Assembly: GCA_964424875.1 (NCBI GenBank)
Contig: CAYRKK010000002.1
Coordinates: forward strand, 1 to 42,215
DNA: 42,215 nucleotides
Direction: 5' to 3'
Origin: Candidatus Woesearchaeota archaeon
GTDB lineage: Archaea > Nanobdellota > Nanobdellia > Pacearchaeales > GW2011-AR1
In this document: positions 1 to 42,215 of the stretch, one piece after another
Layout: every line of letters starts with the position of its first letter
How positions within the stretch are numbered: the first letter of the stretch is position 1
Notes under the pieces: model-generated
What the model was told of the DNA's origin: nothing
Databases searched by the model: none
Seen by the model: only the letters and a program-made list of their open reading frames with translations
Position numbers and translations under genes: made by a program

Positions 1-11
1 AGGATTGCGGG

Positions 12-281
12 GTGGGGTGGAGGTGGGCAACCTTTAGGGGACGGAGGATGTCACAAAATATTTTGAAAAGGTTTGTTTTTGGAAGATTTTTGGGGATGGA
101 AAAAGAAAAAACAAATATAAGAGATACTTGGAAGATAATGAAACATGTAAAAAAATATAGGATAAGGGATCATCCAAAAAGTTACAAAGGTCATAAGGCA
201 CTTATTGATAAATATAAATGTGGCTTTGTTGAGATTAAAAATAAGAAGCAATTAAATAATTTAATTAAAGACATAGGGTGA
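12..281 (+). CDS. hypothetical small lysine-rich protein; true start uncertain (track start is GTG at 12; ATG candidates at 48 and 96)
   Basis: Only long ORF in this stretch. No family motif recognised. The first ~47 nt are unusually GC-rich and may belong to a feature cut by the window edge. Confidence 0.3.
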   Translation: MGWRWATFRGRRMSQNILKRFVFGRFLGMEKEKTNIRDTWKIMKHVKKYRIRDHPKSYKGHKALIDKYKCGFVEIKNKKQLNNLIKDIG

Positions 282-328
282 AAAAGTTTTGGTAATTCCC
301 ACTTGACAAATATTTTCTTGGTGAACAA

Positions 329-532
329 TTATTCACTCTGCTGAATAATAATTTTTACCATTTTATCGACGATACCCTTAGACTTTTCACTATGTGCTTT
401 TATATAATCAAAATAATTTTTTTCTTTATGAAACAACCAATTATCAAACCAAATCATTGAAGATCTTGAAGAAATAGATTTAATTCTAACTAAAAAACTT
501 GAGGAAAAGAAAAACAGGCAATTAAACTTCAA
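329..532 (-). CDS. hypothetical small protein, last gene of a three-ORF overlapping minus-strand set
   Basis: ORF overlaps the stop of 522..866 by 11 nt. No recognisable motif. The N-terminal third is low-complexity, so the real start may be the internal Met. Confidence 0.2.
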   Translation of the reverse strand: MKFNCLFFFSSSFLVRIKSISSRSSMIWFDNWLFHKEKNYFDYIKAHSEKSKGIVDKMVKIIIQQSE

Positions 533-866
533 TCATCATCTCTTTTTTAATTGGGACTTGGATTAACATACCTTCTTTTCTTTCAGGTGTTGAAGAAACA
601 AAACCTATTTTAACAAATATTGAATTAATTCCATATTTAACTTTAAAATATGCTTCCTTAATAGAGCTTATGGCTTGTTTTATTTTCTCTATATCTTCTT
701 CATCTCCAAATTTTTCAGAAGCATCCATAATCTCTATCCCAACTATTTTATTACCTGAAACATCAAGAATGATATCATCATAGTCTAAACTAAAATCAAC
801 GCTTTTTTCATTAGGATAAAAATATAATATATCATTTTCATCATCATATTCAATATTAACTTTCAT
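522..866 (-). CDS. DUF2283-like small protein (putative antitoxin-type partner of DUF4258)
   Basis: N-terminus VNIEYDDENDILYFY ... LDVSGNKIVGIEIMDASE matches the DUF2283 pattern as I remember it. Overlaps the upstream ORF by 11 nt. Confidence 0.6.
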   Translation of the reverse strand: MKVNIEYDDENDILYFYPNEKSVDFSLDYDDIILDVSGNKIVGIEIMDASEKFGDEEDIEKIKQAISSIKEAYFKVKYGINSIFVKIGFVSSTPERKEGMLIQVPIKKEMMIEV

Positions 867-1209
867 TTTTAGTTATCTTCTCCTGAATTTTTCTCTTTAC
901 CTTATGAGCAGATATAATCCTTAAACTATTTAAACCTTTTTCCCTTGATTTTTTATTTATCACAGTATATACATTCATATCATAAATATAATTCAATTTA
1001 AACCATAATTTAAATTTAGATTCATCAGGATTTTTAGCTGTTTGCTCTTCAAACTTGTATAATTTTTCTGAAGACCTAATTAAATTTACTATTTGAGGAT
1101 AATTTATCTTTCTTCTTTTATCTTGTATTCTTTCAAATGCATGTTTAGTTGTTTTAATCTCTGATAAATCAAGTTCTTTTAAACGCCTCTTTAATTCATT
1201 TAAGTCCAT
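856..1209 (-). CDS. DUF4258-like protein (putative toxin-type partner)
   Basis: The segment IKTTKHAFERIQDKRRKINYPQIVNLI resembles the DUF4258 H..R..R.I signature. Adjacent to and overlapping a DUF2283-like ORF, which is a known pairing. Confidence 0.5.
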   Translation of the reverse strand: MDLNELKRRLKELDLSEIKTTKHAFERIQDKRRKINYPQIVNLIRSSEKLYKFEEQTAKNPDESKFKLWFKLNYIYDMNVYTVINKKSREKGLNSLRIISAHKVKRKIQEKITKNES

Positions 1210-1302
1210 GAATTTGTAAAGAAATGATTACTTTTAATTTTTTGTATACTTCTAATTTTAGACAAAAATCATAAATACCGCCCATCAAACAATTTCACCC
1301 AT

Positions 1303-2004
1303 TCATCCTCTCAACTTCTTATCACTAATAATCTTTCCATCTTTTAATTTTATTAACCTTGAAACATATTTTGTATGCCATGATTCATGAGTAACCATCA
1401 CAATTGTCTGTCCAAACTTTTTATTTAATGTTTTAAAAACTTCTAAAACTTGTTCAGAAGTATGTGTGTCTAAATTAGCACAAGGTTCATCAGCAAATAA
1501 AATCGCTGGTTTTTTTGCAATAGCCCTGGCAATAGCAACTCTTTGTTTTTCTCCCCCTGAAAGTTCATTAGGTATTCTGTTTCCTTTGTCACCTAAATTA
1601 ACTTTATCCAATGCTTCTTGAGCTGTTGCAATAGATTCTTTTTTTGATTTTCCTTCCATCAAAGACAAAATATAAACATTTTCTAAAGCACTCATTTCAT
1701 TCATCAAAGCATAATCTTGAAATACATATCCAAGCTGAGTTAATCTATAATATGTTCTTTCTCCTTCTGGTAATTCTTCTACATTTAATCCTTGAACAGA
1801 ATACTCTCCTTTTGTCTGAAAGTCCATTAAGCCAAGAATTCTTAGCATTGTTGTTTTACCACTTCCACTTGCACCCATAACTGCAACAAATTCCCCCTTC
1901 TTAATCTCAAAACTGACATTATCAAGAGCTTTAACTATCCCCTTTCCAGACTTATAATGTCTTTCCATATTTTTTACTTTAATTAATGTTTTTTCTTTTT
2001 CCAT
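1303..2004 (-). CDS. ABC transporter ATP-binding protein, MacB/LolD type
   Basis: Walker A GASGSGKTT, signature LSGGEKQRVAIARA and Walker B ILFADEP. Start moved to the ATG at 2004 (MEKEKT), which has a GGGGGAG SD-like run upstream and lies 1 nt after the permease stop. Confidence 0.9.
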   Translation of the reverse strand: MEKEKTLIKVKNMERHYKSGKGIVKALDNVSFEIKKGEFVAVMGASGSGKTTMLRILGLMDFQTKGEYSVQGLNVEELPEGERTYYRLTQLGYVFQDYALMNEMSALENVYILSLMEGKSKKESIATAQEALDKVNLGDKGNRIPNELSGGEKQRVAIARAIAKKPAILFADEPCANLDTHTSEQVLEVFKTLNKKFGQTIVMVTHESWHTKYVSRLIKLKDGKIISDKKLRG

Positions 2005-2005
2005 T

Positions 2006-3211
2006 TTATCTCCCCCATATTGCCTCCAATATGCTTTGTTTTGAAACTCTCCAAGCTGGAAGAATCCCTGCAATAACTGACATAATAAGCATAGTAAAAA
2101 TACTTCGAATTATTAAATCTACTTGAATCTCTGGAAAAATCGTTATAGTATCATAAAATGTTATAGGATTTACAGTAAAATAATACATAAGGAAAAAATA
2201 CAAACCTAATCCTGCAAGTATCCCCATTGATACATAAAACATACTGATAAATGCATAAGAAAATACAATAGAACTAGGGGTGATTCCTATTGCTTTTAAG
2301 ATACCTATCTCTTTTTTCCTATTCAAAACATTAATGTAGATAATAATTAAGATTAATGCAGCTCCCACAATTAAGCTAACAAAATTAGATACAACATTTA
2401 TCATATCTATACTCTGCATTGCCTGTCTTAATATTGCATCCGACTTTTCATCACTTGTAGAAACTGGTTCTTTAACTCCTGCTCCAATTATTTTTTCTTT
2501 TACTTTTGCTGAGTCAGAATTACTTTTTAATCTTATAACAACACTAGTCGCTTTGCTCCCATCAATATCAAATACATCTTCAATTTCTTTATAATGAACT
2601 AAAGCATTAAGATCAATAAGTTCAAATGTGCCTTCCATTATCCCTTTTACTTTGTAAGTTCTAGTTACTTTGTTGCTGTATGTTACATTAACAAAAGAAC
2701 CAACCCTTACCCCCCCTAAGTTATCATAAATTTCAGAACCAAAGTTACCTTCTACAAGCATAGCGCCAATTATTATTTCATCTCGAGAAAGGTCACTTAA
2801 GAACTCTCCTTCTTTTATGATGTTAGGATAATTAGAAACATCATATTCTTCAGAAGGCAGTAGTCCTGTTATTGTAGAACCTACAACTTTCTGTTTATAT
2901 TTTATTGAGGCTCCAACATCTAATCTTTTTGTTGCAGCGGTTACATCTGGAACAGCCCTTAACTTTTGTAATACATTATCTGCATTATTTATATAAGTAT
3001 TATCTCCACTTGGTTCAACAACAATATCTCCATAAGGGTACTGCATAAAAGCTGTAAACATTCCTGAAACTCCTCCAATCATCGAAGGCAAGAACACTAG
3101 ATTCATAAAAATTAATGCTAAAACAAATACAATAAATCCTAAAGTTTTTTTATTTCCCCTTTTTATAGAACTTGTTGCGCTGAGTAATCCAACTTTAATA
3201 TCATTAAGCAT
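2006..3211 (-). CDS. ABC transporter permease, FtsX/MacB type
   Basis: N-terminal TM, a large extracytoplasmic domain, then a C-terminal 3-TM FtsX-like block (KKEIGILKAIGI). Tightly coupled to the ATPase gene. Confidence 0.85.
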   Translation of the reverse strand: MLNDIKVGLLSATSSIKRGNKKTLGFIVFVLALIFMNLVFLPSMIGGVSGMFTAFMQYPYGDIVVEPSGDNTYINNADNVLQKLRAVPDVTAATKRLDVGASIKYKQKVVGSTITGLLPSEEYDVSNYPNIIKEGEFLSDLSRDEIIIGAMLVEGNFGSEIYDNLGGVRVGSFVNVTYSNKVTRTYKVKGIMEGTFELIDLNALVHYKEIEDVFDIDGSKATSVVIRLKSNSDSAKVKEKIIGAGVKEPVSTSDEKSDAILRQAMQSIDMINVVSNFVSLIVGAALILIIIYINVLNRKKEIGILKAIGITPSSIVFSYAFISMFYVSMGILAGLGLYFFLMYYFTVNPITFYDTITIFPEIQVDLIIRSIFTMLIMSVIAGILPAWRVSKQSILEAIWGR

Positions 3212-3238
3212 TTTCTAACCATTTTCCACTATTATTTT

Positions 3239-4159
3239 TTATCTTTTCTTAAAAGTTTTCTTAATTTCCTTCTCAATCTTTTCCTCACCTTTAAGAAGCT
3301 GATGAATAATTTTATCTTTTGACTTTTTTGTTTTAATAAAATAATATATTCCTCCTCCAAGAATAACAATTATTAATACTCCCAAAATAATCATACCAAA
3401 ATTTGATTCTTTATTTAATACATTAAGGCTCACATTTGTTTTTATTTCATTATCCCCAAAATCATCTTTGTATGAAATAGTAACTGGAAATTCAAATTCT
3501 CCTGCTTTATCCACAATAAAAGTTAAGATAGCTGGACCATCTTCATCTGAATCAAGTGCACCAATAAATGATTGTTTTAATCCTTGAAATCCATGTTCCA
3601 TATATACCTCTACTGATTTTGCAGTACCCTCGCCAGTATTTTCAACTCTCATAGTTAGTTCAACTGTTTCTCCTTCTTTTGGAAGCACAGGCTTAGTTTT
3701 AAGAGAAGCAATACCTAATTCTGCTTTTTCTCCTATAACTTCTATTGTTATATCATAATTTTTTATTGTTGAATATGTTTTTCCTCCATAAGTTAATTTA
3801 GTTTTAATTAAATGAGTTCCTGATTGAGCATCATCAGTTGCCTTCATGTGATATAAAATAAATCTTTCACTATTCTGACAATTTAAATTAGAAATATCAA
3901 TGACTAAAGGTTCTTTAATTTCAATGTCAACTGGAGGATTTAATAATTCAAAAGAAATATATTCTGGCATTTCCTCTCCACAATTTTCAATTTGCACTCC
4001 GATTGTAAACTCTTCTCCAATTTTAATTGAACTTGGACTAATATCTGAAACTTCCGCTGTTGCACAATAACCCTCATTTATTGCATTTACACTTACAACT
4101 ATTGAGAAAATCATTATAGTTATAATTGCAAAATTAATAAAAAACTTTTTAATATTCAT
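3239..4159 (-). CDS. secreted beta-sandwich repeat protein (COG1361/CARDB-like) with C-terminal TM anchor
   Basis: Signal-like N-terminus, two similar repeat regions (GEEFTIGVQIENCGE / GETVELTMRVENTGEG), a C-terminal hydrophobic helix and a basic tail. First gene of the ABC operon. Confidence 0.55.
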   Translation of the reverse strand: MNIKKFFINFAIITIMIFSIVVSVNAINEGYCATAEVSDISPSSIKIGEEFTIGVQIENCGEEMPEYISFELLNPPVDIEIKEPLVIDISNLNCQNSERFILYHMKATDDAQSGTHLIKTKLTYGGKTYSTIKNYDITIEVIGEKAELGIASLKTKPVLPKEGETVELTMRVENTGEGTAKSVEVYMEHGFQGLKQSFIGALDSDEDGPAILTFIVDKAGEFEFPVTISYKDDFGDNEIKTNVSLNVLNKESNFGMIILGVLIIVILGGGIYYFIKTKKSKDKIIHQLLKGEEKIEKEIKKTFKKR

Positions 4160-4237
4160 TTTACCTCTTTTTATTTAAATATAAAGAAAAAAGTATATAA
4201 AAACCTTTTCCTTTATTTTTATTTTGTGCAGCCACCC

Positions 4238-4431
4238 GATATATCAGGCTGTGTCACAATCTAAAAATGGATTGAATAGAAGGATTCTAAGGGATGGCTA
4301 ATTTTGCTGAATGATAAATCATTCAGTTATATATTCTTTCTTATTAATATTAATCCATTAATGTTTGAGAGTATCTCAGGATGAAGATGAGGTCTCTTTT
4401 TTTATTTAATTACAGGACAGCCTGATATGTC
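4238..4431 (+). repeat. intergenic repeat family B, copy B1, with 15-bp terminal inverted repeats
   Basis: Left end gatatatcaggctgt (4238..4252). Right end acagcctgatatgtc (4417..4431) is its reverse complement in 14/15 positions. The interior is homologous to the inverted copy at 33280..33458. Confidence 0.75.
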
Positions 4432-4435
4432 ATAA

Positions 4436-4612
4436 GCAACCGAAAATTAAATCTTAGATTAATATCAAGAAGACAAACCTACTTGAATCTCTTTGTCTTC
4501 GATATCTTGTAATTATTTTTTAAGCTACTCATCTGTATAGCGAGAAATGTTTATGAGATAATAATTAGTAAAAAATTTGGGTTAGTGAAACTTCCCAAAT
4601 TTATGTGTAAAT
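4436..4612 (+). repeat. intergenic repeat family A, copy A1 (~175 nt)
   Basis: Aligns by eye with 5754..5922 and 40951..41129. Shared blocks are aagctact, gagaaatgtttatRagataataattagt and the hairpin aatttggg-12 nt-cccaaatt at 4574..4601. Confidence 0.8.
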
Positions 4613-4661
4613 AAGTTAATTTTGGGGAAACACATATCTCTTGCTTCTACATCTTTTATTT

Positions 4662-5675
4662 TTATCTCAGCTCTCCAGAAAAAACTTTTTTACTTAAGAG
4701 AATTCCTTTTTTTCCAATGGAAAATTCATGTATTTTTTTAGAATGGTTTGTCGCCCTCATTTTCAAAACTTCTAAATATCTTTTTCTTTCATTTTTATTT
4801 CTTAAAAAATAAAGAGCAATTATAGAATCTGATTCAAATTCTAAAATTTTAGATTTTAATTTATCTTCTTTAAGATTATCTCCTTCATAAGTTAAAAGAC
4901 TTGTGCAATCCCATCCTTTTAAAAGATTAAACAAAGATAATGTAGATTCTCTTTGTTTAAGTTCATCATTAAATAATAAAATAAAAGAAGTTAAACTATC
5001 TATAACAATCCTTGTTATTTTTTTTCTTAAAACAAGACTTTCAATAATTCCTCCTCCTTCGTCCAACATTATCTTAACTTTTTTTGGAGTATATTCAAGA
5101 AAATAAAATTTGTCTTGTTTTTCTAATTTTTCTAAATCCCATCCAAGCTTCTTAAGATTCTGATAAAAAGTTTCTTTTCCTTCTTCAAAAGATATAAACA
5201 TGCAGTTTTCTTTTTTTTCAATTCCTTCAATCAAAAACTGCACACCAAAAATACTTTTTCCAGACCCACTGCTTCCAATAATAAGATTTGTTGAATTTTT
5301 TTCAAAACCTTTTTCTGTTATAGAATCTAAATTTGAAATCCCTGTTGAAACTCTTTCTATATTTTTTAATTTAGGTTTGGTTTTAGAAAAAATACTCCCT
5401 GTTGAAACTTCTTTTAATCCTAGAATTCCTTTTTCTTTTTTCACTTCCAAATCCTCTTTAATTTTAATATTTTTTTTATTGTCTAGTGACTCAATACCTG
5501 GTTTAACTTTCTCAACACTTCCTCCCTCTTTTTCAACCTTATCCTTTTTAATTTTTCCAACCCTCTTCTTAACTTTCCCACTCCCTGATTTAGATTTTTT
5601 ATTTCTTAATTTAGTTTTCTTACTCTTAAATTTAGCACTAGACCTAATTTTCTCACCCTCTTTTTTCTTTTTCAT
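4662..5675 (-). CDS. KaiC/RecA-superfamily single-domain ATPase with ~100-aa lysine-rich N-terminal extension
   Basis: STGISNLDSITEKGF, then Walker A GSSGSGKS and the FISFEE motif typical of KaiC-like ATPases. The N-terminus is a K-rich low-complexity stretch. Confidence 0.8.
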   Translation of the reverse strand: MKKKKEGEKIRSSAKFKSKKTKLRNKKSKSGSGKVKKRVGKIKKDKVEKEGGSVEKVKPGIESLDNKKNIKIKEDLEVKKEKGILGLKEVSTGSIFSKTKPKLKNIERVSTGISNLDSITEKGFEKNSTNLIIGSSGSGKSIFGVQFLIEGIEKKENCMFISFEEGKETFYQNLKKLGWDLEKLEKQDKFYFLEYTPKKVKIMLDEGGGIIESLVLRKKITRIVIDSLTSFILLFNDELKQRESTLSLFNLLKGWDCTSLLTYEGDNLKEDKLKSKILEFESDSIIALYFLRNKNERKRYLEVLKMRATNHSKKIHEFSIGKKGILLSKKVFSGELR

Positions 5676-5695
5676 TTAATTAATAAAACAAATGA

Positions 5696-5703
5696 GTATA
5701 AAA
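5696..5703 (-). promoter_or_regulatory. candidate TATA box of the KaiC-like gene
   Basis: Minus-strand tttttata is centred about 24 nt upstream of the ATG at 5675, the same spacing seen at other genes in the window. Confidence 0.4.
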
Positions 5704-5753
5704 ATATTGCGTTAGTGTTTAATTTTGTGTTAGACCAGAATATATGTCCAGAG

Positions 5754-5922
5754 GTAAACCAAAATTAGTTTTTATAAAAATTCAAGAAAGCAAACTTAAC
5801 CTAAATCTCTTTATCCTCAATACTTTGTAATTACTCTTTAAGCTACTTATCTGCAGAGCGAGAAATGTTTATAAGATAATAATTAGTGAAACAATTTAGG
5901 TTAGCAAAGCTTCCCAAATTAT
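5754..5922 (+). repeat. intergenic repeat family A, copy A2
   Basis: Aligns with A1 and A3. The hairpin arms are aatttagg (5893..5900) and cccaaatt (5913..5920). Confidence 0.8.
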
Positions 5923-5986
5923 TCTTAATAATAAACCCCAACCCCTTTAACTTAAATAAAAAAATATAAATAAAAAAAATAAAAAA

Positions 5987-6457
5987 TTATGCAACAACTT
6001 TTTCAGCTATAGTTCCTGTTGATGTTAAACTAATTGTGCTCCCTACCTTTGTATAAGTAATTACTACATCTCCTTTAAAATTATCACCAGCAGTTAATCC
6101 AGTACAAGGAATTAATACTATCCCTACTTCACCTGTATCAATAGCTGCAGGAGTAGTAACTGTAGCAGTACAAATACTCTCTGCACCACCAGCTGTTGCA
6201 CTAGTAATACCAACAGTAGATACTGTATAGGTCTCTCCACCATTATTCTTTAATTCAAGATTAACTCCTGCATCACTAACATCTATATTCCAGGCATTAG
6301 CATAAAACGGAGGTGTAACAATTGCAGTTCCAGAAACATATTTCCCAGGACTAAATACTCCAAAATAAGCTAACACTCCAATAGCAATAACAGCTGCTAA
6401 AATAGCCCAACCATAGGTCATTAAAAACTCCATAGCTGCTTGTCCTTTTTTCTTCAT
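5987..6457 (-). CDS. archaeal type IV pilin-like protein with class III signal peptide
   Basis: MKKKGQAAMEFLMTYGWAILAAVIAIGVLAYFG is a classic class III signal peptide with hydrophobic helix. Start moved to the second ATG (6457) because GGAGGTGA sits 4 nt upstream of it. Confidence 0.8.
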   Translation of the reverse strand: MKKKGQAAMEFLMTYGWAILAAVIAIGVLAYFGVFSPGKYVSGTAIVTPPFYANAWNIDVSDAGVNLELKNNGGETYTVSTVGITSATAGGAESICTATVTTPAAIDTGEVGIVLIPCTGLTAGDNFKGDVVITYTKVGSTISLTSTGTIAEKVVA

Positions 6458-6524
6458 TTTATCACCTCCTTTCATCATCTCTTTAAATATACTGTTAAAA
6501 GATGAATTGAGTATATAAATATTT

Positions 6525-6770
6525 CTATCGCTGATTTTTCAAAACAATCGTCAAACAAAAAATTACTACAAAAAATAAACTAATCATAACTGAAATTTTA
6601 TATTCAAAACCAGTAAAAAAAACAACAATCCCCAAAACTAAAGAAATAATCCCCATACCAATCAACCTCACCCTCCAGCTTTTAATTTCATCTTTGCAAA
6701 GTTTTGAAATAAACAAACCTGCTGGAATGCCCAAAATTACAATTACAAAATACAAAATCTCTTTAATCAT
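6525..6770 (-). CDS. small membrane protein (about 3 TM helices)
   Basis: 81-aa ORF made almost entirely of hydrophobic helices. No family recognised. Confidence 0.5.
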   Translation of the reverse strand: MIKEILYFVIVILGIPAGLFISKLCKDEIKSWRVRLIGMGIISLVLGIVVFFTGFEYKISVMISLFFVVIFCLTIVLKNQR

Positions 6771-6803
6771 AATCTATTTAAATAATAATGTTATTTAAAA
6801 CTT

Positions 6804-7334
6804 ATGAAAAACATAGAAACATCAGAAATTATAAATGCAATTAAAAAAGGTAAAATTTTCATCTACCCAACAGACACAATTTATGGATTAGGTTGCAATG
6901 CTTTAAATAAACAAGCAGTTGAAAAAATAAAAAAAATAAAAACAAGAGATAAAAATAAATCCCTTTCAATAATTGCACCTTCAATAGAATGGATAAAGCA
7001 AAACTGCATTACAAAAAATATAAATTTAGATAAATATTTTCCAGGGCCTTACACACTTATTTTAAAAAAACAAAATCCCAAATTTCTAAATCATGTTTCA
7101 TCAACAGATTCTTTAGGAATAAGAATTCCAGATAATTTTTTCACAAAAATTATCCAACAATCTCAACTTCCATTTATTACAACATCTGTTAATTTATCAG
7201 GAGAGCCTTTTCTTAAATCTATTAAACAATTAAAACCAAAAATAAAAAATCAAGTTGATGTAATAATAAACACAGGCCCCTTAACAGGAAAACCCTCAAC
7301 TTTAGTTATTAATGGGAAAGAGGTTGAGAGGTGA
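6804..7334 (+). CDS. YrdC/TsaC/Sua5-family L-threonylcarbamoyladenylate synthase-like protein (YrdC domain only)
   Basis: IFIYPTDTIYGLGCNA hallmark plus KIKKIKTRDKNKSLSII and ITTSVNLSGEP motifs. Confidence 0.85.
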   Translation: MKNIETSEIINAIKKGKIFIYPTDTIYGLGCNALNKQAVEKIKKIKTRDKNKSLSIIAPSIEWIKQNCITKNINLDKYFPGPYTLILKKQNPKFLNHVSSTDSLGIRIPDNFFTKIIQQSQLPFITTSVNLSGEPFLKSIKQLKPKIKNQVDVIINTGPLTGKPSTLVINGKEVER

Positions 7335-7497
7335 ATGTTAATAAATTCATTAAATCCACATCATAAGGATGTGATATCATTAATATTACACAAGCTAAGC
7401 TTTAGGGAGCAGTTCTAGTGGCATTCTTAAAGAGATAATAAGGAAGCTCACACATTTATGTTTGGGAAGATGTCACTTTTACGTCCACATAGAAAGA

Positions 7498-7507
7498 TTT
7501 AAAAATA
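7498..7507 (+). promoter_or_regulatory. candidate TATA box of the MNT-HepT-NTase operon
   Basis: tttaaaaata is centred about 25 nt upstream of the ATG at 7527. Confidence 0.4.
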
Positions 7508-7526
7508 ATGTGCCCGTAATAAAATA

Positions 7527-7994
7527 ATGGCATATACAGAAATAAAAAAAATAAATAAAAGAAAATATTATTACAGAGTTAGAAGTATAAGGAATGGTAA
7601 AAAATTCAAAAAACAAAGAATCTATCTAGGAAAAGAGCTATCTAAAAAAGAATTAGCTGTAAAAGAAAAAATAGCTGATAATAAACTTTCTGATAAAATA
7701 AAAAAAGAAAAATTAAAGATTGTTAATAAATTTATTCCAAAAATTAAGAAAATTTTAAAAAAGAAAAATATTAAAAAAGCAGGAATTTTTGGAAGTTATG
7801 CAAGAGGAGAACAGAGAAAAAACAGCGATATTGATATATTAATTAAACCTCCAAAAGGAATTGGGTTTGGATTTGCAGGCATTCAATTAGAACTTCAAGA
7901 TAAATTAAAGAAAAAAATTGATTTAGTTAGTTATAATGGACTAAGTCCTTATTTAAAAGAATCTATTTTAAAAGAAGAGGTAAGAATAATATGA
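7527..7994 (+). CDS. mntA: minimal nucleotidyltransferase (MNT) antitoxin-type protein with ~70-aa basic N-terminal extension
   Basis: GIFGSYARGEQRKNSDIDILI is the GS..D.D NTase motif. The stop overlaps the start of the DUF86 gene. Confidence 0.8.
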   Translation: MAYTEIKKINKRKYYYRVRSIRNGKKFKKQRIYLGKELSKKELAVKEKIADNKLSDKIKKEKLKIVNKFIPKIKKILKKKNIKKAGIFGSYARGEQRKNSDIDILIKPPKGIGFGFAGIQLELQDKLKKKIDLVSYNGLSPYLKESILKEEVRII

Positions 7995-8335
7995 ACAACA
8001 AGAATGATTTAGTTTTTATTGAACATATATTAGATAGTATTAATGCAATTGAAGATTTTTCTAAAAATATAAGTAAAGAAGAATTAATTTCTAATAGATT
8101 AAGAAAAAGTGCTATTGTAAGAGAAATAGAAATTATTGGAGAAGCAGTTAAAAATATTTCAGATAATCTTAAAAAAGAATATAAAGAAATTAAATGGAAA
8201 GACATTGCTGGAACAAGAGATAAAATGATTCATCATTATTTTGGTGTTGATTTAAATATTGTCTGGGATATAATTAAAAAAGATATTCCTGTTTTGAAAA
8301 AACAGATAAAAGAGATAAAGGAGAGGTTGAAATGA
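7991..8335 (+). CDS. hepT: HEPN-domain DUF86/HepT toxin-type protein
   Basis: RDKMIHHYFGVD carries the R-x4-H HEPN motif in a DUF86-like context. ATGA overlap with the MNT gene. Confidence 0.8.
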   Translation: MNNKNDLVFIEHILDSINAIEDFSKNISKEELISNRLRKSAIVREIEIIGEAVKNISDNLKKEYKEIKWKDIAGTRDKMIHHYFGVDLNIVWDIIKKDIPVLKKQIKEIKERLK

Positions 8336-8808
8336 AACAAGAACTCTATCTAAAATCCCGTCCAAAGAAAATTCTTTTTTCAGAAACAATTCAGAAAAGA
8401 TTAAGAGATAAAGCTATTAAAAAAATAAAATCAAAACTTCTACCTAATTCTAAGATAATAAAATTAATCTTAATTGGAAGTTCTGTTAAAAACTCCTTTG
8501 GAAAATATGCTCCCCCTGGATTTCGTGGAAGTTTATACTCTGATTTTGATTTTATAGTCTTTGTTAAAGATGATTATAATCTTCCTAAATGGCTTAAAAA
8601 AGAACCTTCTGCAAAACCATTTCTAGAGGACAAATTTAATCTTGCTTACAGAAATAAAAAATTTATTAATAATAAACATGATGTTGAAGTATTTTTTATT
8701 AAGGAAAAATCATGCAAGAATAAGAGATTCATTACACTTGCTGAAAAAGTAGGAATCCCAATGAGTAGTAATTCAAAACACAAATATATTATTATTTATA
8801 AAAAATAA
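8332..8808 (+). CDS. second nucleotidyltransferase-fold protein, third gene of the MNT/HepT operon
   Basis: LILIGSSVKNSFG ... YSDFDFIVFV resembles the GS / D.D NTase motif. Its start overlaps the HepT stop. Confidence 0.5.
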   Translation: MKQELYLKSRPKKILFSETIQKRLRDKAIKKIKSKLLPNSKIIKLILIGSSVKNSFGKYAPPGFRGSLYSDFDFIVFVKDDYNLPKWLKKEPSAKPFLEDKFNLAYRNKKFINNKHDVEVFFIKEKSCKNKRFITLAEKVGIPMSSNSKHKYIIIYKK

Positions 8809-8889
8809 AACTCATTTAACCCTCAACCATCCATTCATTTCCAAAACCAAAAACCTTATTTATTCTCTTTCTTAAATTATTATATTAAA

Positions 8890-9711
8890 ATGCGCTTCGC
8901 AATAGTCCATTCAAAACCAAACATAGCATCAACAAACATAGTAAAAACTTTAAAAAAAGATAATTTTCTTCCACAAGTTCCAATTTTAGATACAAAAAAA
9001 GATGTGATTTATGCAGATGAATTCACAATAAAAAAATATCCATTTTTAAAAATAACTGATATTTTAATTTATGCATCAACTCATAAATCAAAAAAAGGAG
9101 AACCTTCTTTATGTCTTCATGCACCAGGCAACTGGCGTTCAGCTGATTTAGGAGGAAGTTCAGGAAAAGTCTGTCCAACTTCAGCATTTATTTTAAAATA
9201 TTTATTCCAGCAATTAAATAAAAATGCAGAACAAGCAAAACAAGAAAACAAACTAGATCCAGCTTACAACATAACAATGGAGGTTACCCATCATGGCCCT
9301 TTAATTGAAGTCCCTTGTTGCTTTATTGAAATAGGAAGTTCAGAAAAACAATGGCAAGATAAACAAGCATCAGAAGTAATTGCAAAAACAATCATGAGTT
9401 TACAAAATTACAAAAAATCAGACTATGAAAACTGGATTCCATGTATTGGAATAGGAGGACCTCATTATGCACCAAACTTTAACAAAATCCAACTCAATAG
9501 CAATTATGCAATATCTCACATAATTCCAGAATACTCTCTTCCTTTAACAATTCCAATGCTTCAACAAGCAGAACAAAAAACAACAGAACAAATTAAATTA
9601 GCTTTAGTTGACTGGAAAGGTTGTGGTAATTCAGAACAAAGACAACAAACAATAAACTTATTAGATAAGTTTGGTTTTAAATATAAAAGAACAAGTAATA
9701 TTGAAAAATAA
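8890..9711 (+). CDS. dtdA: archaeal-type D-aminoacyl-tRNA deacylase (DTD2)
   Basis: HAPGNW, EVTHHGP, FIEIGSSEKQW, GIGGPHYAP and VDWKG blocks match archaeal DtdA throughout its length. Confidence 0.92.
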   Translation: MRFAIVHSKPNIASTNIVKTLKKDNFLPQVPILDTKKDVIYADEFTIKKYPFLKITDILIYASTHKSKKGEPSLCLHAPGNWRSADLGGSSGKVCPTSAFILKYLFQQLNKNAEQAKQENKLDPAYNITMEVTHHGPLIEVPCCFIEIGSSEKQWQDKQASEVIAKTIMSLQNYKKSDYENWIPCIGIGGPHYAPNFNKIQLNSNYAISHIIPEYSLPLTIPMLQQAEQKTTEQIKLALVDWKGCGNSEQRQQTINLLDKFGFKYKRTSNIEK

Positions 9712-9712
9712 A

Positions 9713-10807
9713 ATGTACAAAGTCTCAATCCTAAAATGCAATTCTTATAATCCAAATGAAATTCAAAAAACCCTAATAGAATCTTTAAAAAATATAAACT
9801 TTGATTTTTCAAAATATAAAAACAAAAAAATATTAATTAAACCAAATCTTTTATGTTCTGTTAAACCTGAAAAAGCAATTACAACCCATCCAATTATCAT
9901 AGAAGAACTTTGCAAAATTCTAAAACAATATACTTCTAAAATTTATATTGGAGATAGTTCAGGAGATAATACAACAAAAACTTTAGAAGTTTCAGGAATA
10001 AATAAACTCTCTAAACATGCAACCATCTTAAATTTTGATAAATTACAAACAAAAACATTTTTTATTAAAAACAAAAATATCCCTATTCCAAAGATTATCT
10101 TTGACTTTGATTTAATAATTAATATAGCTAAAATAAAAACACATTCTTTTACAGGAATTACTTTATGTGCAAAAAATTTATATGGATGCATTTCTGGAAA
10201 AACAAAATCCTATATTCACAAACTGCTTCCAAAAAACAAAGATTTGTCTGAGATTATTATTAAAATAACTAATTTAATCAAACCTCAATTAAATATTATT
10301 GATGCTGTTGAAGGAATTGAAGGAAATGGTCCTGGAACAGCAGGAACAAAAATTAAATCCAATCTCATAATTGTAAGTAAAAATCCTTTTGCAGCAGATA
10401 TTATCACTTCTGAAATAATGGGCTTTAATTCAAATGAAATTCTCACAAATAAATTTTCAAAAATAAAAAAACAAGATATTAAAACAATAGGAGATGCAAA
10501 AAATACAAGATTAAATTTTAAAAAACCCTTAACTTACCCCTTTCCTTTATTAGTATTATTAAATAAAATTTTTCCAAAACCCAAAATAGATTTTAACAAA
10601 GAGTTATGCCAAAAATGCAATATCTGCAAGGAAAAATGTCCAGTAAATGCAATTACTCTTCAACCCTATCCAATTTGCAATTATAAAAAATGTATAACCT
10701 GTATGTGTTGTATGGAAGTCTGCCCCTATAACACTATTTATTTAAAGGATTATTGGTTTAAAACATTATTAAAAAATATAAAAAACAAAATATTGAAAAA
10801 TGATTGA
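9713..10807 (+). CDS. DUF362 domain protein with C-terminal 2x[4Fe-4S] ferredoxin domain
   Basis: ILIKPNL and a DUF362-like core, then CQKCNICKEKCP and CITCMCCMEVCP cluster motifs. Start moved to the ATG at 9713, directly after the dtdA stop. Confidence 0.75.
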   Translation: MYKVSILKCNSYNPNEIQKTLIESLKNINFDFSKYKNKKILIKPNLLCSVKPEKAITTHPIIIEELCKILKQYTSKIYIGDSSGDNTTKTLEVSGINKLSKHATILNFDKLQTKTFFIKNKNIPIPKIIFDFDLIINIAKIKTHSFTGITLCAKNLYGCISGKTKSYIHKLLPKNKDLSEIIIKITNLIKPQLNIIDAVEGIEGNGPGTAGTKIKSNLIIVSKNPFAADIITSEIMGFNSNEILTNKFSKIKKQDIKTIGDAKNTRLNFKKPLTYPFPLLVLLNKIFPKPKIDFNKELCQKCNICKEKCPVNAITLQPYPICNYKKCITCMCCMEVCPYNTIYLKDYWFKTLLKNIKNKILKND

Positions 10808-11681
10808 ATGGTACCTCTTAGCATTAATCTCTGCATTTTTTTCAGCAGTAGCTGCAATATTTGAAAAAAAAGTTTTATTTAAAGAAAAAGCATTAGGATT
10901 CTCAACCCTATTTGCACTTTTCAACTTAATCTTAGCAATACCCTTTTTCTTTTTTATTAATTTTACACTAGTCACTTCATCAGGCCTTTTTGTTTTAATG
11001 AGTAAATCTCTTTTTGAAGCAGGAGCATTTCTTTGTGTAATGCAGGGAATTAAAAATCTTGAGATTAGTGAAGCTCTTCCTTTATTAGTCCTTACACCAG
11101 GCTTAGTTGCATTAGGAGCATTTATTTTTTTAGCAGAAACCCTGACTTTTCTTCAAATCACAGGAATTTTTTTATTAATGATTGGAACTTATACTTTACA
11201 AATAAAAACTAAAGAAAAACAAAAATTACTCGACCCTATCAAAGCTTTTTTTAAAACAAAAGCATATTACTACATTATAGCTGCTTTAATTTTATTCACA
11301 ACAACCTCAATACTTGACAAAGCTATTTTAAAAAACTTCAAACTCCCTTTAAATGCTTTTATGGGTTTTCAGCATCTTTTCCTGGCAATTATTTTCATTA
11401 TCTTTATAATCTCAACAAAAAAAACCCATCAACTAAAATCTGCAATTAAATTTTCTTGGATATTAATTCTAACAATCTCAATCTTCACAATAGTTTACAG
11501 ATACACCCAGCTTTCAGCAGTAAAAATTGCACCTGTTGCATTAGTTCTTTCATTAAAAAGAATTTCAGTTTTCTTCGCAGTTTTAATAGGTGGAAAACTT
11601 TTCCAAGAACATAATTTACTAATCAGAACTTTAGCAACAGCAATTATGATTGCAGGTGCTGTGTTAGTTATTGTTTTTTAG
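10800..11681 (+). CDS. EamA/DMT-family transporter
   Basis: About 10 predicted TM helices in two similar halves and 293 aa, a size and pattern typical of EamA proteins. Confidence 0.7.
   Translation: MIEWYLLALISAFFSAVAAIFEKKVLFKEKALGFSTLFALFNLILAIPFFFFINFTLVTSSGLFVLMSKSLFEAGAFLCVMQGIKNLEISEALPLLVLTPGLVALGAFIFLAETLTFLQITGIFLLMIGTYTLQIKTKEKQKLLDPIKAFFKTKAYYYIIAALILFTTTSILDKAILKNFKLPLNAFMGFQHLFLAIIFIIFIISTKKTHQLKSAIKFSWILILTISIFTIVYRYTQLSAVKIAPVALVLSLKRISVFFAVLIGGKLFQEHNLLIRTLATAIMIAGAVLVIVF
11651..11681 (+). repeat. direct repeat DR-L (live 3' end of the EamA gene), partner of 12744..12774
   Basis: tgcaggtgctgtgttagttattgttttttag versus tgcaggagttgggttggttattgttttttaa, 26/31 by eye. Both end in a stop codon in the same frame (AGAVLVIVF* / AGVGLVIVF*). 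Confidence 0.7.
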
Positions 11682-11684
11682 GGT

Positions 11685-11723
11685 TGTAGACAAAATTATA
11701 GAAAGATTTAAATATGTAGACAA
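11685..11723 (+). promoter_or_regulatory. two direct copies of TGTAGACAA upstream of the Fic gene, flanking a TTTAAATA box
   Basis: TGTAGACAA at 11685..11693 and 11715..11723, with tttaaata at 11707..11714 between them. The ATG is at 11744. Confidence 0.6.
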
Positions 11724-11743
11724 CGATTATATTTATATAGAAA

Positions 11744-12682
11744 ATGTATATTGAAAAAAGAAAAGTAAAAGGCAAAATAAAGTTTTGGCTATCACACTCT
11801 TTTAGAGAAGGTGGAAGAATACATAAGATAAGAAAATTATTAGGTTTAGATTTATCTGAAGAAATTTTGAAAGAGAGGATAGAAAAAGCTAAGCAATTGA
11901 TTTTAGAAGAGATTAATAAATATAAAATAATCAAAGACCCTCTTCATGATAAGATTTCTAAAGAAGAATTGGATTTTATTAAAAAATTGCAAGCAGAGGC
12001 TAATTTAAAAATTATTCATTTATCTGAAACTGAATGGAAGAAATTTTCAGAAATCTTTAGTTATAACACAAATGCTATTGAGGGAAGTGATCTTACAATG
12101 AAAGAAACCAAGACTGTGATAGAAAAAGGTGCTTGGCCAATAGAGAAATCAAAAGAAGATATTGCTGAAGCTCTTGGAGTAAATGAGGCAATTAAATACA
12201 TAAGAAAAATTAAAGAACATATTTCTTTAGATTTAATTAAAGAAATTCATCATATTGTTTTTAAAAATTCTAAGAATTTTGCAGGAGGGTTTAGAAAATT
12301 AGGGCAGGAAGTAGTTGTTAGAACTGGTTCTGGAATTATAGTTCATGAGGGTGCACCTTCATCAAGAGTTATTACTTTACTCAATGAATTAATTAAGTGG
12401 TACAATAAACATAAAACAGAATATCCTGCTATTCTTTTAGCAGCAGTTGTTCACAACCAATTTGAAAATATACATCCTTTTGCTGATGGAAATGGAAGAG
12501 TAGGAAGAATTCTTTTAAATAATATTTTACTTAAAAAAGGATTACCTCCAGTAAATATTGATTTAAAAAATCAAAGAGAGTATTATGAAACCTTGCAAGT
12601 CTATGAAAAACAAAAGAATATAAGGCCAACAATAGAACTTATTTTAAAAGAATATAAAGATTTAAAAAAGATTATTAAGTAA
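11744..12682 (+). CDS. Fic-family protein (class II, with N-terminal inhibitory motif) and a basic N-terminal extension
   Basis: Canonical HPFADGNGRVGR Fic motif. The upstream TNAIEG fits the (S/T)xxxE(G/N) inhibitory helix motif. Confidence 0.9.
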   Translation: MYIEKRKVKGKIKFWLSHSFREGGRIHKIRKLLGLDLSEEILKERIEKAKQLILEEINKYKIIKDPLHDKISKEELDFIKKLQAEANLKIIHLSETEWKKFSEIFSYNTNAIEGSDLTMKETKTVIEKGAWPIEKSKEDIAEALGVNEAIKYIRKIKEHISLDLIKEIHHIVFKNSKNFAGGFRKLGQEVVVRTGSGIIVHEGAPSSRVITLLNELIKWYNKHKTEYPAILLAAVVHNQFENIHPFADGNGRVGRILLNNILLKKGLPPVNIDLKNQREYYETLQVYEKQKNIRPTIELILKEYKDLKKIIK

Positions 12683-12689
12683 TTCTAAT

Positions 12690-12728
12690 TGTAGACAATT
12701 TTGTAGACAAAAATATATTTGTAGACAA
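12690..12728 (+). promoter_or_regulatory. three direct copies of TGTAGACAA immediately downstream of the Fic stop
   Basis: TGTAGACAA at 12690..12698, 12702..12710 and 12720..12728, in the same orientation as the two upstream copies. Confidence 0.6.
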
Positions 12729-12743
12729 AAGATTATTACAATC

Positions 12744-12774
12744 TGCAGGAGTTGGGTTGGTTATTGTTTTTTAA
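12744..12774 (+). pseudogene. direct repeat DR-R: relic copy of the EamA C-terminal codons plus stop
   Basis: See DR-L. It has no upstream ORF continuity with a transporter gene, so it reads as a displaced gene end. Confidence 0.6.
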
Positions 12775-12894
12775 ATGTTTGTTGATACCTCTGCCGAGCA
12801 AGAAACCATTATGGCATAATCATGGGCTTTTTATTTGATTATTAATTTAAAGAATATTAACAAGTATTTATATTTTTAAATGAATAGTAAAATC

Positions 12895-13317
12895 CTATTC
12901 TGGGATATTTTTTAATGTTTCGGAATAAGATACCCATTGATCAAACAAACAGAATAGTCCAAGGGAATCAAAAGAACTATCCATATTTTTGGTTGTATAC
13001 TTCAATGGTTCTGTTTTAGATAAATCCAGGAGTTTTCCAGATTGTCCTTCTAATTCCAACCAGGTTCCTTTTGACCCATTAAGAGTTATTTGTCTTACAA
13101 AAGCAGTATTCTCATGAAACATGTATGGTGAATTGCCAGAATATCTGAAACGCTTAATAATACCTGCGCCCAGCTCGTTCATTCTACATTGCATTTCAGT
13201 GGTTAAAATTACTTCCAACATTTCTCCAGCAAACTGTCTGCTAAGAAGAATTTCAAAATCATGATGTGGTTGATAAAGATGTGTTGGCTGCCAAATAATA
13301 TTATCATTAGGGTACAT
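12895..13317 (-). CDS. orphan hypothetical protein (140 aa) with non-K/I/N-biased composition
   Basis: Clean ATG-to-stop ORF flanked by >200-nt non-coding regions. No motif recognised. Confidence 0.5.
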   Translation of the reverse strand: MYPNDNIIWQPTHLYQPHHDFEILLSRQFAGEMLEVILTTEMQCRMNELGAGIIKRFRYSGNSPYMFHENTAFVRQITLNGSKGTWLELEGQSGKLLDLSKTEPLKYTTKNMDSSFDSLGLFCLFDQWVSYSETLKNIPE

Positions 13318-13550
13318 AACTAAGTAGAAAAATAAGTATTTAATAATATATTTGTGTTGAGAGGATTTATTTTACTTAACAATATATTCTCCCTAAAAAA
13401 TGAACTAAACAGTGGGATGCCCCTACAGAGCAAGAATAATATTTGTCCACTTATTAGGGGAATAAAATTATGAAGAATATTGTCTTTATCTTCAATCATC
13501 TCTTTTATTTTTATAAACTCTCAAACACACTTAACTATAAAAAATCTTTC

Positions 13551-16500
13551 CTAAAAACTGATGTCTCTTGAATCAGAATTCCCAGCATCATCTCTAATAA
13601 TTAATTGATAATTTGTATACTTCTCTCTTAACTTAAATTTCTTTTCACATTTTCCATATCTTAATCTACTGCATAATCTCTTTTCTTTAGTTTTTCCACG
13701 ATAATCATAACTCAATACAACTTTATCAAAATTCATTTCAGTTATAGACATATCAAAATAAACATAATCATCATATCTTCCAGTTCCCATTTCCCAAAAA
13801 TCATCAGGATTATTTAATACTGGAGAAGTCATATCAACATCAACTTCTCTTTTTTTTGATTCATCTTTATTTCCTGCAATATCTTCTAATTCAAACCAAT
13901 ATTCTATTTTCTGATTATCAAAGTCAGTTAGATTAACCCAAACCTTACAAGAATGTTTACCTCTAATTTCACTACAATCCTTTTCAATATCCAATTCCTG
14001 AGTCCTTATACTATTACCATAATATAATGTTAGATTTTCAGGATTATCTTCTTTAAATTCAACATAAAAGTTTCCATCTGAAAATCCTCTTGTTGGACTT
14101 GTCTTAGAAATTCTAGGGTCTTTTGAGTCTACTAAAAACGAAACACTTTCTTCATCTATAGTAACATCTTCAACAATCGCTTTAAAAGTAAGTTTATAGG
14201 TTCCATCTGAAAAAGATACTTTCCGATTGTATTCATCACAATTTCTACATAATCTTTTTTCTCTTAATCTTCCTCTAGAATCAAAATAAGTATAAACTAT
14301 TTCATCTACTTCTTCTGTTGTTTCAAGATTTAGTAATATTCTTCTGTTATCAAAGAGGTCTAAGATTGGGGAATTAATGATTAAATTTGTTTGATTATTT
14401 TCCTGAGTTCCACAATTTAAAATTGCCCGATATTCATAAATAGTTTGATTTTGAGAACCTTGGCAAGAATTTGAATCATATTGTGTTAAAAATCTTGATT
14501 GATTCATTAGATTATTAGATAAACATGAAATATTTTGCCAGTCACTCCATGATGTGTTAATAAGATTTGGAATGCATAAGTTTAATACCATTATTGAAGT
14601 TTGCATTGTGGCTATATCAAAGTGAAGATTTTGGGAATCTGGAACATTTGGAATTATTACTCTATATTCTCCAATAGGCAAAGTATAATAAGAATCAAGT
14701 TGGTTTGAATTTTTATTAAAATGATAATAATTCTTTGAATGAGGGTTTCTATTAAGATTGTATATTGCTTGCGTTGAAATCTTTTGTATCTGTAAATCTA
14801 AATTAGAACTAGGATTCCAAATATTTCCATTGTCAACAACTTTAATCTGAACAGAGCCTTCTGAATATTTATTGAAAAAAGACTTACTATATCCAGTTTC
14901 AGGATTATAATAAGAATAAGAATTAGAAGCTAAAACACCATCTGATTTATCATTTAAGAAATCTAAAATGATTTGAGAGTATTCATCTAATCGGGATACC
15001 TCTGTAGCATGATTATACCCATTTATTATAGATAAAGGGATGTTTTGATTTAATAAGCTTGAGCTTGATATTGAAACTAAACAATCATATTCTTCAGAAT
15101 CTGATTCTTTATGCCCAAAATTATCTGTAAGAGAACATAATATAGCTCCCTTATCAAATTCTATTACATCACCCCAATTTAGTCTTTCACTGTTTCCAAT
15201 AATTACATAGTTTTTAGTAGGCAAATTTTTATCTCCTAAATCAAATATCAAATCACTACCTAATGCCATCTGTTTATAAATTGGAGAATTAGAAGCTCCA
15301 GAATATCCAATTCTCCAGTCTTCAAAATTAGAATAATCATCAAAAAATAATGAACCTATTCCAGAGATAATCCAATCCTCACTGATCCCATTAGAAGCCC
15401 CACTTCCATGACTAGGTGATGCTAATAAAATTAAATGATTTACATCATTTTTATAATTATAACTAGAAATATTTTGAACATAACTTCTTGAAACTAATCC
15501 CCCCATACTATGAGCAATAACGTCAAACTTTTGTGAACTTCCATAATAATGATTTTTTAAATAAAGAGTTGAGTCACCTAAAAGTGCCCCACTCATAGGT
15601 ATGTCGTCCTCTCCAGAATAATAAAATTCCCAAGCATCATATCCTTTATTTTGAAATTGTTCTTGAGTTTCTTCTTCATTCCAATATCCTGATTCACCAT
15701 GTTTTCCATGAATAAAGATTATTGGTTTTTGATTTCTAATAACTTTGGGAACATCTAAAAAAGAGATCATATAATCTGCATAGTTATTATTTATACTTTC
15801 AGCACTTTGAACTGAGAACTTTTGTTGTTGATCTTTAATAAATTGTATTTTAGTTTCAATTTTATAAAGATTTGATGAATTTATTTCTTTTAATGGTTCA
15901 TCATTATATCCTAAGTACATTACAGGATTATTAGATGCTTTTTCCTTTAATTCAAATTCAAGAGTATTATTATATTCATTAAGATTAACCTGAACAAGTT
16001 TTGAATTTAATTTAGAATCTTCCGTATCAATTAAAGTTTCATTATTTATTTTAAGAAGAAGATAATCTGATACATTAAATAATATTTTATAATCTCCAGA
16101 ATTTTCTACTTGAAGATAACCTTTCCAATTTAATGAGATCATTTCTTGACTAGGCTCACTACTTGATGCTGATAATGTTTTTGAGGAAGAGAGTATTGTA
16201 GTTGAATCAAGCTCAGGAAAATAATTTCTTTTCCATGCAGGCTTATCTTGATGTATTCTTACTATTTGGTTTACCCAGTCTTCTGCATTATTAAAATTAT
16301 TTTTATTTGAAAAGTGATTTGTCCATTTCCCTATAATTTCATTGTTATCTATTGCATAAATCGCATAAATTTGGTAATCTACAAACAATGTTGGATTATT
16401 CCACCAAGCAATATATCTTTCTGGATTAAATTTGAAGTTCCCATTAGAATCTGTATAAACATCAAAGTAGTCTACTATGTCATTTTCTACTAAATCCACA

Positions 16501-17885
16501 TCTTCAACATACACCCTTAATTTTAAATTGCTGTAAACATTTTCTGAGAATGTTTGTCCTTGTTGAGATACTTGATAGACTTTTCCCTTGACAGCAGGAT
16601 TACAATTTTTCTGAGGGTCATTCCAATTTTCATACTCATAACAGCACCCCTCATTTTCTGTATCAATTATAGGGGTATTTCCATCACAAACTAGATTTGA
16701 AGTACATTGAGAACTACTATCACAGTCCCAACCATTATATCCAAAGAGTGTGTCTAAATTATTTGATGTAGCTGACTTTGAATTGACTGTTGCTTTAAAA
16801 CAATATTCTAAATTTCCAATTAAATCGTCGCCATTAGCAACAACCCAATTAATTAATGCGAAATTATTATTTATTGTAGAATAGAATGAACCAATAGAAT
16901 TTCCACTACATATAGAAGTAACCATATCATCTTCTATAATATCAAATTTAACAGAATTACCGTTTGAGATATCTTGAGTCTGAATGTTTAATGAGACTGT
17001 GTCTCCAGTATTTGCCGAGGTCGGACTCCAATAGATAGATGTTATTGAAGGATTGGTTATTTTTTGACAGCTATTTGTTCCAGTATTCCATTTTTCACCA
17101 ACATTACAACATCCACATTCCAACCCCATTAAACAAATATACCCGTCATAATCAACACAGTCAAAATTAGATGAACATTCAGAATCGTAATCACAGTCAT
17201 ATTCTCCATAATTACACCCTCCTTTTCTTTGTCCCTTATAATTACAATAATCACTATGCCCATTATAAAGAGAAGATCCATCATAGCAATAACAATCTCC
17301 CCAACCTGTGCACGATGCCCAACCTAGATAACATGAATCTACTAAATTATAACATTCATCCTTATCGCAATTATTAGTCCATCCTACTCCACACAAACTA
17401 CATAAAGAACTAGAAGGAGCAAGTACACTAAAACTACTAAATTTTTTAGATAAAATTTTAACATTACTAAAATAAGTAGAAGAATAATAATCAAAAATAG
17501 GATTTTCTAATAGATTAACAGAATTACTCTCTATATGAATCAGGTAGTTATTATTAGTCCATTCTATAAAATCTTTAAACATTAAATAATTTTTATCTTC
17601 AAAAGAGTATATATGCTCTAAATCAATGGGATCTGTTGTTTTGTTTATACTAGCTTTAAGTGCCTCCTCATCACTAAATTCTATAATCCAAACAATTATT
17701 TCTCCTTCTTCTGAAGAATAATAGATCTTAGAATAATTTAAAACTCCCTCAAAAATTTCTGGGAAATCAGGATTATCAATTTGAATTACTTCATAAATAT
17801 CAATTTTACTAGTTTCACCATTGACACCCCCAACCATAAAAATCATTAAAAATATGTATGCCCCTAATACCAACAACTTTTTCAT
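13551..17885 (-). CDS. giant secreted/surface protein: signal peptide, Cys-rich module, PA14-like region, lipase-like alpha/beta-hydrolase domain, C-terminal Ig-like repeats
   Basis: N-terminal MKKLLVLGAYIFLMIFMVGGVNG. Dense Cys cluster at about aa 160-275. NWKGYLQVENSGDYKILFNVSDYLLLKINN is PA14-like. IFIHGKHG ... DVIAHSMGGLVSRSY is a GxSxG nucleophile elbow as in class 2 / PGAP1-like lipases (near nt 15490..15530). Repeated ...KEKRLC... modules at the C-terminus. Confidence 0.8.
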   Translation of the reverse strand: MKKLLVLGAYIFLMIFMVGGVNGETSKIDIYEVIQIDNPDFPEIFEGVLNYSKIYYSSEEGEIIVWIIEFSDEEALKASINKTTDPIDLEHIYSFEDKNYLMFKDFIEWTNNNYLIHIESNSVNLLENPIFDYYSSTYFSNVKILSKKFSSFSVLAPSSSLCSLCGVGWTNNCDKDECYNLVDSCYLGWASCTGWGDCYCYDGSSLYNGHSDYCNYKGQRKGGCNYGEYDCDYDSECSSNFDCVDYDGYICLMGLECGCCNVGEKWNTGTNSCQKITNPSITSIYWSPTSANTGDTVSLNIQTQDISNGNSVKFDIIEDDMVTSICSGNSIGSFYSTINNNFALINWVVANGDDLIGNLEYCFKATVNSKSATSNNLDTLFGYNGWDCDSSSQCTSNLVCDGNTPIIDTENEGCCYEYENWNDPQKNCNPAVKGKVYQVSQQGQTFSENVYSNLKLRVYVEDVDLVENDIVDYFDVYTDSNGNFKFNPERYIAWWNNPTLFVDYQIYAIYAIDNNEIIGKWTNHFSNKNNFNNAEDWVNQIVRIHQDKPAWKRNYFPELDSTTILSSSKTLSASSSEPSQEMISLNWKGYLQVENSGDYKILFNVSDYLLLKINNETLIDTEDSKLNSKLVQVNLNEYNNTLEFELKEKASNNPVMYLGYNDEPLKEINSSNLYKIETKIQFIKDQQQKFSVQSAESINNNYADYMISFLDVPKVIRNQKPIIFIHGKHGESGYWNEEETQEQFQNKGYDAWEFYYSGEDDIPMSGALLGDSTLYLKNHYYGSSQKFDVIAHSMGGLVSRSYVQNISSYNYKNDVNHLILLASPSHGSGASNGISEDWIISGIGSLFFDDYSNFEDWRIGYSGASNSPIYKQMALGSDLIFDLGDKNLPTKNYVIIGNSERLNWGDVIEFDKGAILCSLTDNFGHKESDSEEYDCLVSISSSSLLNQNIPLSIINGYNHATEVSRLDEYSQIILDFLNDKSDGVLASNSYSYYNPETGYSKSFFNKYSEGSVQIKVVDNGNIWNPSSNLDLQIQKISTQAIYNLNRNPHSKNYYHFNKNSNQLDSYYTLPIGEYRVIIPNVPDSQNLHFDIATMQTSIMVLNLCIPNLINTSWSDWQNISCLSNNLMNQSRFLTQYDSNSCQGSQNQTIYEYRAILNCGTQENNQTNLIINSPILDLFDNRRILLNLETTEEVDEIVYTYFDSRGRLREKRLCRNCDEYNRKVSFSDGTYKLTFKAIVEDVTIDEESVSFLVDSKDPRISKTSPTRGFSDGNFYVEFKEDNPENLTLYYGNSIRTQELDIEKDCSEIRGKHSCKVWVNLTDFDNQKIEYWFELEDIAGNKDESKKREVDVDMTSPVLNNPDDFWEMGTGRYDDYVYFDMSITEMNFDKVVLSYDYRGKTKEKRLCSRLRYGKCEKKFKLREKYTNYQLIIRDDAGNSDSRDISF

Positions 17886-18031
17886 ATAAATACCACAAAA
17901 TCAATATATATTAAACTATCGACAATAAAGTCATCAGCTAATCGTGGTAAAAAAGAATCAATCCTCAATAACCCTACCCAACTTTTCTTTATGTTCTTCA
18001 ATATCTTTCTTTGCATCTGCAAAGATTTCAT
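17882..18031 (-). CDS. possible 49-aa ORF translationally coupled (ATGA overlap) to the giant protein gene
   Basis: My own translation is MKSLQMQRKILKNIKKSWVGLLRIDSFLPRLADDFIVDSLIYIDFVVFI*. A GAGGT lies upstream. The stop overlaps the giant gene ATG. It is below the ORF-track length cutoff. Confidence 0.3.
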   Translation of the reverse strand: MKSLQMQRKILKNIKKSWVGLLRIDSFLPRLADDFIVDSLIYIDFVVFI

Positions 18032-18052
18032 CTTGTTCTTCCCTACCTCTTT

Positions 18053-18139
18053 TTATAATATTTCTCTCCCAACAACCTCAACACTTCTCTTCTTTTTATC
18101 AAACCAAACTCGCCCACCAAACTTCAACTCCTTTGCTTC
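18053..18139 (-). pseudogene. relic duplicate of the C-terminal ~28 codons of the HydA-like gene, lying just downstream of MFS copy 1
   Basis: Reads EAKELKFGGRVWFDKKKRSVEVVGREIL* with no start codon. Nucleotide blocks 18068..18092 and 18117..18130 match 19372..19396 (24/25) and 19400..19413 (14/14). Confidence 0.7.
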
Positions 18140-18149
18140 ATACTTTCAC

Positions 18150-19331
18150 TTATTGTTTTTTAGCCCTCAAAAACAAAAACAAAACAGGAATAATCAACAT
18201 AACCAAGGCACCAATTCTAAATCCAATATTAATATTATAAATATCTGATGAAAATCCAACTAAAGGAACAAAAATAGCAACCCCTAAACCTCTCATCAGA
18301 TTATAACCAGAAATAACAGTAGCACGAGTACTTGAATCTGTTTCTAAATGTAACAAATGTTCTGTTGCAGGTCTTCCAATTCCATAAAAAAATTGTTTAA
18401 TTAATAAAAAAATAATTGCTATTAAAGGAAAAACAAATGTTGCAAATAAATAAAACAAACTATAACCAAACCCTCCCATTATAATTGTTTTTTTATCTCC
18501 TAATTTTTCAGAAACTTCATGAGAAAAATAATGTCCTAAAGAAGATACTGCAAAACTTATTGCAAATATATAACCAAAATAAATTATTGGAATTTCATAA
18601 AACTGAAAAAATATTGGTTTTAAATAATGTAAAGAATCTCCTATTCCAATTAAAATAAGAGCACTGAACAAGATTATTAAAACCTGAGAATTTTTAATAA
18701 TAACTCCTAAAGATTTAAACATATGTTTAAAAACATTTTTATGAGTTTCTTTTTCATATTTTGGTTCTACTAACTGAAATGAAAGAAAAGTTGCAATAGA
18801 CATTGGAATAAGACTCATAATAACAGGTAATGATAAAGAAATAGATGCTAAATACCCTCCAACAACAGCACCAATACTAGCACCAATTGGCCATAATGCA
18901 TATTTAGTTCCAATAATTTTTTTAAAATATTTTTCCTTGCCTTCTTGCTTTAATGTATCATAAATTAAAGCACTATCTGCCCCACTAAACATACTTCTAC
19001 CAAATGCATTAATAATAGCATATAAAACAAACATTATCATTATATTCCCAATAGCTAAAAAAACAAAACTTAAAAGAATCACAAATCCAGAAATAATTAT
19101 TGATTTTTTTCTTCCAAGCAAATCAGCAATAGCACCAGTTGGATATTCAAATAAAACAATAGCAATAGATTCAATAGAAATTATTAATGCCACATTTGTC
19201 AGTGTAAATAAACTCTCCTCAATATATAAAGCAAAAATAGGCAGGAAAAATAACATACCTCCAAAAATAGACATAATATAAAAATAAAAAATATTCTTAG
19301 ATTTAATTCCATAAGTATTAAAGAGTTTCAT
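18150..19331 (-). CDS. MFS transporter, copy 1
   Basis: About 12 TM helices and a GAIADLLGRKKS loop motif. Start moved to MKLFNTYG (ATG at 19331), 1 nt after the upstream gene stop. Paralog of 25300..26487. Confidence 0.85.
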   Translation of the reverse strand: MKLFNTYGIKSKNIFYFYIMSIFGGMLFFLPIFALYIEESLFTLTNVALIISIESIAIVLFEYPTGAIADLLGRKKSIIISGFVILLSFVFLAIGNIMIMFVLYAIINAFGRSMFSGADSALIYDTLKQEGKEKYFKKIIGTKYALWPIGASIGAVVGGYLASISLSLPVIMSLIPMSIATFLSFQLVEPKYEKETHKNVFKHMFKSLGVIIKNSQVLIILFSALILIGIGDSLHYLKPIFFQFYEIPIIYFGYIFAISFAVSSLGHYFSHEVSEKLGDKKTIIMGGFGYSLFYLFATFVFPLIAIIFLLIKQFFYGIGRPATEHLLHLETDSSTRATVISGYNLMRGLGVAIFVPLVGFSSDIYNINIGFRIGALVMLIIPVLFLFLRAKKQ

Positions 19332-19332
19332 T

Positions 19333-20229
19333 TTAAACTCTTCCAATCTCTTTATTTTTTTTCTCACAACTCCCAACAATCTCAACACTTCTCTTCCCCC
19401 CAAACTTCAACTCTCCTGCTTTTTCAATTAAACCTTTCCTCTCCTCAGGAATATCTTCATCTTTTGATTTTTCTAAATAATCTAAAACTTTTTTCTTTTT
19501 AACAGATATGGGAATTTTAGAAGTATGAGGTCCTCCAATACAACCTCCAACACAAAACAAAACATCTAAAAATTTTATTTTAGGGTTTGGATTATCTAGA
19601 AACTTCATAATTTTTTTTATCCCATCAATAATCAAAACCTCTTCTTTTTTTATAACACCTTTTAAATGCGCTGTTTTTGCCAAACCCCCTGACAAAGGAA
19701 ATATTTTAGTATAATCATTATAAAACTTATTAAATAAAACATCTCCCTTTATTTTCTTAATTTTCTTTTTCTTAAAAATTTCTCTCAACTGCTCATAATC
19801 AATAACATAATCAATATATTCAGAATTTTCAGATTCAATTTTTTTAAAATCACAAGGAGAAATAAAAACAGTTTTATGTTGAGGATATTGCTTTTTAGAA
19901 ATCTTAGCAGTTGCAATCATTGGACTATCAACTTTAATTAAATTCTTTTTATACTGAGGATATTTATTGCAAATTGTTTCAACAATTCCAGGACAAGGCG
20001 ATGCAATCACCAACTCCTTTGAATTCTTCAATTTCTTATGATAATCCCTGTTAATCATCTTAGCACCAAAAGTTAATTCAATAGCTTTATCAAATCCCAA
20101 TGCCCGAAGTCTAAATATTATTGACGGATACTCAAACTCAGCAACAAAACTCGGAGCAACAAGAGCAATCATTTTAACACCCTGTTCTAATTCAGAAACG
20201 ATTTTATTAATGTTGTTTTTTTCAAACAT
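19333..20229 (-). CDS. short [FeFe]-hydrogenase H-domain-like protein (Fe_hyd_lg_C-like) without N-terminal ferredoxin domains
   Basis: ASPCPGIV aligns to L1 TSCCPGW, ISPCDFKKIE to L2 MPCxxKxxE, and VLFCVGGCIGGP to L3 MxCxxGCxxGG. Confidence 0.65.
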   Translation of the reverse strand: MFEKNNINKIVSELEQGVKMIALVAPSFVAEFEYPSIIFRLRALGFDKAIELTFGAKMINRDYHKKLKNSKELVIASPCPGIVETICNKYPQYKKNLIKVDSPMIATAKISKKQYPQHKTVFISPCDFKKIESENSEYIDYVIDYEQLREIFKKKKIKKIKGDVLFNKFYNDYTKIFPLSGGLAKTAHLKGVIKKEEVLIIDGIKKIMKFLDNPNPKIKFLDVLFCVGGCIGGPHTSKIPISVKKKKVLDYLEKSKDEDIPEERKGLIEKAGELKFGGKRSVEIVGSCEKKNKEIGRV

Positions 20230-20315
20230 TCTAACACCTTTTTTGCAAATAAAACAAGAATTATTAGTTTTTATATTTTTAGATTTCTTCTTTTTCGAAA
20301 TTTATTAGGGCCTTA

Positions 20316-20456
20316 TCACTTAGTAGGTCCCAATCTTTGAACTTCATTTTCAATCATTTTATCAATATCTTCTGCACTTAAGATATATCTAGGTTTTACC
20401 TTCTTTGCTTCTTTGAACAATTTTTCTAAATCTTTGTTAGAGAGTTTTATTTTCAT
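20316..20456 (-). CDS. possible 46-aa small ORF in the divergent intergenic region
   Basis: My own translation is MKIKLSNKDLEKLFKEAKKVKPRYILSAEDIDKMIENEVQRLGPTK*. ATG start and TGA stop. Below the track cutoff. No motif recognised. Confidence 0.3.
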   Translation of the reverse strand: MKIKLSNKDLEKLFKEAKKVKPRYILSAEDIDKMIENEVQRLGPTK

Positions 20457-20580
20457 CTTGATTATTTATTATAGTGGGGGATACTTATTTAAATTATTTT
20501 TTGTTTAAAATTTTTTACAAATCTTCAAGAAGATAACTTAAATTTCACAAGCCATGTTAATCATTAACAAAAACAAAAGA

Positions 20581-20588
20581 TTTAAATA
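20581..20588 (+). promoter_or_regulatory. candidate TATA box of the HEPN/NTase pair
   Basis: tttaaata is centred about 26 nt upstream of the ATG at 20610. Confidence 0.45.
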
Positions 20589-20609
20589 CTTTTAGTTAAT
20601 CATTAATTT

Positions 20610-21044
20610 ATGGAAGATACAGATGAAAAGTTTTCAGAAGAAGAAAATAAAAAAGAATCAAAAGAATCAAAACCTTTAATAAAAAAAGCAAGAAACTACT
20701 TTATCCTTGGAAAAATTGGAGAATCATTAAAAATGTTCTCAGAATCAGCATCTAATTATTTTAAATCTCTTTCAGCAGTAAATGATTTTGTTCTAAGCAA
20801 AATAAACCTTGAGCCAAAAGATCATGGGCAAAGATTTTCAATGTTAAAAGAGCACTTTCCTGAATTTTATAAAATAACTGATTCATTATTTACTGTGTAT
20901 AGAAAAACTTACACCTCTGAATTAACTAAAGAAGAATTATCAAGATTAAGAGAAAAAATAAAGGAGGCTTTTCAAAATGCAAAAATCAGAATCCCAACTC
21001 TTGAAGAGATTAAAGAGCAAGCTGAAATATTATCTAAAAAATAA
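20610..21044 (+). CDS. HEPN-like helical protein paired with a nucleotidyltransferase
   Basis: All-helical 144-aa ORF directly upstream of, and overlapping, an NTase gene. The assignment rests mainly on the pairing, which is common in archaea. No clean R-x4-6-H motif was seen. Confidence 0.45.
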   Translation: MEDTDEKFSEEENKKESKESKPLIKKARNYFILGKIGESLKMFSESASNYFKSLSAVNDFVLSKINLEPKDHGQRFSMLKEHFPEFYKITDSLFTVYRKTYTSELTKEELSRLREKIKEAFQNAKIRIPTLEEIKEQAEILSKK

Positions 21045-21558
21045 AAATATAATAGATATAGTTTTAATAGGCTCTTTTTTAAAAGACAAAGAAAAACCTA
21101 GAGATATAGATATTATAATTATTTTTACAGAGAAAAATTATAAAATAATTGAAGAACTGGCATTCCAAATAAAAGAGGGCCTGTCAGAGATAGTTAAGAA
21201 CAAAGAAATTCATATAGAACCAATTATTATTCATAATTTATTTAAAGAAAAGATATTCTCAAGTATTCTTCATGAAGGTTTTAGTATTAAAAATAACAAA
21301 TATTTTTCAGAGTTAACAGGTTTTAATGCTTTTTCTCTATTCACCTTTTCATTAAATAATCTTTCAAAAATAGAAAAAGTAAAGTTTTCTCAAGCATTAT
21401 ATGGAAGAAAAAACAATGGACTTCTTTACGAAGAAAAAGGAAAACCTCTTGGCAAAGGTTCTTTTATTGTACCAATTCAAAAACAAGAACTCTTTAAGGA
21501 AATGTTAAATAAATGGAAAGTTAAATATAAATTAAATAGAACTTTAATTAAAGATTAA
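20977..21558 (+). CDS. nucleotidyltransferase-fold protein
   Basis: IVLIGSFLKDKEKPRDIDIIIIF is a GS ... D.D NTase motif. It overlaps the upstream ORF by 68 nt in another frame. Confidence 0.65.
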   Translation: MQKSESQLLKRLKSKLKYYLKNKNIIDIVLIGSFLKDKEKPRDIDIIIIFTEKNYKIIEELAFQIKEGLSEIVKNKEIHIEPIIIHNLFKEKIFSSILHEGFSIKNNKYFSELTGFNAFSLFTFSLNNLSKIEKVKFSQALYGRKNNGLLYEEKGKPLGKGSFIVPIQKQELFKEMLNKWKVKYKLNRTLIKD

Positions 21559-21599
21559 CAAAATCAACATATAATATAATTAAAACCTAAATAAGAAAA

Positions 21600-21800
21600 A
21601 TGAAAAAAAGAAAATTTGAATTAATAAAAAAGTCTGTTCTAAAGAATATGTTCTTAAAGAAAAATATAAAAATAGGAAACAAAGGAATTTCTAAATTTTC
21701 AGAATTCATTCAAAAATTTGCAGAAGATTTAGTAGATAAAGCATTAAGACAAGCAAAACTTTCTGGAAGAAAAATAATAAGAGCTGAAGACATTGAATAA
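21600..21800 (+). CDS. archaeal histone-fold protein
   Basis: 66 aa. The C-terminal half AEDLVDKALRQAKLSGRKIIRAEDIE matches the HMf-type A..A.HAGRKT...DI pattern. Confidence 0.75.
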   Translation: MKKRKFELIKKSVLKNMFLKKNIKIGNKGISKFSEFIQKFAEDLVDKALRQAKLSGRKIIRAEDIE

Positions 21801-21837
21801 ATCCTGATTCTTTTCATTCATTGAGTTTTAAGTTAAA

Positions 21838-22191
21838 TTAATACCTAAAAAGACGATAAAAAGAACGAGGATTAGAAGGTTCTTGATATCTATCTGCAAG
21901 GACTTTTCCGGTCATTTCATTATCCCATCTTACTAAATCAACATGAGGTCCTTCATTGGGAATATCTCTTTGGAAATAGCTTTTAGCAGCAGTTTCATCT
22001 AAAAAAAATCTACATCTCACAGGTCCTGTAAAAGTAAATGTTCCCCTATTAACAGAATAACAGGGAAATTTAAAAGGCATTTTTGAATCACCATTAATTC
22101 TCCCAATTGCATCTTCCATAGTTCCTAATGCTCCTGATTTTTTCCATATCTTTTGGAATCTTTCTTCTTTTATTTTACTTGGATTTACCAT
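21838..22191 (-). CDS. orphan hypothetical protein (117 aa), co-directional with and downstream of the oxidoreductase genes
   Basis: Clean ORF. Its composition is richer in G/P/R/F than its neighbours. No motif recognised. Confidence 0.5.
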   Translation of the reverse strand: MVNPSKIKEERFQKIWKKSGALGTMEDAIGRINGDSKMPFKFPCYSVNRGTFTFTGPVRCRFFLDETAAKSYFQRDIPNEGPHVDLVRWDNEMTGKVLADRYQEPSNPRSFYRLFRY

Positions 22192-22287
22192 AAATATTTA
22201 CAAAAACCACCCTTTATAAATATTTCTATCCTTTACTACTTTATAGATACAACTTAAATTTCTAAAATAAAAACTATTAATTAGATA

Positions 22288-23127
22288 TCATCTTAAATTT
22301 TTCCACCCAACCTTCCTCTTCTTCAAATCAGCAAGCTGAGGCCACTCTTCATCTAAACTTAATTTCTTTTCTTCATAAATCACACCAATAGGAATCTTGC
22401 CATTTTTCATATTATAATTCCATTCATCAGCCAACTTCTCTGCTTTCACCTTATCTTTATTATCAGAAATCTTATACATTTTATCATCTGTTTTATTTGC
22501 ATCTAAATTAAAAATCAAACAATCCTGAATTACTTCTACAAAACTAAATCCTTTATGTTTTATTGCTTTTTCTAAAATTAAAGCAGTTCCTGCAATATCT
22601 TTTGCATCAGCTCGGGCAATAAAACCTCCTCCTGAAGCTAATGCAATTTTAATTGGATTTAAAGGTCTATTAAATTCACCAAGAGGTTCTGCTTTTGTTT
22701 TAAATCCTTGTTGAGAAGTAGGTGTTGCCTGCCCTGTAGTTAAACTAAAACTTTGATTATCATGAACAACTAAAGTCATGTCTGGATTAAATCTAAATGC
22801 ATGAATAAAATGAGAAATGCCTTCTGAATAATTTGCACCATCACCTATAAAACTTAATACTTTTAAATTTGGATTTCCAAGTGTAATTCCTAATCCAGTA
22901 GTTAATGCTCTGCCATGCAATCCATAAATCCCACTTAAATTAAGATAATCAAATATTTTTGCATGACATCCTATATCTGTAGTCATAGCAAAATCCTCAT
23001 GTTTATATCCTTCAGAAATTAATTTTGCAATTGCCCTCTTCACACTTTCAAGTATAAAATGATTTGGACATCCAGGACACCACGTGTTCTCATTCTTTGT
23101 TCCTAAATTATTTTTTATTTCTTTCAT
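22288..23127 (-). CDS. 2-oxoacid:ferredoxin oxidoreductase, beta (TPP-binding) subunit
   Basis: CPGCPNH near the N-terminus and a GDGANYSEG ... DNQSFSLTTGQ TPP-binding block. Confidence 0.9.
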   Translation of the reverse strand: MKEIKNNLGTKNENTWCPGCPNHFILESVKRAIAKLISEGYKHEDFAMTTDIGCHAKIFDYLNLSGIYGLHGRALTTGLGITLGNPNLKVLSFIGDGANYSEGISHFIHAFRFNPDMTLVVHDNQSFSLTTGQATPTSQQGFKTKAEPLGEFNRPLNPIKIALASGGGFIARADAKDIAGTALILEKAIKHKGFSFVEVIQDCLIFNLDANKTDDKMYKISDNKDKVKAEKLADEWNYNMKNGKIPIGVIYEEKKLSLDEEWPQLADLKKRKVGWKNLR

Positions 23128-24677
23128 ATTCTCTCAATCTCCTCCTTTAACTCATCTGAATAAAAAGGTCTTGAATCATATTTTAAAATCCTCTTCTCAA
23201 TCTTAATTCCTGTTTTCTCTCTAATTAATCTACCTAATTGTCCTGTTAAATTATTCTCAACTAAAATAACCTCCCCCCCTAATTTCAAAACTTTTTCAAT
23301 CTCTTTTTTAATTTCATTAGATAAAGGTTTCATATACAAAACTTGTAAAAATTTATAATCTCCCTTGCTGTTTTTAATAGAACCATCAATTGCATCTAAA
23401 GCATCTAAAATAACAGTTTTAGTTGAACCCCATCCAATAATTAAATTCTTAGCTTTTTCAGAACCATAAATTTTAATCATCTCAAATTTTGAACATTCAT
23501 TTTTTATCTGTTCATACTTTTCCAAACGAGCATCAGCATTTTTAGAAGTTAAAACAGCATCCTCTGTTGTATTTCCAAATTTATCATGTTCATATGATGA
23601 TGCTTTTACAATTCCTTCACCAGGAACTTTTCTTTTAACATCAATTTTTAAAATTTTATTAGCCTGCTTATCAGAACTAAACTCACTTTCAGCTAAATGC
23701 TTGTCACTTAATATCACAGATAAACATCCAAATTTTTCAGATAAACAAAATCCTTCATTTGTTTTTTCAATACATTCAATTGGATCTCCAGGCGCAATAA
23801 CTACTCGAGGAAACTCTCCATGTCCTCCTCTAAGAGCAATATCTAAATCTCCCTGAGTTGTATAAGTTGGAACTCCTGTTCCAGGTCCAGGACGAGAAGC
23901 TAAATAAACAACAAGAGGAATTTCTGTGATTCCCTGCAAACTCAATCCCTCTGTCATTAAATCATAACCTCCTCCAGAACTTCCAATCATCACCTTAGCT
24001 CCAGCAAATGAAGCACCCAATCCAGCATTTACAACAGAAATTTCATTTTCAGGTTGAAATACCATAAAGCCATTTTCAATTTGCTTTCCAGCAAGTTCAT
24101 GCATTACACCTGTTGCAGGAGTCATTGGATATGCTAAATATAAATCAATTTTAGAATTAACAGCACCTTGAGAAACAGCTTGCGTCCCAGTCATAATAGA
24201 AATCTTATTATTTAATTTCTTCAATTCAAACTTTTTCTCCTGACTTTCAAAACCTTTTTCAGTAGCAGCATTTGCCTCTTTATTATGAAACTGATTTTCA
24301 ACTTCATCAATTAAAACCTGCTTATCAATTCCTAATATTTTAATTAAACATCCAGCAAGAGCAATATTCAAATTCCTTCCCAAATCCTTAAACTCATCAC
24401 TTTTAATAACTATTCCATCTTTTTTCAATTCATTTTCATGCAAACCAATAGTTTTCTCATCCATTGCAACAACAACATCTAACTTACTTTCAATACTCCC
24501 AATTCTTTCATCACTAACACTAAGAACATTAAAATTATGCCCTCCTCTAATCAGCGAAGGATAATCTCTATAATTAAAAGTAAAATAACCAAGTTTAACT
24601 AAAACTTTTGAAACAATCTCAGATACTTTGTTAATACCTTGTCCTGCTTTTCCACCAATTAAAATATTAAGTCGCAT
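23124..24677 (-). CDS. 2-oxoacid:ferredoxin oxidoreductase, fused gamma-alpha subunit
   Basis: The N-terminal ILIGGKAGQGINK block is gamma-domain-like, followed by the alpha-domain block MTGTQAVSQGAV ... AYPMTPATG. ATGA-type overlap with the beta gene. Confidence 0.88.
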   Translation of the reverse strand: MRLNILIGGKAGQGINKVSEIVSKVLVKLGYFTFNYRDYPSLIRGGHNFNVLSVSDERIGSIESKLDVVVAMDEKTIGLHENELKKDGIVIKSDEFKDLGRNLNIALAGCLIKILGIDKQVLIDEVENQFHNKEANAATEKGFESQEKKFELKKLNNKISIMTGTQAVSQGAVNSKIDLYLAYPMTPATGVMHELAGKQIENGFMVFQPENEISVVNAGLGASFAGAKVMIGSSGGGYDLMTEGLSLQGITEIPLVVYLASRPGPGTGVPTYTTQGDLDIALRGGHGEFPRVVIAPGDPIECIEKTNEGFCLSEKFGCLSVILSDKHLAESEFSSDKQANKILKIDVKRKVPGEGIVKASSYEHDKFGNTTEDAVLTSKNADARLEKYEQIKNECSKFEMIKIYGSEKAKNLIIGWGSTKTVILDALDAIDGSIKNSKGDYKFLQVLYMKPLSNEIKKEIEKVLKLGGEVILVENNLTGQLGRLIREKTGIKIEKRILKYDSRPFYSDELKEEIERI

Positions 24678-24742
24678 TTACTTTTCCTCATTTTGATTAT
24701 TAAGAAAATAAAGCCTTCTTTTTAAACTTTATTATCATTTTC

Positions 24743-24952
24743 TCAAACTCTCTCCTCAATAATCCTTGAAACAGATTTCCCAGTTTTCTTACTCATCACC
24801 CTTAATTTCTCAATTGTTTCAACTGACAGAGTTATATCTATTCTTTTTCTTTGAAAAGAAAGTTCATGAGTCTTATCATAATTTTCAAGAGCTTCAAATA
24901 CCTTTTTATATTTCTTCAATATTTTATTTATTTTTTTCTTACCTAATGCCAT
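24743..24952 (-). CDS. ribbon-helix-helix (CopG-like) small protein, probable Doc partner
   Basis: The C-terminal RIDITLSVETIEKLRVMSKKTGKSVSRIIEERV fits a strand-helix-helix pattern. It overlaps the Doc ORF by 14 nt. Confidence 0.6.
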   Translation of the reverse strand: MALGKKKINKILKKYKKVFEALENYDKTHELSFQRKRIDITLSVETIEKLRVMSKKTGKSVSRIIEERV

Positions 24953-25280
24953 TTTTCAATCTCCATTCAATTTGTCTTATATTTGTTATATTATTGCTTG
25001 CAATTGAAATAGAATGATGCAATAATAAATCTCTATCAACTGATTTTTTATTTTCTTCAGCAAAATCAAGAGCAAAAAACATCGCTGTCCTCTTATTCCC
25101 ATCACTAAAAGGATGATCAACTAAAATTGCCCTCCACAAATAAGCTAATTTCTTATACTCTCCTAATTTCATATTCTCCTGCATTTCTATAGCAAAGTCC
25201 AAACTAGAATCACTTCTTAAATTCCCGCCAAATCCTTGATTTATTCTAAGCAAATCTTCCTTACTAATTTCCATACACAT
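24939..25280 (-). CDS. doc: Doc (death-on-curing) family Fic-fold toxin
   Basis: The HPFSDGNKRTA motif is typical of Doc kinases. Confidence 0.85.
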   Translation of the reverse strand: MCMEISKEDLLRINQGFGGNLRSDSSLDFAIEMQENMKLGEYKKLAYLWRAILVDHPFSDGNKRTAMFFALDFAEENKKSVDRDLLLHHSISIASNNITNIRQIEWRLKNGIR

Positions 25281-25299
25281 AAATAGTAGTTAGAAGTAT

Positions 25300-26487
25300 T
25301 TAAATGTTTTGTTTTTTAGATTTTAAAAACAAAAACAAAACAGGAATAATCAACATAATCAAAGCACCAATTCTAAATCCAATATTGATATTATAAATAT
25401 CTGATGAAAATCCAATTAAAGGAACAAAAATAGCAACCCCTAAACCCCTCATTAAATTATAACCAGAAATAACAGTAGCACGAGTACTTGAATCTGTTTC
25501 TAAATGCAATAAATGCTCTGTTGCAGGCCTTCCAATTCCATAAAAAAATTGTTTAATTAATAAAAGAATAATTGCAATTAAAGGAAAAACAAATGTTGCA
25601 AATAAATAAAACAGACTATAACCAAACCCTCCCATTATAATTGTTTTTTTATCTCCTAATTTTTCAGAAACTTCATGAGAAAAATAATGTCCTAAAGAAG
25701 ATACTGCAAAACTTATTGCAAATATATAACCAAAATAAATTATTGGAATTTCATAAAACTGAAAAAATATTGGTTTTAAATAATGTAAAGAATCTCCTAT
25801 TCCAATTAAAATAAGAGCACTGAACAAGATTATTAAAACCTGAGAATTTTTAATAATAACTCCTAAAGATTTAAACATATGTTTAAAAACATTTTTATGA
25901 GTTTCTTTTTCATATTTTGGTTCTACTAACTGAAATGAAAGAAAAGTTGCAATAGACATTGGAATAAGACTCATAATAACAGGTAATGATAAAGAAATAG
26001 ATGCTAAATACCCTCCAACAACAGCACCAATACTAGCACCAATTGGCCATAATGCATATTTAGTTCCAATAATTTTTTTAAAATATTTTTCCTTGCCTTC
26101 TTGCTTTAATGTATCATAAATTAAAGCACTATCTGCCCCACTAAACATACTTCTACCAAATGCATTAATAATAGCATATAAAACAAACATTATCATTATA
26201 TTCCCAATAGCTAAAAAAACAAAACTTAAAAGAATCACAAATCCAGAAATAATTATTGATTTTTTTCTTCCAAGCAAATCAGCAATAGCACCAGTTGGAT
26301 ATTCAAATAAAACAATAGCAATAGATTCAATAGAAATTATTAATGCCACATTTGTCAGTGTAAATAAACTCTCCTCAATATATAAAGCAAAAATAGGCAG
26401 GAAAAATAACATACCTCCAAAAATAGACATAATATAAAAATAAAAAATATTCTTAGATTTAATTCCATAAGTATTAAAGAGTTTCAT
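25300..26487 (-). CDS. MFS transporter, copy 2
   Basis: Protein identical to copy 1 over about the first 311 aa and divergent only at the C-terminus. Confidence 0.85.
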   Translation of the reverse strand: MKLFNTYGIKSKNIFYFYIMSIFGGMLFFLPIFALYIEESLFTLTNVALIISIESIAIVLFEYPTGAIADLLGRKKSIIISGFVILLSFVFLAIGNIMIMFVLYAIINAFGRSMFSGADSALIYDTLKQEGKEKYFKKIIGTKYALWPIGASIGAVVGGYLASISLSLPVIMSLIPMSIATFLSFQLVEPKYEKETHKNVFKHMFKSLGVIIKNSQVLIILFSALILIGIGDSLHYLKPIFFQFYEIPIIYFGYIFAISFAVSSLGHYFSHEVSEKLGDKKTIIMGGFGYSLFYLFATFVFPLIAIILLLIKQFFYGIGRPATEHLLHLETDSSTRATVISGYNLMRGLGVAIFVPLIGFSSDIYNINIGFRIGALIMLIIPVLFLFLKSKKQNI

Positions 26488-26583
26488 TTTCCACCTTTTT
26501 TAGAACTAATAACTAAGAGTTTTTAAAACTATCAAAATTCTTATTTACTCTTTGATTTCCTTTTAATAAACATAACAATAATC

Positions 26584-26591
26584 AATATAAA
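26584..26591 (+). promoter_or_regulatory. candidate TATA box of ORF 26613..27044
   Basis: aatataaa is centred about 25 nt upstream of the ATG. Confidence 0.4.
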
Positions 26592-26612
26592 CTATTTTTT
26601 CGATTTAGATTA

Positions 26613-27044
26613 ATGTCAGAAGTTTTAAAATTAATTTTAGAGAATAATGCTGGAGAAATTATTTATATTCATCCCTTGCCTAAAGAGAGATTTAAAGAAA
26701 AGGCATGGAGGACAACCTTAGAATTAAATGGAGAATGGGCAAGAAGAGCATTAGGATTGGAATTTGAAAGTGTAAGTCAAGCATTTAGAGAAAGAGGGTA
26801 TGAGGAAACAATTGGTTGGCCATCTGATTGGAAACATTTTTCTGATATTTATGTCTTTGCCCCTAATGAAGGAGGACTAGTAAGAGGAATAATTCAGTTA
26901 GCTCGCGATTATAATATGGATCCAAGAATAGAAGATATTGTTCCTTATTATGACACAAATATAGATAAAAAAGAACAACAAGATTTTTTAATAGAAAAAG
27001 TTGTGGAATATATTGAAGTTGTTAATAGTTTATTAGAGTCTTAA
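26613..27044 (+). CDS. orphan hypothetical protein (143 aa)
   Basis: Clean ORF with an acidic, W-containing composition unlike its neighbours. Convergent with acs, with a 4-nt gap. Confidence 0.5.
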   Translation: MSEVLKLILENNAGEIIYIHPLPKERFKEKAWRTTLELNGEWARRALGLEFESVSQAFRERGYEETIGWPSDWKHFSDIYVFAPNEGGLVRGIIQLARDYNMDPRIEDIVPYYDTNIDKKEQQDFLIEKVVEYIEVVNSLLES

Positions 27045-27048
27045 TTAA

Positions 27049-28986
27049 TTATTTTTCACCAATCACCCCCTTCACCTCCCCCACAACATCAGGATTAACC
27101 AATGTCATCAAACCTTTTGGTTGTTCACCACTAAGCAAATTCTTAAGAATCCGACGCATAATTTTACCACTTCGAGTCTTAGGCAAATCTTTGACAAAAT
27201 AAACTTTTGCAGGACGAGCAGTAGGTCCAATCTTTAAATCAACATGTTTTTTTATTCCAGCAACCAACTTCTCACTTCCCTCACCTTTTTTTAAAACACA
27301 AAAAGCAACAGGAACCTCTCCTTTAATTTTATCAGGAATAGGAACAACAGCACACTCATTTACTAATTTATGTTCATTAATTGCATTTTCAAGTTCAGCA
27401 GTTGATAGCCTATGTCCTGCAACTTTCATAACATCATCTGTTCTTCCAGTTATTCTAATTAATCCATCTTTATTTACAAAAGCCCCATCACTTGTGTCAT
27501 AATAAGGTTTTTTAAATTTCTTTAAATAATTCCAATAAGTCTCAACATATTTTTTATGATTTTTATAAACTCCATGCAGCATTCCAGGAGCAAACGGCGA
27601 AGTCTGAACTAAAAATCCTAACTCTCCTTTCTTTTTTTCTTTCCCTTTTTCATCAACAACAATATGTTTTGTTCCGGGAAAATTTTTTCCAGCAATAGTT
27701 GGAACAAAAGGTCCAATTCCAGGAAGAACATTAATCAAAGTTCCGCCTGTTTCTGTCTGCCACCAAGTATCAATAATAGGACATCTTCCACCCCCTATTT
27801 TATCTAAATACCATTTCCAAGCATCTACATCAATTGGTTCACCAACAGTTCCTAAAATTTTTAAACTATCTAATTTATATTTGTCAATCCATTTATCTCC
27901 AATTTTCATAAACATTCTAATTGCTGTTGGTGCAGTATAAAAAACACTAACTTTATTTTCTTTAATTATTTTCCACCATCTTCCAGCATCAGGAAAATCA
28001 GGACTTCCTTCATAAATTAAGCTTGTTGAACCATTTAATAAAGGTCCATAAAATGCATAAGTATGTCCTGTTATCCACCCAATATCAGCAGTACACCACA
28101 TAACATCATCCTCATGCAAATTAAAATCCCATTTTGCTGTTAAATAAGCTTGAACAGCGTAACCTCCTGTATCATGAACAATTCCTTTTGGCTTTCCAGT
28201 AGTTCCTGAAGTATATAATAGAAACATTGTATCTTCTGAATTAACACTAACAGGTTCACATTCACTATCTGCTTTTTTCATCTCTTTATTAAAATTTTTA
28301 AATTTCCCAATAAAAACTTTTTTACCTAATCTGGGAACAACAATAACTTTCTTAACTGTTGTACCTTTAATAGCTTTTTTTGCTTTTTTAAATAAATCTT
28401 CTTTTTTACCTCTGCGATAATATCCATCAGCAGTAATCAACAGTTTTGCTTTTCCATCTTCAATTCTTGCTTTAAGAGCATCTGCTGAAAATGCACTAAA
28501 AACAACAGAATGAATTGCACCAATCCTTGTGCAGGCTAACATTGCAATTAAAGCTTCAGGAATCATAGGAAGATAAATTGCAACAACATCTCCTTTTTTA
28601 ATATTATATTTTTTTAAAACATTTGCAAACTTGCAAACCTTTTCATGCAGTTCTTTATAGCTCCATTTTATTGCCTTCTCATTAACAGGTTCAGGAACCC
28701 AAATCAAAGCAGTCTTATCACCTTTCTCATCCAACCATCTGTCAACACAATTATAACAAAAATTTAATTTACCATTAACAAACCATTTAAAATAAGGAAG
28801 TTTTTCTTCATAAGCTTTTGTCCATTTTTTATCCCAACTAATACCTTCCTTAGCCCCATCCTCCCAAAACTTCACAGGATTTTTTTCAGCCTCTCTATAA
28901 ACCTTCTCATCCTTAACCCAAGCTATTTTTTTCATTTCAGAACTTGGCCAATACTTTCCTGCTTTTTTTACAATATATTTCACCAT
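27049..28986 (-). CDS. acs: acetyl-CoA synthetase (AMP-forming)
   Basis: YTSGTTGKPKG, TWWQTETGG and PKTRSGKIMRR motifs. The track start at 28995 is TTG, so I moved the start to the ATG at 28986 (MVKYIVKK). Confidence 0.92.
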   Translation of the reverse strand: MVKYIVKKAGKYWPSSEMKKIAWVKDEKVYREAEKNPVKFWEDGAKEGISWDKKWTKAYEEKLPYFKWFVNGKLNFCYNCVDRWLDEKGDKTALIWVPEPVNEKAIKWSYKELHEKVCKFANVLKKYNIKKGDVVAIYLPMIPEALIAMLACTRIGAIHSVVFSAFSADALKARIEDGKAKLLITADGYYRRGKKEDLFKKAKKAIKGTTVKKVIVVPRLGKKVFIGKFKNFNKEMKKADSECEPVSVNSEDTMFLLYTSGTTGKPKGIVHDTGGYAVQAYLTAKWDFNLHEDDVMWCTADIGWITGHTYAFYGPLLNGSTSLIYEGSPDFPDAGRWWKIIKENKVSVFYTAPTAIRMFMKIGDKWIDKYKLDSLKILGTVGEPIDVDAWKWYLDKIGGGRCPIIDTWWQTETGGTLINVLPGIGPFVPTIAGKNFPGTKHIVVDEKGKEKKKGELGFLVQTSPFAPGMLHGVYKNHKKYVETYWNYLKKFKKPYYDTSDGAFVNKDGLIRITGRTDDVMKVAGHRLSTAELENAINEHKLVNECAVVPIPDKIKGEVPVAFCVLKKGEGSEKLVAGIKKHVDLKIGPTARPAKVYFVKDLPKTRSGKIMRRILKNLLSGEQPKGLMTLVNPDVVGEVKGVIGEK

Positions 28987-29167
28987 CTTTTTCAATAAGA
29001 ATAATTAAAACAACTTTATAAAACTTTTTGAAATAAAAAAATTAAGAATCAAAAAAAGAAAAAGAAAGAATTCCCAAAACAAATAAATATGTTTTAAGTT
29101 TAACAAAAGATGAGGGAGATGTTTTGATGATATTGAGCAGGGTTGTTAAGAAATAATATCATTATTT

Positions 29168-30376
29168 TTATTTCTCATGAAAACTTGCTAGCCCTTCAAA
29201 TCCTACACCAAACTCACCCCACATATGACTATGAGCATGAAAAGAAACTGCACGAATCTCCAATTGATGCCTTATACCTTTATCAAGTAAATCACCTTCA
29301 TCTACTTCTCTTAAAATTCCATCAATACTAAATCGTTTATTAAAATATCTTTCACCACGAAAAGATGCTGTTCTAAAGACACCTTGACTATCCATACATG
29401 GAAGAATTCCTTCAGGAATACTATCTAACTCAGCTAAAGGTCTTGGTAATCCTTCCTCTGAATTAAACAACATGTCATGATATACCCAAACATCTGCACC
29501 AGAATCCTCACCAACTAACTTATCATCTAAAAATTGAAAATGATTTCCTAACCTAACAGGATTAGATGCTTCTGATAAATGTCTAGAACCTAACCAATTA
29601 CAACCATTTCCTAAATAATTTGCAACAGCTATAATTTCATTATGAATAGTAATTCTCTTAAATCTTTTATATTCCTCCATAGACCCTAAATCGTTAAATC
29701 TACTTAAATCAAAAAAAGCTTCTGCTTGTTCTATAGTTAAATCAGAATTTTTTCCATGTGGTTTTATTTCATTTCTCACCCATCTTATAGGGTCACTACC
29801 ATCTGGTTTTAGTCCTACTCTATGCCGATAACCATTAGGATTATGTATAAGTTGGAATGGAAGTTTTGCTTCACAGCAAGGCATATCACAAATATCTCTT
29901 ATTGTTTCTCCAGGAACCATATCTGAAATGTCTACTACGCGAATTTCTGCTCTTTTTAAGCATGGACTCTCTGAACCTAACCTCCTAGTTTCTTCTACAA
30001 CATAAGGACAGCTAGGGTCTCCATGATATGGACCTGCATACTGAGTACCTAATAAAATTGCCTGTCCACCATTAAGAACTGGCAATTCAACACCTTCAGG
30101 CAAGGCAGGAGATTCATAACCATCACAAACCCTTTTGGGTGCAATATTCCAACTACTAGACATAGTGCTAAATCCACCCATATATTCTCCAAGCTTTACT
30201 CTTCTAAATCTCTGTGGATGTTCACAATAAGCAGTTTCATCAAACTTCAACCCTCCTACCTGATGCATACAAGAACCACAATTAACATAATTCTGAGCTC
30301 CATTTCTTGGATTATGTTCTCTTGACTTTCTAAATCTGAATTCTCTATTAAAATCTTCTTTTTTTAACTTTGACAT
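29168..30376 (-). CDS. orphan cysteine-rich hypothetical protein (402 aa), co-directional with and upstream of acs
   Basis: Long clean ORF with CGSC, CEH, CPY, CDMPCCE and other Cys/His clusters. Composition and local GC look higher than the surroundings. No family recognised. Confidence 0.6.
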   Translation of the reverse strand: MSKLKKEDFNREFRFRKSREHNPRNGAQNYVNCGSCMHQVGGLKFDETAYCEHPQRFRRVKLGEYMGGFSTMSSSWNIAPKRVCDGYESPALPEGVELPVLNGGQAILLGTQYAGPYHGDPSCPYVVEETRRLGSESPCLKRAEIRVVDISDMVPGETIRDICDMPCCEAKLPFQLIHNPNGYRHRVGLKPDGSDPIRWVRNEIKPHGKNSDLTIEQAEAFFDLSRFNDLGSMEEYKRFKRITIHNEIIAVANYLGNGCNWLGSRHLSEASNPVRLGNHFQFLDDKLVGEDSGADVWVYHDMLFNSEEGLPRPLAELDSIPEGILPCMDSQGVFRTASFRGERYFNKRFSIDGILREVDEGDLLDKGIRHQLEIRAVSFHAHSHMWGEFGVGFEGLASFHEK

Positions 30377-30637
30377 CTTATTAGATTATTAAATATCAAT
30401 ATTTAACCATTATTGTGATAAAGTTAATACTCCTATTTTATGATTTTAACCCCTCTAACTGAACAACATTACTTAACATTCCCTTTAATTCTTCTTTAAC
30501 CTTAACCATAATATTTTGCATTTCTAATTTTAATTTATCTTCTCTTAATTTAAATTGTTGTTTTACCTTTTGTAGTTCTTCTTTTAAGTCATTAATATTT
30601 GCTTTCCAAAATTTTCCATCAAAAATCTTTCGCTTGT

Positions 30638-30677
30638 CATCGTATAAAAATACATGAATCTATACGATGGTATCGTA
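30638..30677 (+). promoter_or_regulatory. nested ATCGTA/TACGAT palindromes just upstream of the ATPase gene TATA box
   Basis: catcgtata (30638..30646) and tatacgatg (30661..30669) form a 9-bp inverted repeat. tacgat-ggt-atcgta (30663..30677) is a second palindrome. Confidence 0.5.
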
Positions 30678-30680
30678 AAG

Positions 30681-30688
30681 TTTAAATA
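30681..30688 (+). promoter_or_regulatory. candidate TATA box of the AAA+ ATPase gene
   Basis: tttaaata is centred about 25 nt upstream of the ATG at 30710. Confidence 0.45.
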
Positions 30689-30709
30689 GCCATAAATTAT
30701 TGTTTTTAT

Positions 30710-31861
30710 ATGGAATCAGAACTTTATAAACAAAATCCATGGTGGGAAGGAAAATTTAAAATTGAAAGCATTCTTAGAGAAAGCTATCTTAAGAAACTAA
30801 TTGATAATTTAGGAAATAAAGAAATATTATTTTTAACTGGTTTGAGAAGAATAGGAAAAACAACAATAATGAAACAATTAATCAAACATTTGCTAAATAA
30901 AAATAACCCCAGTAATATTTTATATGTTAGTTTAGATTCATTCAACTTATCTAAATTCTCAATTCATGATATAATTGAAAAATATAGGGAGATTCACAAG
31001 AAAAAAATTGGAGATAAATTTTATTTATTTCTTGATGAAGTTGCTGAAAAAAATAATTTTGAACAAGAACTAAAAAGCCTATATGATTCTGAAAATATTA
31101 AAATAATTTGTTCATCTTCTAAAGCAACATTAATGATGGATAAAAGAGCTTATCTTACAGGTAGAACAAAAACATTAGAAATAATGCCTTTAACATTTCA
31201 GGAATTTTTGATTTTCAAAAAAGCCAATATTAAAAAAGCAGATAAAGCTATTTTAAATTCTTATTTTAAGGATTATCTAAGAATAGGAGGGATACCTTAC
31301 TATGTCCTAACTCAAGATAGGGAATATCTAAATGAGTTAATTCAAAATATAATCTATAAAGATATAATCGCTCAATATAAAATATCTAATGAAAAAGTAA
31401 TAAAAGAAATGTTCAACTTATTATGCGAAAGAGTAGGAAAAATAATTAGTTATAATAAAATAGCACATATATTAGGAATCTCTGTTGACAGTGTAAAAAG
31501 ATATATTGGTTATTTTGAAAAATCCTATCTTTTCTACACAGTAGATAGACATTCTAAATCCTTAAATGAGAGAGTTACTTCACCTAAAAAAATTTACATA
31601 GGTGATATTGGAATAAAAAATTTAATAACTGGATTCAAAGACCTGGGGTCAAGTTACGAGAATCTTGTCTTTCTTAAAATTAAAAATAAAGAACCTTTTT
31701 ACTATAAAGAAGATGTAATTGAAATAGATTTTATTGGTAAAGATTTTTTAATTGAAGCCAAATATAACAAGGAAATAGAAAACAAACAAAAAAAAGTCTT
31801 TGATAAGATAAAAAAGAAAAACAAGATTATTGCAGATGGAATAAATTTTTTTATTAAATAA
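30710..31861 (+). CDS. AAA+ ATPase of the COG1373 / DUF4143 type
   Basis: N-terminal NPWW, P-loop GLRRIGKTT and Walker B LFLDEV. The C-terminal part is typical of DUF4143 proteins. Confidence 0.85.
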   Translation: MESELYKQNPWWEGKFKIESILRESYLKKLIDNLGNKEILFLTGLRRIGKTTIMKQLIKHLLNKNNPSNILYVSLDSFNLSKFSIHDIIEKYREIHKKKIGDKFYLFLDEVAEKNNFEQELKSLYDSENIKIICSSSKATLMMDKRAYLTGRTKTLEIMPLTFQEFLIFKKANIKKADKAILNSYFKDYLRIGGIPYYVLTQDREYLNELIQNIIYKDIIAQYKISNEKVIKEMFNLLCERVGKIISYNKIAHILGISVDSVKRYIGYFEKSYLFYTVDRHSKSLNERVTSPKKIYIGDIGIKNLITGFKDLGSSYENLVFLKIKNKEPFYYKEDVIEIDFIGKDFLIEAKYNKEIENKQKKVFDKIKKKNKIIADGINFFIK

Positions 31862-31975
31862 TGCCCAAATTAAAATACAAATTTATAAATCAAAAATTAT
31901 TTAAATACAATCAACTCAATAAAATTAAGGATATTCAAGATCTAGCTCGAGCGAAAGCGCCTTGCTTGAACATTG

Positions 31976-32000
31976 AGGGCCTCTTTGCCCTAATCCTTTT
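31976..32000 (+). terminator. hairpin plus T-run downstream of the ATPase gene
   Basis: agggc-ctctttg-ccct is followed by aatcctttttt. It is preceded by a GC-rich stem ttcaag ... cttgaa (31934..31970). Confidence 0.35.
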
Positions 32001-32001
32001 T

Positions 32002-32328
32002 TCACCTTTTACATTTCTTTTTCCCTTTCAGCTTCGCAATAACAAAACCAATCAAAGCCCCAATTATAAAATTTATTACAAAACCGATTATAGATATTAT
32101 TAAAAAATTATTTGTTGGACATTCATTAATATTACATGCAATAATTGGATTTAATAAAAGAGATATTAAATAAGCTAGGATTAACACATAACTTGCAAGA
32201 ATAAATCCAAAAACAGTATCTCCAAAAAAGAGAAGCATAAAAAAACTAAATAAATAAACCATAGTTAAAATTGCTCCGCCCTTGTACCATGGGGGACATT
32301 TTTTCCAGTTTTTTGATATCCATTTCAT
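32002..32328 (-). CDS. small membrane protein (108 aa, about 3 TM)
   Basis: Hydrophobic ORF whose start overlaps the upstream ORF stop. Last gene of the CYTH operon. Confidence 0.5.
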   Translation of the reverse strand: MKWISKNWKKCPPWYKGGAILTMVYLFSFFMLLFFGDTVFGFILASYVLILAYLISLLLNPIIACNINECPTNNFLIISIIGFVINFIIGALIGFVIAKLKGKKKCKR

Positions 32329-32600
32329 TTATAACTCCTTAACCATATTTTCTTAAAAAAAGGTAAAGTTAAAGTAGAAAGCATAAATGCAACAGCAGGA
32401 ACAATAGCATTTAACCAAGGAGAAGGAACATTAATAACTTGAAGATAAATTCCAATAGCTAAATAAGTAAATATCATAAGCAGAATTTTTCTTGTATAGC
32501 TAGTTTCCCAAGCTTTATCTGTCTCAACTTTTCTATTTCTTTCTTTTATTTCTTTAAGCACATTATTAATATTATCTTTTCCCATCTTCAATCCAACCAA
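32325..32600 (-). CDS. small membrane protein (91 aa, 2 TM)
   Basis: Charged N-terminus then two hydrophobic helices. Overlaps both neighbours. Confidence 0.5.
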   Translation of the reverse strand: MVGLKMGKDNINNVLKEIKERNRKVETDKAWETSYTRKILLMIFTYLAIGIYLQVINVPSPWLNAIVPAVAFMLSTLTLPFFKKIWLRSYK

Positions 32601-33184
32601 TACCTTTTATCTTTAATTCCCTTTTCCCACAACATTCTTGTATACCCAACATTTGTCACATCTTTAAAATCAATTTCTAATTCTTTTAAAATATCATAAA
32701 CCATTTTAACAGCTTTTTTCATCTCTCTTTTTTCAGCAATATATTCAATCTCCATAAAATAACCCAAATGCCTGACTTTATTTATTTCAATATTGACTTT
32801 TTTGTTCGCCCGATAAGTATAAGACTCAGAAATCTTAAACTTCTTTAACCATTGTTTAAAACCCAAATCAAACATCAAAGCCAAAAACTTATCAGGAGAT
32901 TTTGTTTCAAATTCATATTCCTCCTTAATAACAATCTCTTTTGTCCAATACTTTCTCAACCAGTGTTTAAAATTAATAACATAACTCTCTCCATTATCCC
33001 TAATTCTAAAAGCTTTTTTAGGATATCTTCTAACAGCCCCAGTTCTCTTTAATGGAATAGCAAAATAATCATCAGACTTACTTTTCTTTTTACTAAACTT
33101 AGCAATTTTTAAAATTCTTTTCCTAAGTCCAGCAACCTCTTTAGGTTTTAACTTAACTTTAGTCTCAACCTCTAATTGCACCAT
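32588..33184 (-). CDS. CYTH-domain protein (CyaB-like class IV adenylyl cyclase / triphosphate tunnel metalloenzyme)
   Basis: N-terminal LEVETKVKL is the ExExK motif. Also FRIRDNG and LGYFMEIEY blocks. Confidence 0.75.
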   Translation of the reverse strand: MVQLEVETKVKLKPKEVAGLRKRILKIAKFSKKKSKSDDYFAIPLKRTGAVRRYPKKAFRIRDNGESYVINFKHWLRKYWTKEIVIKEEYEFETKSPDKFLALMFDLGFKQWLKKFKISESYTYRANKKVNIEINKVRHLGYFMEIEYIAEKREMKKAVKMVYDILKELEIDFKDVTNVGYTRMLWEKGIKDKRYWLD

Positions 33185-33279
33185 TTTAACCTCTTTAATT
33201 TCTTTAACCTCTTTTATATCTCATTTAGTAAATCCATATATTTAAACATTACTAAAAATTAGATTTTGTATAGCCTACA

Positions 33280-33458
33280 GACATATCAGGCTGTCCTGTA
33301 ATTAAATAAAAAAAAGACCACATCTCCACCCTGAGATCTTATCAAACATTAATGGATTAGTATTAATGAGAAAAAATATATGGCTGAATGGTTTATCCTG
33401 AACCATACAACCAATCATTTACAACAATTTTTAAATATACTCATTTTTAGATTTATTA
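33280..33458 (-). repeat. intergenic repeat family B, copy B2 (inverted relative to B1; far end degenerate)
   Basis: gacatatcaggctgtcctgtaattaaataaaaaaaagacc ... is the reverse complement of the right part of B1. Similarity fades near the pduL ATG. Confidence 0.7.
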
Positions 33459-33460
33459 TA

Positions 33461-34042
33461 ATGATAGACTTTAAAAAAATAAAAGTAGAAATTTCAAATA
33501 GACATATTCATTTAAAACCTAAACATGTTGACACTTTATTTGGAGAAGGTTATGAATTAAAAGTCCATAAAGAATTATCTCAACCAGGACAATTCTCAAG
33601 TTTTGAAAAAGTAACTTTAGTAAATGGATTAAAAAAAATTAACAATGTAAGAATTTTAGGCCCACCACGTAATGAAACTCAAATTGAGATATCAAGAACA
33701 GATTCATTTTTTTTAAAACTTAATCCTCCAGTTAGATTATCCGGAGATTTAGAAGAATCCCCAGGAATTATTATCCTTGGTCCAAAAGGCAAAATTGAAA
33801 TAAATAAAGGAGTAATAATAGCCCATAGGCATTTGCATCTTTCTCATGAAGAAGCAGAAAAACTAAAAATCATGCATGGACAAATAATTAAAATTAAAGT
33901 TCCAGGAATTAAAGAAACTATTTTCAACAATGTTATTGCAAGAGTTCAACCTAAATATAGATTAGCATTTCATATAGACCGTGACGAAGGAAATGCCTGT
34001 TTTTTAGAACCAGGAACTTTTGCAGAATTAATTATGGAATGA
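33461..34042 (+). CDS. pduL: PduL-type phosphate acyltransferase (phosphotransacetylase/propanoyltransferase)
   Basis: ISNRHIHL, SQPGQF, VRILGP, TQIEISRTD, PVRLSGD, AHRHLHL and HIDRDEGNA blocks. Start moved to the internal ATG at 33461 because the upstream 27 codons lie inside repeat B2. Confidence 0.9.
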   Translation: MIDFKKIKVEISNRHIHLKPKHVDTLFGEGYELKVHKELSQPGQFSSFEKVTLVNGLKKINNVRILGPPRNETQIEISRTDSFFLKLNPPVRLSGDLEESPGIIILGPKGKIEINKGVIIAHRHLHLSHEEAEKLKIMHGQIIKIKVPGIKETIFNNVIARVQPKYRLAFHIDRDEGNACFLEPGTFAELIME

Positions 34043-34082
34043 GACAAAATAAATTATTTTAAAAAAATACACAGCCAGCAGG

Positions 34083-34191
34083 TCCTAAAAAATCAAAGAT
34101 TTTTTGGAACCATCAAAAATGATAAACATTTTTGTGGCCACAAAAACCATAAAAGTTTTTGATGGCTTCAACTTCAAATAGAAAGTTGAAG
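34083..34191. terminator. cluster of four AT-rich hairpins in the convergent intergenic region
   Basis: Hairpins lie at 34083..34108, 34110..34165 (two adjacent hairpins that can also refold as one nested structure around the palindrome tttttgtggccacaaaaa) and 34166..34191 (cttcaactt/aagttgaag). Confidence 0.4.
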
Positions 34192-34253
34192 TAATCAAAC
34201 CCACTAACTCCAAAAGTCAAATTAACAGACAGCGTTTCACAAGGGAAGTATCT

Positions 34254-34577
34254 TCAGATAACAACACTTTCTACTATTTCACAAGGGGTTTCTTTTGTAA
34301 AAGTAAAATTAGCATTTCTAAATTGTTTTTCAACTAAATTAAACATAGACTTCACCTCATTAGACATATTTTTTTCTAACAAATTCTTATTACTATTTTC
34401 TCTTAGTTTAAGATATTCAGCAGCACTTGATCTAGAGATAAATATAATATTTTTAAAATCAATAGTGATTTCATCATCTTTTAAATTATTTATCTTTTCA
34501 TTAAAAAAAGAAGCAATGCTATTTCTAGTTAAGATATTTTCTCCAAATTCTTTATTTAATAATATTTTTTTTATCAT
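34254..34577 (-). CDS. STAS-like DUF4325 protein
   Basis: EITIDFKNIIFISRSSAAEYL fits the DUF4325 pattern (.lDF.gv..is.sF.dE). It starts 2 nt after the stop of the GHKL ATPase gene. Confidence 0.6.
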   Translation of the reverse strand: MIKKILLNKEFGENILTRNSIASFFNEKINNLKDDEITIDFKNIIFISRSSAAEYLKLRENSNKNLLEKNMSNEVKSMFNLVEKQFRNANFTFTKETPCEIVESVVI

Positions 34578-34578
34578 T

Positions 34579-35208
34579 CTATTCTAAATAAGGATAGATA
34601 TTTAAATCTTTTTCAGGGGTTTTTAATTTTAGATATATCATTGTCCCATCTAATTTTCCTTTTTTAAAGTCAATAATATCAATTGAGGAATTTGATATTA
34701 TTAACATCCCTTCCCTTGAAATTATTTTTATTTCCCCTCTTAATGCTTTAACAATCGCTCTAGTAGTTCTAAGTCCAAAACCCCTTGAAATATCCTCCTG
34801 CTTAGTGGTCTTTCCTTCTAATGCCATCTTTATTGCATCACTATCTTTTGAATAATTAATATTATTTTTTTCAAAAACAACTGGAATACTTAATCCATCA
34901 TCAAATACTCCTATTTCTAAACATTTTTCTTTTGCATCATATCTAACAAATAAAAAAGCCTCTGCATAATTAGAGTGCTGTTCAATATTATCAGTTAATT
35001 CACTTAAAATATATGGAATACTACTTTCAAATGTTTTCGGAATCTTAGTCTTAATATCAATTAATAATCTATTAATCTCTTCATCCATTTTTTTACTTCT
35101 ATCTATATGAATTTTTAATGGATAAGGGAAACCCATTTTTTTAATATGTTTTTGAATTGATTCATCTAAATCATTTATTTTTCCAAAAAAATTTTCATTA
35201 ATTGCCAT
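34579..35208 (-). CDS. GHKL-superfamily ATPase, SpoIIAB/RsbW-like (anti-sigma-type kinase fold)
   Basis: N box ELTDNIEQHS, G1 box DDGLSIP and G2 box RGFGLRT. Confidence 0.7.
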   Translation of the reverse strand: MAINENFFGKINDLDESIQKHIKKMGFPYPLKIHIDRSKKMDEEINRLLIDIKTKIPKTFESSIPYILSELTDNIEQHSNYAEAFLFVRYDAKEKCLEIGVFDDGLSIPVVFEKNNINYSKDSDAIKMALEGKTTKQEDISRGFGLRTTRAIVKALRGEIKIISREGMLIISNSSIDIIDFKKGKLDGTMIYLKLKTPEKDLNIYPYLE

Positions 35209-35242
35209 TTTAATACCTTAAAATTTATTTATTTAAATTTTA

Positions 35243-35323
35243 CGCCAACACCCGGAATCGAACCGGGGCACCCCGAAGGGTCCGGCTTAGCAAGCCGGTG
35301 CAATACCATTATGCGATGTTGGC
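35243..35323 (-). tRNA. tRNA-Ser (anticodon GCU)
   Basis: The reverse complement folds as a cloverleaf. Acceptor stem is GCCAACA/TGTTGGC. The anticodon stem CCGGC/GCCGG has loop TTGCTAA. There is a long variable arm ACCC-TTCG-GGGT and a T arm CCCGG-TTCGATT-CCGGG. No CCA is encoded. Confidence 0.9.
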
Positions 35324-35346
35324 ATGAATATGAGTGACTTTTTGGT

Positions 35347-35355
35347 AATTTAAAG
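35347..35355 (-). promoter_or_regulatory. candidate TATA box of tRNA-Ser
   Basis: Minus-strand ctttaaatt is centred about 28 nt upstream of tRNA position 1. Confidence 0.4.
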
Positions 35356-35356
35356 C

Positions 35357-35743
35357 TTATTGTTTAACATCTTCACAATAACTTATTTCTATCTTGCAGA
35401 TGTTTGCTGGACTAATAATTTCAATATAATGATACTTATAATTATTGCCTGTTTCTGTTGCAATAAAACTATCAATTTTGCAGTTATGCTTTCTAGCATA
35501 TTTTTTTAGATTTTCTATAGAACTAGCATCAATCTCAAAAGTCATATTTTGGGTGATTTCTTGATCTTTGCCTTTAATTAAGTTTACTTTAAAATCTGTA
35601 TTTGGAATAAAAAAAGTTATCCATCCTGGATGATTATATTCCCCTTTATCTTCATTAAAGAATTGTCCAAGAAACTCTCCAACTTCTTCAATATATTCAT
35701 GGCAAACAAGATATGAACCATATATTACATTTTTTCTTTCCAT
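35357..35743 (-). CDS. hypothetical protein (128 aa)
   Basis: Clean ORF lying between the tRNA and the duplicated tRNA 5' fragment. No confident motif. I could not verify a possible VOC/glyoxalase-like fold. Confidence 0.5.
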   Translation of the reverse strand: MERKNVIYGSYLVCHEYIEEVGEFLGQFFNEDKGEYNHPGWITFFIPNTDFKVNLIKGKDQEITQNMTFEIDASSIENLKKYARKHNCKIDSFIATETGNNYKYHYIEIISPANICKIEISYCEDVKQ

Positions 35744-35782
35744 TTTCTTAATTTTCCACCTTGTACCTCACTTTCATAACCC

Positions 35783-35857
35783 ATCTTAACAACCCCCAAA
35801 AGCAATTTCTTATTCTATACATTTACTAAAATTGCTTTTGCTCGGCAATACCCTTAT
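35783..35857 (+). repeat. intergenic repeat family C, copy C1 (~75 nt, contains a 12-bp inverted repeat)
   Basis: cttaacaacccccaaaagcaatttcttatt ... ttactaaaattgcttttgctcggcaataccctta. The arms caaaagcaattt (35797..35808) and aaattgcttttg (35829..35840) are perfect complements. Confidence 0.75.
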
Positions 35858-35883
35858 CTTCAAATTCTTTAAATTTGAATGAG

Positions 35884-35908
35884 ACAGAAAATCAAAAAGA
35901 TTTTCTGT
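35884..35908 (-). terminator. perfect 10-bp hairpin downstream of NYN gene 1, abutting the tRNA fragment
   Basis: acagaaaatc-aaaaa-gattttctgt. Confidence 0.45.
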
Positions 35909-35923
35909 ATGCGATGTTGGCAT
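35908..35923 (-). repeat. 16-nt duplicate of the tRNA-Ser 5' end (tRNA nt 1-14 plus 2 upstream nt)
   Basis: tatgcgatgttggcat occurs at 35310..35325 and again at 35908..35923, in the same orientation. Confidence 0.8.
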
Positions 35924-35947
35924 AAAAATATACAATATTTTGAGAAT

Positions 35948-36490
35948 TTAAAGGTTTGTGTTTTTTATCTTATTAATAAATTCATCAGATATTTTATAAG
36001 ATTCATCAACCTCATCTAACAATTCATTATGCACAGATGAAGGATGATAAAATAAATGAATTATAACATCTTCATCTTTCGCTGTTTTAATAGCTGGAAC
36101 AAAATCTGCATCTCCTGCAATTAATATAATATGTTTTATCTCACCACCATATGATTTTTTTATAATATCTATTGATATTAAGACATCAACCATCTTCTGT
36201 CTAAATTGCCCTCCAATTAATTGGAGTTTTCCTAGTTTAACTTCAAATCTAGGCAATCTTCTCAGATTAGATAAAAACCTTTGAATACCTGAATATCTCT
36301 TCTCATCTTCAGGATTATTTTTTCTTTGTATTGGCATAGAAGTATAGTAATAAGTTCTTAATCTCTCTAGATCTAGTTCTGTACAGATAACCCCTGAGAA
36401 TTTATTATAATCAATTTTCACTGAATTATAACTCCTCTTTAAAACCTTATGCAGGTATCCACCATCTATAAGAATTATTGCTTTTTCCAT
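35948..36490 (-). CDS. NYN/LabA-like (DUF88, PIN-like) domain protein, copy 1
   Basis: N-terminal ILIDGGYL and ILIAGDADFVPAIKTAKDEDVIIHLF match the NYN/LabA pattern. Confidence 0.75.
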   Translation of the reverse strand: MEKAIILIDGGYLHKVLKRSYNSVKIDYNKFSGVICTELDLERLRTYYYTSMPIQRKNNPEDEKRYSGIQRFLSNLRRLPRFEVKLGKLQLIGGQFRQKMVDVLISIDIIKKSYGGEIKHIILIAGDADFVPAIKTAKDEDVIIHLFYHPSSVHNELLDEVDESYKISDEFINKIKNTNL

Positions 36491-36502
36491 TTTAAAATTA
36501 AA

Positions 36503-36583
36503 CCCACTGTTCGATGATGGAAATCACTGATCAGTGGGGAGTATTAAACCCGCGATTCGATGGATGAATCCACTGAAGGCGGG
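36503..36583. ncRNA. two tandem GC-rich hairpins with similar loops (leader of NYN gene 1 on the minus strand, or K-turn-like hairpins on the plus strand)
   Basis: Hairpin 1 is cccactg (36503..36509) with cagtggg (36532..36538). Hairpin 2 is cccgc (36549..36553) with gcggg (36579..36583). The loops share ttcgatgRatg ... cactga. The stems differ while keeping complementarity. Confidence 0.5.
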
Positions 36584-36670
36584 GAAGTTGATATTATTAA
36601 GATAAAGAATTATATAAACTTTTTGGTAGTTTTTAGTATAGTGCCCTATTATAGTTTTTTGGACTCTAAG

Positions 36671-36693
36671 AACCTTTTTTTCTAAAAAAGGTT
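36671..36693. repeat. perfect 10-bp inverted repeat with 3-nt spacer
   Basis: aacctttttt-tct-aaaaaaggtt, directly before repeat C2. Confidence 0.6.
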
Positions 36694-36699
36694 GTTATT

Positions 36700-36765
36700 A
36701 ACAACCCATCCCCAAAAGCAATTTCTTATTTTAAAAATTTAAACCTTTTCATTAGTAAAATTAAA
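36700..36765 (+). repeat. intergenic repeat family C, copy C2 (5' half conserved, 3' half diverged)
   Basis: aacaacccatccccaaaagcaatttcttatttt matches the C1/C3 5' half. The remainder is only loosely similar. Confidence 0.6.
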
Positions 36766-36776
36766 TTCACACAATA

Positions 36777-36784
36777 TTTATATA
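36777..36784 (+). promoter_or_regulatory. candidate TATA box of ORF 36807..37052
   Basis: tttatata is centred about 26 nt upstream of the ATG. Confidence 0.4.
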
Positions 36785-36806
36785 ATATATTTTAGACTAT
36801 AATACT

Positions 36807-37052
36807 ATGAACTGGAAACAATGGCGTGATTCAAAAGAAAAGTACTATATTGCAGTCATAGGATTTATTATAGCATACCTATTAACAATTCCTTGGAGAA
36901 ATTATGAATTTCTAAATAGATTTATTGATATTTCGCAAGGTGTTCCTATTTGGGCTCATTTAATACTTATTGTTATTGGGTTGATTGTTTTGATTATAGG
37001 CTTAAAGATAATTGAGTTTATGGTAAAGAAAATCATTCTACCCTCGCACTAA
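36807..37052 (+). CDS. small membrane protein (81 aa, 2 TM)
   Basis: Two clear hydrophobic helices. No family recognised. Confidence 0.5.
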   Translation: MNWKQWRDSKEKYYIAVIGFIIAYLLTIPWRNYEFLNRFIDISQGVPIWAHLILIVIGLIVLIIGLKIIEFMVKKIILPSH

Positions 37053-37152
37053 TAAGATATATGGATTGTTTTAACAATTCAAAGCATTCATATCCTGTCA
37101 CATTATATTTTTATTTAGTTATATTTTTATAGTAACACTCTTTCTTTATTTG

Positions 37153-38493
37153 ATGATTAAAAAGAGAAAAAAATTTATTTATAATTCACTAATTATTGTC
37201 GGAGTCTTATTAATTATAGTTGTTTTTATCTATGGTTTTACTCCATCAGGAAGGATTTTTAAAGGAGAAGTTTATAATGTTCCAGATGAGAACATAGACT
37301 TTCTTTATGATTTAACTTATAAAGATGATAAAGGAAACCTTGTTTACGAACATGAAATTTTTAATAAAGTTTATGAAATGGTAGATAATGCTGAAAAATT
37401 CATAATTTTAGATATGTTCTTATTTGGTTCTACTGACAAACCAGTCTATAGGAATCTTACTCAAGAATTAACAGATAAATTAGTTAATAAAAAAAACAAC
37501 AAACCTGATATAGAGATATATTTTATAACTGATTACTTTAATGTGATTAATAATTACAAGGGAGAACATTTGTACGAGTTAGAAGATTTAGGTATTAATA
37601 TTATTTTTTCATCTCCAAATAAAAAACAAGATTTAGGAGAAAAAGATCTTATAAATTATTTCTTTAAGATAAATAAAAAAAGATTAGACCATAGAAAACT
37701 AATAATCACAGATAAAGGAGATAAAATAGCTTCTTTAATTACTTCGGCAAATCCTCATGATATGAGTAGTGCTAATTCTAATATTGGAATTTATATTGAA
37801 GATAAAATATGGAGAGATATTTATGGTGTTGAAAAAAAAGAAGGTTTAATCTCAAATGAAAAAATAGAATATTTTTTTGAAAATGTTTCAGATGAAGTAG
37901 GCGAGATATCTGTCCAATATTTTGCAGACGAAGGATTGTTATATTCTTTAAAAAATGAGATTGATAAAAGTATTAAAGGAGATTTTATTGAAATTGCTGT
38001 TTTCTTATTATCTGATAAAAAAGTTATTGAAAAGTTATTATCTGCTTCTAAAAGGGGTGTTGACATCAAGATTATTTTAGATACTAATGAAAATTATTTT
38101 GGAGTAAAAAAGTTCGGAGTTCCAAATAAACCTGTTGCAGAGAAATTATTTAAAGGAAGTGATGGAAAAATTGCAATAAGGTGGTATGATTCTCAGGGGG
38201 AACAATTTCATACAAAGTTAGCAGTTTTTAAAAGAAAAGACAATAAAAATATTATTTTAATGGGCTCTTCAAATTTTGCAAGAAACAATATAATTAATTA
38301 TAATCTTCAATCAGATGTAAAAATACTTGCTGATTCTGACTCATTGATTATGCAAGAAGTAGATTTTTATTTTAATATGATTTGGTTTAATCAAAATAGA
38401 AATTATACTGCAGATTTTAATGAATTTAGAGATAAATCATTTTATAAAAAATTAACATATGAGCGTGAGCAAATATTTAAAAAGTTTTTTTAG
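37153..38493 (+). CDS. membrane-anchored phospholipase D superfamily protein with two HKD motifs (cardiolipin synthase / PLD-like)
   Basis: N-terminal TM helix. First HKD is HRKLIITD ... LITSANP and second is HTKLAVF ... LMGSSNF. The track start at 37150 is TTG, so the ATG at 37153 is used. Confidence 0.8.
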   Translation: MIKKRKKFIYNSLIIVGVLLIIVVFIYGFTPSGRIFKGEVYNVPDENIDFLYDLTYKDDKGNLVYEHEIFNKVYEMVDNAEKFIILDMFLFGSTDKPVYRNLTQELTDKLVNKKNNKPDIEIYFITDYFNVINNYKGEHLYELEDLGINIIFSSPNKKQDLGEKDLINYFFKINKKRLDHRKLIITDKGDKIASLITSANPHDMSSANSNIGIYIEDKIWRDIYGVEKKEGLISNEKIEYFFENVSDEVGEISVQYFADEGLLYSLKNEIDKSIKGDFIEIAVFLLSDKKVIEKLLSASKRGVDIKIILDTNENYFGVKKFGVPNKPVAEKLFKGSDGKIAIRWYDSQGEQFHTKLAVFKRKDNKNIILMGSSNFARNNIINYNLQSDVKILADSDSLIMQEVDFYFNMIWFNQNRNYTADFNEFRDKSFYKKLTYEREQIFKKFF

Positions 38494-38551
38494 ATAATTT
38501 TGAAAAGTCTAAAAATCAAAACTCTCTATAGAAATTTAGCAACCCCTACAA

Positions 38552-38761
38552 TCACTTCAACCCTCTTAGTAATTTTATTTTTTCTTTTCCCCCTTCAGTT
38601 TCAGCTAATTTTTTATAAAACCTTCTAGCCATAATTATCTGGGAATCAATAAATCCCTTGAACCTAGGTTTCCATTTATCAGGATTTTCGCGAACATATT
38701 TTGCCCATCTTTCTATTTGTTCCACATGTGTTTTATCTCTTTTTTTATTTATCTTTTCCAT
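38552..38761 (-). CDS. small basic helical protein (69 aa), downstream partner of the NTase-fold gene
   Basis: Overlaps the upstream ORF by 17 nt. No motif recognised. Confidence 0.45.
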   Translation of the reverse strand: MEKINKKRDKTHVEQIERWAKYVRENPDKWKPRFKGFIDSQIIMARRFYKKLAETEGGKEKIKLLRGLK

Positions 38762-39332
38762 AACGAAGTCTCCTTATTTTTTCTTTAATTATTTTAATTT
38801 TAATTTCATCTAATTTATCTTTATAAATTATCCTAAGATGTTTTGCATCTTCTATATCTTTTTCTGATGCAAGATATTCCTCTTTAAAAGCTATATTTGA
38901 TTCAATACTTGCAAAGTAAACATCAATTCCTGTTAAAGGAATTTTAACTCTATCTTTTAATTGTTCTTCATCAAGTTCATCTTTTGGAAATTTTATTTCC
39001 ATTTCTGGAGGAAAATAACCTTCTTCATCATAAACATACCTAACACTATCTCCATTTTCCAAATAATCTTTATAAATTAAATCTGGATTTTCTGATTGAA
39101 TACACACAAAACCATTTTTATTTAATTCTTTATGCATCTCTATAAACTTTTCTTTAGATAATTTTTCAATAATCATATCTATATCTTCTGTACCTCTTGT
39201 TCTTCCATGAGCAATTGCAACAAATCCTGAACAAATAATATATTTAACATATTCACTTATAATTTCACAAAATTCTTCAACAAATTTATCCAATATTGTT
39301 TTATCTTCAATATTTCTTTTATCTTTTTCCAT
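38745..39332 (-). CDS. nucleotidyltransferase-fold protein
   Basis: CSGFVAIAHGRTRGTEDIDMII fits the GG.A...HG..R.T.D.D pattern of small archaeal NTases. Confidence 0.55.
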   Translation of the reverse strand: MEKDKRNIEDKTILDKFVEEFCEIISEYVKYIICSGFVAIAHGRTRGTEDIDMIIEKLSKEKFIEMHKELNKNGFVCIQSENPDLIYKDYLENGDSVRYVYDEEGYFPPEMEIKFPKDELDEEQLKDRVKIPLTGIDVYFASIESNIAFKEEYLASEKDIEDAKHLRIIYKDKLDEIKIKIIKEKIRRLRYGKDK

Positions 39333-39523
39333 GAGCTATTTAATCATCTATTCTATATAATGTTTTCTATAAACTATCATTCATTCTGGTGGAAGAATAC
39401 TTTTGTTGACAATAACCAGTTTTTCATGGTGAATTAAGAGAGAGAAAATTTATCAAATTACTTCTAATTTTAGATAACAGAAAGTTATATAAATACTCCA
39501 TTCTTAAATATGCTAATTAAGTC

Positions 39524-39547
39524 CATGGGGGTTGCAAAATCCCCATG
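39524..39547 (+). promoter_or_regulatory. GC-rich hairpin in the leader of NYN gene 2, 10 nt before the ATG
   Basis: catgggg (39524..39530) pairs with ccccatg (39541..39547) around a 10-nt loop. A TATA-like ttatataaata lies at about 39484..39494. Confidence 0.5.
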
Positions 39548-39556
39548 CTATCCTAA

Positions 39557-40102
39557 ATGAAAAATTCTAATAATAAAAAGATTGTAATTTATATTGATGG
39601 AAGTAATTTTTATTTTTCTATTAAAAATAAATTTAATGTCAAGATAAATATAGAAAAATTTTGTAAAAAAATAGCTGGAAACAATGAGCTAATTAGGATT
39701 AATTACTACATTGCTCCTTTAACTCAAAAGACACATCCAGAACAATATTTAGAACAACAGAAATTCTTTGATGAACTTAAAAAGATAGATAAACTAAGCA
39801 TAATTTTTGGAAGACTAGAAAAAAGAAAAAGAGATAGAAAGATATTTTATGTTGAAAAAGCAAGTGATGTTAATCTTGCTTTAGATTTAGCTCTTGATGC
39901 TGAAAAAGGAATTTATGATGAAGCTTACTTAATATCTAATGATGGTGATTTTTCAGGAGCAGTAAAAGCAGCAAAAGATTTTGGGAAAATTGTTGTATAT
40001 GTAGCAATAGGCAATAGAAAAGCAATTTCCTATTATCTTAAAAAAGTTGCATCAAGAACATTCTACATAACTAAGGGATTTATTAAAGATTGTATCTTGT
40101 AA
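39557..40102 (+). CDS. NYN/LabA-like (DUF88) domain protein, copy 2
   Basis: IVIYIDGSNFYF and YLISNDGDFSGAVKAAKDFGKIVVYVA. Confidence 0.75.
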   Translation: MKNSNNKKIVIYIDGSNFYFSIKNKFNVKINIEKFCKKIAGNNELIRINYYIAPLTQKTHPEQYLEQQKFFDELKKIDKLSIIFGRLEKRKRDRKIFYVEKASDVNLALDLALDAEKGIYDEAYLISNDGDFSGAVKAAKDFGKIVVYVAIGNRKAISYYLKKVASRTFYITKGFIKDCIL

Positions 40103-40610
40103 ACTAATTTATCAGATTGCTTCTTTAACTTTATTGTCTTCTCCTGAAAAAGTTAATTTAATATTATCAACAAATCTATTAGCTCCAGAATATGTTTGGG
40201 ATTGTTCCTAGGTTAAGGCTAAAGGCAGGATTAAAAGTATTCCTAATAGAAACATAATTATCACTTCTTTTTTCATTGATAGGATAAGGGAAGGGGGTAT
40301 AAAAACATATTGTTTAAAACAAGTTATTTAATTTTTTAAGTTTAGGGGGTTTGATGTTCCTGCCGAACGCAGAGTTATTGAAGAGGGATAAAACATTAAA
40401 ATAATCTGTGAATGATGTGCTATATAATATCTCCCTGCAACAGGAAAATCATAACTCCTGATGAAACAGCAAGGACTAAGATTAATATTAAAAACGTTTT
40501 TGTTGATAATGGTTGGTTTTTTGTGGAGATAATAAGAAATAAAAAAGAGATGGAAGAATTTTTAGATGATTGTTAATATTTTTACTAACTGCCATGTTTT
40601 GCAATCTATC

Positions 40611-40687
40611 TTAGCAACCTTACTCCCAAAAGCAATTTCTTATTTAAATCTTTTACTAAAAATACTTTTGCTCGGCAATACCCTTAA
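40611..40687 (+). repeat. intergenic repeat family C, copy C3
   Basis: cttagcaaccttactcccaaaagcaatttcttatt ... ttactaaaaatacttttgctcggcaataccctta. By eye about 54 of 61 core positions match C1. Confidence 0.75.
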
Positions 40688-40746
40688 AACTAGCTTATTA
40701 AAAATAAATCATCTTAAAATTTTAAATCTTTATGTTTTTAATAAAA

Positions 40747-40836
40747 TTACCCTTTTAATTTTCTTTGACGAGATTTTCTGCGTCGAGCTTGTTTGCTTCT
40801 TGCTTTAACTTTTCTTGTTACATTATTTCTTGGCAT
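40747..40836 (-). CDS. possible 29-aa arginine/lysine-rich peptide with a strong Shine-Dalgarno-like site
   Basis: My own translation is MPRNNVTRKVKARSKQARRRKSRQRKLKG*. GGAGG lies 4 nt upstream of the ATG. Below the track cutoff. Confidence 0.4.
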   Translation of the reverse strand: MPRNNVTRKVKARSKQARRRKSRQRKLKG

Positions 40837-40950
40837 TTTTCCTCCTAAATAATTTTATTATTTTGAATAATATAAATTATATTTTTAAGAATTTAAAGCT
40901 TTGCACTATAAAAATTTCATCACATGTGCTCCCTACTGACATGGGCCGTA

Positions 40951-41129
40951 GGCAACTACAAATTAGTTTTAAGTTAGATTTCAAGAAGACAAGCCTAACC
41001 GAAATCTCTTTATCTTAGATATCTGGTAATTATCTTTAAAGCTACTCCTCTCCAAAGCTAGAAATATTTATAAGATAATGATTAGTAAAACAATTTGGGT
41101 TAATGAAATTTCCCAAATTTATGTGTAAA
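40951..41129 (+). repeat. intergenic repeat family A, copy A3, flanked by short imperfect inverted repeats
   Basis: Aligns with A1/A2. The hairpin arms are at 41092..41099 and 41112..41119. The flanks are ctactgac (40933..40940) and gtcagtag (41145..41152). Confidence 0.8.
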
Positions 41130-41209
41130 AGATAGACTACATAGGTCAGTAGTGCATACAAAAAATTTCATCCCATAACATTTATAAAATATATTTTCAA
41201 TTATATATT

Positions 41210-41392
41210 ATGAAAAAGCAAAAGAAAGAATCTGATATGAGTAAATGGCCTGTGCCTGCTTTCTTACTTATTGGGCTTGGGCTTGGCTTACTTTTAGTAA
41301 ATGAATTTCCCATGGCAATTCTAGCATTCACCCTTATTGGTTTAGGTGTAGGATTTTTAATTACATATCTAACATCTAAAAAGAAAAAATGA
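41210..41392 (+). CDS. small membrane protein (60 aa, 2 TM)
   Basis: Charged ends and two Gly/Leu-rich helices. Preferred over the antisense ORF 41197..41406. Confidence 0.5.
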   Translation: MKKQKKESDMSKWPVPAFLLIGLGLGLLLVNEFPMAILAFTLIGLGVGFLITYLTSKKKK

Positions 41393-41577
41393 AATATAAA
41401 ATACACAAATTAAATATTAAATTAGCAAGAGAACCAGAGATGCTAGAGAACTTTCTTAATAATCTAAAAGGAGAAGTCATTTCAATAATCCCCGATGTTA
41501 CAACTCTATTCTTGTGTTATGGTGCAAAAGTAAAATCTATTCTCATTGTAGAGAAATTAAAAGAAGGTAAAAAATGA
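41389..41577 (+). CDS. hypothetical small protein (62 aa)
   Basis: ATGA overlap with the upstream small membrane protein gene. Confidence 0.4.
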   Translation: MKYKIHKLNIKLAREPEMLENFLNNLKGEVISIIPDVTTLFLCYGAKVKSILIVEKLKEGKK

Positions 41578-41750
41578 CAAACAAAAATATATTCTACATC
41601 TTCTGAATTTTACAGGCAATCATATTAGGATTAATTATCTTTTTTATTTTGCAAACAACAAACATTGGAAAAGATACAAACATTGTTCTTAGTGCATTAT
41701 TTCCAATATTCACATTAATTATTGAGTATATGATTTATTCAAAAAGATAA
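41574..41750 (+). pseudogene. 58-codon hydrophobic reading frame interrupted by one in-frame TGA at 41604..41606
   Basis: ATG at 41574 overlaps the upstream stop (ATGA). The frame reads MTNKNIFYIF-TGA-ILQAIILGLIIFFILQTTNIGKDTNIVLSALFPIFTLIIEYMIYSKR*. Confidence 0.35.
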
Positions 41751-41921
41751 TATCTTTTACCAACCTCTTACTTTCTTAGTTTTTGGAACTTTAATAATCC
41801 AATACACTACCTCTTCAGCAACTTATAAAAACAACAATTATTAAATTATTTATTTTCAAAAAATAACAACTAATCTCTGATATTAGCAAAAACTTATAAA
41901 TCAAATAACCTATTTTTCAAA

Positions 41922-42116
41922 ATGGATTTTTTAGAATTTCATAAAAAACAAGGATACAGAGTAGCTTATTCTTTAGACAATTATTTTGTTTTAAAAAGAA
42001 ACCCTGGAGAAACAAAACTATATCACCCTGAAACAGAAACTGCTACTGGAGGTCCTATTTTATCTGGAAGATATGATAAACTTAGTGATGAACAAGCCAA
42101 CCCAAACAACAAATAA
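41922..42116 (+). CDS. hypothetical small protein (64 aa)
   Basis: Clean ORF. No motif recognised. Confidence 0.35.
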   Translation: MDFLEFHKKQGYRVAYSLDNYFVLKRNPGETKLYHPETETATGGPILSGRYDKLSDEQANPNNK

Positions 42117-42215
42117 ATTTAATACTCTACCTATAAAATCAAATAGATTTCTACCATAATAAAAAATTTGGTGATTGATGCAAAAACGGACCAATAAAGC
42201 TTATAATTAAGCGAA

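Follow-up and report, generated by a model that had tools for sequence, protein, structure and literature searches.

Short target-end duplications mark single-gene insertions at three loci of a Pacearchaeota-like archaeon

Background

How does a single gene come to lie between the complete end of its neighbour and a second, degenerate copy of that same end? The question is raised by the DNA of a tiny-genome archaeon (DPANN, Pacearchaeota-like), of which we analysed one stretch of 42,215 nt (hereafter the window; GC content 28%). An initial annotation had noted such duplications at three loci, with no recombinase in view. Here we show that single accessory genes have been inserted at the ends of two conserved genes and one tRNA, and that a short copy of the end was left each time (Table 1). 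The three duplications are insertion scars of a familiar type; the variation is that these inserts lack a recombinase of their own.

Table 1. Positions of targets, inserts and duplicated ends, counted from the first nucleotide of the window
Feature	Position	Strand	Remarks
DUF362/4Fe-4S gene bracketed by tRNA-deacylase 3'-end repeat	9679..10801	+	possible fourth case
EamA/DMT transporter gene	10800..11681	+	target of insertion 1; Pfam EamA
Real copy of EamA repeat	11651-11680	+	last 30 nt, TGCAGGTGCTGTGTTAGTTATTGTTTTTTA
Portable Fic module	11684..12728	+	~1.05 kb; homology limits and motif clusters
TGTAGACAA x2 around TATA box	11684-11723	+	5' edge of Fic module
Fic ORF, FICD/SoFic-like	11744-12682	+	between the two EamA end copies
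TGTAGACAA x3	12689-12728	+	3' edge of Fic module
Relic of EamA 3' end	12744..12774	+	26/30 identical; stop codon included, T-run at end
Relic of HydA-like tail and spacer	18021..18152	-	gapped copy; tail ELKFGGRVWFDKKKRSVEVVGREIL, then stop
MFS transporter copy 1 (MFS1)	18150..19331	-	cargo of insertion 2; true ATG at 19331
Real copy of HydA-like tail and spacer	19430->19320	-
Fe-only-hydrogenase-large-subunit-like (HydA-like) gene	19333..20229	-	target of insertion 2; Pfam Fe_hyd_lg_C
MFS copy 2 (MFS2)	25300..26487	-	MFS1 paralogue, possible source of MFS1
Complete tRNA-Ser(GCU)	35243..35323	-	target of insertion 3; ARAGORN, Rfam
Promoter supplied by insert	~35324-35360	-	TATA CTTTAAATT
128-aa ORF	35357..35743	-	cargo of insertion 3
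Non-coding left part of insert 3	35792..35907	-	fold z-score = -3.3
Repeat C1	35792-35856	-	in insert 3
Hairpins of insert 3 (2-3)	35860-35907 (two perfect)	-
Relic of tRNA-Ser 5' end and original promoter	35908..35956	-
NYN-domain gene	35948..36490	-	upstream of tRNA-Ser locus

Gene-end duplications and empty sites

All three duplications were recovered where the initial annotation had placed them, each located exactly on a gene terminus. They exceed chance: when all 88 gene termini of the window were scanned against a first-order Markov model with Bonferroni correction, the corrected p was about 2e-4 for the EamA 3' end, 8e-5 for the HydA-like 3' end (tail alignment score 39.5 vs 15.6±2.7 in shuffles) and 2.5e-3 for the tRNA-Ser 5' end. 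With regard to the lengths first given (31, 60-90 and 16 nt), those of about 31 and 16 nt hold, but the HydA copy really measures about 110-130 nt and contains a 21-24-nt indel. Within every pair the two copies agree perfectly or almost perfectly over a core, and similarity drops beyond it. The direct repeats of the target end surround the inserts in the manner of attL and attR, with hardly any DNA between them besides the cargo at all three loci (inserts of 0.6-1.3 kb, one gene each).

Unoccupied targets, as expected for an att-flanked element, are found in related genomes for all three loci (L008, L005 and L003). The EamA and HydA-like genes of L008 converge with 15 nt between them and hold neither Fic nor MFS; L005 lacks Fic and provides an empty site for it; L003 lacks MFS1, and its NYN gene leads directly into tRNA-Ser with nothing between. 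All three arrangements are reproduced in independent assemblies from other samples (L001, L040 and L063).

Architecture of the three loci

The EamA gene has orthologues in L003, L005 and L008 (81-91% identical). Its relic keeps the reading frame (AGVGLVIVF-stop against AGAVLVIVF-stop), and the core of the repeat is longer in L003 (23 nt) than in the window (14 nt); L003 has the same relic at 11946-11975. Since Fic and relic are common to the window and L003, the Fic insertion is older than the two other events: it took place before the window/L003 split, and MFS1 and the 128-aa ORF were inserted afterwards. These insertions happened independently, at different times, and need not have shared a single enzyme.

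The Fic module itself is a discrete portable unit. TGTAGACAA occurs five times against 0.31 expected, and at 15 other loci with Fic modules the homology starts at the first copy and stops at the last. At least eight unrelated contexts carry the module, several of them beside tRNAs (tRNA-Arg in L010, tRNA-Glu in L013). L015 has a 43-nt direct repeat (35/43) on both sides, which by eye seems to extend to about 150 nt. Most other contexts show no flanking target duplication, which counts against an att-like reading.

MFS1 starts 1 nt past the stop codon of the HydA-like gene (19335-19333). The core of the HydA repeat is 26/27 identical (19370-19396 and 18066-18092), and the relic runs into the start of a 49-aa ORF (o49, ATG at 18031). 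Homology of the HydA-like gene with L003, which has no MFS1, ends at 19393; the transporter is present in strain L040. The displaced copy is the ancestral end, since the relic tail retains the GGxxW(W/F) segment of L003 and L005, from which the functional end differs. MFS1 and MFS2 have 100% identity in the first ~870 nt and ~95% in the final 300 nt, their homology is limited to the ORF (from AAAATGA to the stop codon), and their gene-conversion mosaic differs between the window and L040. At its left junction MFS1 has 11/12 nt of microhomology, and it may alternatively be an intragenomic copy joined there.

On the minus strand, the third locus reads NYN, old tRNA promoter with GCCAACATCGCATA (35921->35908), three hairpins, C1, 128-aa ORF, new promoter and tRNA-Ser(GCU). 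The repeat is 16/16 identical (14 nt of tRNA and 2 nt upstream), and GCCAACATCGCATA, a 14-mer of the tRNA-Ser 5' end, has exactly two copies in the window against 0.05 expected. The stretch from TATA box to tRNA start is just 12/23 identical between the copies, against 16/16 for the tRNA part, so that the new promoter came with the insert as a functional replacement and did not arise by decay of a local duplicate. The original TATA box overlaps with the stop codon of the NYN gene, which has just 34% identity with the NYN gene occupying this position in L003. For the 128-aa ORF no family match was found; its homologues, one of them a pseudogene, lie within unrelated operons elsewhere, with DNA homology restricted to the ORF.

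Neighbouring insertions and repeat families

A possible fourth case is borderline. Here the repeat of the tRNA-deacylase 3' end (28-31 nt; 9679-9709 and 10774-10801) scores 18.5 with an adjusted p of 0.04, and L003 has a different 115-aa ORF at the position of the DUF362 gene. Junction repeats occur at only three, perhaps four, of the approximately 12 lineage-specific indels between the window and L003; the remaining insertions of the same region have none, which counts against an att-like reading, and insertions at the EamA/HydA hotspot in L005, L032 and L033 have no relics left.

Repeat families A and C had been noted to bracket further single genes, but we find no tie to insertion junctions: family A, conserved in the distant relative L041, looks like a structured non-coding element, and repeat C is found in one insert only. 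A classical att layout is seen in L014, where a 2.9-kb block (MNT-HEPN, WYL, pRiA4_ORF3-like) has a perfect 43-nt repeat on both sides that spans tRNA-Asp from anticodon loop to 3' end; no integrase match was obtained for the five ORFs scanned in this block, all of 119 aa or more.

Search for recombinases and known element classes

The inserts had been said to encode no integrase or transposase, and indeed no ORF of the window matches one in Pfam, PHROGs, NCBIfam or PADLOC. No tyrosine or serine recombinase was detected inside or near the inserts, which sets them apart from integrative elements; orphan ORFs remain, among them one of 402 aa at 29168-30376 that has no recombinase match and no PDB sequence match. 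The combination of att repeats with absent recombination genes is that of a CIME-like element (see below). Neither the 42-kb window nor the relatives' flanks of up to 20 kb revealed a cognate autonomous element or an integrase using the same att, and predicted attP (circle) junctions gave no hit in IMG/VR. All strain-level contigs carry the inserts, and no presence/absence polymorphism was found among them.

Two further classes do not fit. The inserts have neither a common boundary motif or cassette site of the attC type nor an IntI match, unlike integron cassettes. Transposons, IS elements, MITEs and casposons are not matched either: the duplications are not of fixed length (16, ~31 and ~110-130 nt), Cas1 and a transposase are lacking, and inspection of the insert-end sequences gave no terminal inverted repeats. 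Direct motif arrays form the edges of the Fic module, which has no short duplication in other contexts.

Origin of the insertions

All three loci agree with the topology suggested at the outset, in which the incoming DNA brings along a copy of the target end. With confidence a little short of even, we propose that small inserts, each equipped with a copy of the target end, entered the chromosome by recombination in an att-like or Campbell topology. The incoming DNA would carry the terminus (the EamA 3' end, the HydA-like 3' end with spacer, or the tRNA-Ser promoter with the first 14 nt), and crossover would fall within the 14-27-nt identical or near-identical core of this copy. The target gene would be rebuilt from the chromosomal body and the end from the insert, and the original end would be displaced to the far side of the cargo and decay there. 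Since the inserts are non-autonomous, each with a single gene (Fic, MFS, 128-aa ORF) and without a recombinase, strand exchange would be provided in trans. It might be carried out by an integrase from another locus, as with cis-mobilisable elements and decayed elements of tRNA islands, or by the homologous-recombination machinery of the host working on short homology. We infer the intermediate (circular or anchor-carrying), a crossover inside the core, and which enzyme was at work. Against an att-like reading it might be argued that three targets and three repeat lengths call for several integrases or else for a mechanism without specificity, and that integrases directed at tRNAs normally duplicate the 3' portion, not the 5' portion. 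For MFS1, microhomology and a near-identical paralogue 7 kb off fit replication or illegitimate recombination better than a pre-formed att site.

It is possible, though we think it rather doubtful, that the scars stem from homology-facilitated illegitimate recombination with linear DNA from diverged relatives. A conserved gene end with adjoining cargo would exchange homologously in the conserved gene or tRNA, and the other end would be joined illegitimately tens of nucleotides upstream, so that the recipient's own terminus survives as relic; neither a dedicated recombinase nor a circular intermediate is required. The lack of a detected recombinase in the window and the varying repeat lengths agree with this, and the functional ends, including a non-homologous functional tRNA promoter, differ from the relics like alleles of a diverged donor. 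Furthermore, short-tract homologous recombination is evidently active (the MFS1/MFS2 mosaic, window vs L040), and the repeat-free state of most neighbouring insertions is expected if the illegitimate joint falls in a spacer. However, donors with the cargo beside the same gene are needed: none was found with the 128-aa ORF beside tRNA-Ser, nor with Fic beside EamA outside the window/L003 lineage. Clear microhomology at the illegitimate joints is seen at MFS1 only, with nothing convincing elsewhere, and the perfect 43-nt tRNA repeat of L014 looks site-specific.

Mainly for MFS1, replication template switching or microhomology-mediated duplicative insertion might be considered, decidedly unlikely as it seems to us. 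The nascent strand would have left the HydA-o49 junction at ATGAAA(C)TCTTT, copied the MFS2 ORF and returned about 130 nt upstream of its exit, yielding an MFS copy flanked by a tandem junction duplication. Indeed, the repeat spans the HydA tail, the spacer and the first 11-12 nt common to o49 and MFS, MFS1 inherited the translation-start region of o49, the homology of the two copies is bounded by AAAATGA and the stop codon, and both lie on the same strand, 7.16 kb apart. Nonetheless, neither Fic nor the 128-aa ORF has a source copy in the window, the copy of the tRNA promoter did not arise by local duplication, the right MFS1 junction has no clear microhomology, and ORF-limited identity can also result from later gene conversion. 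Full-size proviruses or islands, with integrases once between the same att repeats and later deletions, are a very improbable source: tRNA-anchored islands typically contain partial tRNAs and degenerate remnants of elements (10.1101/2020.12.28.424599) and defence-type cargo abounds in the region, but at each of the three loci one intact gene takes up nearly every nucleotide between the repeats, without pseudogene debris. Three separate decays, each to one intact gene, are unlikely, and both MFS1 and the 128-aa insert arrived after the window and L003 had split. Chance similarity or an assembly artefact has a negligible likelihood and is effectively refuted: the 28% GC yields many low-complexity matches and the two MFS copies break many short-read assemblies, but adjusted p values range from 8e-5 to 2.5e-3, the assemblies of L001, L040 and L063 agree, and relatives have clean empty sites.

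Relation to known systems

The inserts resemble tRNA-anchored islands built by elements with a tyrosine recombinase, such as the tycheposons of Prochlorococcus, in cargo placed between a full target and a partial copy, in partial tRNAs that mark older integrations, in the streamlined genome, in defence and accessory cargo and in empty sites in relatives (10.1101/2020.12.28.424599). In contrast to these, the inserts described here (0.6-1.3 kb, one gene) have no integrase inside or nearby, the tRNA copy consists of the 5' end and promoter instead of a ~40-nt 3' segment, and two of the three targets are 3' ends of protein genes.

Cis-mobilisable elements (CIMEs) are non-autonomous, att-flanked and mobilised by an integrase in trans. 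They share with the inserts the att-like direct repeats around cargo without a recombination gene, whereas here the att-like character is read from sequence and the window and relatives' flanks show no cognate element or integrase. Homology-facilitated illegitimate recombination, which de Vries and Wackernagel (in 2002) and Prudhomme et al. (in 2002) are said to have described in naturally transformable bacteria, likewise adds foreign DNA through a one-sided homologous anchor in a conserved gene without a dedicated recombinase, and has a microhomology joint as at MFS1. The process has been demonstrated experimentally in bacteria, usually with deletion of recipient DNA; we know of no documented case in which the duplicated terminus is kept, or in DPANN archaea. 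Integron gene cassettes, including those of archaeal integrons, are single-ORF, tightly trimmed units, as are our inserts, and are added singly, but they are not known to duplicate the end of a target gene. Moreover, our inserts share no attC-like element and are associated with neither an attI/IntI platform nor an array.

Conclusions

The initial annotation had combined these observations into a single lineage-specific cassette-shuffling process. Few junction repeats, unequal lengths and the lack of a common boundary motif speak against this, and we do not claim such a system. A wider reading, which we regard as unlikely though not far-fetched, is that Pacearchaeota-like DPANN archaea host a population of minimal recombinase-less integrative cassettes, each with an evolved, target-regenerating end of a host gene or tRNA and moved by an undescribed host or trans-acting recombination; the TGTAGACAA-bounded Fic module, the 128-aa ORF unit and the tRNA-Asp-flanked MNT-HEPN/WYL block of L014 would be examples. 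If true, such cassettes would be a main entry route of defence and accessory genes into these streamlined genomes.

Duplicated gene ends flank single cargo genes

Each of the 88 gene termini of the window was searched for a direct copy close by, against a Markov null with Bonferroni correction. The initial annotation had reported duplications at the 3' ends of EamA and of a HydA-like gene and at the 5' end of tRNA-Ser; all three are present and exceed the shuffle and Markov nulls (adjusted p 8e-5 to 2.5e-3), so the possibility that such copies are no more frequent than in shuffled sequence does not hold for any of them. Between each target and its relic (the second, degenerate copy on the far side of the cargo) lie a Fic gene, an MFS gene (MFS1) and a 128-aa ORF, respectively. 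The EamA relic keeps the reading frame, with a stop codon at its end, and the two HydA tails align with a score of 39.5 (shuffles: 15.6±2.7). At tRNA-Ser (minus strand) the old TATA box overlaps the NYN stop codon, and the 14-mer GCCAACATCGCATA from the tRNA 5' end occurs twice in the window against 0.05 occurrences expected. Chance similarity is excluded by the empirical, shuffled and Markov nulls, and an assembly artefact by the same arrangements in independent contigs from other samples. No further tRNA-Ser fragments marking tandem integration were found.

Features of the window, with predicted junctions
Feature	Position	Strand	Remarks
EamA 3' end, last 30 nt	11651-11680	+	recurs at 12744-12773, identity 26/30, Fic in between; adjusted p = 2e-4
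HydA-like gene end	19333	-	target of MFS1 insertion; 3' end, adjusted p = 8e-5
HydA tail and spacer, gapped copy	real 19430->19320; relic 18152->18021	-	core identity 26/27
MFS1	19331-18150	-	start is ATG 19331, not upstream TTG
MFS2 (paralogue)	25300-26487	-	
tRNA-Ser locus		-	after NYN stop/old TATA: 14 nt of tRNA-Ser 5' end, two perfect hairpins, repeat C1, 128-aa ORF, second TATA box, complete tRNA-Ser; tRNA-Ser 5' end, adjusted p = 2.5e-3
tRNA-deacylase 3' end			brackets DUF362; adjusted p = 0.04, borderline
Predicted empty-site (attB type) junction a			...ATTATGATTGCAGG (core) GTTATTGTTTTTTAAATGTTTGTTGATACC; EamA end joined to relic's flank
Predicted empty-site (attB type) junction b			HydA tail directly joined to ATGAAATCTTTGCAGATGC
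Predicted empty-site (attB type) junction c			...TATATTTTTATGCCAACATCGCATAATGGTATTGCACC
Predicted circle (attP type) junctions, examples			...CACTCATATTCATGCCAACATCGCATACAGAAAATCTTTTTG; TGTAGACAAAAGATTATTACAATCTGCAGG...GTTATTGTTTTTTAGGGTTGTAGACAA
Candidate donor adjacency, MFS1 insert			HydA tail ...KRSVEIVGSCEKKNKEIGRV (stop), then MFS
Candidate donor adjacency, 128-aa ORF insert			128-aa ORF, then GCTTTAAATTACCAAAAAGTCACTCATATTCAT, then tRNA-Ser
Window-specific inserts (vs L003 and L031)	20231-22299, 24730-27052, 29033-31996, 32328-32586, 33188-35241		
Orphan ORF, 402 aa	29168-30376	-	in window-specific insert
Repeat family A	4431-4625, 5749-5945, 40948-41145		~190-nt unit, ~81% identical
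Repeat family C	35792-35856, 36698-36741, 40608-40686		~65-80 nt; internal hairpin AAAAGCAATTT/AAATTGCTTTT
Inverted segment, ~120 nt	4305-4435, 33280-33397		89% identical, 35 nt perfect

Empty and occupied sites in related genomes

The related locus L003, taken from a 106-kb JGI contig (EamA 91% identical, DNA 84-93% identical), is collinear with the window and more compact. It holds EamA, Fic and the EamA relic; the Fic insertion is therefore older than the split between the two. Its HydA-like gene abuts the EamA relic, MFS1 and a 5.3-kb block (12777-18060 in the window) being absent, and nothing separates NYN from tRNA-Ser, behind which comes CYTH, so that the site of the 128-aa insert is empty. 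In a second relative, L008, EamA and the HydA-like gene converge at a distance of 15 nt. The empty sites that the initial annotation proposed to look for in relatives thus exist and, together with the reality of the duplications, support the reading of the three loci as insertion footprints. All strain-level contigs (L001, L040, L063-L067) show the occupied state; samples containing this population are SRR8437277, SRR8437279 and ERZ272489xx. Rubrerythrin, desulfoferrodoxin and a response regulator are found at the EamA/HydA position in L005, and yet different cargo in L032 and L033; the EamA/HydA junction is thus a clade-wide insertion hotspot.

Two further observations concern the relics and tails. 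The HydA-like ORF of L003 continues across the EamA relic (11937-12010), which lies on the other strand, and gains a C-terminal extension (...KADLKNNNHHSSCNM, then stop), so that the relic has become coding sequence. In L005 (12380-12460) the HydA-like tail GVGFGGKVWFG (stop) is immediately followed by a tail-like GIGFGGWW (stop), at only z≈2; this may be a cargo-free terminus duplication or G/W-rich low complexity.

Terminus duplication concerns a minority of insertions

Eight segments are specific to the window relative to L003, and junction repeats above the empirical null occur only in those with MFS1 and the 128-aa ORF. The six others lack junction repeats and replace ordinary intergenic spacers; such repeats are likewise seen in none of the four L003-specific segments, and the hotspot cargo of L005, L032 and L033 carries no EamA or HydA relics. 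Given their absence from the six window-specific and four L003-specific inserts, junction repeats are rejected as a general trait of insertions here, and terminus duplication is not general. The single, uncharacterised cassette-shuffling system proposed initially is consequently not supported, because the events are heterogeneous, form a minority of the region's insertions and show no connection to repeats A and C, which had been tied to them.

Neither repeat family matches Rfam, and both were rejected as cassette boundaries. Outside the window, C was found only in contigs from the same population (L063, L064), and A also occurs in a distant relative (L041, 1021-1172, ~70% identical). Two of the three A copies flank a KaiC-like gene, and A folds as a long imperfect hairpin; it may be a so far undescribed structured non-coding RNA or element. 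Repeat C has no consistent relation to genes, and its short similarities (~20 nt) to three viral contigs are probably fortuitous. Apart from these families, a segment recurs in inverted orientation 29 kb away, both copies lying at edges of window-specific segments and one overlapping the PTAC promoter and first codons.

Mechanism of insertion

The initial annotation saw no integrase or transposase, and we confirm this for the window: its ORFs, including unannotated ones that might hide a recombinase, gave no recombinase match in Pfam (E<=1), PHROGs, NCBIfam, PADLOC or PDB sequences. Within every repeat pair the similarity is perfect or nearly so in a core and weaker outside. The tail of the HydA relic is of an ancestral type (...GGRVWF...; compare GGKGWW in L003 and GGKVWF in L005), and the functional tail is different. 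The tRNA-Ser copies are identical over their first 16 nt, whereas the 23 nt from TATA box to tRNA start match at only 12; the functional promoter therefore came with the inserted DNA and did not arise by decay of a local duplicate. Taken together, the cores, the relic tail and the unlike tRNA promoters point to incoming DNA that would have brought its own copy of the target end. The topology is that of att-type (Campbell) integration; candidates for the strand exchange are a trans-acting integrase and host recombination on 14-30-nt homology, the latter including homology-facilitated illegitimate recombination with DNA of diverged relatives. An independent example of the same topology without integrase is a 2.9-kb block in the related locus L014 (111-3118), bounded on one side by tRNA-Asp and on the other by an exact 43-nt repeat of that tRNA's 3' half (anticodon loop to 3' end). 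The block encodes MNT-HEPN, WYL and pRiA4_ORF3-like proteins, a PLD gene and a Fic module come directly after it, and no integrase was matched in the five ORFs scanned.

For MFS1, microhomology-mediated duplicative insertion is a serious alternative, since the repeat extends into ATGAAA(C)TCTTT, common to the downstream 49-aa ORF and MFS, and since the same-strand paralogue MFS2 lies 7.16 kb away. The two paralogues are 100% identical for ~870 nt from the ATG and ~95% identical from there to the stop, with dissimilar flanks. In L040, a strain 99.2% identical, the MFS1 orthologue equals window MFS2 at 14/14 sites where window MFS1 differs; gene conversion between the paralogues is therefore ongoing, and conversion alone can explain why the identity stops at the ORF ends. 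A patch of 11 sites at 18537-18567 is found in L040 alone. Decay of full-size elements would also leave short inserts between att-like repeats, but is argued against by inserts that hold almost only one intact gene and by the lack of a detectable recombinase in the window.

The pattern has known parallels. In tRNA-anchored islands such as tycheposons, elements are described as having a partial tRNA on either side, one host-derived and the other element-derived, with a build-up of degenerate remnants; such att-flanked remnants match the pattern of the window inserts (10.1101/2020.12.28.424599). The inserts also resemble cis-mobilisable elements without integrase. They differ in their minimal size, in that two of their three targets are 3' ends of protein genes, in that the copied part of the tRNA locus is the promoter with the 5' end, and in that no recombinase was found. 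Membership of integrons, transposons, MITEs or casposons fails in each case on defining features.

The cargo genes

Fic is a discrete portable module. Its relatives in 15 JGI loci (34-83% identity) never adjoin EamA (0/15), and DNA homology of the closer ones runs from the first TGTAGACAA to the last TGTAGACAA. The upstream TGTAGACAA copies lie on both sides of the Fic TATA box, and the motif changes together with the Fic subfamily (TGTAGTCAC replaces it in L013-L017 and L019); both features make att sites unlikely, and the arrays look like putative operators of the module. The module adjoins tRNA-Arg in L010 and tRNA-Glu in L013, lies ~0.9 kb past the tRNA-Asp-anchored block in L014, and in L015 is flanked by an imperfect 43-nt direct repeat (to ~150 nt by eye). 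Most contexts show no target duplication or short duplication around it, and neither a short target-site duplication nor a shared target motif was found. Carriage on viruses was rejected: the motif doublet occurs in 18 IMG/VR contigs, 0/18 of which encode Fic or resemble the window. Several viral contigs (IMG/VR; L045, L050, L053, L056, L058 and L061) carry a TTGTAGACAA-N4-GTAGACAA doublet and a third GTAGACAA exactly 680 nt off, suggestive of a conserved phage gene with this 9-mer on either side; their sequences are unrelated to the Fic module.

Of the five homologues of the 128-aa ORF, those whose context can be read occupy unrelated positions (tight operons; one is a pseudogene). DNA similarity is limited to the ORF, and none of the five is a donor with the ORF beside tRNA-Ser. 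In L024, a contig with one homologue, tRNA-Leu has a second copy of its last 18 nt (CCA included) ~160 nt downstream of the gene (3334-3351 vs 3512-3596).

Genomic setting and implications

The window (GC 28%) has archaeal-type promoters, with TTTAAA boxes ~27-33 nt 5' of starts, and its nearest EamA protein homologues are annotated as Pacearchaeota, Woesearchaeota or Nanoarchaeota; the source organism is therefore a DPANN archaeon. Accessory genes are interspersed in a conserved metabolic backbone (CYTH, acetyl-CoA synthetase, POR, TPP-binding subunit, HydA-like gene), the HydA-like gene being convergent with EamA. Many match defence-associated families (SoFic/PDC-S04; PDC-S01, AAA_14-DUF4143; HEC-09 NYN; DrmC-like PLD), and MNT-HEPN pairs are present according to Pfam. 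Relative to L003 and L031, nearly all CYTH-ACS-POR-TPP-HydA junctions hold a window-specific insertion, with cargo including a nucleotidyltransferase gene, MFS2 together with a short Fic, a PDC-S01-type ATPase accompanied by an orphan 402-aa protein, and PTAC alongside a HATPase_c protein. The orphan, adjoining the ATPase, contains many G, R, P and C residues, an unusual composition in this AT-rich genome, and has no match in Pfam, PHROGs, NCBIfam, PADLOC or PDB sequences. Overall, the region looks like a defence/accessory hot region of a DPANN genome.

The genomes of DPANN archaea are tiny, and few mobile elements are recognised in them. Compared with a ~90%-identical relative, this 42-kb region has gained insertions at nearly all conserved-backbone junctions, and much of the added DNA consists of defence-type genes. 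Three additions restore the gene into which they went and encode no recombinase, and so provide concrete, testable junction sequences for gene entry, by which a trans-acting integrase, host recombination on 14-30-nt homologies and replication errors can be told apart. Should these be ordinary att-type scars, they yield a useful hotspot catalogue together with a portable Fic module; should the process prove widespread and independent of recombinases, models of gene flux in streamlined archaea would change.

What the first reader, a model, noticed from the sequence alone, without database searches (positions are those of the whole stretch)
11651..12774. Fic gene module is inserted at the 3' end of the EamA transporter gene and flanked by a 31-nt imperfect direct repeat
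The last codons and stop of the EamA gene are tgcaggtgctgtgttagttattgttttttag (11651..11681). They recur after the Fic gene as tgcaggagttgggttggttattgttttttaa (12744..12774), 26/31 by eye. Both keep the same frame and end in a stop (AGAVLVIVF* versus AGVGLVIVF*). The 1.06 kb between them holds only the Fic ORF and its TGTAGACAA repeats. This looks like a cargo gene inserted into a gene end, with the terminus regenerated.
Basis: seen in the sequence. Interest (0 to 1): 0.7.

Follow-up and report, generated by a model that had tools for sequence, protein, structure and literature searches.

The report
Roaming Fic gene cassette in EamA end
A 1-kb, single-gene Fic cassette with its own promoter was inserted into the last 31 bases of a transporter gene in a tiny DPANN archaeon, and those 31 bases were duplicated so the transporter stayed intact; the same cassette sits at a different place in nearly every related genome, often with the same kind of flanking duplication, and no known insertion machinery explains this.

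Summary
Window 11651-11681 and 12744-12774 match at 26/31; simulated windows never exceeded 23/31. Both copies read as ten in-frame codons ending in a stop.

- Relatives have empty sites. In L086 the EamA stop lies 15 nt from a convergent Fe-hydrogenase-like gene, and L083 also lacks Fic.
- The closest relative, L001, has the same EamA-Fic-repeat structure. Comparing the four copies shows they differed at one base when the two lineages split.
- Copy 1 encodes the consensus EamA C-terminus. Copy 2 is a decaying relic.

Segment 11682-12743 is a self-contained cassette. It holds a TATA box bracketed by two TGTAGACAA sites, a class II Fic gene with an extra N-terminal beta-sheet/helix domain, and three more sites downstream.

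Relatives of this cassette occur in at least 567 Nanoarchaeota species genomes. None of 80 fetched loci lies next to EamA. In 15 of 74 the cassette is flanked by duplicated host sequence of 21-72 nt, usually a gene or tRNA 3' end, against 1 of 342 controls.

No recombinase lies in the cassette, and none was found among the window ORFs I scanned. The insertion mechanism is unresolved. Other genes in the window carry similar flanking repeats, so the mechanism is probably not encoded by Fic.

The parts
10800..11681 (+). EamA/DMT-family transporter gene (293 aa), intact
   Evidence: Pfam PF00892, E 3.6e-18. 520 homologs, mostly 289-293 aa, from Pace-/Woesearchaeota.
11651..11681 (+). Direct repeat copy 1: the working last 10 codons (AGAVLVIVF*) of EamA
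   Evidence: It matches the ortholog C-terminal consensus.
11682..12743 (+). Inserted single-gene Fic cassette (promoter, ORF, flanking motif sites, about 15 nt of right-end spacer)
   Evidence: Absent between EamA and the convergent gene in L086 and L083. Among close cassette relatives in other contexts, homology starts at the first TGTAGACAA and ends just after the last one.
11685..11723 (+). Promoter block: TGTAGACAA (11685-11693), TATA box TTTAAATA (11707-11714), TGTAGACAA (11715-11723). ATG lies 37 nt after the TATA start.
   Evidence: The motif occurs only here in the window. The same arrangement (distal site, 12-14 nt, TTTAAATA, proximal site) is conserved in about 80 loci. That the sites are operators is inferred.
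11744..12682 (+). Fic gene (312 aa). Residues 1-60 form a three-stranded beta sheet plus a helix. Residues about 95-311 are a class II Fic domain with HPFADGNGRVGR and the inhibitory motif TNAIEG.
   Evidence: Pfam PF02661. Invariant motifs in 34 homologs. AlphaFold2 pLDDT 88.9. Foldseek top hit FICD 6i7g, E 5.6e-13.
12690..12728 (+). Three further TGTAGACAA sites (12690, 12702, 12720) downstream of the Fic stop
   Evidence: Conserved in the close cassette relatives L001, L003-L006, L089, L106. Absent in many more distant relatives.
12744..12774 (+). Direct repeat copy 2: decaying relic of the EamA 3' end (AGVGLVIVF*), no gene attached
   Evidence: 26/31 to copy 1. Translation. 'VG' is found in none of 115 orthologs. 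The L001 counterpart is 27/31 to its own copy 1.
12777..19360 (.). Context: a window-specific block of about 6.6 kb between copy 2 and the Fe_hyd_lg_C gene (140-aa ORF, 1444-aa PA14/lipase-like protein, MFS gene). L001 has only about 31 nt here.
   Evidence: blastn window vs L001: 10788-12776 = L001 7989-9977, and the next block 19393-20230 = L001 10009-10846. Pfam results.

Best explanation
Window 11682-12743 is a self-contained one-gene cassette. It landed inside the last 31 nt of the EamA gene in the common ancestor of this organism and of L001.

The insertion duplicated the target's own last ten codons, stop included. The left copy still completes EamA. The right copy was left stranded beyond the cassette and has drifted since, with 5 differences in the window and 4 in L001.

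The cassette has its own archaeal promoter, a TATA box bracketed by two TGTAGACAA sites, and three more sites after the stop. It encodes a class II (self-inhibited) Fic AMP-transferase. Its extra N-terminal beta-sheet/helix domain is the most likely binder of those sites, which would give autoregulation.

Across Nanoarchaeota the cassette is conserved and found at one locus in each of the 80 assemblies fetched. It sits at a different locus in nearly every species, typically at the 3' end of a protein or tRNA gene.

Shown: the insertion, the near-perfect original duplication, the functional versus relic status of the copies, and the family-wide pattern.

Inferred: the duplication arose as a long, variable-length target-site duplication (repair of widely staggered breaks) made by machinery not encoded in the cassette. 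In these very compact genomes, only insertions whose duplication restores the hit gene's end survive. Motif binding by the N-terminal domain and the AMPylation or defence function of Fic are also inferred.
For: - The repeat is real and non-random.
- Empty sites exist in L086 and L083.
- L001 shares EamA, Fic and copy 2 at 91% nucleotide identity, and homology to the window ends 2 nt after copy 2.
- Four-copy comparison: only position 7 separates both copy 1s from both copy 2s, so the copies matched at 30/31 at the split.
- Copy 1 fits the ortholog consensus and copy 2 does not.
- At least 567 GTDB species genomes encode a relative. None of the 80 fetched loci has EamA nearby.
- Contexts are almost all different: 62 distinct upstream contexts among 70 flanks, and 66 distinct downstream contexts among 73.
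- Homologs at 83-85% identity sit in three further unrelated contexts.
- Host-sequence direct repeats flank the cassette in 20 of 74 loci above the 99th percentile of permuted pairs.
- At score 18 or more the count is 15 of 74, against 1 of 342 same-geometry controls. The Fisher p of 8.7e-9 is for the 12.3 threshold (20 of 74 against 13 of 342).
- In most top cases one repeat copy is the 3' end of a flanking gene, often ending exactly at its stop, or a tRNA 3' end.
- The cassette holds no other supported ORF. No integrase or transposase family was hit among the 20 window ORFs scanned or among the Pfam entries recorded for the genes called in L001.
- The promoter-plus-site architecture is conserved in about 80 loci.
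- Other genes in the same window (MFS 18150-19403, the 140-aa ORF, the KaiC-like ORF, a 128-aa ORF) also have flanking repeats. This points to a general mechanism rather than one encoded by Fic.
Against: - No characterized prokaryotic system is known to me that makes target duplications of 12-72 nt with variable length, so the mechanistic step has no precedent to lean on.
- 54 of 74 cassettes show no detectable flanking repeat. This could mean decay or a different route.
- In several loci the repeat ends exactly at a stop codon. Selection can explain that, but so can an element-borne gene end.
- The empty-site relatives are only 77-78% identical at the nucleotide level, so exact junctions cannot be read.
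- Position 14 co-varies within genomes (T,T in the window; A,A in L001). That needs gene conversion or parallel mutation.
- The DNA-binding role of the N-terminal domain is unproven. The best fold match, the arm-type binding domain of HPI integrase (3jtz), has E 0.32.
- The A/T variant at motif position 6 does not track the N-terminal sequence type.
Confidence: 0.8

Rival explanations
1. Site-specific integration by a tyrosine integrase supplied in trans (a miniature, cis-mobilizable integrative element). On this view the 31-nt repeats are attL and attR cores, and the TGTAGACAA arrays act as arm-type sites bound by the Fic N-terminal domain as an accessory factor.
For: - Targets are gene and tRNA 3' ends, as for classical integrative elements.
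- There are two sites inside the left end and three inside the right end.
- The N-terminal domain has a three-stranded sheet plus a helix, and its top PDB match is an integrase arm-binding domain.
Against: - That fold match is not significant (E 0.32).
- The flanking repeats have unrelated sequences and lengths of 12-72 nt in different loci. One integrase and one att site cannot explain them.
- Many cassettes with flanking repeats have no downstream sites at all.
- No integrase was found among the window ORFs scanned or the Pfam entries recorded for L001.
- There are no close relatives on viral contigs.
Confidence: 0.12
2. Campbell-type single crossover. A circular DNA carrying the Fic cassette plus a copy of the EamA 3' end recombined homologously with the chromosomal EamA end, which leaves the homologous segment on both sides.
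For: - It gives exactly the layout gene end, cassette, gene end.
- It explains why repeats often stop at the stop codon and have variable length.
- The unique spacer sequences between repeats and conserved cassette ends suggest imprecise capture.
Against: - The circle must already contain the target's end, so this explains spread of an existing arrangement and not its origin.
- It predicts shared one-sided context between donor and recipient. Yet contexts are almost all different, and EamA-Fic is seen only in the window and L001.
- The copies matched at 30/31 at the lineage split, so no diverged donor was involved.
Confidence: 0.12
3. The Fic protein mobilizes its own cassette. It would bind the terminal TGTAGACA arrays through its N-terminal domain and either catalyse or recruit strand transfer, making this a new kind of one-gene mobile element.
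For: - The motif is found only around this gene and travels with it in about 80 genomes.
- Flanking duplications are about ten times more frequent for Fic than for other ORFs in the same loci.
- Fic is the only gene in the unit.
Against: - Fic chemistry is nucleotidyl transfer to protein hydroxyls, and no DNA strand-transfer activity is known (my own knowledge).
- Other genes in this window have the same kind of flanking repeats without the motif.
- The cassette is found once in each of the 80 assemblies fetched.
- The motif positions fit a promoter operator.
Confidence: 0.05
4. There was no insertion. The repeat is a chance or low-complexity match, an assembly artefact, or a local duplication next to an ancestrally resident Fic gene.
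For: The 3' half of the repeat is T-rich (GTTATTGTTTTTTA), and the genome has about 27% G+C.
Against: - 26/31 exceeds all 200 composition-matched simulations, whose maximum was 23.
- The 5' half (TGCAGG...) also matches.
- The structure is identical in an independent assembly and present in L001.
- Relatives have EamA without Fic.
- Fic lies elsewhere in 80 other genomes.
Confidence: 0.02

Closest known systems
Integrative elements that insert into a gene's 3' end and restore it (for example phage 21 and e14 in E. coli icd; tRNA-targeting integrative plasmids and viruses of archaea). Recalled from my own knowledge.
   Same: The insert sits in the last codons of a gene. It is flanked by imperfect direct repeats of that gene's end, and the gene stays intact. 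The wider family prefers protein-gene and tRNA 3' ends.
   Different: The unit is only 1.06 kb and holds one gene and no integrase. The repeat sequence and length differ at every locus. The duplicated end came from the target itself (30/31 at the lineage split) and was not a diverged element-borne copy.
FICD/HYPE-type class II Fic AMP-transferases (PDB 6i7g, 4u04, 5jj6) and BT_2513 (3cuc)
   Same: It has the Fic fold and the canonical HPFxDGNGRxxR motif. It has the in-cis inhibitory helix motif TxxxEG upstream of the core.
   Different: Identity is only 23-26%. There are no TPR or transmembrane parts. Instead there is a 60-aa N-terminal beta-sheet/helix domain with no Pfam match and no significant structural match. 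The substrate is unknown.
SoFic and PDC-S04 single-gene Fic candidates in the PADLOC defence database; NCBIfam 'mobile mystery protein B'
   Same: The Fic core matches these models (PADLOC E 2.5e-35 and 6.1e-34; TIGR02613 E 5.6e-12). It is a single gene with accessory-gene behaviour.
   Different: It scores far below the curated NCBIfam cut-offs (49.7 vs 550 bits for SoFic; 45.9 vs 124.4 for mob_myst_B). The flanking domains differ. It is conserved in hundreds of Nanoarchaeota species, unlike sporadic defence genes.
Long target duplications made by Cas1-type integrases (CRISPR repeat duplication, casposon TSDs) and the variable TSDs of target-primed insertion. Recalled from my own knowledge.
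   Same: Tens of nucleotides of target are duplicated on both sides of the inserted DNA.
   Different: Those duplications have a fixed, ruler-set length, or involve reverse transcription. Here lengths range from 12 to 72 nt. No Cas1 or RT was found among the window ORFs scanned.

Membership tests
Fic/DOC (Fido) family, PF02661 | Profile match above the curated threshold | tested here: met
   71.1 bits against a gathering score of 24, residues 160-262.
Fic/DOC (Fido) family, PF02661 | Catalytic motif HxFx(D/E)GNGRxxR | tested here: met
   HPFADGNGRVGR at residues 244-255. H244, F246, D248, G249, N250, G251, R252 and R255 are invariant in 34 homologs.
Fic/DOC (Fido) family, PF02661 | Fic fold | tested here: met
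   AlphaFold2 pLDDT 88.9. Foldseek gives FICD 6i7g at E 5.6e-13 and 3cuc at rmsd 3.1.
Class II Fic (inhibitory helix in cis, N-terminal to the core) | (S/T)xxxE(G/N) motif upstream of the Fic core in the same chain | tested here: met
   T109-N-A-I-E113-G114, invariant in 34 homologs. Activity and auto-inhibition are not testable here.
Integrase-driven integrative element at a gene 3' end | Flanking direct repeats, a restored target gene and an empty site in relatives | tested here: met
Integrase-driven integrative element at a gene 3' end | A tyrosine or serine recombinase gene inside the element | tested here: not met
   The only supported ORF between the repeats is Fic. No recombinase family was hit among the 20 window ORFs scanned or the Pfam entries recorded for L001.
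Integrase-driven integrative element at a gene 3' end | The same att core at all insertion sites of the element family | tested here: not met
   Flanking repeats in 20 loci are unrelated in sequence and 12-72 nt long.
IS element, transposon or MITE | A transposase gene, or terminal inverted repeats with a fixed-length target-site duplication | tested here: not met
   There is no transposase. The five motif copies are all on the + strand. Duplication length varies.
IS element, transposon or MITE | Several copies per genome | tested here: not met
   One cassette in the 42 kb window. The 80 best GTDB loci come from 80 different assemblies. Whole-genome copy number was not checked.
Toxin-antitoxin module (Doc/Phd; class I FicT/FicA) | An adjacent small antitoxin gene that supplies the inhibitory helix | tested here: not met
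   There is no small co-directional ORF between the repeats. The inhibitory motif is in cis.
SoFic-type single-gene defence | Match to the SoFic equivalog at its curated cut-off | tested here: not met
   NCBIfam NF046030 gives 49.7 bits against a cut-off of 550. The PADLOC SoFic and PDC-S04 models match the core only, residues 93-310. A defence function is not testable here.
Integron gene cassette | An attC recombination site and a nearby IntI integrase | tested here: not met
   The flanking repeats are copies of the host gene's end, not a shared attC. No integrase was found among the window ORFs scanned. No dedicated attC model was run.

The most novel reading that the evidence does not exclude
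Nanoarchaeota (DPANN) may have an undescribed way of relocating gene-sized DNA. It would duplicate about 12-170 nt of the target, so genes can drop into the ends of other genes in ultra-compact genomes without breaking them. The conserved Fic cassette, which occupies one locus in each assembly sampled and carries its own operator-like sites, is by far its most frequent passenger. In the boldest version it is a self-mobilizing one-gene element in which the Fic protein's N-terminal domain binds the cassette ends.
Probability: 0.3. Interest if true: 0.85.

Novelty: new variant of a known kind. Interest (0 to 1): 0.62.

Why it matters
DPANN archaea have tiny, gene-dense genomes, and how they gain or move genes is poorly understood.

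Here a gene conserved in hundreds of species, at one locus in each assembly sampled, behaves like mobile cargo. It keeps its promoter and flanking sites but changes neighbours in almost every species. It often lands in the 3' end of another gene or tRNA with a long duplication that repairs the damage.

That signature has three features: there is no recombinase in cis, the duplication length varies, and the target sequence is not conserved. It fits no characterized insertion system that I know of. Other genes in the same window show it too.

If the mechanism is new, it would explain how such compact genomes stay fluid. It would also give a sequence signature (a gene-end relic beyond an inserted gene) for finding recent gene gains in metagenome-assembled genomes.

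The cassette also offers a testable case of a Fic AMP-transferase fused to a putative DNA-binding domain, with its own candidate operator sites.

Tried and rejected
- **Repeat extension.** Extending the repeat upstream of TGCAGG with gapped alignment found no convincing similarity. The repeat is 31 nt.
- **Rfam.** Window 11400-13700 gave only a sub-threshold snoRNA-like hit (E 0.92). Rfam on 14 loci found only four tRNAs. Several tRNA-like repeat ends (L030, L055, L036, L079) were not confirmed as tRNA genes.
- **Viral contigs.** One distant hit at 35% identity, so there is no sign of a viral vehicle.
- **Metagenome scan.** The single-protein query returned only 15 loci and no new close context beyond those already seen.
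- **N-terminal domain.** There is no Pfam match (best HTH_30, E 0.17). The Foldseek top hit is an integrase arm-binding domain, but at E 0.32. This is a lead, not evidence.
- **Motif covariation.** I looked for covariation between the motif variant (TGTAGACA vs TGTAGTCA) and N-terminal residues. The same protein type occurs with both variants, so this gives no support for specific recognition.
- **MFS paralog.** I considered the 98.5% identical MFS paralog as a fresh copy-paste event that could reveal exact junctions. The identity covers almost exactly the coding sequence, so gene conversion between paralogs is equally likely.
- **Literature.** Searches for Fic in DPANN, Nanoarchaeota, Pacearchaeota or Woesearchaeota found nothing relevant.
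Full report
**1. The observation**

Window 11651-11681 (TGCAGGTGCTGTGTTAGTTATTGTTTTTTAG) and 12744-12774 (TGCAGGAGTTGGGTTGGTTATTGTTTTTTAA) match at 26 of 31 positions. No other position on either strand of the 42 kb reaches even 22/31. In 200 first-order Markov sequences with the window's composition, the best match to the EamA terminus was 19-23/31. The repeat is therefore not a by-product of the T-run or of the 27% G+C content.

Both copies translate in the same register to ten codons with a stop: AGAVLVIVF* and AGVGLVIVF*. Copy 1 is the end of a 293-aa EamA/DMT transporter gene at 10800-11681 (Pfam PF00892).

The 1.06 kb between the copies holds one supported ORF, 11744-12682, a Fic protein (PF02661, 71 bits). 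It also holds five TGTAGACAA copies, all on the + strand, two before the ORF and three after it. These are the only copies in the window (expected 0.31).

An independent assembly from another sample (L111) has copy 1, the cassette and copy 2 identical to the window. The structure is not an assembly artefact.

**2. Was it inserted?**

The organism is a DPANN archaeon of the Pacearchaeota/Woesearchaeota group, judged from the source names of EamA and Fic homologs.

The closest relative, L001 (EamA 91% identical), has the same order: EamA, Fic, second repeat copy. Nucleotide homology with the window runs from 10788 to 12776 and stops 2 nt after copy 2. In L001 the sequence after copy 2 is the 3' end of a convergent Fe_hyd_lg_C gene.

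In two more distant relatives there is no Fic. In L086 (EamA 81%) the EamA stop is followed after 15 nt by the stop of that same convergent Fe_hyd_lg_C gene. In L083, EamA is followed by a response regulator and then the same gene set. EamA facing Fe_hyd is therefore the older arrangement, and Fic came in between.

Comparing the four repeat copies (window and L001, copy 1 and copy 2) gives the age and nature of the duplication. Only position 7 separates both copy 1s from both copy 2s. All other differences are private to one copy, except position 14, which is T,T in the window and A,A in L001. At the split of the two lineages the copies therefore matched at 30/31. The duplicated end came from the target itself.

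Among 120 EamA orthologs, 115 end in G-x-x-[LMF]-[IVM]-[IV] followed by two residues in 108 of them. The x-x pair is AV or AI in 90. Copy 1 (G-AV-LVI-VF) fits. The VG of copy 2 occurs in none. Copy 1 is the working terminus and copy 2 is a relic under no protein-level constraint.

The repeat does not extend further upstream.

**3. What the inserted unit is**

The Fic protein has the canonical catalytic motif HPFADGNGRVGR (residues 244-255). It also has the in-cis inhibitory motif T109-NAI-E113-G114. Both are invariant in 34 homologs, which makes it a class II Fic enzyme.

The AlphaFold2 model (pLDDT 88.9) matches FICD/HYPE and BT_2513 structures (E 5.6e-13). Profile-to-PDB search agrees.

Residues 1-60 are extra. 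They form three beta strands (2-8, 11-22, 25-35) and a long helix (39-59). The domain is modelled with confidence both in the full protein and alone. It has no Pfam match. Its best structural match is the arm-type DNA-binding domain of the HPI integrase (3jtz), but at E 0.32. That is only a lead.

The PADLOC models SoFic and PDC-S04 match the Fic core (E about 1e-34). NCBIfam cut-offs are not reached.

**4. The promoter and the TGTAGACAA sites**

Upstream of the ORF the layout is:
- TGTAGACAA at 11685-11693
- 13 nt of spacer
- TTTAAATA at 11707-11714
- TGTAGACAA at 11715-11723
- ATG, 37 nt after the TATA start

The same arrangement is conserved in about 80 loci from other genomes: a distal site, 12-14 nt, a TATA box, a proximal site directly after it, and ATG about 29-30 nt from the TATA start. 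The site there reads TGTAG(A/T)CA(A/C)(C). It is often paired with an inverted copy (GGTGACTACA ... TGTAGTCACC).

A site wedged between the TATA box and the start point is the classical position of an archaeal repressor operator (established knowledge). The motif occurs nowhere else in the window and always travels with this gene. The extra domain of the Fic protein is therefore the most economical candidate binder. This is inference. The A/T variant at motif position 6 does not track the N-terminal sequence type.

**5. The family-wide picture**

A profile of the protein finds relatives in at least 567 stretches of GTDB species-representative genomes. The 80 best come from 80 different assemblies, all Nanoarchaeota-type MAGs. 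Lengths are 304-312 aa and identities 61-84%.

None of the 80 has EamA within 4 kb. Their neighbourhoods are almost all different: 62 distinct upstream contexts among 70 flanks and 66 distinct downstream contexts among 73. Homologs at 83-85% identity sit next to DnaK/DnaJ, next to ribosomal protein S27e, or next to a LAGLIDADG gene and SAM synthetase. By contrast, EamA keeps DtdA and Fe_hyd neighbours at comparable divergence.

Among close cassette relatives in different contexts, homology begins at the first TGTAGACAA and ends just after the last one. The moving unit is the promoter, the gene and its flanking sites.

**6. Flanking host repeats are a general property of the cassette**

I aligned the 150 nt left of the cassette with the 250 nt right of it, motif blocks excluded.
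- 20 of 74 loci scored above the 99th percentile of permuted pairs. The null maximum was 15.5, and observed scores reached 55.
- Repeat lengths were 12-72 nt and most repeats were imperfect.
- Pseudo-cassettes of the same geometry placed elsewhere in the same loci gave 1 of 342 at score 18 or more, against 15 of 74 for the real cassettes.
- At the 12.3 threshold the counts were 13 of 342 against 20 of 74, Fisher p 8.7e-9.

In most high-scoring loci one repeat copy is the 3' end of a flanking gene, and several end exactly at its stop codon.
- Upstream co-directional gene: window, L001, L058, L046, L031, L022.
- Downstream convergent gene: L043, L035, L057, L014, L054.

tRNA genes abut the cassette with their 3' ends in at least ten loci, and in L074 the repeat includes the tRNA 3' end. 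The repeats share no sequence between loci.

The cassette lands in the terminal part of a gene, and a duplication of that part keeps the gene whole.

**7. How the insertion happened**

The cassette contains no recombinase. None was hit among the 20 window ORFs scanned or among the Pfam entries recorded for the genes called in the 17 kb of L001. There are no close relatives on viral contigs.

The repeat sequences and lengths differ at every site. This argues against a single site-specific integrase, and fixed-length transposase duplications do not fit either. Unique, non-conserved spacers lie between the repeats and the conserved cassette ends: 3 nt on the left and about 15 nt on the right in the window, and up to 50 nt elsewhere. 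This suggests imprecise ends.

The same window holds other genes with flanking repeats.
- The MFS gene 18150-19403 lies between a relic (18066-18140) and the working 3' end (19370-19420) of the Fe_hyd gene.
- The 140-aa ORF 12895-13317 lies between two copies of a tRNA-3'-end-like 17-mer. Its homolog in L109 lies between a tRNA-like 3' end (by eye) and a 20-nt near-copy of it.
- A KaiC-like ORF and a 128-aa ORF next to tRNA-Ser are framed by repeats of 174 and 75 nt.

In an ORF-anchored scan, about 2% of non-Fic ORFs show such repeats, against about 20% of Fic cassettes.

My best reading is that a host-level, sequence-independent process makes long, variable target duplications, for example by repair of widely staggered breaks. 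In genomes this compact, only insertions whose duplication restores the hit gene's end survive. Fic is an unusually frequent passenger.

I cannot exclude Campbell-type integration of a circle that carried the gene end, or an integrase acting in trans. A role of the Fic protein in its own movement is possible but unsupported.

**8. Comparison with what is known**

Functionally the event resembles integrative elements that insert into a gene's 3' end and restore it. Examples from my own knowledge are phage 21 and e14 in icd, and tRNA-targeting archaeal integrative elements. The defining integrase and the constant att core were tested and are absent.

It is not an IS element or a MITE. There is no transposase, there are no terminal inverted repeats in this clade, the duplication length varies, and there is one copy per assembly in the sample. 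It is not a toxin-antitoxin pair, because no partner gene exists and the inhibitory helix is in cis. It is not an integron cassette.

The protein is a bona fide class II Fic enzyme whose closest solved relatives are FICD-type AMP-transferases. Its N-terminal domain has no described counterpart that I could find.

Two literature searches found nothing on Fic genes in these archaea.

**9. Verdict**

The local event is an ordinary-looking insertion with a regenerated gene end. Three things raise its interest:
- The inserted unit is a widely conserved Fic cassette, found at one locus per assembly in the 80 fetched, with its own operator-like sites.
- It relocates in nearly every species.
- It carries a duplication signature that no known machinery explains, and other genes in the same window share that signature.

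I rate it a new variant of a known kind, with interest 0.62.

Noticed in passing
window 12788-12804 and 13420-13436 (flanking ORF 12895-13317, minus strand): A second direct-repeat pair, CCTCTGCCGAGCAAGAA / CCCCTACAGAGCAAGAA (14/17, expected 0.03), frames a 140-aa ORF of unknown function. Read on the minus strand it looks like a tRNA 3' end (T-stem CTTGC plus acceptor strand TCGGCAG), yet no tRNA gene lies there. The same 12-mer CTGCCGAGCAAG abuts Fic cassettes in L011 and in L088/L107/L108, and in L107 a variant lies on both sides of Fic. A homolog of the 140-aa ORF in L109 is framed by a tRNA-like 3' end (by eye) and a near-copy of it.
   Followed up: partly
window 18066-18140 and 19370-19420 (flanking MFS gene 18150-19403, minus strand): The MFS gene lies between a relic and the working copy of the 3' end of the Fe_hyd_lg_C gene (27-nt core at 26/27, about 55 nt alignable with a 21-nt indel). 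This is the same 'gene end duplicated around an inserted gene' pattern as for Fic.
   Followed up: partly
window 18153-19334 vs 25309-26490: Two MFS transporter genes are 98.5% identical over 1182 nt, almost exactly the coding sequence, while their flanks are unrelated. This is either a recent copy or gene conversion between paralogs.
   Followed up: partly
window 12777-~19360: About 6.6 kb is present in the window but replaced by about 31 nt in the close relative L001. It starts 2 nt after repeat copy 2 and carries the 140-aa ORF, a 1444-aa protein with PA14 and PGAP1/lipase-like domains, and the MFS gene. The junction between the convergent EamA and Fe_hyd genes looks like a repeated landing site.
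   Followed up: partly
window 4431-4604 and 5749-5922 (flanking ORF 4662-5675, minus strand): A 174-nt direct repeat (71% identical) frames a KaiC-like ATPase gene. L001 holds only a 364-nt fragment of this gene.
   Followed up: no
window 35310-35384 and 35908-35982; tRNA-Ser 35242-35324 (minus strand): A 75-nt direct repeat (72%) frames a 128-aa ORF (35357-35743). The first copy overlaps the 5' end of tRNA-Ser(GCT).
   Followed up: no
window 35792-35856, 36710-36741, 40622-40686: A repeat of up to 65 nt occurs in three copies (81-91% identical). It contains TTTTGCTCGGCAATACCC, which resembles the tRNA-3'-end-like motif seen next to the cassettes.
   Followed up: no
window 9714-10787 vs L001 7525-7988: The DUF362/4Fe-4S gene (9671-10807), between the D-aminoacyl-tRNA deacylase gene and EamA, is replaced in L001 by an unrelated 115-aa ORF. 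Both flanking genes are conserved at about 91-92% nucleotide identity.
   Followed up: no
window 11664 and 12757 (repeat position 14); L001 8865 and 9958: Position 14 of the repeat is T in both window copies and A in both L001 copies. This means either gene conversion between the two 31-nt copies 1.09 kb apart or parallel mutation. Separately, the 3' 15 nt (GGTTATTGTTTTTTA, with a T6 run) is identical in all four copies, so the relic may now act as the Fic transcription terminator.
   Followed up: partly
L112, L113, L114 (other assemblies of the same lineage), position 1 = window ~11697: Three of four other assemblies that carry the identical Fic gene break at the same base, 12 nt into the left end of the cassette. 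This could reflect strain variation at the cassette boundary, or only repeat-induced assembly breaks.
   Followed up: no
window 7527-8335 and 20977-21558: There is a nucleotidyltransferase/HepT-like toxin-antitoxin pair (7527-7994 and 7991-8335, annotated through L001) and a second Pol-beta-type nucleotidyltransferase ORF (20977-21558).
   Followed up: no
L094 upstream 1-120 and downstream ~1170-1390; L036: In L094 the Fic cassette is framed by a diverged repeat of at least 43 nt, with further matching stretches by eye out to a second shared block, GGTGCGGGCGTA. The same GGTGCGGGCG end frames the cassette in L036. Rfam did not identify it as a known RNA.
   Followed up: partly

Follow-up and report, generated by a model that had tools for sequence, protein, structure and literature searches.

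The 3' end of a gene for a HydA-like protein occurs twice in a contig of an uncultured DPANN-type archaeon, and we consider, with a probability of roughly 0.75, that this tail repeat is the ordinary scar of an intragenomic gene duplication. The transporter gene of the major facilitator superfamily (MFS) that lies between the two tails is a paralogue of a gene 7.16 kb upstream, so that an apparent insertion becomes an intragenomic duplication. The window, that is, the whole stretch of DNA that was analysed, comprises 42,215 nucleotides, and the features discussed below are as follows.

19333..20229, minus strand: live HydA-like gene, an ORF of 298 aa with Fe_hyd_lg_C as its only domain
18150..19331, minus strand: MFS-A, 393 aa, which looks like the derived copy (ORF, Pfam, repeat comparison)
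25300..26487, minus strand: MFS-B, 395 aa, which looks like the parental copy (context confirmed by contig L029)
19320..19430, minus strand: live copy of the duplicated segment, with the last ~97 nt of HydA, a 1-nt spacer and the first ~12 nt of MFS-A (local alignment)
18021..18152, minus strand: relic 1, a displaced older HydA 3' end (local alignment; the tail fits the family consensus)
12736..12777, minus strand: relic 2, the last 14 codons (HLKNNNQPNSCRL, then stop) of the ancestral HydA tail of the type in L027, a close relative
12778..18020, minus strand: block absent from L027, between relic 1 and relic 2 (L027 comparison)
13551-17885, minus strand: gene for a 1444-aa secreted PA14/lipase-like protein, within the L027-absent block
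17882-18031, minus strand: 49-codon ORF starting right after relic 1, listed with the block 12778..18020
19335..26490, minus strand: 7,156-nt unit from the MFS-B start to the HydA end, the putative tandem-duplication unit (repeat spacing)

The repeated gene end and the two transporter copies

The two tails were compared by gapped Smith-Waterman local alignment and scored against 500 shuffles, as pairwise alignment of the tails with MAFFT was poor. The local score was 72, compared with 23.9 ± 3.8 (maximum 48) for the shuffled sequences. Identical bases were found in 90 of the 103 aligned columns (87%), with exact runs of 16-17 nt and several indels, including ones of 21 nt and 5 nt; the Jukes-Cantor distance between the relic and live tails was 0.14, indels aside. 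As the original prediction had stated, the 25-mer at 19372-19396 was found again at 18068-18092 with one mismatch (24/25), and the 14-mer at 19400-19413 recurred without mismatch at 18117-18130 (0.02 expected). No further copy of the 25-mer with up to three mismatches was present in the window, the number expected from shuffles being 0. The extra 21-nt block described between these words was likewise borne out, since the downstream copy has a spacer of 24 nt where the live copy has one of 3 nt. The homology proved slightly longer than first described, at ~110-130 nt (about 18021-18152 versus 19320-19430), and it extends beyond the HydA stop into ATGAAA(C)TCTTT in both copies. These are the first bases of the MFS gene in the live copy and of the 49-codon ORF in the relic copy.

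Positions 18053-18139 of relic 1 translate as EAKELKFGGRVWFDKKKRSVEVVGREIL followed by a stop, and the former post-stop sequence continues to ATGAAATCTTT (18021-18031). The live tail reads IEKAGELKFGG and then KRSVEIVGSCEKKNKEIGRV before its stop. Both translations agree with those given earlier, and so do two further details: the relic has no in-frame start, a TGA lying three codons upstream of its frame, and the MFS ORF begins 1 nt past the HydA-like stop (MFS ATG at 19331, HydA stop at 19333-19335). MFS-A is probably co-transcribed with the HydA-like gene.

The protein encoded by the live gene matched Pfam PF02906 (Fe_hyd_lg_C, H-domain) at 1.6e-37 over residues 19-234. Its best NCBIfam model was TIGR04105 (group B1 [FeFe] hydrogenase), which was matched below its cut-off, with 145.8 bits against 450, and only over the C-terminal half (model positions 206-459). 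Hydrogenases in the PDB gave partial-length matches at 1e-15 or weaker, and no full-length match above the curated family cut-offs of NCBIfam was obtained. "HydA-like" is the right level of claim for the gene at 19333..20229. In relatives, this gene sits directly after the POR genes; compared with the L027 orthologue, its dS was 0.30 and its dN/dS ~0.1.

The 1.18-kb MFS gene does lie between the live and relic ends, as had been proposed, but its second copy had been missed. MFS-A and MFS-B form a gap-free direct repeat of 1182 nt with 98.5% identity (18153-19334 and 25309-26490, spacing 7,156 nt), the only long repeat in the window. Identity begins 3 nt before the ATG and stops two codons short of the stop of MFS-B, and the flanks beyond are unrelated. 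MFS-B has its own intergenic region with a GGTGG ribosome-binding site 4-8 nt upstream of its ATG, and no HydA-like sequence was found in its flanks. It retains a native tail, LFLFLKSKKQNI before the stop, with the family-like KSKKQNI; the tails of MFS homologues, which end in LFLFLKEKR and similar residues or in LFMFLKKEKQILTS, may be compared. MFS-A is without a ribosome-binding site of its own, lacks the last two codons of MFS-B and ends in RAKKQ. From these features of sequence and context, MFS-B looks like the parent and MFS-A like the derived copy. The protein matched PF07690 (MFS_1) at 9.7e-32 (110.7 bits, gathering score 33.4), and its best NCBIfam matches were efflux-type models far below cut-off. 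Scanning metagenomes for relatives of the MFS gene gave only 5 loci, with at most 62% identity; at L015, the one with usable flanks that was inspected, the neighbouring ORFs were not HydA-sized.

In the window assembly, the two MFS copies showed no differences in the first 876 nt and 18 differences in the last 306 nt, a clustering with P of about 3e-11 under a uniform spread. Thirteen of these were synonymous and five non-synonymous (dS 0.22, dN 0.021, dN/dS 0.1). The low dN relative to dS, together with the clustering, indicates that both copies are under purifying selection and that the 5' part was homogenised. Assemblies identical to the window outside the MFS genes carried at least three mosaic MFS haplotypes, to which assembler phasing may contribute, and 681 nt were identical between both copies in all assemblies. 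The identical 876 nt and the mosaics could partly reflect collapse or phasing by short-read assemblers rather than gene conversion.

The ancestral tail and the arrangement in relatives

The C-termini of HydA-like homologues were compared, and they point to the relic tail as the ancestral type. Relic 1 is the copy with the family-typical end (ELKFGGRVWFDK), and the live tail is missing those 21 nt. The relic reads GGRVWFDK; for comparison, P0010 has GLKFGGKVWFDK before its stop, and the close relative P0121 has GGKGWW. This aromatic tail motif, found in 18 of the 20 closest HydA homologues and in P0121, is present in the relic and absent from the live copy. Thus, the transporter gene does stand between a live end and a start-less, decaying one, as originally predicted, but the tail of ancestral type is kept in the relic and not in the live end, from which 7 codons (RVWFDKK) have been lost. 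The KRSVEVVG segment may have its counterpart in KGWWIGR or IGRKVKAD of the L027 tail.

HydA-like genes without a downstream MFS gene were found, for example in L027, whose nucleotide identity to the window is about 90-93%. MFS genes are absent from L027 at both the A and B sites: its ACS and POR genes are adjacent, and HydA is directly followed by convergent Fic-EamA genes. Neither an MFS gene after HydA in L006, L007 and L020-L026 nor a relic-like sequence after HydA in nine relatives was observed. No genome was found in the pre-duplication state, in which a relic-type HydA tail would lead directly into the 49-codon ORF and then the 1444-aa gene, and a search for such an allele with a composite peptide (HydA C-terminus plus relic tail) gave no matches. 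The relic-type tail to be expected in that allele reads GGRVWFDKKKRSVEVVGREIL before the stop.

A third HydA tail fragment, relic 2, which the original prediction did not include, lies 5.3 kb beyond relic 1. Its alignment to L027 (score 215) runs from inside the L027 HydA tail into shared downstream DNA, and next to it there is still the gene that ancestrally lay downstream of HydA, a convergent Fic-domain gene at 11744-12682. Together with the L027 comparison, relic 2 indicates that about 6.6 kb were inserted into the HydA tail and that this tail was disrupted more than once. Besides the 1444-aa gene, whose start is overlapped by the stop of the 49-codon ORF (ATGA arrangement), the L027-absent block holds ORFs of 59 and 140 aa.

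Proposed route of duplication and alternative explanations

The best reading of these sequence comparisons is a segmental duplication after the split from L027. The copies are direct and have sharp boundaries, B stands in a native context and A at a novel junction, and the derived arrangement is missing from close relatives. The tail distance of 0.14 is similar to the MFS dS of 0.22, so one event can account for both repeats. A second MFS copy (A) would have been made from the resident B 7.16 kb upstream and joined to the HydA-like end, and the same event would have duplicated the last ~100 nt of HydA. The in-frame tail copy would then have become the live tail, and the copy beyond MFS-A would have lost its gene body and decayed. 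The two repeats with their limits and divergence, their lack in relatives and the identity of the ancestral-like tail were seen directly; the order of these events and the role of microhomology are what we infer.

The most economical route would have two steps. First, the 7,156-nt unit, which contains MFS-B, a Fic/RHH pair, POR alpha-gamma, POR beta, a nucleotidyltransferase pair, small ORFs and HydA, would have been tandemly duplicated, with the junction at an ATGAAA microhomology between the MFS start and the sequence after the HydA stop. If the junction formed there, ATGAAA(C)TCTTT would be expected after both tail copies, as is the case. ATGAAA is common to the MFS start and the post-relic-stop sequence, a match of only 6 nt in a genome of 28% GC with a chance probability at this position of ~0.6% by our own estimate. 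Second, a deletion of ~5.9 kb in the second unit would have removed the sequence from the last two MFS codons to about HydA codon 267. This deletion must begin within two codons of the MFS stop, a coincidence that the MFS-Fic intergenic gap of ~20 nt lessens. Alternatively, one template switch during replication, leaving at ATGAAA and returning ~100 nt upstream, would give the same product and fits the sequence equally. Afterwards, MFS-A and MFS-B may have been homogenised over their 5' two-thirds by gene conversion, 21 nt (RVWFDKK) may have been lost and 5 nt gained in the live HydA tail, and the relic may have gathered substitutions and small indels.

Two other candidates were rejected. A retro (mRNA-mediated) copy does not agree with a block whose limit is two codons before the stop of the parent instead of the end of a transcript, and the vicinity has no reverse transcriptase. 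The A-rich 14-mer CTAAAAAACAATAA, which stands at the end of MFS-A, was considered as a recombination site or as a sign that A is the parent; it recurs in relic 2, at the end of MFS-B and at the EamA 3' end. It is probably there by chance, since native MFS homologue tails are Lys-rich and ~130 exact 13-mer repeats are expected in the window (our own estimate).

Import from a related strain is an improbable alternative. A donor fragment of the HydA 3' part plus MFS would have entered by homology-facilitated illegitimate recombination, homologous within HydA and illegitimate just upstream of the resident HydA end, so that the live tail would be the donor's and the relic the recipient's. The several indels and substitutions between the two tails fit such an import. 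So would the exact agreement of the live tail with L027 over IEKAGELKFGG, where the relic reads E-AKELKFGG, a difference that we attributed to decay of the relic. However, MFS-A is near-identical to a gene of the same genome, the only close relative is without any MFS gene, and the tail divergence of 0.14 does not exceed the MFS synonymous divergence of 0.22, so that no older origin is needed. Furthermore, every assembly agrees fully with the window outside the MFS genes, and hence no donor-like strain can be seen.

Site-specific integration of a promoterless MFS cassette with a replacement 3' end, the tails being attL and attR, is largely refuted already and very unlikely. It would share the geometry of a live end, cargo and a displaced partial copy, and the exact runs of 16-17 nt in the repeat. 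Against it, neither an integrase nor a recombinase was found between the repeats or next to them: Pfam gave only MFS_1 between them, and the neighbouring ORFs have PA14 or lipase-like domains or none. Moreover, MFS-B has no HydA-like flanks, the repeats have diverged with indels and lack an identical core, and the homology continues past the HydA stop into the start of the next ORF.

Still less probable is an assembly artefact, in which the assembler would have entered one MFS gene twice or made a chimeric join at the repeat. Contigs from other samples end 28-141 nt into the MFS gene, the first 876 nt do not differ between the two copies, and L028 joins the HydA end to a B-type MFS gene and its Fic neighbour, all of which would favour an artefact. 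However, the HydA/MFS and MFS/relic junctions are both found in independent assemblies (L005, L028 and L001-L004) whose sequence outside the MFS genes equals that of the window, so they did not arise as an artefact in assembling this contig. Indeed, all four junctions were recovered: upstream-of-B/B and B/Fic in L029, HydA/MFS in L001-L005 and L028, and A/relic/1444-aa gene in L005. The two copies also differ in their 3' ends and by 18 fixed differences in the window.

It is hardly credible that the downstream segment is instead a small gene or regulatory element in its own right and merely resembles a HydA tail: although the 49-codon ORF begins directly after it and ends in an overlap with the 1444-aa gene, the relic frame is start-less with an in-frame stop upstream, its peptide aligns to HydA-like C-termini including the conserved GG-x-VWF-DK motif, no similar sequence follows HydA in nine relatives, and no Pfam or Rfam match was found for the segment.

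Significance and comparison with known systems

The locus is a clean, datable case of paralogue gain in a small, gene-dense DPANN-type archaeal genome: both MFS copies, parental and derived, can be viewed side by side with the junction scar, the probable later gene conversion and a close relative that lacks the duplication. With three nested tail fragments present, the HydA-like gene tail is a repeated breakpoint. The duplication explains the short-read assembly breaks at this locus in this organism, and it calls for caution in annotation: neither the 417-aa TTG-extended MFS ORF nor the relic should be called as a gene.

L001 looks circular (cycle length 7,156 nt, k-mer overlap 141 nt), and the HydA-MFS-Fic connectivity of L001 and L028 runs across the 681 nt identical in both copies. 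Together, the two contigs could represent the full tandem intermediate, and assembly across the repeat explains them equally. It is doubtful that they are real molecules and that the 7,156-nt block between the MFS copies is an excisable or amplifiable unit. If so, they would be a tandem array or circle arising by recombination between the MFS copies, and copy-number variation of core energy genes would occur in a reduced-genome archaeon. The genes of the block include the POR-HydA-like fermentative core and two toxin-antitoxin-like pairs.

Integrative elements targeting the 3' ends of tRNA or protein genes leave partial gene duplications as attL and attR. The present locus is similar in that the inserted DNA has a live gene end on one side and a displaced relic end on the other. 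It differs in having no integrase and no identical core, and its cargo copies a resident gene whose other copy is without such flanks.

The tufA/tufB genes in Salmonella are the classic case of concerted evolution of dispersed paralogues by gene conversion. As in that case, a tract of perfect identity abuts one of ~22% synonymous divergence, and the mosaic boundaries vary among assemblies of the same population; here, unlike in Salmonella, the data are short-read metagenome assemblies in which phasing of the copies is uncertain.

Tandem segmental duplication followed by partial deletion and template switching of the FoSTeS/MMBIR type are known routes of rearrangement in prokaryotes. Only the end product is seen here, unlike in those systems, but it shares these marks with them: the two copies lie in direct orientation on a single replicon, a partial gene duplicate forms the scar at the novel junction, where a few bases of microhomology may have been used, and mobile-element genes are absent. 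The locus is an ordinary genome rearrangement, which reveals no new mechanism or system.

The HydA 3' end on both sides of an MFS gene

The original prediction placed the MFS gene between a functional and a relic copy of the HydA-like (HydA) gene end, and this reading was real and essentially right. The following features are referred to below.

12736-12777, minus strand: third HydA tail fragment (relic 2)
18021-18152, minus strand: second HydA 3' end (relic 1)
18153-19334, minus strand: MFS copy A (MFS-A), from self-comparison of the window
19333-20229, minus strand: HydA-like gene, with the live tail at its 3' end
25309-26490, minus strand: MFS copy B (MFS-B), from self-comparison of the window

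The 25-mer of the HydA 3' end recurred past the MFS stop with one mismatch and the 14-mer with none; each occurred twice in the window, against approximately zero expected by chance. Repeat finding returned the same pairs (18066-18092 and 19370-19396, 26/27; 18113-18138 and 19396-19421, 85%). When the coding (minus) strands of both regions were compared by gapped local alignment, the score was 72, above the background of 500 shuffles (23.9 +/- 3.8, maximum 48). The tails aligned over about 18021-18152 and 19320-19430, with 90 of 103 columns identical and several indels, including a 5-nt block and the 21-nt block predicted as extra in the downstream copy. The homology extended beyond the HydA stop in both copies, into ATGAAA(C)TCTTT, where the MFS gene begins in the live copy and a 49-codon ORF in the relic. 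A single nucleotide separates the HydA-like stop from the MFS ATG. The predicted translations of both tails were correct, and the downstream copy had no start codon, an in-frame TGA standing three codons upstream of EAKELKF.

Comparison with the C-termini of homologues confirmed the relic copy, but the older form proved to be the relic and not the live tail. A Phe-x(2-4)-Trp-aromatic motif was found at the end of 18 of the 20 closest HydA-like homologues (e.g., KAKGLKFGGKVWFDK in P0010 and GLKFSGAVWFDKIKK in P0006, both followed by the stop) and in the relic (ELKFGGRVWFDKK...). It was absent from the live tail, which runs from ELKFGG directly into KRSVEIVG... without the relic's seven codons; the relic therefore keeps the older form. 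P0121, the only close relative and a member of the same 90% cluster, ends in ELKFGGKGWWIGRKVKADLKNNNHHSSCNM. Judging from these sequences, the live tail was apparently remodelled later than the duplication.

The HydA-like protein (298 aa) contained Fe_hyd_lg_C as its sole Pfam domain (1.6e-37). It matched the C-terminal half of the NCBIfam model for group B1 [FeFe] hydrogenases, with a score well short of the cut-off, and its similarity to solved hydrogenases was only weak; therefore, "HydA-like" is the right label. In an alignment to a solved [FeFe] hydrogenase, ASPCP at residues ~76-80 of the product of 19333-20229 (minus strand) stood in place of TSCCP, with Pro replacing the first Cys and the remaining cluster cysteines aligned. 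In CpI, the first Cys of TSCCP is the proton-relay residue; its change to Pro suggests that the HydA-like protein may be something other than a standard H2-evolving enzyme. The 393-aa product of the MFS gene belongs to the MFS_1 transporters and has distant similarity to efflux-type families. HydA-like homologues with names came from MAGs of "archaeon", Candidatus Pacearchaeota, and Candidatus Woesearchaeota. The GC content of the window is 28%.

Two MFS copies

Contigs of other samples with the same HydA-like protein ended 28-141 nt inside the MFS gene, which pointed to a repeat. Self-comparison of the window indeed found two directly oriented copies of the MFS gene, which had escaped the original prediction: 1182 nt without gaps at 98.5% identity, with the copies 7,156 nt apart. 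The identity ran from 3 nt 5' of the ATG to two codons short of the MFS-B stop, and the flanks beyond were unrelated. MFS-B is preceded by an intergenic region of its own, in which GGTGG lies 4-8 nt 5' of the ATG, and its C-terminus (LFLFLKSKKQNI, then the stop) is similar to those of homologues (LFMFLKKEKQILTS, LFLFLKEKR...). MFS-A adjoins the HydA stop without the B-type upstream region and ends in RAKKQ. From these features, MFS-B looks like the parent and MFS-A the derived copy.

All 18 differences between the copies lay in the last 306 nt and none in the first 876 nt (P about 3e-11 under an even spread), which indicates that the 5' part was homogenised. The diverged part held 13 synonymous and 5 non-synonymous differences (dS 0.22, dN 0.021), and thus selection keeps both copies. 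The Jukes-Cantor distance between relic and live tail was 0.14, plus indels; since the MFS dS is of similar magnitude, one event could account for both repeats. Independent assemblies (L001, L005, L028, and L029) were exact matches to the window except in the MFS copies, where they carried at least three different mosaics of A-type and B-type variants. This fits recurrent gene conversion; short-read assembler phasing could contribute, and the two are inseparable. At 25693-25723 and 18537-18567, both window copies differed by 11 substitutions in 31 nt (IGFTLSSF to ISFAVSSL) from those of all other assemblies, otherwise exact matches; the cluster may reflect conversion from a diverged source or variation within the population.

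Relatives and a third tail remnant

The contig encoding P0121 (L027; JGI 3300033143) aligned with the window in collinear blocks of about 84-93% identity (HydA dS 0.30, dN 0.029). In L027, ACS adjoins POR, HydA comes after POR beta, and a convergent Fic-domain gene and then EamA lie directly behind HydA; neither site holds an MFS. In L023 and L024, which are more distant, the order of HydA, convergent gene, EamA, and tRNA-deacylase was the same, and no MFS lay behind HydA in L006, L007, L020-L022, L025, or L026. HydA-like genes without a downstream MFS, sought as a check on the prediction, were thus found in L027 and more distant loci, and the window arrangement is therefore derived. The MFS dS is below the HydA dS between window and L027, which fits a duplication later than the L027 split.

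Homology with L027 ended at 19393, in the live tail, and restarted at 12777, a point that in L027 lies inside the coding sequence of HydA, 40 nt upstream of the stop. Relic 2 reads HLKNNNQPNSCRL versus DLKNNNHHSSCNM in L027, each followed by the stop and thereafter by the same downstream DNA; it lies 5.3 kb past relic 1, beside the ancestral downstream neighbour. Relative to L027, the alignment shows an apparent insertion of about 6.6 kb into the HydA tail. It consists of the new tail, MFS-A, relic 1, the 49-codon ORF, a 1444-aa PA14/lipase-like protein, and two domain-less small ORFs, with no recombinase-like protein among them.

Two further lineage-specific inserts relative to L027 were present in the conserved ACS-POR-HydA block:

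24729-27053, between ACS and POR: 143-aa ORF, MFS-B, and a Fic (113 aa)/RHH (69 aa) toxin-antitoxin-like pair
20230-22300, between POR beta and HydA: 117-aa ORF, nucleotidyltransferase (Polbeta) with a 144-aa partner, and 46-aa ORF

Elsewhere in the window, an intergenic repeat of about 185 nt occurred in three direct copies (4433-4611, 5742-5920, and 40949-41129; 80-82% identity, long invariant stretches). It had no match in Rfam and could be a shared promoter/leader, a small RNA, or a miniature mobile element. Distinct from this repeat, two 119-nt sequences in inverted orientation (4313-4431 and 33280-33397) showed 89% identity.

Proposed duplication and its alternatives

The simplest route would have two steps. 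A unit of 7,156 nt that begins at the start of MFS-B and ends shortly beyond the HydA stop would first be duplicated in tandem, with the junction at ATGAAA, present at the MFS start and behind the old HydA stop. A deletion of about 5.9 kb in the second unit would follow, beginning at the final two MFS codons and reaching approximately codon 267 in HydA. What remains would be HydA and MFS-A, then ~100 nt from the 3' end of the second HydA, and then the original downstream DNA, as in the observed order. Alternatively, one template switch in replication would give the identical product.

In L028 (JGI 3300005645 Ga0077109_1026665), the HydA end led into a B-type MFS followed by the Fic gene, and L001 (ENA ERZ27248922 k141_528858) ran from window position 26490 to 141 nt inside MFS-A, making it a cycle of 7,156 nt whose ends share a k-mer overlap of 141 nt. 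This connectivity is as expected for a tandem intermediate or an excised POR-HydA circle; chimeric assembly explains it equally well, because the join falls in 681 nt identical across all assemblies of both copies.

An A-rich minus-strand motif, CTAAAAAACAATAA(C), occurred at the MFS-A end (18150-18163), the relic 2 start (12763-12776), the MFS-B end (25308-25321), and the EamA 3' end (11667-11683). Allowing three or fewer mismatches, 9 matches were found versus 2.25 expected. The motif is probably Lys/Asn-codon low complexity, possibly microhomology serving rearrangements.

Import of the HydA end with the MFS gene from a related strain is an unlikely origin: it is unnecessary, since the tail and MFS divergences match, and no donor-like strain was seen. 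A site-specific integrative cassette carrying the MFS gene is very improbable, given that there is no integrase, the repeats share no identical core, and copy B has no HydA-tail flanks. Slightly less credible still is an assembly artefact, as independent contigs cover all four junctions. That the downstream segment is a conserved independent small gene is the least probable, for the start codon is missing and the homology to HydA C-termini is clear.

Taken together, these findings suggest, with a probability of roughly 0.75, that the feature is a duplication scar. Its value lies in the near-complete legibility of its history and not in a new mechanism, the scar itself being of a familiar kind.
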